64,000 nucleotides of DNA, taken from Leucoraja erinacea (Eukaryota). A program made the position numbers and the translations under genes. The notes beneath the pieces were generated by a model, which searched no databases, was not told the origin of the DNA, and saw only the letters and a list, made by a program, of their open reading frames with translations. The stretch is from contig NC_073386.1 of assembly GCF_028641065.1 (NCBI RefSeq), forward strand, positions 31,620,001-31,684,000, read 5' to 3'. The first letter of the stretch is position 1, and each line of letters starts with the position of its first letter. Positions 1 through 64,000 of this stretch are shown here, in pieces.

Positions 1-369
1 AATTTTACAATTGTATAATTGGAATGTTTTATCAAAATCAATAATTCGGAAAGTCACTTTACACAGCAGATCACAAAATACAAACGTCACTCAAAACTAC
101 AGTCATGAATGAAAGTTTTGTGCCTTTTAAATTCCAGATACATGTTGTTAAATATTTTATGGTATTAAATGACAATAGCGATTTCACTAATATGTGGTCA
201 ATGAATTTGATTTTCCTTATGTTTTCCTGCATGAGTCTCATTACAAAACAGATGACATGGCTATTTATAAAATAAGTAGTTTAGATGAGAATTACAGTAA
301 GTAAATAGTGGAAAGTTGAAGATTGTTGCGAACCAAAAGTTCATTGTTAATTCGACTTCTAAATTAGTA

Positions 370-500
370 CAGGTGTCAGAGGATATGGGGAGAAGGCAGG
401 AGAATGTGGTTAGGAGGGAGAGATAGATCAGGCGTGATTGAATGGTAGAGTAGACTTGATGGCCTAATTCTATTATTCCTTATGACGTATGACTTATGAC
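370..500 (+). mobile_element. CR1 (HER1-type) LINE 3' tail fragment
   Basis: ggatatggggagaaggcaggag...gattgaatgg...ttatgac short-repeat tail; same tail type as the CR1 copy at 51913-53051. Confidence 0.75.
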
Positions 501-639
501 ATATTAATGCAAGATTTAAGGATTTTGAGTTTAGATGAATGGTGCATACTTTATTGTTACCGATCGAAAGGATAGTATATAAATACAGACATTGTCAGAA
601 GAAGTCAAGCAGCATCTGTGGAGAGAGAAACACAGAGCT

Positions 640-925
640 GCCGCTTTGCTGTGCCAGAGGCCCGGATTTGATCTTGGTGTCTGTGTGGAGTTTGCACATT
701 CTCCCTGTGACCGCACATTAGGTGCTCTGATTTCCTCCCACATCCCAAAGTCATGAGAGTTTATAGGTTAACTGTAAATTGAGGGTTTATACGTTAACTG
801 TAAATTGCTTCTAGTGTGCAGGGAGTGAATGCAAAATGGAATAACTTAGAACTAGTGTAAACAGCAGATCAATGGTGGGCATGGACTCAGAGGGCTGAAG
901 GGTCTGTGTCCATGCTGGATCTTTC
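640..925 (+). mobile_element. HE1/V-type tRNA-derived SINE, degraded
   Basis: B-box-like gatttgatct, ggagtttgcacattctccctgtgacc core, CR1-like tail gggctgaagggtctgtgtccatgctg. Confidence 0.75.
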
Positions 926-954
926 AATCAACGTTTACAGATCATTACATTTCA

Positions 955-1040
955 AATAATAATAATAATAATAATAATCTTTATTTATATAGCACTTTTC
1001 AACAAAACCTGTATTTGAACCAAAGTGCTTTACAGAGATT
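955..1040 (-). mobile_element. L2-type 3' tail with (AAT)n
   Basis: (aat)n then ctttatttatatagcactttt...aaagtgctttacag; resembles the tail at 19893-19970. Confidence 0.6.
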
Positions 1041-1294
1041 GGTTAAATTAATTGAACAGATCAAATGTCAATATATCCATACAAAACAAAAAAGAGAAAA
1101 AAGAAAAAAGGCACAGAACAGTACACTATAAAAATCAACATGAAACGTCCCCCCACAGCAGAATTCACTGTGAGGGAAGGCACTAAAAATATCCAGTTCT
1201 CCCCCTCATAGTCCACCCGAGGTCGGGGTCTATATGTGGCCTCCTCAGCCAACTCGATATTCCCTGGCCCTCTGCCGCGAAGCTGGATCATCGG

Positions 1295-1443
1295 AAAATA
1301 GCCCTTGCTTTCCCTCTCTCTCCATCTCCCCTCCCTTCCCAGTTCTCCCATCAGCCTGACTGCCTCCGACTACATTCTATCTCTGTCCCGCCCACTCCTC
1401 TAACATCAGTCTGAAGAAGGGTCTTGATCTGAAACGTCACCTG
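1295..1443 (+). mobile_element. Penelope-like 3' region/pLTR fragment with minimal hammerhead core
   Basis: Pyrimidine-rich tract then CTGAAGA(1411-1417)agggtcttgatctGAAACGTC(1431-1438); same layout as 33640-33840. Confidence 0.7.
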
Positions 1444-1467
1444 GTTAAATGACAAAAAAGAGGGACC

Positions 1468-1711
1468 GGGAGACCCGGGTTTGATCCTGGCTACGGGTGC
1501 TGTCTGTACGGAGTTTGTACATTCTCCCCGTGACCTGCATGGGTTTTCTCCCACATTCCAAAGACATACAGGCTTGTAGGTTAATTGGGTTGGTAAATGT
1601 AAAAATTGTCCCTGGTCGATGTAGGATAGTGTTAATATGCGGGGATCACTGGTTGGTGCAGACCCGGTGGGCCGAAGGGCCTGTGCCACTCTATCTCTAA
1701 ACTAAACTAAA
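1468..1711 (+). mobile_element. HE1/V-type SINE
   Basis: gagacccgggtttgatcc B box, central core, tail gggccgaagggcctgt...ctaaactaaactaaa. Confidence 0.85.
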
Positions 1712-1939
1712 AACGAAAACACCAGGAAATGTTGGAGGTTCTCACTGAGTTAGGCAGCATCTGTGATGATGTGATGATTTACATTACTCGGCTCTTACTG
1801 CGGGAAGTTGCTGGACCTCCTGCTGAACATGTCCAACATTTTATATTTTTTATTTCAGTTTTGCTGTAAATAATTAGAGATATTCAGCATGATTATGTCC
1901 ATGGGAAGTCATGTTTCAGAAATTCACAAATTCACAAAT

Positions 1940-2073
1940 GCACGGTGGCGCAGCAATAGATTTGCTGCATTACAGCTCCTGAGACCCAGGTTTGATCCTG
2001 ACCACGGGTGCTGTCTTTACGGAGTTTGTGTACTCTCCCTGTGACCGCATGGGTTTTCTCCGGGTGCTTCGGG
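1940..2073 (+). mobile_element. HE1/V-type SINE 5' half, truncated
   Basis: A box ggtggcgcagcaatag, B box ggtttgatcc, core; breaks into a GA-rich tract. Confidence 0.8.
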
Positions 2074-2290
2074 AAGGGGTAGAAGGGGGAGAGAGGGGAG
2101 GGGAGAGAGAGAGAGGGGGAGAAGGGGGAGAGAGAGGGGGAGGAGAGAGAGGGGGGGAGAGAGAAGGGGGGTAGAGAGGATGGGGGCGAGAGGAGGGGGG
2201 AGAGAGGAGAAGGGAGGAGAGGGGAGGGTGAAGAGGTGGAGGGGGGAAGAGGAGGAGGGGGAAAGGAGGAGGGGGAGAGGAGGAGGGGAG
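2074..2290. repeat. G/A-rich low-complexity tract (G-quadruplex/triplex prone)
   Basis: Almost purely purine with many G-runs; source of the spurious Pro/Ser- and Gly/Arg-rich ORFs. Confidence 0.9.
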
Positions 2291-3111
2291 CCAGGCGGGC
2301 GAGCGGGCTGCTGGGTGCATGGCGAGTGGGCGGCGGAGACGCGAGGGAGGCGGCGTGCGGGCGCGATCTGAGGATGGTCAAAAGCAGCAGAGGGCCGGCC
2401 GATTGTGGCTTCCATGGGGGGAAGCCCACCCACCAGCATGATAGACGAACGGGCGGGGGAGACGGAGAGGAGGTTGTCCCCATGACGGCCAGAGATCGCC
2501 AGGTGGGATCGGGATCACCAACGAGGAAAAAGCGTCATGATTCCCCGGGTCCCTGGGATCGACGGAGGAAGCGCATGTCTCCATAGATGGCCTCTCCCAG
2601 AGGGAGTAATGACCATCACAGGCACCTTCCCATCACGCTACCCCACACCCTCACCTGCGCGCCGATAACGACCACCGCCGCCATGTTCTAGAACTTCAAG
2701 GAGCCCAGCGGTGCGCGCAGCTTGACCTGAGCAGCAGTTTATAAACGCTAAGTGACGAATTTAAAGAAGTAAAAGTTAGGAAGCCAAGAAGTACAGAAGG
2801 CAGAACAGGGGTGATGTCACTCGCAGCGTGAGCAGAGGCAGTCAGATCCATTGTGACATCATCAGTGAGATCATCTCGTTTATTTTTTGTTATTTGAGAT
2901 TTGTGAACATTTTCATAAATAACTCGAGAAATAATGCATGAAATTTTCAGATAAGGCGATTTTTTACATCATGGCGTAAATCTCTATCGGAATATGTAAA
3001 AATTTCACCGATAGCGCATTGTGTTTTCGAGGAGGTGTGAAACGCACACGAACATCACAGACACACACAAATACACACACATCCAAGATCAGAGTTTTAT
3101 AAGTATAGAGA
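2074..3111 (-). mobile_element. Non-autonomous Helitron-like element (5' TC end at 3111; other end not located)
   Basis: Minus strand begins A|TCTCTATACTTATAAAACTC followed by a (TG)-rich microsatellite, a layout typical of animal non-autonomous Helitrons; GC-rich interior. Confidence 0.55.
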
Positions 3112-3119
3112 TATATTTA

Positions 3120-4075
3120 AAGGCAACCTTTTTCCACATGGAGGGTAAGTGGATGAGCTGCTAGGGGAATTGGTAGACGTGGTACAATAGGTTGTTTCAC
3201 TAAAGGTCACTGGAGCCTAGATCCGCACCCACGTGACCAAAATTCTCAAGTGGAGGACACTCGAGGGTTCCGGTACATGTTAGTGGATGGGAAAAAACGC
3301 ATTTTCCCACCCGTTAAAAACATAGAAAACGGCGAGGTTGTGAGCTGCAATTTACTGTGCCAGTCGGGGTGACCGTGAGGCACAGCTACCTAGATTTACA
3401 GGAAATAAAAAAGATAGCAAGTAAGGTAAATTCAAGAGGGAACTGAAGGTGCCAAACCGGCGGAAGTGAACAGCCGACATGTGCCGTGGATATTTAAAGG
3501 TCCAAAATATCGGGAATTATCGCGTTTGCTCGCTGAATTTCATCAAAAATAAGTTAATAATGCCTTACTTTTGATGAAATTCAGCGAGCAAACGCGATAA
3601 TTCCCGATATTTTGGACCTTTAAATATCCACGGCAAATGTCGGCTGTTCACTTCCGCCGGTTTGGCACCTTCAGTTCCCTCTTGAATTTACCTTACTTGC
3701 TATCTTTTTTTTTTCCTGTAAATCTAGGTAGCTGTGCCTCACGGTCACCCCGACTGGCACAGTAAATTGCAGCTCACAACCTCGCCGTTTTCTATGTTTT
3801 TAACGGGTGGGAAAATGCGTTTTTTCCCATCCACTAACATGTACCGGAACCCTCGAGTGTCCTCCACTTGAGAATTTTGGTCACGTGGGTGCGGATCTAC
3901 ACTCCAGTGACCTTTAGTGAAATCACCCTATTACGTTGTTAAAGAGACATACGGCCAGATACAAGGAAAGTAATGGTTTGGAGGGACATGGCCTAAACAT
4001 TGACAAAAGCTTAAGTAGACAATTCAGTCGGCATTTATGTTGATCCAAAAGGGCCTGTTTCCATGCTGTATTTAT
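3120..4075 (+). mobile_element. Degraded CR1 3' end split by the palindromic insertion
   Basis: aggcaacctttttccac...ggtacaat | attacgttgttaaagagacat...aagggcctgtttccatgctgta reads as one CR1 tail once 3189-3929 is removed. Confidence 0.7.
3189..3929. mobile_element. 741 bp foldback (palindromic) non-autonomous DNA transposon
   Basis: Arms ~3189-3553 and ~3564-3929 are reverse complements with only a few mismatches; ~10 nt spacer; flanked by AT (3187-3188 and 3930-3931). Confidence 0.92.
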
Positions 4076-5033
4076 ATATCTATATTGTGTTTTGCTGAAT
4101 AGCATTGTTAATAGGACTAGAAGCAAGACATGGCCTAAGGGAAAGTTTATGAATAAGATGGCATACTGTGCGATGTGACATTTTCCACTTGTGTAAGTAA
4201 ATAGATTCCTCACACATGTTGCTTCAATTTATCTAATAGCTTAGGAAGAAAACATGTGGTTAGACATTCAAATTACTTCACAGTAAGATTACTACTCAGA
4301 ACAGAGGTTTTGATCAAATTGCCTCATTTTAAACAGTATATGTTTGCTTACCAGTACAAAACAAATCTCATGCCATAATGTACAAACGTCTGGTGAAATT
4401 GGTTTAGGCAAGATGATATATGTTAAGAAATTAAGTGGGAGGATTGGTGCCTCTATAGACATTTATCATCCTTTTCTATGCTGACTTTTTCATAGTTCTG
4501 TACAAAACCTGGCTGATTTTGAGCTCTGTGTTTTTGTTTGCACGCTTTGCAGCCACAAAAGGGAGTGATGGGTATGTTTTTATTGCCAACATTGCCTCAT
4601 AGATTGCTAATTAGTTACTGTTGAACATATAACATCAAGGCCAGGTCTTTCTGATTTCTAACTACCTTATCATCTTGAAGCCTTTTTTCCATTGTGCAGT
4701 CCCAGAATTATGCAAGGGTTCCCCTCACCTCCTGCCATGAAGTTTGATGAGAGACTAATTTTGATCGACTGAAAAATGCTAAGCTCTCAGCTGCTCTGAA
4801 CATTCCTGGAATCTTGCTGGGAATGCAACTTGTATCCATGCCTTAAAATTCAATTGGTTGCATGGTCTTGGTGGTTCTTGGGGAGATGACATGGTTGGGA
4901 GATTGTGGAATAGATTCCCTATCCTCTCTTGTTTCCCAACAATCACAATTGACCAAGATTCCCAAGGAGCTGTGTGATCAGAAACTTTTTCTGATTTCCA
5001 GTGTGTATTACACTATTGTGTTTTTTTGCTTCA

Positions 5034-5656
5034 AGGGCCTGCCTGTCCCACTTTAGCGACTTTTTAGGCGAGTGCAGGGGACTCTGCGCTTGCCTCATGA
5101 TCGCCACATGATCGCCACATGTTCGCTGGTGGTCTCTGGCGAGTCTCCTTCGTGGTCGAGAGGAGTTCCCGCGTTCTGGGAACTAGTCGCGGCCTCGATA
5201 TGGTCGCAACACATTTTTCAATATGGAGAAAATCAATACTTTTGTAGTCGTAGGTGCAGTAGTAGTGGAGTCGGCATGTCGTTGTTGGTAGTTGAGGCAG
5301 CCGTAGGTAGTTTTAGTTAAGCTCCTTTGCTGACCGGGCATTTTCATACACGAGTTTACAGAACCAAGGAAAACTGACCGGTAAAGTTAAATGCCCGCTA
5401 AACTTTACAGCTGTGTATCTCTTGCTTATTAAAAGTTGGCTGGCTTCTTAAAAGTGTCTCCACTCCTTCTCCTCCCCCCCCTCTCCTCCCCCCCCCCCCC
5501 CCCCCCCCCCCCTCCTCCCCCCCCCTCCTCCCCCCTCCCCGCTCTTTTTAAAGGACTTACCGTACACTGTGCAAGCCGTCTTTAACCTTCCTGTTCATCG
5601 CTGCGTGTGTCTGTATCACCTTGGCTTTGCACCATGTGACTTTCAGACAGAGCGGG

Positions 5657-5721
<65 letters not shown>

Positions 5722-5756
5722 TGTGTGTGTGTGTGTGTGTGTTCCGCTCAGGCCCT
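5034..5756. mobile_element. PIF/Harbinger-type non-autonomous element containing poly-C and (GT)n
   Basis: Left end agggcct(gcct)gtcccactt resembles the terminus at 41439; right end caggccct|taa. Confidence 0.7.
5659..5742. repeat. (GT)n microsatellite
   Basis: Direct reading; short GC interruption. Confidence 0.98.
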
Positions 5757-8700
5757 TAACATTCACACCTTAATTTACTGTCATGTCTGCTTTCCATCAA
5801 TACCTGCCAGCTACTAAAAGACGGATAATATATTAATCTCAAAAATGCTCATATTCTTTATTGGTTTCTTAAATTCCTTCCAGTATTTTTCAGCTATTAA
5901 ACAAAAAACATCACAATATTATGAATATTCCGATGAGAAAACCCACGCACATTTCTTTGTTTAGGGTTAAGGTGAATTAGCCAGCTAATTTATTTGGTTT
6001 ATAGTGACTGCTTGGCATTTCAAACATCTGGACAAGTTATCAATAACATTCTCCTCCTCTCTATCAAATCCTCCGAAGATTGTCAAGATTCAGATTTCTC
6101 ATTGATTTTGTGGATTTGTTGATGTTAGAGTGAGAACAAGATCAGTTAACCAGCCTATGGGAGTCAACAAGGCCATATAAATATAATGAAGCTCTGCCTT
6201 AAGCTTTGTACTTGAACTCATGCCATCTTGTTTCCAGGGTGAGAGGAAGCGGAGGGTTAAATCCATAAGGTGCATTGCTAAGACTCGTCAGCAACCTATA
6301 CGGTTGAGCTGATGGAGAGACAACCCTCATGCTATCAAGTGGCACATAGGACAGGGAAGCCTTTGTCAGTAAGCTGCAGGTTCAACAGGAAATTTCACAA
6401 CACCAAGTGGCCGACTGATGAGAAAGTCCACAGCACCATGCCATATGTTGGACAAGGAAGCCCTGAGCACCAGGCCACTAGTTGAATAAAAAGGTCGATA
6501 GCACCTTACAATTACTAGTATATTGCCTAAATGAGGGGGTGAATCAACAAGTACTCTTGTGATGAACTGGCTATTTATGACTTTTCCATCTGTAAATTCT
6601 GTATAGGTAGATTATAGAACAGCAGTACCTCTCTCCCTTCTGCCAAAGGATCGCCAACCTGACATTTCGTCTCTGTTTCTCTTCCCACAGATGCGACTTG
6701 ACTTGCTGAGTATGTCCAACATTTTCGCTTTTGGTTTTAGAATTTTATTTTCACCTTTCTCTCTTTCTTTGAAAAGCTATTTGTTCGGTCATTTGTTGGC
6801 CATTTATTCTTTCCAATTGGCATCTCCCTGTCTCCTTGCAAAAGCCCTGAGATATTTTCCCTGAAAAAGATGACGTAGAGATGCGTGTTCTAGTTAATAC
6901 TGGCATAGTGTGAGAACAGAAGCTTGCTTTGCGGGCTGGCTCAAGCTCCTGAGAATTTCCAAAGCATTGCATTATGTTTCTACATTACAAAAAAACTATG
7001 CCTTGAATGAAGGTTATAAAAGATACAACTGCAAGGTCAATGTCTATACAAAGCCAACAACAAAGAGAATTTATTCACATTGGTATTTCTCCAGAGTTTT
7101 GGTACACTACACTGGCGTTTCATTCTGATAGTGAAGAAGATAAATGAGTGAACTGTAAAACACAGTCACAAATGTACAGACATATTTCAACCTAATTTGA
7201 ATGTATCAGATGTCAGACTTTGCAGATATTTTTATTGGAACCAGGAAACAAAGCGATGGGTTTGCAGGAGCCCAGGTTGCACCATCAAAATTCGCTTTTT
7301 TTGTTTTAATTGAATTAAACTGGATTTAGGTGTATGTTGCAATGAATAATCCACATTCAATCCTTTTAAAGGGATCAATCTTTGCTTCCAAATAACAAAT
7401 GGGCATTTTGGTTTATAGTGGTTATTTATGAGCACTCAAATTGTTTATCTAAGCATTTGTATTAATGCCAGTCTTTGCATCTGGTCATTTGTTCTAATGA
7501 AATAAATATAGCAGGTATAGAAGGTGGGTATGATAAACAGAGAGTGACAGAAAAGAACAAAGTGTATAACACAGCACAGTACCAATTTTGGTAAATATAA
7601 GGAAAAATTATGCGAAAATTGAAATTAATTAGATGAAATGGTGCTAGAAATGGAGATAAAATGGTTTGATCTATCAGCCAGAGATGTAAAATGATCAAAA
7701 CAATGAAACAAAAATGCCATTTTAGAAACAGAGGATGGAATAAATAGTTGGTAGGTCTCTTGAGAATGAAGAACATTAGGACAGTGGTGAGAGAGGATAT
7801 TGTTTCAGAATATTAGGAAGTACAATCAGTTTTGTAGAGACAAGGAATAATACTGCACATCAATCACTTGTGTGTGTCAAAAAGAAACCCGATAGTACTT
7901 ACACTGAGAAATAGTGGTAACAAAATCAATGCAATAATGGTATAAACTCAGCAAATTAATTTGTCAAAGGTAGTCTTGAGGACAAGTTCGTGGAATACAT
8001 TCTCAAGAGATTACTAAAACAAAAATGTGGTGGACCAAACTAACGAATGAGCAACTTTAGATCTATTCATTTATGATGAGACAGGGGTGCCTAATAAAAA
8101 AATGTTAATGAATTCCATGAGGATATATGATCATAACATTACAACATTTCTCAATCAATTTGAGAGTGACAACCTTGAATCTGCAACTAGAATTTTCAAT
8201 TTAGATAAAACCAATTACATAGAGATAAGAGAAAATTGTCCACAATAGAGAAGGTGCTTGGGAAGCTGGAAGGTCTGAAGGTGGATAGTTACCTGGACCA
8301 GCAGGACTAAACCCCATGGTTCTAAAAAAGGTAGTTATTGAGATTGTGGAGGCAGCTGTGGTGACCTTTCAAGAATCACTAGTCAGGAATGGTTCCAGAG
8401 GGCTGGAAAATCACAAATGTAACACCACTATTTAAAAGGGAAATCTTGTTACGGTTAAGACCTTGGAGATTCTGCCTGATAAATGTGTTGGAATTTTTTT
8501 GAGGAAATATCAAGCAGCATAGATAAAGGAGAGTCAGTGATTGGTGTTTACATGGATTTTCAGCCAAGATTTTCTGAGTGGCAGAAAGCAAAAACTGGGA
8601 ATAAAGGAGCTGTTCTGGTTGGCTGCTGGTGACTAGTGGTGTTCTGTGTGGGCCAGTGCTGGTCTGCTACTGTTCATATTATATGTTAATAATGTGAATG

Positions 8701-9199
8701 ATGGAATTGATGACTTTGTGACCAATTTTCCAGATGATTCAATGACAGGTGGAGCGACAGGGAGGGTTGAGGAAGCAGGAAGTCTGCAGGACATGGACAG
8801 GTTGTGACAGAGGACAAAAAAGTGGCAAATGGAATCCAGCACAGCAAAGCATACAGTCATTCCCTTTGCTAGTAAGAGTAAAGGCTTTCAAAACGGGGAG
8901 AGGATTCAGAAATCAGAGGTGCAAAGGGTCATGGGTGTGCTTGTGCAGGATTCCCAAAAGGTTAATTAGCAGATTGAGTTGGTGATAAGGATGGAAAATG
9001 CAATGCTAACATTCATTTTGTGGGAATGAGAATATAAAATCAAGGATATAATGCTGAGGCCTTGGAAGGCACTGGTCAGACCACATTTGGAATATTGTTA
9101 AATAAAATGAATAAAATTACACAATTTTATTGTGTAATAAGCAACCTCCAGTCCTTCTGCCAATTCTCTTCGACTCTCCAATACAATGGCATGAAAAAT

Positions 9200-9453
9200 C
9201 ATTGACTTGGCGACCGTTTTGCTGAAGACACATGCTCAGATCGGCAAGGCCTACCGATCTTCCGGTTGCTAAGCACTTTAACTCCTCTTCCCATTCCCAC
9301 ACTGACTTTTCTGTCCTGGGCCTCCTCCATTGCCAGAGTGAGGCCACACTCAAATGGGAGGAATTGAACCTCATATTTCGCTTGGTTAGCTTACAACCCA
9401 GTGGAATGAACATTGAATTCTCCAATTGGATGTAACTTCTACAGATATCTCCC

Positions 9454-9489
<36 letters not shown>

Positions 9490-9500
9490 ACTCTACCCTA
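9200..9500 (+). mobile_element. Penelope-like element, GIY-YIG endonuclease C-terminal fragment
   Basis: ORF 9232-9435 PVAKHFNSSSHSHTDFSVLGL...EELNLIFRLVSLQPSGMN, typical Penelope GIY-YIG C-terminus. Confidence 0.85.
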
Positions 9501-10482
9501 CTCTTTTCAGGTCATTTTCAGGTTGCAAACAGTTACGTAGGGTGCCCAAGGTGCTAAGCCCTCAGCAATTGACATTTGATATTTAATGATTTAGATGTAA
9601 AGAATCCTGCACTAGCACTCCCATGTCCTATGAATCCTGCACTAGCACTTCCAATTTCTGAATCCTATCCCCATTTAGAAAGTAGCCTGTGCCATCCAAG
9701 CTTGCTGGCAACACAAAGGCAAGTGCAAAAATATGTTGGAGACACTAAAAAGTGCACATGCTGGAATCTTGAACAAAACCTAAGTTCTGAAGGGACCCAG
9801 TGGCAGACAGCATCTATGGAGGAAATGGACAGACAATGTTTCAGGTTGGGACCCTTCTTGACTCAGAAAATAAATTATGAGGCCGACTCAAAGTGAATAT
9901 AAAGGACTCTACACATGTGAAATGAATAACCAAAATAGATAAAAGATTGAGTATAATGTGGGAAATGTAAGATAATGCACTTTGGTGGAAATAATTCAAA
10001 ACACAATGTTATTTAACTGATGTGGACCGCTAAATATTAGTAATTAAGAACGAGCTGGGCACCCTGGAGCAAATCGTACTGAAAGATGGCATGCAGGTGC
10101 ATCACATTATTAGGAAGGGAAATGGAACTTTATCACAAGTGCAGGCTACTCCAACTATTTGGGGCTTTGCTGACACCACATCTAGATGACAGCAAACAGT
10201 TTTGGTTTTGGATATACTGGCTTTTGAGATTATTGAACAAAAACTCGAGATTCATGAGATGGGAAGACAATCCTATAATGAATGTTCAAGCACATCGGTA
10301 TTCATAAAAGTGAGTGGTGTTATTATTATTATACATTATATACCGAGGTGGTTTGACAGAGTAGGTGGTCCAAGGATGTTTGACCTTTTGTGTATTTTTT
10401 TAATTCAGGGAATTGGTTTGAGGATTACGTTTCAGCCACTTGCATTAGATCTGGGGTGCAGTTGAATTTTTTTCTCTCAGAA

Positions 10483-10775
10483 GTTTAGAGATACAGCATG
10501 GAAACAAGCCCTTCAGCCCACCGAGTCCATGGCGACCACCGATCCCCATGGCTAAACACTATCCTACACACTAGAGAAATTTACAATTTTTACCAAAGCA
10601 AATCAATCTACAAACCAGTGCCTCTTTGGAGTGTGGGAGGAAACCGGAATACCCGAGGAAAACCCACGTGGTCACGGGGAGAAAGTACAAACTCCATCCA
10701 CACAGAACATATAGTCAGAACCGAATCCGGGTCTCTGGCGTTGTAAGGCAGCAACTCTACCGCTGCGCCACCGCA
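10483..10775 (-). mobile_element. HE1/V-type SINE, full length
   Basis: Reverse complement of the SINE: gtttagagatacagcatggaaacaagccc...ctctaccgctgcgccaccg. Confidence 0.9.
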
Positions 10776-12439
10776 CCGCTTCTAAGCAGTGCAATGCCCA
10801 GAATGTTGTGAAACTTTGAAATTCTCTACCTCAGACAGTCGTGGACATTATGTCGTTGAGTAAATAAGATGATGATACTTAAGACCAAAGGAGAATCAAG
10901 GGCTACAGCCGATATGAAGTAGAATTGAGGGCAAATCTGTGATCAGTCATGATCTCACTGAAAAACAGAGCAGGCTCAAGAAGTCATGTTGGCTGCAGAA
11001 GCACCCGTTCTGTCTGTTATGTTCAATTCTGTGTGTGCTGTTTGAAATGAGGTTTAGCTAGAGATACAGTATTATCTTTGTTGAAAACCTTTCCACTTTG
11101 TTTTTCAAAATGTAAGTGTATAACACCTCTTCATAATCCCAAGACATTGCAGTGAAATGATTAAACCTCAGACTCCTGACAGGAAATGAACACAGCCAGT
11201 TCTCTCTTTGCAATCTCCCATTTCTTTCTCCTTTACCGTTTATCGTATTTTGCAATTTATTGATGCTGCTCTTGTTAGCAATGCATGCTTTATTTTTCAT
11301 TTCTCCAATGATTGAAACTAGGATGTACTTCACTTTTGCCCTTTCATGCAACCTGCTTTTCTCACCAGAAAAGATCCTCCGTCACATCTCAAGGACACAA
11401 TGCGGTAACATTTGCTGGCTCTATTCATTTAAGAACACCATTATTAATTGAATTCATAATTTGACTATTAATAGAAAACACCAACAATAAAAGTTGCCTT
11501 TGCATTTTGTATTTGTCCTTCATTAATGATAATGCTGGTCAAAGGTGTGTGACCTCTATCGACCATCAGAAGTTTCATTGGTAACAGCATAATGAACATG
11601 GTCCCACCGATTGCAGTACTTAATGCAACGTTGCAGGCATGTCACATGGAATAATAAATAGTTTGAGGTTGACAGCAAGCATCACTCACTATTTCATCGT
11701 CATCAAATAAATTCAGATGAAGTCGAATAGCTTTTTGCTGTTTGCTATAGACTCCTTAGATTGTAGTAAGTGGTGTTATCAGATATTTGTAGTTTATGGG
11801 AACACATATACAATTACATATATACTGCTGCCTAACATCTTAAAAAATAAATGAATGATCTATTATTAATCACTAAGCTAGTCAGCAATCAAAACAGAAC
11901 TTTCTGGACATTGTTGTACTTTGTGCTTTTATATACAGAGAAAATTGTATAACTATTTAGAATTGTGATTTCATGGATATGAGTTCATGGGCTGAATATT
12001 ATTGAAAAAAATTCAAATTATTTTTATCATTGTTGGAAAGTAAAGTTTTATTTTGTTAAATGTTCATTATCAATACACACACCATTATCACCTAGATCGT
12101 TCTCTTTTACATGCCCTGTGCAGCTAGCCATTCCTTTAATTCAATTTCTGCAAGGACTTCATTTGATTTTACACCACCGCTGAGCTGTGATGGCCACATC
12201 TGAGCTGGCAGTCGAGATGTTGCGATTTGGTTTAATGCCCCTAAATTTGAAATATTGAAAAATAGATATTGAAGTGTTAAATAATCAGCTTGGATTTCTG
12301 CTCCTAATTGCTGCTCCTAATTGCTATCCTGTTGCTCAATAATTGAAGGCACTGCACTGCCACTACTGTACTGGATATATGATGGTTCTCAGTAGGGGGG
12401 AAAGAATACAAAATCAGGGGACTTAATTAAATATTATGT

Positions 12440-12666
12440 TGTAGTGGTGTCTACTGGCGCACGCAGATATCGAACCCGGCGTTCGGAAGCCGCGGTCATG
12501 TGATTCGGGAGGGGCTGCTTGTTTTCGCGCGGTTTTGCTTTCGCGCGGCAGTTCAGCACTGACCACCGATGTGGCCAGATGTGTCGAGAGAACCTGTGTA
12601 CTGAAAAGCGAACTTTCGAATAAAGATCCGTTTGAAAGTTCAGTTGTCGTTCTTGAGACTGCCAAA
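12440..12666 (+). mobile_element. Putative solo LTR (Gypsy-like), CpG-rich
   Basis: Starts TGTAGTGG, AATAAA at 12619-12624, flanked by ATGT at 12436-12439 and 12667-12670; terminal CA not intact. Confidence 0.6.
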
Positions 12667-14157
12667 ATGTGATGATTTGCTGAAAATTACATATATATAT
12701 TTTATAGATTAGGATCCAATATTTAGGGTTTTTTTTGTTACTCTGGAGAATAGAGGTGTTTTAAAAAAATATATGGCTCCAAGTTCATTTAGTGCCACTG
12801 AACAGAGAAAGGAAAAGGGGACTCAAGGCCACATTAAGGTGGCTAGATCCCCAGTTCAGGGCAGAATTTATCCCAGGATACCATGAACATAGAACATAGA
12901 ACATAGAAGCTAAGGAGGTCATTGTTTGGCTTCTGATGGAGATTTTTGCAGTTTTGCATGGCTGAGGTGGAAACAGGCTAGGATAGCTAATGTTGTTCAC
13001 TTATTTACAAAGGTCAATTGGGATAAGCCAGGTTACCAGGATAGGCAAGTGAGCCTGACATCGAATGTAGGGAAATTATTGGCAAGAATTCAGAGAGGCA
13101 GAATTTCTGTTCACGTGGAAAGACAGAGTGATTAAGAGGAGTAAATATGCAAGGGATATAATATTTTAGAAATGTAATTGAGTTTTTGAATGGAATTTAA
13201 TCAAGAAAAGTGACGAATGCAAGTCAATAGACATGGTAAGCATGGATTTTACACATGGTTTTGATCATTATGGTGGGCTGGAGTAGAAAGTTAGGGCCCA
13301 AGGGATCGAATGCATGTTTGCAAACTGGAAGCAAAATTGGCTTGGTGACAAGAGGCAGAGAGCAGTGGTGTTTTTCTGACAGGAAGTTTATAACCAATGG
13401 TGTACCACAGGGATAGGTGCTGGGACCAATGTCATTCATCATATATATAAATGATTTAGATGATAATGTAGGTCGATCAGTAAATGTGCTAATGCCGCAA
13501 TAATTGCTGGAGTAGTAGATAGCAAAGAAAGCTGTGAAAGCATCCAGGAGGACATAGATCAGTTGGAAAGTTGGACAGAGTTGCTGTAGATAGAATTTAA
13601 TCCGGTTAAGTATAGGCATTGCTTTTTGGGAAACCAAATACTAATAGGACATATACGGTAAATGGCAGGGAGCTTAAGAGTTTTGATGTGTAGAGGAACC
13701 TTGGGAGGCAAATTCAGAGTTCCCTGAAAATGGCAACACATGTAGATAAGGTAATGATAAAGGCATTCAGAATGCTTGCCTTCATTGGCCAATGATGGAG
13801 TAAAAGTCTTGAGATGTCACCTTGCAGCTGTGCAAAACATTGGTCTAGCTGCATTTGTATTATTGTGAACAATTCTAGTCACCCCACAGCAGGTTCAATG
13901 GGATGTTGTATGGAATGGAGGGCTGTAGTTGTAAGAAGAGATTGCATAGGCTAGGTTTATTCTCACTGGAAAATAGGTGACTGAGCGGTGACCAGATGCA
14001 GGTTTATAAAGTTATGATTGGTATAGGGCAGATAGAATTTTTTCCCAATGGCAGAGGAGTCCAAAACTAGTGGGTAAGAAGGGAGAAAAATTAAAGGAAA
14101 TATGAGGGGAAAACCTTTTGTACAGTATATTTCATACAGTTTTATACAGTATGATGG

Positions 14158-14812
14158 TTAGTTTAGTTTAGTTTATTGTCACGTGCAGATCACAGCAATG
14201 AAGGAGGAGGTACAGTGAAAAGCTTTTGGTGCGTGCTAACCAGTCAGCAGATAGACAATACATGATTACAATCGATTTGTTTTTTTTTTTTTTTTTTTGT
14301 TTATTTTATTAGAAGTTAATACAGCACAAAACAGTACAGTGGAACCTAATTTTAGGTGCCAACTATGTAATACCGTAATCCATTCTATGTACAACCTCTA
14401 GTTTTATGTTATAAGAAGGAAGTAAGCAGGACAAGAAAAAGAAAACAATAGAAAGGGGAAAAAGTGGAAAAATAGATGGTAGAGAGTAGAAAAACGTGAA
14501 GTGTGTATATAAAAAATAAAAAAAAGGAAGAGAGAAAGTGGAAAGTAGAAATAGAAGAGAAGGCCCCTTAAAAGAGAATTTTTCAAATCTGTATTCGGAG
14601 ATGTAGATCTATCCGCGTCATGAACTGAAATCAGCAATCCTTACGGTACCGCTGCATCACATGATTCCAAAAAGTCGATGAAAGGAGACCAACAATCGAT
14701 TTGTTTACAGTGTACATGATAAGGGAATAACATTTAGTGCAAGGTAAAGCCAGCAAAGTCCGATCAAGGATATTCTGAGGGTTATCAAAGAGATAGATAG
14801 TAGTTCAGCACT
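14158..14812 (-). mobile_element. Rex1/Babar-type LINE 3' end, split by an L1 insertion
   Basis: (gttta)n tail; near-identical to 28712-28925. Confidence 0.7.
14283..14691 (-). mobile_element. 5'-truncated L1/Tx1-type insertion with poly(A) and 15 bp TSD
   Basis: Poly-T head on + strand; minus strand encodes ORF2 end WSPFIDFLESCDAAVP*; TSD acaatcgatttgttt at 14268-14282 and 14692-14706. Confidence 0.85.
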
Positions 14813-15026
14813 GCTTATATGGAAGGTGCTGCCCGAGGAAGTGGTAAAGCAGATATAATGGCAAGTTCCCAGGCATTTGGACAGTACTTGGATAAGAAGG
14901 GTATATAGGGATGCAGACAATGGGATTGAGGATGGAGGTCCATTTCTGCATTGTATATTTCTAATGTTAATTAGCCTAAACTGTAACCTTCAAAATAAAT
15001 GTCATAATGTTTCTTCTCTCTTGCAG

Positions 15027-15174
15027 CCCCCAGCAGAAGTAAGTGAAATGTGCTCTCTTGGATAAAAGAGTCTGGACTGGTATCTACGTTTACAGAGTTA
15101 TCATAAATGAACCTGAATGTGATATTGGGTCTGCATATGCAAAACGTGTGAAGAGGACATAGTTATTAACTAGG
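15027..15174 (+). other. dab1: 5'UTR part of the dab1 first coding exon
   Basis: Polypyrimidine tract and acceptor tttcttctctcttgcag ending at 15026. Alternative CAG acceptors end at 15033 and 15036. Confidence 0.75.
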
Positions 15175-15241
15175 ATGTCAACGGAGACAGAAGTTCAACA
15201 GGTTGTCAGAGCCAGCACAAGAAAGGAGTCCAAAAAGAAAG
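15175..15241 (+). CDS. dab1: First coding exon segment of Disabled-1 (Reelin-signalling adaptor); partial CDS
   Basis: ATG TCA ACG GAG ACA GAA GTT CAA CAG GTT GTC AGA GCC AGC ACA AGA AAG GAG TCC AAA AAG AAA G|gtagg gives MSTETEVQQVVRASTRKESKKK(G), matching the recalled vertebrate DAB1 N-terminus [23 protein letters not shown]. 67 coding nt then a phase-1 GT donor, as recalled for mammalian DAB1. In-frame TAG upstream at 15160-15162. The next coding exon (QDRSEATLIKRFKG...) was not found in the window. Confidence 0.93.
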
Positions 15242-18200
15242 GTAGGCTCTCACTGTTGTTGCCTCTCTGTGGACTAATTCAGGGACTCACTGTGTTAATA
15301 AACAGTCCTATAAGGCAATGATTCACATTGTGCCAATAAAAGCTGTTCCTACTTTTATTAATGGTTGCTTTTACGAAATAGTCACATGGATTTAATAATA
15401 CTTCTGGTGTGGAATTCACTAATCTTAGATGGTGTGACAATGCTAATGAATGGTCTCAATATCACTCAATCCAAGCTTAGAAAAATCAACCAAATGCCTG
15501 CTCCTGGCTGATGTCCAATGACTCCTGGAAAGTGCTTGTGCAAAAATCGGTTTAGGTCAAGACTGGTCTGAGTTGGGATGTGTCTTTCACAGGTGATGAG
15601 CCTCTCAGTGCTCTGATTCTGGGCTCACAAGTGAAGAGCAGAGATTGGTTAATGTACTAAAAATCTGATAGAATCTCTAACACAAAAGCCCAGCCTGAGT
15701 TAGTGTCTTTCAGGGAGGGAAGAGGCATTGTTTATGAGTCAGCTCATTATGTGTTTTGTCTGGAAATGGGTTATTATGGAATCAACATAAAGTGTTCTTT
15801 CCATATAAAAGTTGATTTATACTTTTGTCCAAATTGGTAATGGCTGAGGCCATAAATTAAAAAAGTTATTTCAGTCAGGGTAAATATATTTTTTAACAGC
15901 TGTAATAAAGACTGTACTTTATGCCCAAGATATGATTCATTGGCTTTGAATTTTAAAGGAAAATTATACTTACTGACTGATGAGAAAGTTATGGGAGGAA
16001 CAGTTAAAATGGTGGGAATATATTTCTTCCGATACTGTCACTGTTAGTGATCGTAGTGGATGAAGCCACTGCCAGTCTCTGGTATGAACTCATTAATAGA
16101 TCAGAGTTGGGGAAACAAAGGTCATAAGTGATAGGAGTAGATTTAGGCCATTTGGCCCATCAAGTCTACTCCCCAGCAACATTGAAATAAGGCCCATTAT
16201 CTAAAATCTACTAGTCGTCTGTTGGATGGTTCTATTGTCACCAGTTTTGCAACCAGCGTTAAAATCAAAATCTTTGCATTATTTCCTATTTAATGAGAAA
16301 CTACAGAAGATTCATAAAGCACTCCAGTTTGACATAATGTAATCCGAGTGTATTTTGATATCCAAACTCATGAATTCAAATTTGGCTATATTCATTAATT
16401 TATTTCTAATTGTATCTAATTGGTTAAAGATCTATAAAAATGAACTTGAAGCTTTTATCCAGTTCTTTCAGCATGGAAATGCTTGTAATATAGCAAATCT
16501 CCACTTGTTTGGTCATCCCTCTGAATTTTCAATAATATTCATTGTGAATGTTTCGAAATCATGTTCCTTCCATAGGATGCGTTCTGTTTTAAAGGATATT
16601 TTAATTCCAGAGAAGTAGTGTCTCTGATTTTTATTTCTGTTATACTCAGGATCTGTCTGTTATAGTGTGCACTGTATTTTTGGTATTTTGGTGGTGGTTT
16701 TAAAGCAAACTCAATTAACTGCACCAGTCAGAGATTTAAGGGAGGAGGGGACAGCGGGGGTGGGGAGAAATACTTGTGACTTTCCGGGAGAAGTACCAAT
16801 CATGTTTATCCTGGCTGGACCTCCTGGTATCATCAAAGGCAGCCTTTTAATAATTTAGCCATCCATTCAAAGGCATTAATTCAATGGTCAGGACTGCATC
16901 AAAGTTGAAAAGCTTCACGAGAAGCAGTGGTTACATATATTGAGGTTCAGATGTTTTGAAAAATGTCACAGATTAAAAAAAATAAAGAATGAGACAGTGA
17001 CTGTGATACTAAATATATAAAATAACTGTAAATATTTAGATTCCTGAAGACTGAGATCTTTCAGTGCCTCTGGAAAAGGGAAACTGAGAAAGTATGAATC
17101 AGTAAACGAAGCAATGGACAGGCTTAGTGAATGGTAATTTCTCAGGAACAGCACACCAAAATACTACTGTAGACTTTATACGGAAGGTTATTACAGCATA
17201 TGGGTTTTAAGCCATTTGATAATGATTAAGTGTCTACTTGGAAAAACATGTTAGTTTATGAAGACACAAGGAACTGCAGATACTGATTTACAAGAAAAGA
17301 TACAAGGGGGGAAGCTGTTTTAGCAATGTGTGGGTAGAGGGCAAAACTGGTGAGAGAGTGACAAACGCAGACATGAATATTCTTTTTTGGAAGAATAACT
17401 GTGAGATATGGAGAGAAGAGGCTTGAAATGTGAAGCCAGAGGAAGGGATATAGGTAGAAGGGACAGGGGAAGGGAAAGGGAGGGCAGGGTGGTGGGAGAA
17501 ATATGTGTGCATGCAGATGGAGCGGGAGTTAGCAGCCAGCCCAGCAGACGTACTTTAGTGACCGACACAGTGTCTGCAGGAAGCATCAACCTCACCTGTA
17601 ACACACCAGGAAGGGGGGTCAGCAACTCACTGTGGTAGGGGCGGGCTGGCAGACCGGTGAATGTGAAGGGGGGTGGGGGGGTAGGGTGGAAGGTGGGGGG
17701 ATGGGGTGGAGGGTGGGAGAGTGGAACTTCCCTCACTCACACACGGAGCCGTGTGGAAGTGAGCGAGGGTCTGAGGGCACAAGGTCAAGGGGTCGGACTA
17801 ATGGAGAACGCTGCTGAACAACCCAACCTTCCTGCTCCTATTTATAGAGGAATCAGGGACAAAAAACACAGAGAGCTGCCATGTCAAACACTGGATAACC
17901 CTGGATAGATTCCAGGGTCAGCTCTGGTCTCACACTAGGAAGGATGTCAAGAGTTCATAGGGAAGCTGGAATGGGTGAGCAATGAAAGGTCTCAGTCATG
18001 CGTAGACTCTCGTGCTATTTATGTTGCAGGGGAGGGGAGTAGGAAACTGAGAGCATGTTCACAATCCTGTGGTGGAACAAACAAGGAGAAGTTGTTCCAA
18101 GAGTCAAACAACATGGACTTCGGTGATCACACCAGCGGCAATCGGCAGAGAGTGGAGAGACAGCGCTTCAGGAGTCCCTTCACAAAGAGGGCTGGGCCTA

Positions 18201-18255
18201 GCACTGAAGGGGAAACCTTATAAAAGTCTGGGAGGAAGGGCAAGGCAATAAGGGA

Positions 18256-18428
18256 GATTGACACAAAATGCTGGAGTAACTCAGTAAAGCAGCATCTCTG
18301 GAGAAAATGAATGGGTGACATATCGTTTCGGGTTGGGGCCCTTCTTCAGATATGCTGCCTAATCCACTGAGTTACTCAAGCATTTCTATTTTTGGTATAA
18401 ACCAGCGTCTGCAGTTCCTTCCTACACA
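18256..18428. mobile_element. Foldback Penelope-pLTR element, degraded
   Basis: Inverted ctggagtaactcag/ctgagttactc arms, minus-strand hammerhead remnant, imperfect flanking repeat caaggcaataaggga/caaggtaaaaggga. Confidence 0.75.
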
Positions 18429-18989
18429 AGGTAAAAGGGAACTTAGGAGGGTGCTCGTTCAAAGAGACGGGTTGGGCTCAATGGGCCAAATGACCGCCAT
18501 CCACTGCACCCATCGACCTGCAGCAATATTGGTGCCAACTCCACATATTCCCTGCATGTCAACAACTCCAGCGCAACACAACCCCTCTTGCCCAACACTA
18601 CCCTCCCGCCCCAACACCCCTCTCTTCCCCCCTTCCACGGCGTACCCCACCCTCTGCCCTCCCTCGGGTCATGAGGTACTACGTGTGCCATGCCGTCTCA
18701 CTGACCCTGACCCCCGCTCCTGGGGCAGTCACGCCATCACCCCGTCCATCCATACGCCCGGAAACACAGTGATAAACGGAGCGGGCGTTGGTGCCTGGTA
18801 ACCAGTACCTCAGTGACCTGTCGCCCGGATCTCCTGGTAACCGGTTCCCCTGATACCTGGTACCAGTTGACCGGTGTCCCAGGTGGGTGGGGGATGGCCT
18901 GTATTATTATCCACCAGCTTTTGGAGGCCGAGCAATAACAAAAATAATAATCACCTGCTCCTACTTCTCATGTAGGCTCTGCATTAGCT

Positions 18990-19162
18990 TAAAAATACTT
19001 CAAACAAAAATCATACTTCTACAATGCACTAAAACATGATTTTAATACATCAAATTTCAAAAAGTCCCTACTGTGGGACCTCCTCCCACACCCTTCCCCC
19101 GAGGCCGGTGATCAGTGATCGCTCAGCCCCCCCCCACTTTCAAAAACGCTCCGCAGCCCCTG
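18990..19162. mobile_element. hAT-like MITE terminal segment
   Basis: Ends cccccccactttcaaaaacgctccgcagcccctg (reverse complement CAGGGGC...); partner end not confidently found. Confidence 0.5.
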
Positions 19163-19586
19163 TTGAGTGGTTAAACACTTATAGAAAATGTTACTTGGGC
19201 AGCTCCTGATCCGAGACAGCCTGGGTGAGGCATGCGTGTTATCTTTATTGTGGAAGAAAATAAATCGTAAGCTTGGTTTCAGCACCGAATCTAAGGACTG
19301 AGGTAAATATGGTTCTAGGACTTGATGATCTTAATAGGAATATCTTGCTCATTTCTCTTACAGTTAGTTGCTTCTAGTCTTTCCTTCGTGGTTAATTTGC
19401 TGCCCCCCAGAACACCACTGCCATCTCAAACACCACTGGATTCTCAAAATTGGGTTAGTCCAGCAAAGTGTTATCTGTTGCTGACACCATGAGGTCCAGA
19501 CTGGTGGTACTTCCACTGTGAAGACACGTCCTTTATCATCCACTGTCCCCTTCTCCTTCAACTCTCTGGATAGTGCAATTAATTCT

Positions 19587-19788
19587 AAGATAGACACAAA
19601 CTGATGGAGTAACTCAGCAAGACAAGTAGCATCTCTGGAGAGAAGGAATGGGTGACGTTTCTGGTCGAGACCTTCTTCAGACGTCACCCAAGCTTTCTCT
19701 CCAGAGATGCTGCCTGTCCCACTGAGTTACCACAGCATTTTATGTCTACCTTCGATTGAAACCAGCATCTGCAGTTCCTTCCTATACA
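19587..19788. mobile_element. Foldback Penelope-pLTR element
   Basis: Inverted arms; minus-strand CTGAAGA...GAAACGTC at 19654-19680; TSD tgcaattaattct (19574-19586) / tgcagtcaattct (19789-19801). Confidence 0.85.
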
Positions 19789-19892
19789 TGCAGTCAATTC
19801 TGTTTGTTTTAAAGCCACCACCACATCACCAAGAATACAAAATGCACCATAACAGAAAGTCTGAACATGGAGGTGGTACAATAATTTAAATT

Positions 19893-20340
19893 ATAATAAT
19901 AATAATAATAATAATTTTATTTATAGAGCACTTTAAAAACAAACATAGCTGCAACAAAGTGCTGTACATCACTAATCATTGACAAAAAAGTTAATACACA
20001 TCAAAAATAACAATCAAAAGAAATAGTAGGAAAAGACATGTAAAATAAAGAAACATCAAAAACACCACAAACAGAAGCAAAGCCTCAGGCATGGTCAAAA
20101 GCCAGGGAGTACAAATGCGTTTTAACACTGGATTTGAAGATGGACAGTGAGGGGGCCTGTCTGATGTGCAGCGGCAGGGTGTTCCAGAGTGCCGGAGCAG
20201 CAACAGAGAAGGCTCTATCCCCTCTGAGCCTCCGACTAGACCTCGGTACCTCCAGGAGCAGCTGACCAGCTGACCTGAGGGACCGGGCAGGAGTGTATGG
20301 GTGGAGCAGCTCAGAGAGGTAAGGCGGGGCGAGCCCATTC
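19893..20340 (-). mobile_element. L2-clade LINE 3' end, young and 5'-truncated
   Basis: ORF 20085-20342 GLAPPYLSELLHPYTPARSLRS...GDRAFSVAAPALWNTLP...KTHLYSLAF is a typical L2 ORF2 C-terminus; (AAT)n tail. Confidence 0.9.
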
Positions 20341-20454
20341 AATTATCAATTAATAATCTAAAACACAATTATGTATTTGTGTTAAATGATTTAAAAAGCA
20401 AAAGCAAACATGATGTAATTACAAACTCATCTGTTCTTTATGACTTAATTAGTC

Positions 20455-21360
20455 ATATCGTAGAGCTTTTTGCCCACTGTATTCACACTAGCCATCAGGT
20501 AATATTGTCCCATTTTCCAGCACTTGGCCTGAGGCTTTCTGTGTCCTGGTACATTGGGTGCTCATCTAATATGTCCTGATGTATTAGACGTCATCATCCT
20601 CTCAGGCAGTGTGGTCCAGATTTCAGTCACCTGACTTAAAAAAAAATCTTCAAATCTCCTCCATATCCTCTACTCTTTACCTTAAACGTAAGCCCTTTAG
20701 TTATGGATAACTCAGATAAGGGTAAATGCTTATTACTACCTATCCTATCAGTGTACCTCATAATTTTCCATTCCTCAATTGTCCTTCCCACTGCCTTATC
20801 TACCCCAAGGAAAACAAATTCAATTGATCCAGTAGCCCCTGAAACACTCCATCCCATGTAATATCATGGTTAATCTCTACTGCACACTATCTGGTACAAT
20901 CACATTCATCCTATGAATGAAGGTCTTCTTACCAATGAGGATCTTCTTACCATCTTTGTATCACTGTGCTGCAGCCATCAGGGATCCTTGGGCAAGTACA
21001 CCAAGGTCCCTTTGTTCCTCAATACTTCCCCGGTTCCTGCTATTATTGTCTGTACCCTAATGTTATTAGTCCTTCCAAAATGTATCACAGCACATTTATG
21101 AGGATTAAATTCCATCAGCCACTTCTCTGCCTATCCTTCCAAGTCATCGGTAACATACAATAGCCAACACCACCCTCCTCACTTTCAACAATGTCATCAG
21201 TGTTTGATAAACACAATGTGCTGGAGCAATTCAGAGGGTCAGGCAGCAACTTTGGAGAAATGGACCAGGTGACTTTTCAGGTTGGAACCCTTCTTCATCA
21301 GTCTTTGTGTCATCTCGGAAGTTACTGAACAAACTATTTTCATTCAATCCAGATTGTTAA
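20455..21360 (-). mobile_element. Degraded CR1 fragment
   Basis: Reverse-complement CR1 motifs (atcatggttaatctctactgcacac, aggattaaattccatcagccac). Confidence 0.6.
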
Positions 21361-21548
21361 CGCATTCGTAAATAAATAGCAATATTTCATATTTTCTTAC
21401 AATGAGGAGGGAGAACATCAAGCCCATTGAATCAATGCCAATTTTCAGGGCCTTCCTGCCATTCCCATTCACCAAATTAGTTTTTCCGTCTATTCTCTCT
21501 CACTTGAACAACAATCCCTCTCTTGTTCTCCCAACAATCAACACACTT

Positions 21549-21680
21549 CTTGAGAGTTTCAGGGGTTACGGGGAGAAGGCAGGACAATTGGGTTAGGAGG
21601 GAAGGTTGAATGGTCAAATAGATTTGATGGGTCAAATGGCCTAATCCTGCTCCTATTACTTGTGACCTTATGACCTTATG
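21549..21680 (+). mobile_element. CR1 3' tail
   Basis: ggggttacggggagaaggcagg...(gaccttat)n. Confidence 0.75.
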
Positions 21681-24509
21681 AGTTGGAGCCCAGATTATTG
21701 GGTTTTGTAATTGACCTAGATGTTCAATTACATGTTCAACTTAATAAATGCACTTCACAAAGTAAATTTAGTGGCTAGCAATGAAAAGCCACAGCATAGA
21801 ATCACACGGTGTTCCTAATAGACTAAAGTTGATCTGAAAATAAAATTTCAAAACAAATTTGTTCTATTTGCATTCTATTGAAGAATACTATAGATTCTGA
21901 GCAACCAATGCCTTTGCCAGTTTGTACCCTTCCTGGCTGAACAGTAATAAAAATGAAGATAGAATTGTAATGCATTGCATGTAGCAAAACATGTGTATCG
22001 ATGGCAAAGATGTTGCCAACAGGAAGAATTAAAGAAGTTTGAGGAGCACCACTTTGTATTAAAGAAACCTATAATTCACCTCTCCGCCCTCATTAACAGT
22101 GATGGTGGGGTTGGTGCTGCTTAGATCGGGGTCTTTCAGTAAATGTCAAGAATGTACCTGGTGGAGACAAATTTCACAATGTCGCTTAAACAATGGAAAT
22201 ATGTTTTCTATGATATAAGCATAGCTTTAGATCCTATTTGCACCTTCAGACAATACCATTTAAAAATGTGTCCAAGTGTTCATTATAAATTGCAGTCATC
22301 ATTTTCAATATAAAAAGTCACATTTCTTCCTTGCATGGAATATATAAAAATAAGTTACAGCTTCACAATGCAGAATTTTCATTATCAATATTACTTTTTC
22401 TTCCTTTTTGATCCAGCTAACTGATAGCCTTTTACCTTATTGTCTTCCAATTCTTCAAATCCTGTTATATATGATTCTTGCAGTACTAAGTGATTTGGTA
22501 CATATGTCTATTTTTGTCATTTGTGCCAGTTGAAACGATTGATATTTGCCCAGGTGTTTTCCTTTGCAGAACCTGCCATTGTCTTTACTGTTGGCAAATG
22601 ATTAAAGTCTTCTGAAGCTTTCAAATTAGTATGCAATGGCATATCTTTAATTATGGACCTTATTATTTCATCCTGCTGCTCACCATTCCTGCAAGGTCAG
22701 CCCTGGCCCAAAAGCCCAATGTATTTTGAATTGGCTTCTACTTCCCTACTTAACAATCAAAGGCTTAAGTAAATTTTTGTCATAATTTAATGGAAAATCT
22801 CCAGCAATATGGCAATAATAGACTTCAGGGCAATCTGATTATTTTATTCTTTTCAGAAGGGTTTAGTAATTTAGCCATTATCATCTGAGAAAAATAGATG
22901 TTTTTAAAGGGTGTTAGTGGAGATAGAGTTGTAAGGACAGAAAAAATTAACCTGTAACTATACCTTAAGGTACAGTAGGTCAGTGAAATAAGAGCGTATA
23001 GGTTCAGCATCATAAAGCATTAACACGGCACAATTGTGCAGGAGTATTTATTAACATGGTGAATGGGTAGGGTACTGGAAGGCAACAATTGTATTGCAGC
23101 TGTTGCTTTTTGATTAGTATAGCTGAATATATAATAAATACTGTTTACCCCAGAAGGTGAATAATTGAGTAAAGCCAGTCTTAGTCTATCACTGCAATTC
23201 TGCCTTGGGAAAATTCTTTGCAAGTGTGTTATCTACAAACCTTTCTGACCACTTTTCACCAAGCTTCTTCTCCTAATAAGCTTTAGGCTATCAATGTAAC
23301 TGGAAATAGATCAGCTATGTTTGCAAATAGACACGTCAGAACACATATTTAGCAAATGCCATGTTATCAGAGAGGACAGTCTCACATTGTCATAAAGGAA
23401 AGATCACTGAGAATGGAAATATCTTGGAAGCTCAAATACAGAATTCGTAAAGTTATTTTTACTGCTTTAAATAATTCAACAAAGCTCGCACTTATCATTG
23501 CATTCAACATTTTTAAAAATTTTATTTTCCAATTAAGCAGTCTTTTTAAAAATATAATCGGTGTAAGATGTAAATACATATACTAAAAGGGAAGGAAGGA
23601 CAGCATGTAGTCCATAATCATAAACATGTCTGAAACAACCAGCTGAAACATTGTAGTCCTTATGTAGAAGGATCCCACATGTGTACCTATATTTGACATG
23701 GCAATCAAGAGGATTCAGTGATGTATTTACTTTTGTGCTACTAGGAAGGTAATGTAGAAGTAATAATATTCCTATTACTCTCAGCTATGCCATTCGAGGC
23801 AATGGCCTCCATGCATTTGCAAGGTACTGGCCAAGGATTTTTACTAGATTAATGTTGTGCGTCATAAAGATGATATACACTTTGGTTGGCTATTGGTGAC
23901 AGGAAGGAAGATATAAAGCAAACCATAATGCTGAGTTCTTCCAGTACATTGTTTGTTGCTCCAGATTCCAGCATCTGCAGTCTGGTGTGTCTTCATATTT
24001 TTTTTAAATGATAGAAAAACAAAGTAATATACAAATAATAAAGAACAGGTGCAAAAGGCTCATAATTACTAGATTAATAATATGATAAAGTTAATGATAT
24101 ATAGAGATCTAGTTAGCCCCATTGATCAGAAATGTTGTTAAACATGTGCACTGAAAATACTGATACGCAATAAGTTAATAAAGGAGTGCCGGTGTAGAGG
24201 ATGCCATTGGTTAGATTTTTATCTACATTTTTTGGCCTCTTGGGGATCATTGCTGCAGTGTTCAGAGCGTAAATAAGTGGAATTTCATCACCTTCCTGAT
24301 TTGCAGATAATGAAATGATCTGAGGAGTCAGGTGGTGCTACAGAATACTCCGCTTCTAGCCTATCCTTGTAGTCACTGTGTTTGTGTGGCTTGGAGAATC
24401 ACGATCCCAGCCACTGGTGATTCCAGGTCTCTGTTGGTGACAGCATTGAATGTCAACGGGTGGTGGTTGCCCTACTCAGGTGCTCATGACATGATATTTC
24501 TTGGTTCAC

Positions 24510-24775
24510 AAGTTCATATGTTGCAGGAGTAGAATTTGGCCATTCGGCCCATCGAGTCCACTCCGCCATTCAAACATGGCTGATCTCTGCCACTGATCTC
24601 TTTATCCCATTTTCCTGCCTTCTCCCCATAACCATTGACATCGTTCTAATCAAGAATTTGTCTATCTCTGCCTTAAAAATATCCACTCACTTGGTCTCCA
24701 CAGCCCTCTGACTAAAGAAGTTCTACAGATTAACTACCATCTGACTAAAGAAGTTCCTCCTCACCTCCTTTCTAA
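24510..24775 (-). mobile_element. CR1 3' end
   Basis: ggccattcggcccatcgagtc...cctgccttctcccc. Confidence 0.75.
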
Positions 24776-25984
24776 AAATGACTAAATGCCACATCAGCCA
24801 TCTTAAATGTTATCTAGATCTTGCTACTTGTAGGTACAATCAACTTCATTATCTGTTGAGTTCCAAATGGGGCTAAATTGTGTACAGTCTGTCCTAGTAA
24901 TTTTGAATATATACAGTATAAGCAATTCTGAAATACCAATGTGTAGAATATGCTAAGAAGGCAGCACTCTAATGACTTTCAAATTTTAACAAAAAACCTT
25001 CATAGAATTTAATAATAGCACCAATGATGAAAGCAGATTGATCATATCATTGAGACATAGTGAGTCCAGCGTGATTCCATTATATTATTGTTATCTGATA
25101 ATCAAAATGTTTCCAAATCCATGGGTCAGTAGTAAATTATTGTAATTGTTTACAGTGATCAGGAGAGAGTGTGCGTCAGGTTGACTTTAGTGTTACTTTG
25201 CCATTGTTGAAAGACAATTAATTCAGTTGTAACATCATTCATCAGCATTGTCTCATACATAAATGAGTGATGACAATAACAGAATGTTAATTAGTTTTAG
25301 TTGGCACTAACTCTCGAGGATCCTGAGGATTATTTACTATTTGTACACTGAACAATCTGTCATTCATCAGCACTTTGAAAAGCTGGGCATTGTTCTACTT
25401 GGTTGTCGGTTTTAGACCAAGAGCAATGAATGGAAAAACATAAAAGCACTGACATTCTTTTTATAGTTCTGACTCTTAGCTTCGCACCAAGGAACAGAGG
25501 CTGTGCAGTTATTTAGTCGCTGTGTTAATGTGCTGGAGAGTCTTCAGCTGTGCAGTATATATTGGGGTCCATGCATCAGCTGTGCACGCCCAGGATCATC
25601 GTCTTCCGTCAGTTTTGGTGATAAATAAGGAAACCCAGTGAACTGATTACTAACCAGAATCCACTCTAGCGTAGGTGGGTAATCAGCATGACTTGCAAGC
25701 TGTCATAATGCAGCTGTGAATAGAAGTGATTACCCTGTCAGGGGTAACTTCCATGTTTGCCTCAGAAATTCAACACAACTGCTTGACATCAAGAAAGTTG
25801 TGAGTTATACTTTGTGTGTTCAGTGGGGGACAACATGCAATCTTATTCCGCAGGCTTAGGATATTCCAGTTGTATTGCTACCAAACACTGCTGTGTATAC
25901 TACATTGACCTTGCAGACTTAATATCCTTGGCACCTGGAACGACACGTTGACGGTCACTGTACAACCTGCCAACCTTGGAAATC

Positions 25985-26812
25985 CAGCCACAAATAATCT
26001 GCTGGAGGAACTCAATAGGTTAAGCAGCATCTGTTGGGGGAAAGGAATGGTCAAATGTTGGGGTTACAACCGTGGATCAGGAAATCCAGTCACAGCCATC
26101 TCCTCCCTCGACTCTGTCCAAGGACCCCGATAGTCCTTTCCAGTGAGGTAGAGGTCCACTTACACCTCCTCCAACCGCACCTACTTTATTCGCTGTTCCA
26201 GGTGTGGACTCCTTTGTATCGGCGACACCAAGCGCAGGCTCGGCAATCATTTCGCTGAACACATTTGCTGACCCTACATGTGCTCCCGGTTGCAAAATAT
26301 TTTAACTCCCCATCCCATTCCCACGCTGGCCTTTCTGTCCTGGGCCTTCTCCACTGTCAAAGTTATGCCAAATGCAAATTGGAGGAACAGCATCTCATAT
26401 TTTGTTTGGGCAGCTTACAACCCAGTGGTATGAACATTGATTTCTCTAACTTCAAATAACCCTTGCTTTCCCCCGCTCTCTCTCTGTCCCTCCCGAACTC
26501 CAGTTCTCCTACTAGTTTCACTGTCCTCCTGATTAATTTTACTGTTTGTATGCTTCATTGTCAGCTTCCCCTCATCCAACAACAAACCATTCTACATTTC
26601 CTTGATCATCGCCTGCTTTGATCTGTGCTTTTCATACCGTACATGTTCTTTGTACCATTCCATATTTCGTTTCCCTCTCCAATGACTCTCAGCCTGATGC
26701 GAAACATCAACCATTCTTTCTCTCCAGAGATGCTACCTGTCCCGCTGAGTTATTCCAACAATATGTGTCTATTTTTGTTGGAAACCAGCATCTGCAGTTC
26801 CTTCCTACACAG
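25985..26812 (+). mobile_element. Penelope-like element: short inverted pLTR piece, GIY-YIG region, 3' pLTR
   Basis: YFIRCSRCGLLCIGDTKRRLGNHFA and PVAKYFNSPSH...LEEQHLIFCLGSLQPSGMN; ends ccagcatctgcagttccttcctacaca. Confidence 0.88.
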
Positions 26813-28711
26813 CCATGTGTTATTACATGACCTGGGAAAAACGTTTCCATTAGTTACAACACAGTGGAAATGGGTTGCCCAGGACTGTAGCCAGTCCAAA
26901 AGTTCACAGAGAACAGGATCGTCGGATGGGGGAAGGAGAGTTGACAATCTGAGAGGTTCAAGATAAGGGTGGGCTGTCAGTGTAGTGATGGTAATGGTGT
27001 AATTATCGAAGAGAGGGATGGGTTTGAGTAGGGATTCAGCAAGACCTGATTGATGGCTCAACGGTATTGTATCAAGCCAAGCTTATGAGCTCGGGTGGGG
27101 CATGAGTGTGAGGTCGTTACTGTGGTGAAAGTGGGGCCCCGAACAACAGTTGATATTTCAGATTAAAGCTCATCAAAATTATGTTGCTTTCTCTACAAGG
27201 TAGTGCCTGTAGTTGAGGTAAATGTGGCAACGTTTTGTACATTTCCATCTGAAATTTAAGCCTATAGATTTTATTTTCCTTCATGTGTAACATTAATCCC
27301 ATGAGTAATGATATGTGCTTGCAATAATTTTCACGCTGGAATAAATGGAATGCATGGGTAAATTCTGAGTAATAGTACTTAATACACCTTTTGAACAGCT
27401 ATTTGCTGGTTGCGAGCTATTTTTGTTTCATTGCGATGAAGATTGGTGATTTTTAAATCTTTAAATGTTGACCTGTGGGAGACTTCTACTTTATGAGGCA
27501 CAATTTAGATGTAATCTTCATTCCTCAATGAATCAAAATGGATAAAGGCATCATAATTACACACTAGTTTGACCCATATCTGAAGCTCCACATTAATATC
27601 TACTACACCTGATGAAACTGGGAGATGACCTTGGCTGATAACTTAATGTATTGCTGAGACTTGGCTGCCTTTTGTTTCAGTAATAATGAGACAAACAGCA
27701 ACATAGGAAATATAGCCAGTTTGGCTGTGATTTCAATACTGCCTTTAATTTTCGGAACTGAGTTGGGTTCAGCAGAGTTTTAATTTGCAACCTTGTAGAC
27801 AGCCAAGGAGCTGGAAGTGGGGAGGCACATATCTTTGGGCTCAAAACAGCCAATCTATTGTACAACAAACAGAATTATCTTTTTTTCAGAAAACAATCTA
27901 TTAAATGGGTGCAGCATTCCTGAATCACTAGAAATCACCTTTTTTAAGATAATATTGTGTGCTGTTCCCCAATAAAAGCAGCACGATTATTATGGTCAAA
28001 GATTGCTGTTATGAATTAGCTTCAGTGAAAATTAATTGAATTGAAACATTTCAACATTTATTTAAATTTCACCAATGGAATAAGTGAAGTTAATCATGTT
28101 TTGTATGTAGTCATAAAATGGAACATATCTCCCGTGCCTCTCTGACCTTTTAAAATAAGATTGTCAATTATTGGCAGCTTTGCAATATAGGTCTGTGCCA
28201 AAATGGAATTAATTTCTGAAGTTAATTAAATTAATAGATTAATTTTACTAAAGATCCTTGCATTTAATAAGGATATTTTTATCTCATCACTGTGAGTAGT
28301 TTTTGAACCCAGGCCTAGGAACCATAACACAACATTGTAAACATTCTGGTTCTCGCTGTGATTTTTTTAAAGGAGGATATTTGGGGTGACTTTGCGTTGT
28401 ATCGCCTGGGTACCAGCATAAACTTTCCTATGATGTAGAGCAGCAAACATGTGATAGAAAATGATCTGTTTCATACAATGTACATTGTGCTATGTTTATG
28501 AGAACCTTATTTAAATGACATAAGCAGGGTGTGCTTCAAAACACAATTTTCCTGATGCAATGTAATTTTAGCCAATGGACATTTTAGTTCTCATATAGGT
28601 GACAGCTTATTAAAACAATAAACTAGCATCTGACATCATAAAGAGAAGAGCATTTGAACAGTTTCACAATGTCACTTGAATCCATAGGTTTAATTTTCAG
28701 TTTGGTTTATT

Positions 28712-29045
28712 CAGTTTAATTTATTGTCACGTACCGAGGTACAGTGAAAAACTTTTGTTGCATGCTATCCAGTCATCAGAAAGACGATACATGATTTCAA
28801 TCAAACCAATGACAGTGTAAAGATACATGATAAGGGAATAACGTTTAGTGCAAGGTAAAGCCAGTAAAGTCCGATCAAGGATAGTCCAAGGGTCACCAAC
28901 GAGGTGGATAGTAGTTCAGCACTGCTCTCTGGTTACGGTAGGATGATTCAGTTGTCAGATAACAGCTGGGAAAAAAAACTGTCCCTGAATCTGGAGGTGT
29001 ACGTTTTCACACTTCCATTGCCAGGGTGCAACTTGTCCTTGATTA
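28712..29045 (-). mobile_element. Rex1/Babar-type LINE 3' end
   Basis: Minus strand encodes a HTSRFRDSFFPAVI-like ORF end; matches 14158-14812. Confidence 0.75.
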
Positions 29046-29179
29046 TGCTACTACTGCTTTGACACAAGGTCCTAAATTGGTGTTGGCCTTTATTTAAACA
29101 GCCTGCATGCTTCTGGCAGGAAACAATGCAGGGTGTTTAATTTCCTATCCACCCGTTGGCAGAGTGGGAGCTGGGTGAT

Positions 29180-29970
29180 TTTAGCAGTTGTGGGATGAAT
29201 AACGGGCAACAATGAGTCGGATTCAGGCAGGAGAGAGATCAATAATCTGATGGAATGATGCAAGAACAACAGTGTTGCTCTTACTATTAGCAAGGCCAAG
29301 GAGCTGATTGTTGACTTCAGGAAGAAAAAGCTGAGGCTCATTGGCGGGAAGGTGGTGGAGAGAGACAATGACTTCAAGTTCCTGGGCCAGCACATTTCTG
29401 AGGATCTGTTCCGGGCCTGGAACTTTGATTCAATCACAACACATTTAGTTCTGTAGAAGATTGAGGAGATTCGGCATATCACCAAATACTCAAACTTCTA
29501 CAGGTTTGCAGTGGAGAGCATACTGACTGGTTGCATTATAGCCTGGTTCAGTGACTTGAATATCCAACAACAAAGAAGACTGCAAAAAGTGATGGATGGT
29601 GCCTGATTCATCATAGGTATGGACCTTCCCCATCTCACAAAGGCAGCTTATATCATCAAAAGGCCACACCACCCTGGCCATGCTCTCATCTCACTGCTAA
29701 CACTGGGAAGAAGGTACAGAAGTGTTAGAAAAGCTACTTCAGTTTCAAGATCAACTTCTTCCCACCAATCATCTCTTGAATCACAGTGCACGCATCCTCA
29801 CCACTCCCCTACCTCAGCAATGAACTGATATGGACCATGAGAAAGGGTTGCTCTATGTATTTTTGCTTGTACAATTGTAGTCTAGTTGCCTACTATTACT
29901 GATAATTTATTGTATTATTAATCATGGCATATTTATTTTTTATGTTGTTGCGTTAATGTGCCTGTACATT
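29180..29970 (+). mobile_element. Rex1/Babar LINE RT C-terminal relic
   Basis: KAKELIVDFRK, FKFLG.HISEDL, VESILTGCI.AWF motifs with stops and frameshifts. Confidence 0.8.
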
Positions 29971-30411
29971 TCCTGATTTAAAAAACGGCTGTCCAGATAG
30001 CCAATGGATAGCGGGCAGGCACCAGAGTCAGCTTTGGAACTAATCTTGTAGTGTGCATGCATGAATAATGGAAGCCGAGTGTACCATGCTGCACATGTTA
30101 GGCATAGATGAGGTTTCCTATTTCTGTTCATTTCATGAAGAAAATTGTTTAAATATTATCCAGCATTGGCTTTGTCTACTTTGAATTTGTCTACTTTGGA
30201 AGGCATACTGGTTTCCCTGCTGAGGTCACCGCTGATGTGAGATCGATTTTAATATCCCTGTCCTGCAACAATTTCCAATGACGTACGGTATGCAAATGAC
30301 GGTAGTGTGCACTAAATTCTGTTCAAGCCTATTCACCATTTTACCTGGAATTTATGCATCTGCTAACTAAGAGCTTGGGTGTCTAAAATTATGTTGGTCA
30401 TGCCTCAGGAC

Positions 30412-31865
30412 AATGGACAATAGATGCAGGAGTAGGCCATTTGGCCATTCAATGTGACCATGGCTGATCATCCATAATCAGTACCCCGTTCCTGCCTTCT
30501 CTCCATATCCTTTAACTCCGCTATCCATAAGACCTCTATCTGACTCTCTCTTGAAAGCATCCAGTGAACCAGCCTCCACTGCCCTCTGAGGCAGAGGATT
30601 CCAAACACAACAACAGCGCCTAACAACAGCGGCTCGACTACAGTCGTCTGTCTTTTTTTATTTTTGTCTTGTTAAATGTATGTCTTGAGTTAGTTTTTAT
30701 TATTATTTTTAGCTGTGTATATGTGGGGGGTGGTGGGGGGGCTGTGGGGGAAACCGTTTAAAATCTCTTCCCTGTGCGGAGACCCGACTATTCCCTGTCG
30801 GGTCTCGGATGTCGTTGGGCCTAACATCGTGGAGCCAGCGGCGACCTCCGGCCGGGACTAACCTGAGGTCTCCAGTTGCAGAGCCTGCGGAACTGAGATC
30901 GCAGAGCTGGCCAACTTCGTAGTGGGAAGAGCTGTGGTGGCGTGCGGCTGCGACTCGACTTTGGAGTTCGGAGGCACCGGCCGCCGACCCGGTGGACGGG
31001 AACATCGGGAGCTCGCAGGTCCCTGGTGGGAGACTTCTCCCGCTAGAATCGAGGGTTTAAGGACATGGAGCCGGGGCCTAACATCGCCCGGCATGGCTTA
31101 AACGCCCTCAGGACTTACCATCGCCCGCCGGGGGCTTTAACATCGGAGCCCCAGTTCGCCGCGACACTGCAGTTGGACTGCTGGACCACGGGAGAAGGAA
31201 CAAAGGGAAGAGATAAAGACTTTGCCTTTCATCACAGTGAGGAGATGTTGGAGACTCACTGTGATGAATGTTTATGTAAACTGTGTTAAGTGTGGGTCTT
31301 GGATTGTTTTGTAATGTAAAAAAACAAACTGTAGAAATGATATTTTGTTCAAACCTAGGTTTGAATGACAATACATTGCATTCTATTCTATTCTATTCTA
31401 TTCTATTCTATTCTATGTTTCCTGCCTCTAGTGTGTCCAAACCCTTAATAATCTTATATGTTTCAATTAGACCCCCTCTCATCCTAAATGCCAGAGTATA
31501 CAAGGTCAGCTGCTCCAATCTATAAACATATGACAATCTCGCCATCCCAGGAATTAACCTCATGAACCTACCCTGCACTCCTTCAATAGCAAGATTGTCC
31601 TTCCTCAAGTTTGGAGACCAAAACTGCACACAATACCCCAGGTGTGGTCTCACTAGGGCCCTCTACAACTGCAGGAGGACCTCTTTGCTCCTGTACTCAA
31701 CTCCTCTTGCTATGAAGCCCAACATGCCATTTGCTTTCTTCACTGCCTGCTGTACCTGCATTCTTCCTTTCAGTGACTGATGTACAAGGACCCTCAGATC
31801 CCATTGTACTTACCCTTTTCCCAACTTGACACCATTTAGATAATAAATTGCCTTCCTGTTTTTCC
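30412..31865 (-). mobile_element. CR1 3' portion interrupted by a GC-rich element at ~30606-31415
   Basis: ORF 31408-31653 RPHLGYCVQFWSPNLRKD...; tail at 30412-30605. Confidence 0.88.
30606..31415 (+). mobile_element. GC-rich non-coding retroposon with (ATTCT)n tail
   Basis: CpG-rich body, catcacagtgagg...cactgtgatg hairpin, tandem-repeat tail; related to 38960-40126. Confidence 0.6.
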
Positions 31866-33318
31866 CCTCACAGTTTCAAATTGTAACCGCCTCCATATAA
31901 TAGATAGAGTCTTCTTTATACAGCTAAGGTGCAGCACCATTGAGCAGACTAGTGGATGACTGGTGAAGGCATGGTGGCACTGAATGCATTGACAGCCACT
32001 TGTCACAGTAGAATACATTACTGCAACATGAGTCCATAGGAAGGGAACATGCTGCACCTGACCATTGTTGCTAATATTAGTGCCAGCTCTATGATGTGTG
32101 TTGGCTGCAAGTACTCCTGCAGCAGATGGCACAGCTTGGCTACTGGCAGTCTGTTGGCCTAGAGGGCTTGGAGCCTGTTCCAGCTGGTACTTTCTGATGA
32201 GGTGCCTGTAATTGACGATGGAGGTGTATAAACAGGTGAGAGTGAGCTGCCTTGTCTGCCTCTTGTACAGACTAACTGTTTGGCATATATCCGGTTCTTC
32301 TTTGCTCCCTCCAAAATTTAAAAGGAACTCCCATTATCCCAATATTGTGAATACTATTAAATAAATAGCAATCCCAGAACGCCCAGTTCAAGGCCTCTTC
32401 ACCAGATGGTAGCAGAAAAGAAACGGAAGAAAAGCCGAGTAGAAAGACAAAGAGAAATGTTCAGAAACGGCATCAAAGCATAGCTAGAGGCCTATTCAAG
32501 TGCACTACAGTAAAATTCACCCACTCTAGCAGCTTGGGATGCTCACTTCAATGACAAGTAAATGACAAAGCACTGAGCTTGCTTAAGATTTGTAATCATT
32601 TGGGAACGTGTAAATGACATGGTTTTAATGTAATTATCTGCAAATTGACAAGTGCTTTATATGATATGGCTTGAAATACTAAGTGGGCGTAAAAGAGATT
32701 GGTCTATTTTTTCCTGAATGTTTCTATCCATTTGTTGTTTTCTATTTTATAATTGCATGTATGTGTATTTAAGTATTGCTTTTTATATCATGAAATGCTA
32801 AATATACGACTAAATATACGATTGTTTTCAACCATACATCTAAAGGTGCAATTCAATTGGTCGTGGCAACAATCTCAAAATAAATTATGACTGCCTGGAA
32901 ATTATTCAGCTCAAAAATACACACTAAAGTATTCTGTGCAGGGGAACTTGCATTTCATCCGAGACCGCAGAAGAGCTTAGCTTTGCAGAAATTACAGTTT
33001 CAATCAAAGTCACGTGAGAAGGGCAAACTGTGTTGCATAATCTCCCGTTGTGGTAGGAGTTCTTAAAAAGTCATATCACAGAACTACTTTGGGAAAAATG
33101 TGCCTTCAAATGCAGGTTAAATGATGAAGATACGCAAGGTACATCTTCAATGGAACATGAGATGTTGACTGGTGGAGGATCATGTTCCCCCTCCCACTCC
33201 ACCGGTCGCAACTTACAAGGAATATTCATCTAGTAGATGTCTGACATCATGAGATTCATAGAGCATCCAAGTGTTCCTTGGCTGCCAGATTGTCCAAAGC
33301 GACTTGCATTGTATAGAA

Positions 33319-33842
33319 ATGTTTAAGAAAGAACTGCACCTGCACTTCCTCCAACCTCATCTATTGCATCCACTGCTCTAGGTGTCAACTGCTCTACATC
33401 GGTGAGACCAAGCACAGCCTTGGCGATCGCTTCGCCCAACACCTCTGCACAGTTCGCAACCAACCCGATCTCCCGGTGGCTCAGCACTTCAATTCCCCCT
33501 CCCATTCCGTATCCGACCTTTCTGTCCTGGGCCTCCTCCATGACCAGAGTGAGTCGCAACGCAAATTATATGAGCAGCACTTCATATTTTGCTTGGGTAG
33601 TTTACATCCCAGGGGTATGAACATTTGCTACTCCAATTTCAGGTAGTCCTTGCTTTCTCCCTCCCCCTCCTCTTCCCAGCTCTCCCACAGCGCACTGTCT
33701 CCGCCTCTTCCTTTCTTCTTCCTGCCCATCCCCTACCCCCACATCAGTCTGAAGAAGGGTCTCGACCCAAAGCTTCGCCTATTCCTTCTCTCCATAGATG
33801 CTGCCTCACCCGCTGAGTTTCTCCAACATTTTTTGTCTACCT
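33319..33842 (+). mobile_element. 5'-truncated Penelope-like element with 15 bp TSD
   Basis: Short inverted tail (gtttaagaaagaactgca), GIY-YIG relic (LIYCIHCSRCQLLYIGETK), pLTR with CTGAAGAagggtctcgaccc; TSD ttgcattgtatagaa at 33304-33318 and 33843-33857. Confidence 0.9.
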
Positions 33843-34018
33843 TTGCATTGTATAGAACAGCTCTTTACCCAAATCCCATGTTAATATATTAGTAATTATT
33901 TTTCAATGCTGAATATTGTACCAATAACATCAATTTTGTGCTGCATATCAACTGACATCACTGCTAATTACCCAATTGCTTTTGTATGCAAGTAGATCAC
34001 TGGCAGGTAGGCCTGCAC

Positions 34019-34228
34019 GTGTAGGAAGGAACTGCAGATGCTGGTTTAAACCGAAGATAGACACAAAAAGCTGGAGTAACTCAGCCGGACAGGCAGCATC
34101 TCTGGAGAGAAGGAATGGGTGACGATTCGGGTCTGAAGAAGGGTCTCGTCATGAAACGTCACCCATTCATTCTCTCCAGGGAAGCTGCCGGTCCCGCTGA
34201 GTTACTCCAGCTTTGTGTCTATCTTCTA
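34019..34228. mobile_element. Foldback Penelope-pLTR element with hammerhead core
   Basis: GGGT-CTGAAGA(34133-34139)...GAAACGTC(34153-34160)-ACCC; TSD taggcctgca (34008-34017) / taggactgca (34229-34238). Confidence 0.88.
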
Positions 34229-34339
34229 TAGGACTGCATACCAGTCTCCCAGACTGCCGCATGCAAGCAAGGAATTGTCAATCACACTGAGCAATTGGTT
34301 TCCATTTAAAAAATACTACATTGTAATGGGTCATATAAA

Positions 34340-35080
34340 CAAAGAAAAAGGCTGATTGTCCCAACATGTCTATGACGGCTAATACATACATACCTATCTA
34401 TGGTAATCCTATTTAGCACTATTTAGTCCATAGACGGCTATGTCTTGGCAGTTCAAGGGCAGTTCAAGTAGTTACCTAGATACAAAGTTGTGGGAGTACC
34501 TGTCAACATCAACTTCCAGGCAATACATTCCAGACCCTCGGGGTGAAAAAATCATCCCTCAGATTCCTTTTGAACTTTAAACCTATGCCTTCTGCTTTTA
34601 GTCAGTTCTCACTTAGCGAAACATATCATACTATCTATCCTATTTATGCATAATTTTATATAGCTTTAACAGATTCATCGCAGCCTTGTTTGCTGCAAGG
34701 AAAAAAACCTAGGTTATCCACTCTCCCCTCAAAACAGAAGCATCCTGATTACCTCTGCACTCTCTGCATCTCCTCTGCACCCTCTCCAGTGCAAGCATGT
34801 ACTTCCAAAGTAGAAGGGCCTGAGAATTGTCCTCACCACCCGATCTTCCTGTGATGCCATCTTCAGAGATCATTGAATGTACAACAAGTCTCTTTGTTCC
34901 ACAAAACGCCATAGAGCTTTACCATTCATGCTTATGTCAAATCCTTGTTTAAACCCTCAAAATACATCACCTCACATTTATCAATATTAAATTCCACCCT
35001 CCAGTTGTTCTGCACAAATTACCAACTGCTCAATATCATATTTACTATCAACAGCACCATCGATTTTCATATCATTTGCA
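34340..35080 (-). mobile_element. Degraded CR1 fragment
   Basis: ctcctctgcaccctctccagtgcaagc (LALERVQRR on the minus strand). Confidence 0.6.
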
Positions 35081-37339
35081 ATATTATGCACAAATACATT
35101 GTACTGTGAAATGGAAATTTTAACCCAGAGAACGTCTTGAACATCTGGTAGTCATAGACATGCATTCACTTATAGATCATGGTAAAAGTTAAGAAAAAGA
35201 ATTAAACATTTCATTTGCATGCTCATAATATCAATCACTACAACAAAGTACACAAGAGAACCTTAAATACATAATAGTTTGGAATATGTAATATATGGGA
35301 TGATTTAGTGCGTGGGCCATATTAGATGAAATTCATTGTGGGTTCCACAAATTGAGGTTATCGCATTAACTATAGTGAAAGCCCTTGCAAACTACAAGGG
35401 TTTTGATAGTTTTCTGAAACGACTTTGGTGGAAGATGTTTGGAAACCACAAATCTTATGTACTGCAGAAATTTGCTTGTACCTGCAGATCTGATAACCTC
35501 TGGAGTCACAGTTGGAGGGAACAATCTCAACATTGCTAAAGGTTTATATTCATGGACCCTTTTGACCTAACATAATATTACATCAATCAGCTTTAGAATT
35601 ATTTTCAGCAGATTATTCAATGATTTCTTTATTTATCAGTTCAGCATTTGAAATACTGCAACAGAAGGCAAGTGTGCGTGTGTGTACCTTGCACATCAGG
35701 ATGTGTTTTCTTGTTTAATACAGGTGTAGCAAGACTCGGTTCATTATATCGCACAGGCTTTATAACACTACACAACAATTTCACCCTGTTGCTTAGCCAT
35801 TGAGTGGCTACACAGGTTATCTTGTGTAAGCCAATGAAATGGATATTTTGATATATAGCGTTTCAGTGGAATATTCAAACCATTTCTGTTGATGAAAGGG
35901 ATTTAATCTTTTCCCTGATCTTTTGAGCTATTGTGAGAATGATAACTCAATCAAAAATAATTTGAATTTACAATGCCGTATAGTTATAGCTAAAGCACTG
36001 AAGCATGGAACATGAAGGATTGGCAACCATCTGTACACTGCCTGCTGTTAAGGCGTGATTATTCAACAAAGTACTCAAACAGTGGGAAGCAAATCAAACA
36101 GTGATTAAAGATGTAGTCAGGCTGAATGACCATTTTGAAGGTTCCCAGTGAGCCATTTCCATTGCCTGATGAATAGATGCAGACACAATTGCTCGATTGG
36201 CTTTAATATTTTCTTTCTACCTAGTTTCCCGAGAATCTCACTTTGTGGCCATTCTCATGAGTTTGAAAATAACTGTTAATTAGTCATTGGAAGGCAGCAT
36301 TCCATGGTGGATTTTAATCACCACTGGTCTTCTAAACAATCTAGCGACCTACCGTACATTAAACAAATACAAATAGATCAGAAGAATGTAATTTAATGTA
36401 CCTATTCAACCTTACCCAATATGCATTTCCATTGACTAGTTTGACTTGCTTCTTTAAAATCAATAACTACAAATATAATTTAATGTGTTAATCCAGCAAA
36501 AGCACTGATGCTAGTCTAATGTGAAATAGAAAAAATAAATTCTTGACAAGTGATGGTGAATGATTTCAGTTGAGACCAGTAACAATCTTTTATTTCTATA
36601 TTGTGTTTTGTTTTTTTTTTAATGTTATTTTGTGTTTATAATCTTGAGATCTGAGCTGCATATTCATGGAGCTCCCTCTTAAAATGTAAATTGCCCAAAC
36701 CATTAATTATTTTTGCTTGGAATTTATGTTCAACTGTAATAGTTCAAATGGAATAATTTGGCAACATCAACTTAACTGAGGAACATTATTGTATAATATC
36801 TTACTTTTCAAAAAAATTAATAGTTTGCTTTGAACAATAATAATTCATAAGTTTAGGATTCATGCATGGTTGAAGTCACTGATCCAAGGGTGTGATAACA
36901 TTTTGGATAGTGCAGGCACCTCAGTTCTGGTGAAAATATGTAAAATAGAAACTGGAAATGATTTGGTAGAAAAAAATGACACCAATGCAAGAAAAAAAAT
37001 AATGCCTTGCGTTCAATAATTATTACAGCTAACATGTATTTATAACATACCAGAAGTTAGTAGCAGATGGTGCATGAAGATCTGCAAAACAGTAAATCTA
37101 GAAATGTAATTGCATAGCCAATGTTTTGATGCAGTCCATGACTGATTTAGAGTGCAAAACCATTCTAAAACCATGAAAGGCGCATCTGGATCTGCATGGA
37201 AAATTGATTTGTGTGCATGATACTCTGCTGAATAAATAGCAGTGACCTCACCGGCCTGCACATTTGTCATTACTGCCATAAAATTGGAATGCAGATGCAT
37301 GAATAAACGATATGGGCCTTAATTACAAGAGTAGGTATA

Positions 37340-37780
37340 CTGTCAGAAAGCAGTGCAGCACTCTATAGGCCCTTTTGTCCTCCTTGTCCATTGCAACCAA
37401 GTTGGGAAATAGGACTCGTCCCATTTGGCTACATTTGGCCCACAGCCCTTTACAGCCTTCCTATTCTGTCCAATTGACTTTTAAAAGTCATTATTGTATC
37501 TGCTTCTAAAGCTTCCTCCAGCAACTCATTCCAATTATAAATTACCGAGTGACGAGGTTGCCCCTGAGTTCCATCTTAAATTTCTCCCCTCGCATAGTTA
37601 GACTATGCCCTCTAGCTTTAGAACCCACTGCCATGGGGGAAAAAGACTGTGAGCATTCACTTTATCCATGCCCTTTGTGATCTTGTACACTTCAATAAGA
37701 TCACCCCTCAGCCTCCAATGCTCCAAATAAAACTCCCGAGCCTATCCAATCTCTCCATATAATTCAAGCCAAGAAGCCCA
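37340..37780 (-). mobile_element. Degraded CR1 3' fragment
   Basis: gtacacttcaataagatcacccctcagcctcc...cctatccaatctctcc. Confidence 0.65.
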
Positions 37781-37808
37781 GGTAGAAGAAAGGAAAAAAA
37801 AACTGATC

Positions 37809-38123
37809 TAGTTTAGTTTAGAGATACAGCGAGTAAACAGGCCATTTGGCCTACCGGGTCCGCGTCAACCAGCGATCCCCACACATTGACACTACCCTAC
37901 ACCCACTAGGGACAAATTTTACATTTACCAAGTCAATTAGCCTACAAACCTGTACATTTTTGTAGTGTGGGAGGAAACCGAAGATCTCAAAGAAACATCC
38001 CACGGGTCACGGGGAGCACGTACAAACTCCGTACAGACAGCATCCGTAGTCAGGATCGAGCCGGGGTCTCCGGCGCTGCATTCGCTGTAAGGCAGCAACT
38101 CTACCGCTGCGCCACCTTGACCA
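37809..38123 (-). mobile_element. HE1/V-type SINE, full length
   Basis: (tagtt)n tail to ctctaccgctgcgccacc. Confidence 0.9.
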
Positions 38124-38172
38124 CCCTAGATCTTGTCATAACAGAGACCTTAAGCAAAGTGGGCCTTACCTA

Positions 38173-38401
38173 GGAAGAAACTGCAGATGCTGGTTTACAC
38201 CAAAGATGGACACAAAATGCCATATTATGCTGGCGTAATATGCGGGACAGACAGCATCTCTGGATAGAAGGAATGGGCGACGTTTCGGGTTGAGACCCTT
38301 CTTCAGAGTGAAGAAGAGTATCGACCCGAAATGTCACCCATTCCTTCTCTCCAGAGATGCTGCCTGTCCCGCTGAGTTACTCCAGCATTTTGTGTGTATC
38401 A
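38173..38401. mobile_element. Foldback Penelope-pLTR element with two divergent hammerhead cores
   Basis: Minus core 38279-38306 intact; plus core 38308-38339 mutated; TSD tgggccttaccta (38160-38172) / tgggctttgccta (38402-38414). Confidence 0.88.
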
Positions 38402-38959
38402 TGGGCTTTGCCTACTTGAGTCACGGTGGGGACTGGGAGTCCAATATTGTGTTACTAATCCACATCACTTCATGACTGGGTGATTGGGTGGAGGAAGGCA
38501 CAGAGCAACCTTATGAATGCTTCCACTGTTTGACATGCAGGGTATCTGCTATCATTGAGAACCACAACTCCTGAAATTTCACAAGATTAGTATGCGTATC
38601 TGTCAGTGCTGAAGATCTGGGAATAACACTGTCAACTTGCATGTCCTGTGAATAAAGTCACACTCCCCCATGTTTCCTGAAGAGATTAACCATTGGACCG
38701 CAGATTGTCACATGGTGTGGAATTTCCAAATTGTCAAATCTTTATGTATTAATTTCTGTCAAACAAATGAATGCATTAAATGTCAAAATACTGAAGAAAT
38801 ATACTGATACGCTGATGTACTAATATACAGTTATGACAATCTGCTGTTCATTTTTTGACAATTACCCTGATACCATCACCCCAATTCAATTAAATGTGTT
38901 TATTTTGCTTACTGTTTGTATCGTTTTGAGTAAACATAAATATTAATCAAGACCAGGGC

Positions 38960-40126
38960 CACCGCACGATTGGCAGCCCGGCCAACAGTATGTTTGTTTT
39001 ATCGTCTTTTTTAAATTTTTAGAGTGTGTTAGAAGTTTGTATAAATATTCTCCGGATTGTTTGATGTGGGGGGAGATGGTCGGAGGAAACTTTTTTTTGA
39101 GTTTCTTACCTTGCCGGCACGGGGGAGCTGGCATTCCCCTGATGCAAGAGCTGATCGCCCCGATGTGGAGGGCCCAAACGCCACCGGCTACGGCAGTCAA
39201 GATCGTCCCGTCAACAGAAGGCTCGAGGCCCCCGAGTGCGGGAGAGCATAGACAATAGACAATAGGTGCAGGAGTAGGCCATTCGGCCCTTTGAGCCATT
39301 CAATGTGATCATGGCTGATCATCCCCTATCAGTACCCCGTTCCTGCCTTCTCCCCATATCCCCTGACTCTGCTATCTTTAAGAGCCCTATCAAGCTCTCT
39401 CTTGAAAGTATCCAGAGAACCGGCCTCCATCGCCCTCTGAGGCACAGAATTCCACAGACTCCCAACTCCCTGTGAGAAAAAGTGTTTCTGCGTCTCCGTT
39501 CTAAATGGCTTAGCCCTTATTCGTAAACTGTGGCCCATGGTTCTGGACTCCCCCGACATCCTGTTGTACTTCCCCTTTTCCCAATTTGATACCATTTAGA
39601 TAGTAATCTGCCTTCTTGTTTTTGCTATCAAAGTGGATAACCCCTCATTTATCCACATTAAACTGCATCTGCCATGCATCTGCCCACTCACCCAACCTGT
39701 CCAAGTCACCCTGCATTCTCAGAGCATCCTCCTCATAGTTCACAGCCACCCAGCTTTGTGTCATCTGCAAATTTGCTAATGTTACTTTGAATTCCTTCAT
39801 CTAAATCAATGATGTATATTGTAAATAGCTACCGTCCCAGCACCGAGCCTTGCGGTACCCCACTAGCCACTGCCTGCCATTCTGAAAGGGACCCGTTAAT
39901 CCCTACTCTTTGTTTCCTGAAGGGAAGAGTTTGGAACTTTTTTTTGCCTTCCATCACAGTGATGAATGTGGAGGAGTAACTGTGGTGGACGTTTATGTTA
40001 AAATATATTTTGTGTGTTCCGTTGCTTTTTATTTGTATGTCTGACTTGGCAAATTAAATTCCTCGTATGTTGCAAAATATACTTGGCTAATAAAGTATGA
40101 TTGTGATTGTGTGATTGTGATTGTGA
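38960..40126 (+). mobile_element. GC-rich non-coding retroposon with (GATTGT)n tail, split by CR1
   Basis: 5' part 38960-39246; 3' part 39919-40126 with cttccatcacagtga...ctgtggtgg and aataaag tail. Confidence 0.6.
39247..39918 (-). mobile_element. CR1 3' part with internal deletion
   Basis: ORF 39329-39595 ...SRTMGHSLRIR...GYGEKAGTGY; jump at ~39560 from the C-terminal to the RT region. Confidence 0.88.
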
Positions 40127-41438
40127 TATCTGATCTGGTAACTGATATGCAAGGATAAACAGTGCATCTTCCATTATTCTGGGGACAGAGAGATACGAGA
40201 ACAAAATGGTGCAATTTTTCATATTTGTAAACTGAAATTGGATGAGCTAATTCTGAGACGTGGTCTATGTGTAGACATTTTTTATTGATCAGACTGTTGC
40301 TTTTGATTAATCTCCTGAAGATTTTGCCTCACCTGATAGAATCTTTGTTGCATAAGAATTTGCAATGGGGCTAATGATGTAACTAGGTAAATTGTTTCCT
40401 GTCCAGAGTTACCCCATGTGTTTCTAATACAACATGACTTATTCCTGTGACCAGTGGTGAAAAAAGTGATGGACATTGAGCTTGTATAGAACCCTGGTTG
40501 CATACCTCAGTGTGTCGGAGACCCAAAGACTCAGATACAACTAACATAGGTATTGCAAACTTTGGGAATTGAAATTTGCTGCCAGAGATCCAGGTAATGG
40601 ACATGTCGGATGTTTAATTGTCTTGCAGACATATTTGCCAGATTGGAACCTAATCAGTGACCTTAGAGAAAGGAATTTGTTGCATGAAATTGAGGTCAGA
40701 GGAGGACCAGGCATAAGGCGTGGAATAGGGGGTGAGTGGAATTAGGTAGAAGGGCCCAGGATTATGACCAAGGAGTCGGGACAGTGATGAGAAAGATGAT
40801 AGTAATGGGTGGTTGTAAATCCAGAACTCTACAAGGGGTATTGCAGATCATGAGGTGGGTGGTCTGTGGGACAGGGCATGGGCATTGGCCTGTAGACTGT
40901 GCAGGTGATATCAGGTAATGGGTGGAATCATGAATGAACTTCCAGGTTGGAAGAGGAATTAGGATTGGAGATCTGGAATGTGGTCAGCCCTGGGTATCAG
41001 TGAAGCAGCATCGCCTTTGGTGGGGTGGAAGGCGGCTTACCAGTTTGGCGATCGAAGCCCACCAAAGATATTGGTAAGTGAGGGATATCACTGAAAGAGA
41101 CCTCAGTTGAGCATTGGATTTTGAAAACCTGTTTGTATTGGGAGTGGCCAATGGCAATCATTCCTGGCACAGTGCTTCTCAGAACAATGCAAATGGATTG
41201 TAGCATGGGGAATTATATCATTCCTCGCAGTCCAAAAGCAAAATCATATCAGCCCAAGAATGATTGTGACGAAAAGTGCCCAATCAAATTTCTGAAGTGT
41301 GCAGAATAATTTGGAAGTGCAGGTCAAATCTGTATGCAGGAAGAAGAAGCAGAGCCATGTGGTCAGATTATCCTAAGCGTGGCCAAGTGATGGAATGATG
41401 GGCATTGCTGATGGTGGTTTAGCCATGGTTGGGTGTTA

Positions 41439-42190
41439 AGCCCCTGTCCCACTTAGGAAACATGAACGGAAACCTCTGGAGACCTTGTGACCCACCCAAG
41501 GTTTCCATGAGGTTCCCGAAGGTGTTTGTCACTCTCCCTAATGGTCGAAAGTGGTTTCTGCGTAGTTGATCTTCTTCTATGTTCCAGCGATTATTTCAAA
41601 AATTCGAAACCGGCCTCGACTAAAAATAGGTTATAAAAATCGGTAATTTTTTAGTCGAAGCCGGTTGCGATGCTAGTTGAAGTTGGTTACCAGAGGTTGC
41701 AGGTAGTGGAAGGTAAAACCTCCCTAGTGGAATAAAACTGGGTGAAAAAAAGATTAATATTAACATAAGCATGTGACCTCAATCACTCCTGGGCATGCTC
41801 AATCATAGTTGCAGAGTTCTTTTAGCAGAGATTCGTAGTTTTTTTCTTACAATAAAATAAAACCCTCCCAGGTTTTGTTTTTAATCATTCTGAACCATGA
41901 GAGCAGGGAAAGAACACGTTAGGTGGATGTTACTAAAAGTACATCTACTGCTGTCAGCAGCAGCCCTTTTGCTTGATGAGCCTTTCAGGAAAGGCAGAAG
42001 GGAAAGCACAAGGGTGAAGAGGAAGCAGAAGAAGAGGTGTGAGTGGGTGAAGCCCTTCTTGCAAAGAAGATTGATGCTTGGACAGTATGATAACCTGATG
42101 GATGTGCTGCAAGAGGATTTGTCTGCATTTAAAAACTTTCTACAAATCACACCTGAGCTGTTTAATGAGCTGAAGGAAACCGTGGGTCTA
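41439..42190 (+). mobile_element. PIF/Harbinger transposon, one end with transposase N-terminal fragment
   Basis: tta|agcccctgtcccactta terminus; ORF from 41897 has WVKPFLQRRLMLGQYDNLM...EDLSAFKNFLQITPELFNEL, typical of Harbinger transposase N-termini; no DDE domain and no second TIR seen. Confidence 0.82.
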
Positions 42191-42431
42191 CTGGGTAACG
42201 TCCACATAACTTGTAGCAACTGCAGCAGAAGAAGCCTTCACTGTCTGGCCATTTCCACATCCCCCATCCTGACCATTCTCCTGCCCGCTCATCGATTCAC
42301 AGACTCACAAATCTGGAGATGCCTGGTTCAATTTCATAACAGGCAGAGATCCAACTGGGAAGAGACAGAATCACATTAAAATATACATAGTGATTTTATG
42401 CGTGGTTTATACATCAAAAAGCTCTAAATGT

Positions 42432-43052
42432 AGGGGTGGAAATGGGGGGGGGGAACAATTTTTTAACGCTGCATGCGCATGCGCACACACACATACACGT
42501 GTGCGTGCGAGGCTTTGGAGACTTCAGCCGTGGGCCCTGTGGATGGTAACATCGGGAGCTGACCTGGTGACTCCGAACTCCAGCAGCTTCGTCCGCCCCG
42601 AATCGCGGGGCCTTTCATCGTCTCGACGCAGCAATTTGATCGCGGGGCGGTGGAAGATCCCACGGCCGATTTTAAGCCGCGCAGGGCGATGAAAAGCCCC
42701 GCGAATGGGCCAATTCAAGCTCCGCTCTATGATCTTTGCTCCACCAGGACATCTCCCTCCTCCAATCACCGTGCTCTATCCTCAGTCCTACCCCCCTACT
42801 TCCGCCTCTGACCGACACCTCTCTCCTCCAATCATCCCACTGAATCATTATGTACCGCCCGCCCCCCCACTGCCTGCTGACCAACGTCTGTCTCGTCCAA
42901 TCGGCGCCCTCGATCATCAGTCCCGCGGAAAGCGGAGATTTTTAATAGTTTTTTTTCACCGAGTTTTAAAATCCGGATTACAAAACATGGGGGAGGATTG
43001 TCCCCACCTCTCAAAACATGGGGACATGCCCCCCCCCCCATTTCCGCCCATG
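42432..43052. mobile_element. hAT-like MITE
   Basis: TIRs aggggtggaaatggggggg / ccccccccatttccgcccatg; aaatgta on both flanks (42426-42432, 43053-43059). Confidence 0.7.
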
Positions 43053-43149
43053 AAATGTACTATCTCTCTGCAATGGTCTGAAGCCAGTTTAGTGCCAGGC
43101 TAACAGATTTACTAGATGGAGGGGCAGTGTGACTCCACGAGAAGAGACA

Positions 43150-43330
43150 TTGCCTCGGAAAAGCCAGAAACCTGGGTTCAATCTTGACTTTGATGCTGTC
43201 TACATGGAGTTTGCACATTCTCCCTGTGTTCTCCCAAAGCTTCTCCTGGAATTTTTGTTTTCCTCCCACATCCCAAAGATGTGCGGATCAGTAAATTAAT
43301 TGGCAACTATAAATTCCCCCTGGTATGTGG
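43150..43330 (+). mobile_element. HE1/V-type SINE, degraded
   Basis: cctgggttcaatc B box, ggagtttgcacattctccctgtg. Confidence 0.7.
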
Positions 43331-44809
43331 ATAAGGATAAAAAAAATCAGGTTCTTATAAATTACGGGAATATGTTTATTTTGCTTATATAAATAGATTT
43401 TTATAAAGTACATAGAAAGGAAACTCCCAACAGATCAAGCAGCATCTACAGCAAGAGTCATAAAGTTAATGTCTCGGGTCAATGCCCTTTCATCAGAAAA
43501 TAATCTACATGTCTGCGACTGATTTAAAGAATTAATCTCCTTCCCACATCAACATTCAGAGCAACTGTTGTCTAATGCAGTTTGTGCTGAGAATAGCAAA
43601 GCAGGGATGAGAATCTCTATCAGTTAAACATGAGCCTTGAGAGTGCGGAATATTTAACTTTCATGAATGCTGTTTTAAAGAACTCAAACACTTCTTTCTA
43701 TTTATCATTCTTCAAAAGAAGTCAAGCTGACTTCTATTGGCATTTGCAAATGGATCTGGTTGTTAATGACAACAGATTTAGGCTAGCTGATGTGAATTTA
43801 AAATAAAAATGAAGATGTAATAAGTAAAACCAAGGCTGTGAAAAGGTTGATTTGTTTATTGTGAATTATTGTGGAATTGGTTTAAGAAGTGAGTGTCACG
43901 TGTATTTTAACTTCAGTGTGTGTAAAAAAAAAGATTTCAGTATGTGTGTTTTAGTTAATCTGATTGTGGTCTGTTGTTCCTGACAATGCGGTCACAAAAC
44001 TGAGATTATTTTTGTGTAGGTTAAAGCTCCTGACTTGTGTTAGATTGCAATTGATTCATAGTGTATTTGGGGGAACACAAAGTGGTTACAATACAAGAAA
44101 AAACTGTTCTCTCAGAAAGAAGCATGCTTCCCAATCATTACCTTAACTGCTATTTGATCTTGTGTTTCTCCCTGAGGAAAAGACTCATCAATCCCAGACA
44201 GTTTATTTGTAATAGGGGAAAAGAAAGAAACTCCCATGCCACAATGAACCATTGTGCATTCAGAAACCGTATTGAAAACCTGCAGCTAAGTATTGGTAGA
44301 TTGCAGGAAAATAATTTGGGGACAAAAAATCCTTTTAATGATTCCATTGCAAGTGCTATCTCATAACTAGTATTTAGGAGTATCATCAATGCCAGTATGA
44401 GTGCAAACTGCCAGTATCAATGTAAAGTGCATTATCCCACTCCTACAAAATGAACTGATGCACAGTTTAGTAGTTATGCTGTGCTTCTAATGGCCTTAAA
44501 ATGAAGCTGACCTTCAATGTCAATCCCTTGTATTGTATAGCGGAGAAATACCAAGGGAAAGGAAAGAGGACGAGAAATGTGATGGTACCTCGAAGTTGGA
44601 CAGAAGCCCATGACAGTTTTGAAGTTGTAAAACATCATGACTACATGCTGATGGCAATAAATGTTACAAATAATCCACATGAGCTTGGTTCAGATAAACA
44701 TAAAGCAACAAAAAAAACTGCAGTTTCTGGAAATCTGAAATAAAAACAGAAAGTACAGATATTAAGCAGGTCAGATAACACTGCAAACAGTGAGTTATCA
44801 TGACAGATT

Positions 44810-45210
44810 TTTTTTGAAGAGGTCAACAAGAGGATTGATATCTAAGTTTACAACAGGATCTAACTCACATGCGTAGGTTGGCCAATAAGTGTTAAATGGA
44901 AATTAACTCTGACAAGTGTGAGTTGTTGCACTTTGGTATGTTAACCAGGGTAGGACATACACAGTAAATGGAAACGCTCCTGGAGGGTTTTGTAGATTAA
45001 AGAGAACTGGGAGTACAGGTGCATGGTTCCATGATAGTGGCAAGTCAGATGGACAGGGTGGTGTCAAAGGCATTTTCATGAAAGGAAGGATTTAGAGCAA
45101 TGTGGGCCAAATGTGGGCAAATGGGACTAGCCCAGAATTCCAACTTGGTCAGCATGGAGAAAGTTGGCCGAAAGGCCTGTTTTCATGCTGTATAGTGGTA
45201 TGATTCTAAG
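44810..45210 (+). mobile_element. Degraded CR1 fragment and tail
   Basis: gacaagtgtgagttgttgcactttgg; aaggcctgttttcatgctgta. Confidence 0.65.
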
Positions 45211-45984
45211 AGGTCAGAGGATAGAAATAGCTACAACGAGCTACTCGCCTCCTAAATACCCCTTCCACAACCATTCACTAATGTACAGTGGTAGCAGAGT
45301 GTACTATCTCAGGATACAATGAAGCAGCTGATCAAGACTCCTTAGACAGCGTCTACCAAGCGCATGACTTCTACCAGGTAAAAAGAGAAGGCAGCAAAAG
45401 AATGGCATTTTCCCTCCAAGCCGCATGCCATCCTAACTTGGAAATATATTGCCATCCTCTCATTATCGATGGTCAAAATCCTGGAACTCTCTCTCTATCA
45501 GCATTGTGGGTATACCCACATCTCAAGGACTGCAGCAGCTCAAGGATAACCAGGGATGGGCAAAACACACCTCCTTTAAATGCCTACAACACACACACCT
45601 CTTAAATGAATAAAACACAATGTCAGGTTCACTGCACTAACTCACCAGTATAGTTTCATCCCAGGTTTTCATACCTGTCTTTAATACTGCCAAATATTTC
45701 TGTAAAAAGTTACAAATCAATGCAGCCATTTCTGTAGTGCCTATCCTCTCCACAATTGTTAGCAGACCCACACACTCCCACTTATTGCTGATGGTAAGAA
45801 CTCACTGTTGAAACATTACTTTCTGTCTCTCCTCCTGATAATCATCAGACTCAAAGGTAACCACAGGATTCCCTTTGCAGTTCTGACAGGCTCCTGGTTC
45901 CCTTCCTTCCAATCAACTACACAGCTGCACCAGCCCTCTACTCAACACCACTACACATTAGAGGGTCATAAAGACTTGTAATTT

Positions 45985-46650
45985 GAATTTTAATCTGAGC
46001 AAGTGTGATTGCTGCACTTTGAGAAGGTGAGTATAAAGTGAAAGTGTACAGTTAATGACAAGACCCTGAACTGCATTGATTGCAGAGGGATCTAGGGATC
46101 CAGGTCCACAGCTCTCTGAAAGTGACACAAAGTATAGAAATTGGTAAAGAAGGCGTATGCTGTGCTTGCCTTCATTGATCAGGGCATTAAGTACAAGAGT
46201 GCAGATGTCATGATGCAGCTTTGTAGGACTTTGATTACGCTGCATTTGGAGTATTGTCTACAGTTTGGTCGCTCCACAACAGGAAGGATGCGGGGGCTTT
46301 GGAGAGAGTTTAGAAGAGGCATACTAAACTGCTGCCTGGATTAGAGGGTATTAGCTAGTGAAGTTGGACAAACTTGGATTGTTTTCTCTGGAACATTGCT
46401 GGGAAATCTAATAGAAGTATATAAAGTTATGAAAGGCATCGTTAGGTAGACGGTCAGAATTATTTTCCCAAGGTGGAAATGTCAAAAACTAGAGGGCAGA
46501 GATGCCTGAGTGCCTGGAATGCGCTGCCAGGTGTGGTGGCTGTAGATAATATAGAGGCATTTAAGCAGCCTTTAGATAGGCATCTGGATATTAAGGGAAT
46601 GGAGGAATATGGATCATGTGTAGGATGAGGAATTTGTTTAACTCGGCATT
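45985..46650 (+). mobile_element. Degraded CR1 3' portion
   Basis: VKKAYAVLAFIDQGIKYKS...HLEYCLQF. Confidence 0.8.
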
Positions 46651-46935
46651 AGAAATCTTCAAAATGCCATCTAATATAAACATTCTTACTAGTTGAATCA
46701 TAATAAATCCATCCCTTCATCAAATAATAATCCCAATTGCAAATAGGCAATGTTTGAGAAAGTTACTTCGTAATTTGGCTGAGCTATGTCTGCTCTGTGG
46801 GTGAGAAACAATTGCCTAAATAATTCTATGCAGTCATGATAGGGGGATAGGCTGCCTGCCTGATGGGTTGACTCCTGGCACAGCTGTAAGCAATATTGCA
46901 TATATAACTTGGGCATCTAACTACTATTTCAGGCT

Positions 46936-47138
46936 GTTTAAGAAGGAACTGCAGATGCTGGAAAATCGAAAGTACACAAAAAAGCTGGAGAAACACAGCG
47001 GGTGCAGCAGCATCTATGGAGCAAAGGAAATAGGCAACGTTTCGGGACAAAGAAGGGTTTCGGCCAGAAACGTTGCCTATTTCCTTTGCTCCATAGATGC
47101 TGCTGCACCCGCTGAATTTCTCTAACTTTTTTGTGTAC
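46936..47138. mobile_element. Foldback Penelope-pLTR element, second subfamily, perfect 15 bp TSD
   Basis: Arms gcagcatctatggagcaaaggaaataggcaacgtttc / gaaacgttgcctatttcctttgctccatagatgctgc; TSD ctactatttcaggct at 46921-46935 and 47139-47153. Confidence 0.9.
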
Positions 47139-49099
47139 CTACTATTTCAGGCTCTTGGCTGAGGCTGGATTGTGAGTAAACTCAACATACTTCAGTGTGA
47201 ATTCACAGACATATGCAACCAAACTGATTAGAACTGCTGGGAGCTGTCAACCCACGTGTAGCTCTAAGACTTTGGGTTGTCACCTTGTGGAAGTTGATGA
47301 AGCAGGAGTACAGCCCCACCTTTAACCCCACACCCATCCCTCAACCTCCACTCCAGATTGAAATCACAAGAAAGTGTGTGTGTCACACAGCTTTCGCCAC
47401 ATTGCCTCTATTCCTCTGGGTCCGTCTGCCCACTCTGGTTAAAGTCATTTCTCCTCTGTGAATGGTGAGCTGTCTCTTGGGAACACTACTGTGCTCTCAG
47501 TTCACTGCCAATAACCTAATGAGGTCAGTGGGCTAACCTGCCTTGATCTAGACATCGCCTTCATTAGATAAATGCAACTTAGGCTGCTTCTAATTTAGGT
47601 GCATTTCCTCAATGAGACAATTATTTCTGGATTATAATATGTTTTGTTTAGCACTGTATGCCCTATTATATTCTAAATGTGATGGATTCATTTACCTTCA
47701 AGTTGCAATGATCATGTCGTGTTGAACCAATTGAAAATACTTTCAACATCGATTGTATTCAGGCAATTACACTACTATCCTCAAATGCATTGAATTAACA
47801 TGAGAGCTGGAATAATGAGGAATCTTTCACTGTTGTTGTCTGTGTGCCTGTCACAGTATTTGATTATACTGTGATAAACATTCTGTGTGTGTGGTCCCTA
47901 GTTTCCATGAGATGGAGTAGAAATGTATGAAATGAATAAAATTAACTCCAGGTGCATTCAGATAGGTTTGATATCAACTGGTTTAGAAATATTATTGCAA
48001 CAAATCTTTAACTTAATTGCAGCACTGCATAGTGAATGGGAACGAGCCATAATGATGTACAATAGTTCTTTTTTATTGTTGTAAAATGCAGTCAAGAGCA
48101 TTGGTTTCTTTTTAACGAGGTTGTGTCTATACAATAAACTAAAAATCATACAACCTGTCAGGTTACATGTGGCAAATCATTTGTTTCTGTGCCTTATGTG
48201 CCAAAGATTTATTGACAAATTATGAAGTATTGATAAGCCACAAAGCCACTTCCATTTTTCACAGAGTCCAACAGATGCAATTCATCACAAATTTTGATTC
48301 CGGACCAGCTATGTTAAAATTAAGTTGGTGGAATCCTTTCTAAAGAACTCTGAGTGAAAAGCAATATTTGCATTTTAAGGTTGACACGAGGCATCTGAAA
48401 ACTTATGATCATTGTTAATACTAGTCCCTGAAATCCTGCATAGTGGTGGTCTTTACTAAGGAGCTCCAACTTTAGAAGTATTAATCAAATGACATACAGT
48501 GCATATATAGTGCTACAATGATAAATGTATGCACAATGCCATGAAAGGCCACATCAAAATCAAAGCAAATGGGGAGGCAGATAAGTGTAATCAAGTGATG
48601 GTGATTCTGTGCTTCTAAATAACAAATTGAGAAGAATGTTTACTGAAAGGAAAAATTGTTATTTATGTTCTCAGCGCAGCTTAGTACACCGTAGACATCA
48701 ACTTATTTTGGTATATAGGCAAATGAGCAGCAGAATTGTACATTACGTTTCAAAATCAGCAAATAATATACATAACCAGTGAACCAGCTTTGGAATTATT
48801 GTCTGCAACATAAACTCTTCACTTTTTTGAACATTGCAGTCTTTCGTATTTCTGAGCCATTAGGCAGTTCTGAAATGAGCTCTATTGATGCCTCATAAAA
48901 AATATCAAAGCTTTATTGCAGATCTGTTGCAATAAAAATCATGATAATTGGGAGCTGTGCAGGAACAGTGAAGGAGCTTACGTTTCTTTGCCTATTCACA
49001 TTGTTTTCTGGCCCTTAGCTTCAAATTGCCCCCAGATGAATGAGGTGCATTTATGTTCAACAATGATAAGAAACAGATAATTATTATTTTTTTAATTTT

Positions 49100-50363
49100 T
49101 AAGATACAACGCGGAAACAGGCCCTTTGGTGCACCGAGTTCACACTGACCAGCAATCCCTGCACACCAACACTATCCTACACACACTAGGGACAATCTAC
49201 GTATACTGTACAAGCCAATTAACCTGCAAACCTATACGTCTTTGGAGTGTGGGAGGAAACCGAAGATAGAAACATAGAAAACAGGTGCAGGAGTAAGCCA
49301 TTCATCCCTTCGAGCCAACACCGCCATTCAATATGATCATGGCTGATTATCCAAAATCAGTAACCTGTTCCTGCTTTCTCCTCATATCCTTTGATTTATT
49401 TAGCCCTGAGAGCTATATCTAACTCTCACTTGAATATATCCAGTGAATTGGCCTCCATTGCCTTAAGTGATATAGAATTCAACAGATTCACAATTCTCTG
49501 GGTGAAAAAGTTTCCTCATCTCAGTCCTAAATGGACCAACCCCTTATTCTTAAACTGTGATCCCTGGTTCTGGACTTCCCCCAACATCAGGAACATTTTT
49601 CCTGCATCTAGCCTGCCCAATCCCTTAAGAATGTTATATGTTCCTACAAGACCCCCTCTCAACCTAAATTCCAGTGAATACAAGCCCAGCCGACCCATTC
49701 TTTCGTCGTATGTTAAAAGACAATAGACAATAGGTGCAGGAGTTGGCCATTCGGCCCTTTGAGCCAGCACCGCCATTCAATGTGATCATGGCTGATCATC
49801 CCCAATCAGTACCCCGTTCCTGCCTTTTCCCCATATCCCCTGACGTTGTTATCTTTAAGAGCTCTATCTTGCTCTCTCTTGAAAGTATCCAGAGAACCGA
49901 CCTCCACCGCCCTCTGAAGTAGAGAATTCCACATACTCGCAACTCTCTGTGGGAAAAAAGTGTTTCCTCATCTCCGTTCTAAATGGCTTACCCCTTATTC
50001 TTAAACTGTGGCCCCTGGTTCTGGACTCCCCCAACATCGGGAACATGTTTCCTGCCTCTAGCGTGTGTGTCCAAACCCTATATAATCTTACATGTTTCAA
50101 TAAGAATCCCTCTCATCCTTCTAAATTCCAGAGTATACAAGCCCAGCCGCTCCATTCTCTCAGCATTTGACAGTCCCGCCATCCCGGGAATTAATGTTGT
50201 AAACCTACGCTGCACTCCCTCAATAGCAAGAATGTCCTTCTTCAAATTAGGGGCCCAAAACTGCACACAATAATCCAAGTATGGTTTCACCAGGACTCTG
50301 GACAACTGCAAGATCTCAGAGAACACGCACGGGGAGAACGAACAAACTCCATACAGACAGCAT
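49100..50363 (-). mobile_element. HE1/V-type SINE split by two tandem CR1 3' fragments
   Basis: SINE at 49100-49267 and ~50311-50363; CR1 copies at ~49268-49712 and ~49719-50310 (LVKPYLDYCVQFWAPNL). Confidence 0.85.
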
Positions 50364-51912
50364 AGAATTTATTACCCACCCCTAATTGCTATTAAGAATA
50401 TAATGGTGTGTCACCATCATGTTACTTTTGCTGGAATTTATCCTGAATGCAACTATTTTTTATAACATGCCTTATCATTTTCCCCTTGTTACTATCTCTC
50501 TACGTATAGTTTTTACTAATGATATTTTCGTAAACACTTCAATGTATTCAATTTCTTTGGAAAAATCTTTCCCTTGTGCTTCCCTCATCAAGACTCATTT
50601 GCATGCTTAAAACATTGCAATTATATATTTTCTCCATTGCCCAGACCTATTGCAACACTATTCATAGAGCCCATAAATTAACCTTATATGCACTGTATTA
50701 TGCATTTATCTGCAATAAGATTTTTTTTATTACTGTTCTGCGCATGTGCATACTTTGTTCAACTCATTCTATATTTTTTGAACAGTTTTATTTCCCTCCA
50801 CAATGTTTATCATATGAAGCAGAGTTGTTATCATTAGTGGAGACACTCATTCCTCAATTCGTTCTGGGATGGATGATGAAATTGGCAATAACAAAATTTT
50901 AAAAACAGAAGGAATAATGTATGAGGGGCACACATCCGGATTTAGTACTGATATATTTTACTAGATTTTTTGTTGTGCATTGAAAGCAAAGATGTAGGAT
51001 TACCACAATTACAGATAGACAAAACCCCTGAAGAAATGTAAACAATCTGACGGGATTTGTGGTATGATATGCTTCCATTACAGATAGATGGCCATCTCTC
51101 AGTCTGAGGTATTAATTTTTACATCATTGCATATCATCTTGGTTGTGGCAGATATAGAAACTGATTCAGCACTATCACGGAAAGCTGCCAAAGCTTTGGT
51201 GCCAGAGTTGTAAAAGAAATGTGATAATGTTAGTGCCTCTGACAGCAAAATATATTATCTGAAGACATTGCTTTTCCTTTGCCATTAGCCACAAAGATAA
51301 ATCAACCCGAACAATATTGCTGGACAGCATGGGAGGGATTATAACTTTCTCTGTCAGGTGGCAAACTGGTGGTAAACATGAAAATCAGTTGGAATACAGA
51401 ATGGATGGCTGATTCCCATCTCCCATTTACCACCTCAGTCAAAAAGTAACATTCGCTCATGGGTTGTCAGTTTTTGATAGTTGAGGTTTTTGTTAAATTG
51501 CGAGTCCATGTCTGCTTATGATTCCAATTATGCTTACTCACAAGTAATGACACACTTGCATATATACACATTGTTATTTGCCTCTTCCTAACCCTGTCTG
51601 AAGGAAGGCCTGACCTGAAGCATCGTCTGTCCATTTACTCCACCTGTTGCCTGACTCACTGAGTTCCTCTTGTTTCACTCAACACTCCAACATCTGCAGT
51701 TCTGTTTGTCTCCAGTCAGAAACCTGTCTGCTAATGTAGATGACATGGATTATAATACCAAAGCGATAATTGAAAGAAATCTTCAATAAAGACAGTGTAT
51801 ATATTATGAAAAGAACCTTGCTGGCATATACCTCAAACCTATAATGAATTTCCATTTTCTTGTGCACATTAAGCTTCAGATGTTACAGGGACACATGAAT
51901 ATCCAATATAAC

Positions 51913-53051
51913 TTAAAGCTTAAAGTACACAGCATTGGGGGTTCAGTATTGATGTGGATAGAGAACTGGCTGGCAAACAGGAAGCAAAGAGTAGGAGTAA
52001 ACGGGTCCTTTTCACAATGGCAGGCAGTGACTAGTGGGGTACCGCAAGGCTCAGTGCTGGGACCCCAGCTATTTACAATATATATTAATGATCTGGATGA
52101 GGGAATTGAAGGCAATATCTCCAAGTTTGCGGATGACGCTAAGCTGGGGGACAGTGTTAGCTGTGAGGAGGATACTAGGAGACTGCAAGGTGACTTGGAT
52201 AGGCTGGGTGAGTGGGCAAATGTTTGGCAGATGCAGTATAATGTGGATAAATGTGAGGTTATCCTATTTGGTGGCAAAAACGGGAAAGCAGACTATTATC
52301 TAAATGGTGGCCGATTGGGAAAGGGGGAGAGATGCAGTGAGACCTGGGTGTCATGGTACACCAGTCATTGAAGGTAGGCATGCAGGTGCAGCAGGCAGTA
52401 AAGAAAGCGAATGGTATGTTAGCTTTCATTGCAAAAGGATTTGAGTATAGGAGCAGGGAGGTTCTACTGCGGTTGTACAGGGTCTTGGTGAGACCACACC
52501 TGGAGTATTGCGTACAGTTTTGGTCTCCAAATCTGAGGAAGGACATTATTGCCATAGAGGGAGTGCAGAGACAGTTCACCAGACTGATTCCTGGGATGTC
52601 AGGACTGTCTTATGAAGAAAGACTGGATAGACTTGGTTTATACTCTCTAGAATTTAGGAGATTGAGAGGGGATCTTATAGAAACTTACAAAATTCTTAAG
52701 GGGTTGGACAGGCTAGATGCAGGAAGATTGTTCCCGATGTTAGGGAAGTCCAGGACAAGGGGTCACAGCTTAAGGATAAGGGGGAAATCCTTTAAAACCG
52801 AGATGAGAAGAACTTTTTTTGCACAGAGAGTGGTGAATCTCTGGAACTCTCTGCCACAGAGGGTAGTTGAGGCTAGTTCATTTGCTATATTTAAGAGGGA
52901 GTTAGATGTGGCCCTTGTGGCTAAGGGGATCAGGGGGTATAGAGAGAAGGCAGGTACGGGATACTGAGTTGGATGATCAGCCATGATCATATTGAATGGC
53001 GGTGCAGGCTCGAAGGGCCGAATGGCCTTCTCCTGCACCTAATTTCTATGT
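51913..53051 (+). mobile_element. Young 5'-truncated CR1 LINE (RT domain and C-terminus, one frameshift)
   Basis: ORFs 51844-52371 (VTSGVPQGSVLGP...KFADD) and 52353-52967 (RPHLEYCVQFWSP...TRGHSLRI), plus 3' tail. Confidence 0.97.
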
Positions 53052-55239
53052 TTAAACAAGAAACGAGAACATTCAAAATAAACACATCAGTTTAGTGACC
53101 CAAAGCGTTTTGACTTCTCCTTATAAACTATAGCATTATAGTTATTTATAGTTTTTTTCCGTTATCAAGCATCATTGGCAAGCATAGAATTTATTACCCA
53201 CCCCTAATTGCTATTAAGAATATAATGGTGTGTCACCATCTGGAACTATTGTTGTCCTTCTGGTGAAGGTTGGCCAACCAAGCTATTAGTGGGAGGGAAT
53301 CCCAGGAATTAAAAGTAACATTCCTTCATCAAGAAAAAACGTGATAGACCTTCAATATGATCCTTTTGAATGGTGGAACTGATTGAAAGAGCTGGCCTGT
53401 TCTGCTTAATTGTGTTTTTATGAATGATTGAGAAATGAACAGAAAGGCAACCCATAAAGGAAATAAAAAGAGAGGGCAGAAAAGTAAGTGGATCTTTTAA
53501 AATGTAATATTATCCTAGGAGGGGCCAGGGTGGCTGAAAGACTCCAGAGAGTATTTTCTGCTTCTGTTCACCATGACAAGGAAAATGAATGGAGCTGTCA
53601 ACAAAACATCAATTTTTGAAGGTATTCAACGGTCAACTAACAACAGTGACAGATACAACAATGTATCAATGTGTCACAATCATGCCAACTCTTCTCAGCT
53701 CTTAGTGAAATACATCAGCATCTTAAAATATTCCTGTCTTCTTAATGACCACGTTTGACTTTCTATGGTGAATTTAATGAGCCAATTCCGAATTGTGTGA
53801 AATAGTTGATGTGATGATGTAGATAGAGCAGAAAGTATATTGATTCAAACTTGGGTTCTATCTCTTTCCCTCCTGAATTTGCATATTAATTTGGTGGCGT
53901 TGTTTGCACACACTTGCTTTGCAGCAAGATCGGGCCTATTGCTTGCTGCATGGGAATGTGATTCTGACACACTCAAAGAACATTAATAGACCAAATCAAT
54001 TCAGTTGACCTGTCAAGTCTAGGCTAAGGTGCTTCTCTAAACGTTGCTATTTTAATTCAATTCCGAGTGAGGAAATCTGGGTTAAAACCCAGAAAACAGC
54101 AAATAATAGCATTACACAAGCAAAAAGCTGAATTTTAAAATGGGAAGTAAAGGGTCAGTGTGCTTAATCTCAGAACTTTTCAATCTCTAGAAAATTTACT
54201 TAAATACAAATGATCCTTTTTAAATTGCTATTTTAGAGTGCTGAATTGATAACATGATTCCCTCTTTAAGTATGGCCTGCGCAATAAATAATATAGTAAC
54301 CACGTCAGGGATAGATAATTAATTCATATGTCTGTCAGAGGGCTAACATTTTGTTTTATATGTTTGGACTGAATGTACACTGAGGCCTCAAAGACTGAAT
54401 GACTTGCCCTATGGTTCAGCTGTGATGTATTGTAACAATTTCCTCCTCTTTCATTTGCGTTCATTCTATTAATTTTCTCTGTGTTTTTAGTTTTATTCTA
54501 ACTAATAACACAGAATGAAACAGCTGAAGGGGTGGAATTTCCCACCTGTTCATGGCCATTCCAGGCTTTTCTACGAGCCTGTAAAAGCACGGTTTGGTCT
54601 AGCTGTACAGAAATTTGTGTATTGGACGCTCGTTATCCTGAGGGTTTAAAATTTCCATCTGTTCACCATCTGCTATCAGTTTCCTTTATCATCAACATTC
54701 ATTAATGACTTAGGAAATAAAAAATCAAAACCACCAAGCATCACCTTGTTGATTTATATCCATCTACCATCTTGAAGGAGGGAGTTGGTTGATGTCACTT
54801 GATGTTAACTATGATTCTTACATTTATTTACCCAAGGTCAATGATGAAATCCTCACTGGTGACCCAACTGACATCAGGTACCTTGGCATAGACCACAAAT
54901 GGATCTAATGAAGTTTCTGGGCTGTGTGTCCAGTTTCACATTAGGCAATTTATTACCAACTGTGCTATTAGAGAGCATTTCTTTTTGAAAACATTAACTG
55001 AATTGCTGCTGCTGTTTCTTTCCTATAGCCAATTTATCATATTGGCAGATTTGACAAAATTCCATACAAAGTTGGCACTACCTTGTGCCAGAAGTAAATT
55101 AAACGTTTAGTAGACATGCTATATTTCAGTCCTCCTGGTGTCTGATCAAAGGCTTGTGAGATGTGTTTTCTTAAGGTACCACTTCTAAAAGCATAGTGCT
55201 CAGACAATAATAATACCACTAGCTGTGTTTTTTCTGAGC

Positions 55240-57290
55240 CTATACCTTGGGACCAGTCTGGGAAGGCAGGACATGTACCAGCTGGATAGGCTGCACAACA
55301 GCAAAGTTGGATGGAAAATGTTTATAGGAAGGTTTGCCAGAATCTTCGGGGAGAATTTAAACTAGATCGACGTTGATTCCGGAGGATCAGTGGGTAAAAA
55401 ATGGAAAGCAGCAAATTAGTAAGTAAATCTGAAAGGAAGAGGAATCAAGGGGTAGAAAATTGAAAACAAAGGAAGATGCAAGTAGCTGTTGTTCTTTAAT
55501 GCTGTGATGGAACTTGTGAATAGGGTAGATGACTGAAAGCATACATGGATTCATAGAAGTATGAAATCAGAGTTGTCACCAAAATGCAGCTTTAAAAAAC
55601 CCCAGAAAAGGTGGTTCAGAACATGGCTGGGGAATTTTCAAATAATAGATATAATTCCTCCTCTCTACCCACCCAGAATGTTGAGTATAATCTCCTGCAC
55701 ACCTATCCAAACAGTGTAGTATAGTCCTCCTCCACAACCCAGGAAGTCAGAGGAAGACCAAAAGTAAATACAAAAAGCTGGAGTATCTCAGTGGGATAGT
55801 CAGCATCTCTGGAAAGAAGGAATGGGTGACATTTTGGGTCAAGAACCTTCTTCAGTCTAAACCCGAAACGTCACCCATTCCTTCTCTCCAGAGATGCTAC
55901 CTGTCCCGCTGAGTTACTCCAGCTTTTTGTGTCTATCTTCAGTTTAAACCAACATCTGCAGTTCCTTCTAACACAATAAAAGTAAATATGTAAACAAATA
56001 TCTGAGTACAGAAAGTATATGGTAATAATTCAATATTTCAACCATTGTAACATTAATGACAGAAATAATGTATAGAATTTATTAAAATACATTCAGAGCA
56101 GCTCATTTTTAGCCTATGTTAAGCAAGTTATGCATCTGGCTTCACAGGGTGATAGAAACATTGATGAAGATGAGGAGTGTGGACCCCAGTGCAGGGGGAA
56201 ATATCAAGCCTGATGATTGCCTTTGAAAATAGATAAATAGTCAGGCCCAGGAAAAAAAAACATACTTCAGCTGTTGAGAGAGGCTGCCAATGTCCTCCAG
56301 GCTCCTGGTCACCTGTCCACAAACCACCCACTCATCCAACCTCCTTCTTCCACCAACAGAACCTTGATTACCTGATCAACAGTTCACCAATCTCTGATCA
56401 CCTCTCTGACCAGCTTCTGATATCCAGTCTAATCAGCCACCACCAAGAGTCTGGCCTGAATCTGTTGTTGCTGACTTAAATCTAGTGAGCCCGATATCAG
56501 CGTAGGTGAAGCTGTTGGAGGGAATTCTGAGGGACAGGATCTACCAGCATTTGGATAGGCATGGACTCATTAGGGATAGTCAGCATGACCTTTTCAATGG
56601 GAAATCATGTCTCACAAATCTGCTTTTGGAAGCGGTTATAATGAGGGCAGGACAATGAACATTGTCTATATGGTCTTTAGTAAGGCCTTTGACATGGTGC
56701 TGCATGATAGGCTTGCTGGAAGGTTAGAACGGATGGGATGGTGAGCTAGCTAATTGGATTTAAAATTAGCTTAGAGGAAGAGGTCAAAGGATAGTTGTGT
56801 CGATGGTGGGCCCACTGTTGTTTGTTATATACATTAATGATTTAGATGACAATGTAGTTAAGATTGTTACAGATAACACCAAGATTAATTGTATAGTAGA
56901 CAATGCGGAATGATATCCAAGTTTACAACAAGCTCTAGATCAGTTAGAATGATGGCTCAAGGAACGGCAAATGGAGTTTAGCTCTGAAATGTGTGAGGTG
57001 ATGCAATTTAGTACGTCAAACCAGAGCATACCCATAAATGGCAGAGCCCTGGAGATTGTTGAAAAACAGAGATCTGGAGTACATGGTTCTCATAAAGTGG
57101 TAAGTCAGGCGAAGTGTGGTGAACAAGGCATTGGACAGGCTAATTTTGATTGGGAAGGGTATTGAGCATGTACTGTAAGTTAGGATATCAGCTCTACAAG
57201 TCATTGGTGCGGTTACATTTTAAGTACTGTGTGCAGTTCTGTTTGCCCAGCTGCAGGAAGGATGATATTAAGTTGGAAAAGGGTGCAGAA
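55240..57290 (+). mobile_element. Fragments of an old CR1 (ORF1 esterase-like piece ~55240-55370; RT relic ~56500-57290)
   Basis: tgggaaggcaggacatgtaccagctggataggctgcac; agggatagtcagcatga, tttagtaaggcctttgac, attaatgatttagatga. Confidence 0.6.
55771..55977. mobile_element. Foldback Penelope-pLTR element
   Basis: Inverted arms around cttcttcag...cccgaaacgtcaccc; TSD aaaagtaaata at 55760-55770 and 55978-55988. Confidence 0.88.
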
Positions 57291-59689
57291 TAGAGGCCTC
57301 ACTGCTGCCGACACCACACTTCACGTCTCCGTGATTTTATTCTCTCTGTTCAGTCTAAACAGAAAATCTTTCCTTCAAATTACGACAACATAAATCCATG
57401 TGAATAAGAGATTAAACCAAAAGGACAAAGAAATAGAGGTAACATTGTTGAAGCTTGAGGTTATATCTCAACCGTAATCCTGTTTACAACTTTATGAATC
57501 TTAAATTTACATAAGAGAGTGCATGGCATCCTTTCCTGAGTGTAACTTGTGTACAAGTTGGTGTACAGTAATGAATATTTTGATAAATGAATGAAGAGGA
57601 AAGGAGCCACAAAAGTAATGAGGAGTTGTAGTAATGAGGAGATGATGCAGTGATGATTTTGCCATGCCTTTAGTGTACGAATTCGCAACAGTGAATTATT
57701 TTTGAAAACTCCTAATATCCTTTTTTTTTGTGCAGAACAATTGCAGAGAAGGTGAGACCGACAATTATTTTGTCATTTGTTTTTGATGGTTCACCAGTGG
57801 AAATACTTTTCACCTTTTTATTCCATGCTGTAGAAGTAGAAAGAAAGTGACTATTAATCTTCTGAGTAACGTTTTTAAAATGAGAAGTCTGATGGATTAT
57901 TGATGGCAGCTTAGTGCATGATGGCAGCAGAAAAACCTGAGAGGAGAGCATTGATTTGACCTCAAATTTAGCACATGGTACACGATGCAAAAGGAATGTA
58001 TTGAGTTAAATAGTTCTGTTTGTTTAATGGTGAGGATGATGCATTTGTCCATTGTGCCTAATGGAAGGTCTGGAGAAAATTAATCACCAAACAGGACATA
58101 GCAAAAGACTGGAGAATGAAATGTTTAATGTCATCCAATAAACTCCACATTCAGCATCATATCACTCACTGAAATATCAATTTAGATGTTGTCCTCATTT
58201 CTTAAGTTGGGTTTGAACCCATGACACTCAGACTCAGTTTTAAAAAGGCTATCAGAGAAATAGTTCACATTTAATCAATAAAGGAGAAACAAATGCTGAA
58301 GGTCAATGTATGCAGCATTTCCTGATGTCATTAACAAATATGTTAGTCTGCCCTCCTCATGCATGTGAATACAGCACAAATATTTTGCCGTGGAGTTAAA
58401 CTCCTAAACAAATCCAGAGAAATTATTCAACAAAGGTAGCGTGTTTCTATTAATGGATAGACGGTGGAGTTCGTTTTACTTTCATTGCACTTTAGACCGA
58501 TATATTTAATATTCATAGACCTATGCTCTTTCTAAACAGCCTAGGAATTATCAATCATACACAAGAATGAAAAATGAACTGCCTATTGTGCCAGTAATTG
58601 AATTAAATAGTCCAAAAGGATTCAAGGGATTAGTATATGAATGTTGATTATAGGTTTTAAATCTAATGATTAGGATTCAAAGGGTTAATGATAGCAATTT
58701 ATTAAAGCTTGGTTTCATTAGACTTGTCCTTTTGTAAAATTAATATACATATTTATTATAATAACACAATCCTACCAACAGAGTGAAAGACTCATCAATT
58801 TCTATTAGCAGTGACTCTTTTCATCTTTGTTCTGTTTGTGCAATGAAGCCTTGCACAAAAACACAGGGATGAACAGAATGAATCCAACAAAAGGGACTAC
58901 TGTCTGCCGAAAGGACTGTTTTGTTTTAAATGCTCTAAAAATTCACGTTTTACGTGATTCTAACTAATGGGTGGCTATTTATTCAATAGACACGTTTGTT
59001 TAACATTTTCTTCTATGATTTATAATAATGTTATGTATCTGTATGTTTTATTATACTTTTGCTTGTAACATTTAAGGGACAATCGGGCATTCCTTCCATC
59101 ACATGATTTCCCCGTTCTGTTCCAGTAAAATGCTTCACATTACACAGTTAGAAATGAAATACACGATAAATCTCTTTCTCAACGTTTACTGGCAGGTCAC
59201 CATTCAGGAATCTCATTCATCACCTCCGCAGCTTTCCATCCTCAACCCATCTGATAAGGTTTTGCATCATCCATCCCAGTCTATCCTTTGGTTGACCCAT
59301 TTCCTTGGTGTTCTCAGCTGTTTCCTCCCATGAATTACTTGCAATAGATTACTGGCCAGGCAAGCTCTCCAGATAACGCAGGTATGAACAAGTGCAATTA
59401 TGGTACACTGATGTTGTGATTGATCAGTAATTTTATACCTCCATGTTCTTGCTGTTAAGCAGCTAAAGTATTGTGTATATGAATCCTATATTTGTCTGAT
59501 ATAAACCTCCCAATAATTTTTTAGCAATAGATTTGATAACGATTAAAAGTGGCTATTTGAATCAACATATCAAATGTAATCCTACATTAAAGTGTGTAGG
59601 CATTGTGCAATGTAAGATTGTTCCAATACACAAGGATCATGAAGAGCAATTGATGAGTAGAAGCATTTTGTGAGGTTTATATTTTGCTG

Positions 59690-60240
59690 ATAGTCATAGA
59701 ACATAGAAAGTGCTGCTCAGGAATACGCCCTTTGGCCCACAATTTGAATGCAAGAAAAACTAATTGCATCTGCCTACACAGTTGTGATCCATTCCCTCCA
59801 TTTCCTAATATCCATGTACTTCTCTAAAGCGCTTAAACGCCACTATCACATCTGCTGCCAGCACAACCCATGACAAAGCATTTCAGCCACCCATCACTCC
59901 CTGTATATAAAAAAAAAAGATCATTTCATCTTAATGCTAATTCCTCTAGTCTTTGACATTTCCACCCTGGGAAAAAGGTTCTGACTCTCTACCCAATCGA
60001 TGCCTCTACTTGTGTTGCCACTTTCAGGGAGCTATGGACTTGGACACCTAAGATCCCTCCGTATATCAATGATGTTAAGGATCATGCCAGTAACTGCATA
60101 CTTCTCCATACATCTGACCTCCCAAAGTGCAACACATCATATTTACTCGGATTAAACTTCATCTGTCATTCCTCTACCCATTCCTGCAGCTCATCTAAAT
60201 CCTATGGCCAGCCTTCTCATGGTCTGCATCTCCAACAATC
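59690..60240 (-). mobile_element. Degraded CR1 3' fragment
   Basis: catagaacatagaa tail; ccacttTcagggagctatggacttggacacc; cccaaagtgcaacac. Confidence 0.7.
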
Positions 60241-61769
60241 TTGGGGCCGATTGAACACCAGAGGCCACTGCAACTGCACCTGTTCAACTGTTGCAAAATT
60301 AATCTATGAAATCCCAGGAGCTGATGTGAATATTTTGCTTGATTTATTTCAACTGTATAGATTATGTTTAAAACTGTTGTACTTACCTGCCCTATAAAGT
60401 TTATCATTGTTCCACATTGAACAGGTACTTGTATTGAACTTGTAGAATGGCTCTAATGTTAAAGTAAGATTATACAATGATGTAGGTAGTCGTGTTCTAC
60501 TTACAGCACAGTGAGAGCTATTGTTGGCTAAAGGTAACATATATCATAAATATTATCAGTGTGCATTGGTGCCAGAGAGCAGCAGATTCACCGCAACCGT
60601 TCCTTTTGGCACTGTTAAGGGGTTTGATTATCAGCCCAACTCCTCGTTTGATGAATAGGACAGGAGGATTAAGAAGTTTATTTTTGATGGGTGGGTGTAC
60701 TCCAGTCGTTAGGCAGATTTAGTCCACGTGGAACCAGGAAAACCGCTAGTAGTGTTGCAGCATTGTGAAAGGTGACCTTAGTTTTTGTCAGCAGTTTTAA
60801 AATTAATCGCCATTTTAAACTTGGCTTTGTGCAACATAGCAATTTTATTTTGTCTGTATGCTTGTTTTTACAGAAAGTAGTTTTGATTTGTGTTGAGAGA
60901 AATAAAGAAGTATAAGTAAAAATGTTGCATGTTCATGTGAAATTAACGTTGTAATGGGAGTATAACATGACTGCAGGATTTTGGACGTTTCAGTTCTCTG
61001 CACTGACAGATTTTTATCCTGTTATATACCTAACAGTACAAAGGGTATATTTGGTAGTGATGCTGTGACGGGAACACTTCACACTGCACTTCTACTTCCA
61101 CTAATTGAATAGGGCCATTGAATTTGTTTCTTAGAAACTAGTGAGTTGGCGATTGAGTTGCTGGAGTGTGAACCCAACTCCCACTGCTTGGATCATTGCT
61201 GATGTGTATCGCAATTCCTTTTAACCTTTTAGATTTTCAATAGCCTAACAATACTTCCATTTTTTAGTGTATGGAGTCAGATATGGTAACAATCATTTCC
61301 AGATAATGTCACATCGCTCCTGAAATGCAACCAGGCACATGAGTTCCCCCTTGTGCCGCTGCTGTGATTCTTGCGTCAGAGCCCACAGCAGGACTTTGTG
61401 CCCTTTGGTAGTTCTTTTCGGAGTTGCAGGGGAACTTGGTCCTCCACTGTGTTGTGAGCTGCCTGCCAGTAAAATAATAACATCTCTATGTATAATGAAT
61501 GTGCAACCTCCAGCCCATCACCTGACTCCCACCCATGGTTACACCTTTTTATCTGTCCCACTGCGATTTTCACCCTGAGCTTCCCCCACCACCGCTCTTC
61601 CTTCTACTTCACCACCAATTACCGTCTTTGAACCACTGGTCCATCTTCCACATCATTCCCAGTATTCTCTGATTTTCCGCTGCTTTCCCCTTCACCCATC
61701 CACAATCTCTCCTACCAATGTAAATTGCTTGTTTCTCGGCTTTTCCCCAATCTAGTTTCAGTAAAAACA

Positions 61770-62430
61770 CTGAACCAAGCTCTTGAAACAACTACATTTT
61801 ATTTTAACAAAAGCGCAGTACAGTTCAACTACTGTACCTATCCCACCGCGGGTTCGATCCTCGTTTCTGTCTGTTCAAGCCCTCTAGGCCTCGCTCGGAC
61901 AGAGACACTCCCGAAGTTCACGCAGTCCCAAGCGCTCTCCCAGAAGATCGACCCTGGACCTCATGGTAGCGGATTTTTATGTCCCGGGACCTTGACGGGC
62001 CGAACCATATGGGGGTGATCTCTTAATAATCCAATTACAGATATTGATTAACCCCTTACATAACAGACATTTCCCTAACCCAATAATACAGCAGCTCAAT
62101 ACATTGTATTCAAACAGGGCTTCTCAAGGAAGTCAACTTAGAAAACATTTACCCTGATCTGCAGGAAACACAGACAAGGCTCAATATCTCATCCAATCAA
62201 CACTCGGCAAAGCTAAACTCTGCAACATTATTTACAATTATTTGCAAGGTGCATGTCTGGTTGCAGCCATCCAATCCATTCTATGCATTTTGCACCTAAT
62301 TGACAGGGTCTGCAGATGTTCTTATTCTTTGCTTGCAAATTGTATCTAGGCTCTAGACTCACTGGCACACCTCCGCAGTGTGTCCCAGCTCTGCAGAGAG
62401 CAATTCCAAATTGACCAAATCTCCCAGCAT
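61770..62430 (-). mobile_element. Putative retroviral-type solo LTR (boundaries uncertain)
   Basis: Minus strand has cataaaaa (TATA-like, ~61974-61981), a GC-rich R-like segment and AATAAA (~61798-61803); TSD not established. Confidence 0.4.
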
Positions 62431-62591
62431 CCCTGAAGCTTTTACCCCATTTTGAAGTCCTAGCCTCTCCAATCTGGCCAGGATTAACATCAGCATCTAA
62501 GCCTTCAGTCTGCTGGTTTACACTCCAACATCCTAAAAGGCAATATCACTAGCTGCATACTAGACCTGTCTCCAAAACACATCCTAAACCT

Positions 62592-62812
62592 AAGATAGAC
62601 ACAAAATGCTGGAGTAACTCAGCGGGTTAGACAGCAACTCTGGAGAAAAGGAATATGTGATGTTTCGGGTCGCAATCCTTCTTCAGACATTTCGACCTGA
62701 AACGTCACATATTCCTTATCTCCAGAAATGCAATCTGACCCACTGAGTTACCCTCCAGCATCTTGTATCTATCTTTCGATTAAACCAGCATCTACAGTTC
62801 CTTCCTAAACCT
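62592..62812. mobile_element. Foldback Penelope-pLTR element
   Basis: Inverted arms with hammerhead remnants; TSD atcctaaacct at 62581-62591 and 62813-62823. Confidence 0.88.
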
Positions 62813-63316
62813 ATCCTAAACCTGTCCCTTTAACAGAACAAAAATAGGAGGGCAAGACCTGAACATTAGAAGTGGACAATTTAGGAGGGGAATAGGTACT
62901 AAATGTCTAGATTGAGCTGCCTTGGGGCTCGGGCATATTTCAAGTCTGCATGAGAGTTAGTGACACAATGAGTGCCACAATTCTGTGCCCATTTAGTGCA
63001 CCCATTAGAATGCACTGAGACTCCATATATCAATCCTGTAAGAAATCAAGAAATCAAAAGAGGAATAGGCCACATGCCTTTTTAAAGTGCTGTGCCATTC
63101 AGCTGAACCTTTCAACTTACCCTGTGTGTCAAGTCCTCTTTCCCACCTGATTATTGTATCCTCTCTTGCATTTTTTTTCTTTCAGTCTAAACTGTGAACT
63201 TCGTGGTCAAGTATCCACATCCTTCTGAGATTGAAAGTTTCACATTTTTACACCTCTCTGCGTGAATATCGTTCCCACATGACACACCTAGATACCATTG
63301 CCAAAATCATCGACTA

Positions 63317-63490
63317 TAGAGGAGTATAAAATCATCAGAGGAATGGAACAGGTAGACGCACAGAGTCTCGTGCCGAGAGTAAGACAATCGCAGGTGACCT
63401 TTTCATGCAGCGGGTGGTGGGTGTATGGAACAAGCTGGTGTGGACAAGTTGGGCCGAGACGCCTGTTTCCACGCGGTAAGACTCTATGAA
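63317..63490 (+). mobile_element. Internally deleted CR1 3' end
   Basis: YKIIRGMEQVDAQSL; tail gggccgagacgcctgtttcc...gactctatga. Confidence 0.7.
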
Positions 63491-64000
63491 CTCAACCCCA
63501 ACATCCACAGTATATCTGAGGGAAATCTAGACTTAATATCCTTTGTTTGAGGGGGGGAAGTCTCCAAATTCCCCTCCAAAATTACTCCTTCTGATGTCCT
63601 CTTATTTTTACCTTTCCAGCCAGATGCAATATGTGCATTTGTGCATATGACCTTTAAAATCAACGTACCCTTTGGTTTTCTAATCTAAAAGGAATACAAG
63701 CCATGTTTATACAAATATACTGAGATCTGAACATATCCCCTAACACACATCCTTATTTCCATTGTAATGAAAGTAAATGTAACACAATTTACTGAAAATA
63801 TTGCCCTTGGACTTAGTCCCTTTTACACCACTGCTCTCAAATTATTCACCATATATTGGTTAGAAGGACATAAGAAGGAGTTCATTTTGGAGGGGAATTT
63901 GGGGACTTTCCTCCCTCACACAAAGGATATTAGAAATATAGATTTCCCTCAGATACATTGGGAATGTTGGGGTTAAGTTCATAGTCATAGAGTCTTAAAG

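What the first reader, a model, noticed from the sequence alone, without database searches (positions are those of the whole stretch)
18256..62812. Family of ~200 bp foldback retro-insertions with inverted minimal hammerhead ribozymes and long TSDs
Seen: at least 7 copies (18256, 19587, 34019, 38173, 46936, 55771, 62592). Each has two inverted ~70-90 bp arms, a one-sided ~35 nt extension (GTGTAGGAAGGAACTGCAGATGCTGG) and its own 10-15 bp flanking direct repeat (perfect at 46921/47139, 55760/55978 and 62581/62813). The centres contain whole or partial CTGAAGA-A-GGGTCTCGACCC-GAAACGTC on one or both strands. The arm sequence equals the 3' end of the GIY-YIG-bearing elements at 25985 and 33319. Established: Penelope-like elements carry pseudo-LTRs, often inverted, with minimal type I hammerheads (CUGANGA...GAAA, palindromic ACGU stem III, thought to cleave as dimers). 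Inference: these are either a non-autonomous ribozyme-bearing retroposon mobilised by Penelope RT/endonuclease or extreme truncation products of it. They look like MITEs, but their variable-length TSDs indicate retrotransposition.
Basis: partly seen in the sequence, partly recalled or inferred. Interest (0 to 1): 0.8.

Follow-up and report, generated by a model that had tools for sequence, protein, structure and literature searches.

The report
Penelope retrotransposon double-primed hairpin stubs
These ~200-base hairpin repeats are real, very common, head-to-head stubs of the end of a Penelope-type retrotransposon, likely made afresh at each insertion when two short DNA copies of one RNA are joined, rather than a self-copying ribozyme element, which makes them a useful record of how this poorly understood transposon class probably integrates.

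Summary
All seven foldbacks are real. Their arms are the pseudo-LTR (pLTR) of RT + GIY-YIG Penelope-like elements (PLEs, likely Neptune clade), joined head-to-head, and the 'extension' is the known 30-40-nt PLE tail. In 1.064 Mb sampled, 67 head-to-head pairs (vs 3 tail-to-tail) hold 134 of 377 arm hits; 62/67 have the tail on one arm only; 32/67 keep a TSD of 10 bp or more (control 4.5%).

They do not behave as one replicating family: the commonest junction is 5/67, junctions recur on several subfamily haplotypes, 27/67 lack the ribozyme 5' core on both arms, both arms share private variants, and 2.5-4-kb RT-bearing insertions show the same design. At two palindromic junctions the central base is uncoupled from the tail side (14:13 and 23:16). 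This favours two cDNAs, primed at the two known PLE start sites and annealed, over the published self-priming idea.

The hammerhead motif is present, but stem I is 2 bp and the foldback hairpin is predicted to sequester it; cleavage is untested. Verdict: new short variant of a known PLE insertion structure, of mechanistic interest; not a new ribozyme retroposon.

The parts
18255..18428 (+). Foldback copy 1: tail-less inverted pLTR arm (to position 0) joined to a sense arm truncated to about +41, with tail; TSD degenerate
19587..19788 (+). Foldback copy 2 (junction -1/+24, 2-nt microhomology); TSD 19574-19586 / 19789-19801, 13 bp, 2 mismatches
34018..34228 (-). Foldback copy 3 (recurrent GAC junction -1/+16), tail on the left; TSD 34008-34017 / 34229-34238, 1 mismatch
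38173..38401 (-). Foldback copy 4 (palindromic -4/-4 junction; the only window copy with both arms reaching the ribozyme 5' core); TSD 38160-38172 / 38402-38414, 2 mismatches; folds as one long hairpin, z -16.3
46936..47138 (-). Foldback copy 5 (subfamily C, junction +4/+18, no ribozyme core); perfect 15-bp TSD 46921-46935 / 47139-47153
55771..55977 (+). Foldback copy 6 (junction -2/+11); perfect 11-bp TSD 55760-55770 / 55978-55988
62592..62812 (+). Foldback copy 7 (junction -1/+14, 3 extra bases); perfect 11-bp TSD 62581-62591 / 62813-62823
33319..33842 (+). 5'-truncated PLE: GIY-YIG endonuclease C-terminus, pyrimidine-rich UTR, pLTR ending at the inner (tail-less) site; 15-bp TSD near 33304 / 33843
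33750..33777 (+). Minimal hammerhead-like motif in its native PLE context (this copy is mutated in the GAAA/stem III part)
26100..26808 (+). 5'-truncated PLE of subfamily A type: degraded GIY-YIG remnant (26158-26456), UTR, pLTR with tail
25987..26078 (-). Solo pLTR insertion with its own 15-bp TSD (1 mismatch); not the 5' arm of the neighbouring PLE
21207..21297 (-). Solo tail-less pLTR insertion, 13-bp TSD (1 mismatch), 5' limit near +1 to +3

Best explanation
Each foldback is a single insertion of two head-to-head, 5'-truncated copies of a Penelope-like element's pLTR between one target-site duplication, likely made by twin priming, in which the PLE protein would prime one cDNA from each nicked target strand on the same RNA. 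One cDNA would start at the outer ('tail') site and the other at the inner site ~35 nt upstream. The two short cDNAs (mostly 135 nt or less) would then anneal through a palindrome or microhomology and be filled in. SHOWN: pLTR identity of the arms, head-to-head polarity, tail on one arm, TSDs of variable length, heterogeneous and recurrent junctions, arms sharing private variants, the same design in kb-long insertions, and a sharp 5' limit at about -4..+1 (C of CUGAAGA = +1). INFERRED: twin priming, use of one RNA molecule, annealing with mismatch repair at the palindrome centre, and that the 5' limit is the RNA's 5' end so that short cDNAs come from the pLTR at the start of the transcript. 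The hammerhead is carried along because it is part of the pLTR; it is probably not needed to make these copies.
For: Polarity 67 vs 3. Tail on exactly one arm in 62/67 unbiased copies and 39/40 young copies; the two end points equal the two 3' ends of GIY-YIG-bearing copies and parallel the two RT start sites bounding the tail in Anolis PAc, whose protein cuts and extends both strands and is predicted to be a dimer (PMC11167929). Central base of two different palindromic junctions is uncoupled from the tail side: 14:13 (27 of 30 scorable) and 23:16 (39 of 40, P=0.34), as expected if two cDNA ends anneal with a central mismatch. Arms of one copy: 103/112 differ at <=2 of 9 diagnostic sites vs 37% for random pairs; rare variants shared by both arms 14 vs null mean 1.6, max 9 in 5,000 shuffles. 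All three main arm haplotypes also occur behind a GIY-YIG ORF. Five 2.5-4.1-kb insertions have inverted arms of 95-1,028 bp at 98-99.6% identity, a tail on one side and 13-18-bp TSDs. At the GAC junction the tail is on the truncated arm in 23 vs 2, an asymmetry that a finished DNA palindrome could not create. L1 twin priming with internal duplication is the known analogue (10.1101/2024.08.27.596794). Only 1 of 93 solo arms starts at +28 to +30 (the ribozyme cut), while 58 of 93 start at -4..+4, in line with HHR cleavage being dispensable in vitro.
Against: No biochemical or RNA-end data here: one search listed no confirmed RNA holder and laid contigs only. Arm concordance could also arise from gene conversion between arms or from copying one arm off the other. 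The 5' limit is not absolute: 18 of 30 copies holding the ORF start run far upstream of it and only 3 of 30 stop at -6..-1, so a pause or palindrome effect, not an RNA end, may explain it. Three junctions are very frequent (311, 387, 1,488 exact motifs), so limited secondary amplification is not excluded. 35 of 67 unbiased copies show no TSD of 10 bp or more (age is the likely cause, not tested). One main haplotype (GGAA) had only one convincing ORF-linked copy (L287).
Confidence: 0.7

Rival explanations
1. Self-priming (snap-back): one cDNA folds back at the pLTR palindrome and copies itself; endonuclease cleavage trims one end, leaving the tail on one side (close to the proposal in PMC3846280). 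Still a by-product of PLE insertion, not a separate family.
For: Palindromes at inverted junctions; arms share private variants; symmetric junctions (-4/-4, 11/11, 42/42, 33/34) look like hairpin tips; published interpretation.
Against: A snap-back from the tail-primed cDNA fixes the central base relative to the tail, but 14:13 and 23:16 were seen. The tail-less arm is often the longer one at the junction (29 vs 18 of 67 reach +1 or further; 23:2 at GAC), so it cannot be a copy of the tail arm, and an inner-primed cDNA holds no tail to copy.
Confidence: 0.13
2. An independently replicating, non-autonomous, ribozyme-bearing foldback retroposon, mobilised as a unit by PLE RT/EN.
For: Very high copy number (about 63 per Mb in the sample); recurring exact junctions, up to 1,488 copies of one; narrow size (mostly 179-194 bp in that class).
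Against: Commonest junction only 5/67; the same junction on several haplotypes and in both orientations to the tail; no systematic left-versus-right arm difference beyond CpG sites and one end column; no shared donor flank abutting the left end in 40 copies beyond 6 scattered short matches; the 1,488-copy class lacks CUGANGA altogether; a transcript would fold into one long hairpin pairing the core.
Confidence: 0.07
3. All copies were inserted with one complete palindromic centre and the junction variety arose later by hairpin-tip deletions in the DNA.
For: Long perfect palindromes are unstable in genomes (recalled, not from a call); many junctions show 1-5-nt microhomology.
Against: The 23:2 link between the deleted side and a tail 100 bp away; young, nearly identical-armed copies already differ in junction; does not explain kb-long inverted arms. 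It may still add to the variety.
Confidence: 0.07
4. A DNA-transposon MITE.
For: Short, high-copy, inverted arms.
Against: TSDs of variable length, mode 14-15 bp in young copies; asymmetric ends; arms are the end of an RT/GIY-YIG retroelement.
Confidence: 0.01

Closest known systems
Inverted-pLTR insertions of EN+ Penelope-like elements with the one-sided 30-40-bp tail (PMC3846280, PMC8557442, PMC2377424)
   Same: Inverted 5'-truncated copy head-to-head at the 5' end, palindrome at the inverted junction, tail at one end only, TSD around the whole unit.
   Different: Here the body between the arms is usually absent, so the insertion is only ~200 bp, and this form holds about a third of all pLTR hits in the sample (134 of 377). 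The passages read describe such arms around longer copies.
Anolis Poseidon element PAc in vitro (PMC11167929)
   Same: Two RT start sites bounding the tail; both target strands cut and extended; HHR in the pLTR at the ORF start, not needed for insertion.
   Different: PAc is Penelope/Poseidon clade; this family has the Cys motif in the RT-EN linker typical of Neptune/Nematis. The parts read do not explain inverted arms or report foldbacks.
L1 twin priming with internal duplication (10.1101/2024.08.27.596794)
   Same: Both nicks prime on one RNA; microcomplementarity joins the two cDNA ends; inversion within one TSD.
   Different: L1's second priming is at a random internal site; here both starts are fixed and 35 nt apart, so the arms nearly fully overlap in sequence.
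Non-LTR retrozymes (PMC7229834; 10.64898/2026.07.22.740005)
   Same: Short, non-coding, PLE-pLTR-related, type I hammerhead motif, long TSDs.
   Different: Retrozymes are head-to-tail tandem repeats with a hammerhead in each unit, expressed as circRNA; these are head-to-head, often core-less, with a 2-bp stem I.
Minimal hammerheads of metazoan PLEs (PMC4209133)
   Same: CUGANGA, extra base before stem II, G10.1-C11.1, palindromic ACGU stem III; that paper also notes dual motifs 100-700 bp apart on opposite strands in Schistosoma.
   Different: Stem I is 2 bp here (as in D. virilis Penelope) rather than 4-5 bp.

Membership tests
EN+ Penelope-like element (parent) | RT followed by C-terminal GIY-YIG endonuclease in one ORF | tested here: met
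   L296 784-aa frame: RVT_1 E=1.5e-6 and GIY-YIG E=0.006, both just under Pfam cut-offs; window ORF GIY-YIG E=1.2e-4, above cut-off
EN+ Penelope-like element (parent) | pLTR formed by partial tandem; pLTR is the start of the next unit | tested here: met
   Unit ~3.9 kb; pLTR continues through the tail into shared ORF-start sequence in L279, L280, L281, L283, L296
EN+ Penelope-like element (parent) | Inverted 5' pLTR, one-sided 30-40-nt tail, variable TSD | tested here: met
Neptune clade | Zn-finger-like Cys motif in RT-EN linker | tested here: met
   C-x4-C-x2-C before GIY-YIG in the translations; feature named in PMC8557442 (shared with Nematis)
Neptune clade | RT phylogenetic placement | not tested
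   No reference RT set was fetched
Independently replicating non-autonomous retroposon | Copies share one master structure (junction, arm differences, own diagnostic sequence) | tested here: not met
   Top junction 5/67; junctions on several haplotypes and both orientations; arms concordant within copies; haplotypes shared with ORF-bearing copies
Non-LTR retrozyme | Head-to-tail tandem units | tested here: not met
   67 head-to-head vs 8 same-strand pairs within 60 bp
Non-LTR retrozyme | Complete type I hammerhead in each unit | tested here: not met
   Both arms reach the 5' core in 7/67, one in 33/67, none in 27/67, by position only; 0 of 7 window copies have two complete cores
Non-LTR retrozyme | Expressed as self-cleaved linear and circular RNA | not testable with these tools
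   Only contigs of unconfirmed kind were available
Minimal PLE hammerhead | CUGANGA, extra base, stem II, GAAA, palindromic stem III, NUH | tested here: met
   202 arms: stem II pairs canonical in 86-93%, with a one-sided A-to-G change keeping U-G; no two-sided covariation seen
Minimal PLE hammerhead | Stem I of 4-5 bp | tested here: not met
   Pairs 1-2 canonical in 71% and 92%; pairs 3-4 in 5% and 9%
Minimal PLE hammerhead | Self-cleavage as dimer or with protein | not testable with these tools
   Needs an in vitro assay; no Rfam hammerhead match
MITE | Fixed short TSD and symmetric TIRs of a DNA transposase family | tested here: not met
   TSDs variable, mode 14-15 bp; asymmetric ends; arms are retroelement pLTR

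The most novel reading that the evidence does not exclude
Double priming is a routine route of Penelope integration: a dimeric PLE protein primes two cDNAs from the two fixed start sites of one RNA, most often on the pLTR at the transcript's 5' end, giving strong-stop-like 100- and 135-nt cDNAs that anneal at built-in palindromes. The roughly 10^5 foldbacks of this genome are its fossil record and explain both the inverted pLTR and the one-sided tail, replacing the self-priming model.
Probability: 0.45. Interest if true: 0.68.

Novelty: new variant of a known kind. Interest (0 to 1): 0.45.

Why it matters
How PLEs make their inverted pLTRs and one-sided tail is described as unresolved in the papers read (PMC8557442, PMC3846280, PMC11167929). 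This genome holds a very large, countable set of minimal products, and the centre-base-versus-tail count is a simple sequence test that separates twin priming from self-priming and can be repeated in any PLE-rich genome or in the existing in vitro system. Practically, such copies look like MITEs and score against miRNA-hairpin models, so they risk mis-annotation. As a new self-replicating ribozyme element, the finding does not hold up.

Tried and rejected
Rfam scan: no hammerhead family matched to E=10; only non-specific miRNA-hairpin hits. Splicing idea: the pyrimidine tract plus YAG just before position 0 looks like a 3' splice site; a search for the predicted spliced join gave 22 hits, but 8 of 8 inspected were another subfamily's native UTR end, so no evidence of spliced copies; 14 were not inspected. 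RNA evidence: no RNA holder listed; contigs of 4 runs laid on 33300-34260 gave no usable starts, ends or splice joint among the rows shown, most rows being cut. Templates made by ribozyme cleavage: rejected as the main source (1 of 93 solo 5' limits at +28..+30; 1 of 30 ORF-start copies at +29). A hard RNA 5' end at -2: only partly supported. A first look for full-length copies through long GIY-YIG frames found only truncated copies. A 4-bp stem I created by the foldback junction was seen by eye in copy 34019 but competes with the long hairpin and was not pursued. Lunse et al. (PMC5785218) was not held. Earlier scan findings: none returned. Ten paper searches listed no paper on short PLE foldbacks in this group or on twin priming by PLEs; Repbase, Dfam and subscription papers were not searchable, so prior description is not excluded.
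Full report
OBSERVATION. The seven copies exist at the stated places, each as a minus-strand arm followed by a plus-strand arm of one ~135-nt sequence. The three perfect TSDs are confirmed; three more carry 1-2 mismatches; that of 18256 is degenerate. The window lies on contig C10 of a 2.19-Gb genome; that it is a cartilaginous fish is my recollection of the repeats, not a result. I sampled 1.064 Mb without regard to the repeat: the window, 200 kb beside it and eight 100-kb blocks that I chose on other contigs. A profile from 12 natural copies found 377 arm hits; neighbours within 60 bp were 67 head-to-head, 3 tail-to-tail, 6 ++ and 2 --. That is about 63 per Mb (3 to 12 per 100 kb by block), roughly 1.4 x 10^5 if extrapolated. 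A direct repeat of 10 bp or more with at most one mismatch flanks 32 of 67, against 4.5% of shuffled flank pairs.

WHAT THE ARM IS. The ORF at 33317-33643 is GIY-YIG and has 98,150 first-look candidates in the genome. Most of the 30 top copies end in the arm sequence, at one of two points: an inner one or ~35 nt further. Longer copies carry RT then GIY-YIG with a C-x4-C-x2-C linker motif, the feature given for Neptune/Nematis PLEs (PMC8557442, passages). The unit is ~3.9 kb, and in partial tandems the arm runs on into the ORF start. So the arm is the pLTR and the extension is the known tail. An inverted 5' copy, a palindrome at the inverted junction and a tail at one end only are described PLE features (PMC3846280, passages and Discussion; PMC8557442; PMC2377424 and PMC8969392, passages).

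IS IT A REPLICATING FAMILY? Positions are counted from C of CUGAAGA = +1, with the cut after +28. Among the 67 unbiased copies the commonest junction occurs 5 times and five others twice; by position both arms reach the 5' core in 7, one arm in 33, neither in 27 (old copies align imperfectly, so these are approximate). Three junction motifs are frequent genome-wide: 311, 387 and 1,488 exact matches, reversed-pattern controls 0. The first two occur on several haplotypes and the third on several micro-variants. Over 125 usable of 153 pairs (67 unbiased, 86 from targeted searches), arms within a copy differ by 0.137 against 0.20 between copies, and no column outside CpG sites and one end column separates left from right arms. 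Of 112 scorable copies, 103 differ at 2 or fewer of 9 diagnostic sites (null 37%); 9 differ at 3 or more, of which at least one looks like a misalignment. In 40 young copies of the 1,488 class, rare variants are shared by both arms 14 times, null mean 1.6, maximum 9; exact TSDs peak at 14-15 bp; flanks show only six scattered short matches. The three main arm haplotypes also lie behind GIY-YIG ORFs, one of them with a single convincing case. Of 20 long RT-bearing loci, 6 passed my filter for an inverted arm at 95% identity or more; 5 have arms of 95-1,028 bp, a tail on one side and 13-18-bp TSDs, and one is unclear. The foldbacks are therefore the short end of a continuum.

MECHANISM. The tail is on exactly one arm in 62 of 67 (both 2, neither 3) and 39 of 40. 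Frangieh et al. (PMC11167929, parts 1-2 of 4 read) show a PLE protein cutting and extending both target strands, starting RT at two sites that bound the tail, predicted as a dimer, with ribozyme cleavage dispensable. Two junction classes sit on imperfect palindromes with one unpaired central base. Snap-back of a tail-primed cDNA fixes that base relative to the tail; annealing of two cDNA ends leaves a mismatch repaired either way. Observed: 14:13 (3 of 30 unscored) and 23:16 (1 of 40 unscored, P=0.34). At the GAC junction the tail is on the truncated arm in 23 against 2 (5 of 30 unscored), so the tail-less arm is usually the complete one; it cannot be a copy of the tail arm, and later hairpin deletion would not favour a side. 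I infer twin priming on one RNA, like L1 twin priming with internal duplication (10.1101/2024.08.27.596794, passages), with the inner-site cDNA perhaps running first. Gene conversion between arms could mimic part of the concordance and was not excluded.

WHY SO SHORT. Tail-less arms stop at -4..+1 in 27 of 67. Solo pLTRs without UTR-like upstream sequence start at -4..+4 in 58 of 93, and at +28..+30 in 1; several have TSDs abutting this point. One long insertion has a tail-less arm ending at -2. Position -2 is the A of an initiator-like TCAGT (consensus recalled), which suggests run-off at the RNA 5' end from the first pLTR of the transcript. Against this, 18 of 30 copies holding the ORF start extend far upstream and only 3 stop at -6..-1. 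The same place looks like a 3' splice site; the test for spliced copies failed. This step is the weakest.

RIBOZYME. In 202 arms the motif matches the minimal PLE hammerhead of Cervera and de la Pena (PMC4209133, parts 1-2 of 4 read): core, extra base, 4-bp stem II (86-93% canonical, one-sided variation only), palindromic stem III. Stem I is 2 bp, as in D. virilis. Rfam finds none. No window copy has two complete cores, and foldback RNAs are predicted to form one long hairpin pairing the core. Retrozymes are head-to-tail with a ribozyme per unit (PMC7229834, passages; 10.64898/2026.07.22.740005, parts 1-2 of 5 and passages), which these are not. PMC6765202 was seen as passages only; PMC5785218 was not held. 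No supplements were read; alignments or Repbase entries there may already show such copies.

VERDICT. A real, abundant feature; a new short variant of the known inverted-pLTR PLE insertion; not a MITE, not a retrozyme, probably not self-replicating. Its interest lies in the mechanistic test. Interest 0.45; confidence in twin priming 0.7, and about 0.9 that these are insertion by-products of some kind.

Noticed in passing
window 3190-3927: Near-perfect 364-bp inverted repeat (98%, 10-nt spacer), unrelated to the PLE; looks like a true MITE-type palindrome.
   Followed up: no
window 63484-63984: A second nested inverted repeat, about 500 bp, MITE-like.
   Followed up: no
window 51790-52967: LINE-type RT remnant (RVT_1 E=1.5e-13), split over two frames.
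   Followed up: no
all PLE subfamilies, just upstream of pLTR position 0 (e.g. window 33700-33749; L271-L278): Different 3' UTRs all end in a pyrimidine tract plus YAG right at hammerhead stem I, like the D. virilis Penelope intron end; no spliced genomic copy found in 8 of 22 hits checked.
   Followed up: partly
G000 genome-wide; L329-L368: One young subfamily's stem II (UUCG loop) lies in a 15-nt near-palindrome that gives a ribozyme-less ~185-bp foldback with 1,488 exact junction copies.
   Followed up: yes
L300: A copy holding the ORF start whose 5' limit is exactly +29, the predicted ribozyme cut; a single case.
   Followed up: no
window 9226-9429 and 9750-9860, 1405-1443, 43420-43496, 51594-51703: Further old PLE fragments: a GIY-YIG remnant and solo pLTR pieces of other subfamilies.
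   Followed up: no
window 46992-47118: The foldback scores against several Rfam miRNA-precursor models below their gathering scores, a mis-annotation risk.
   Followed up: no
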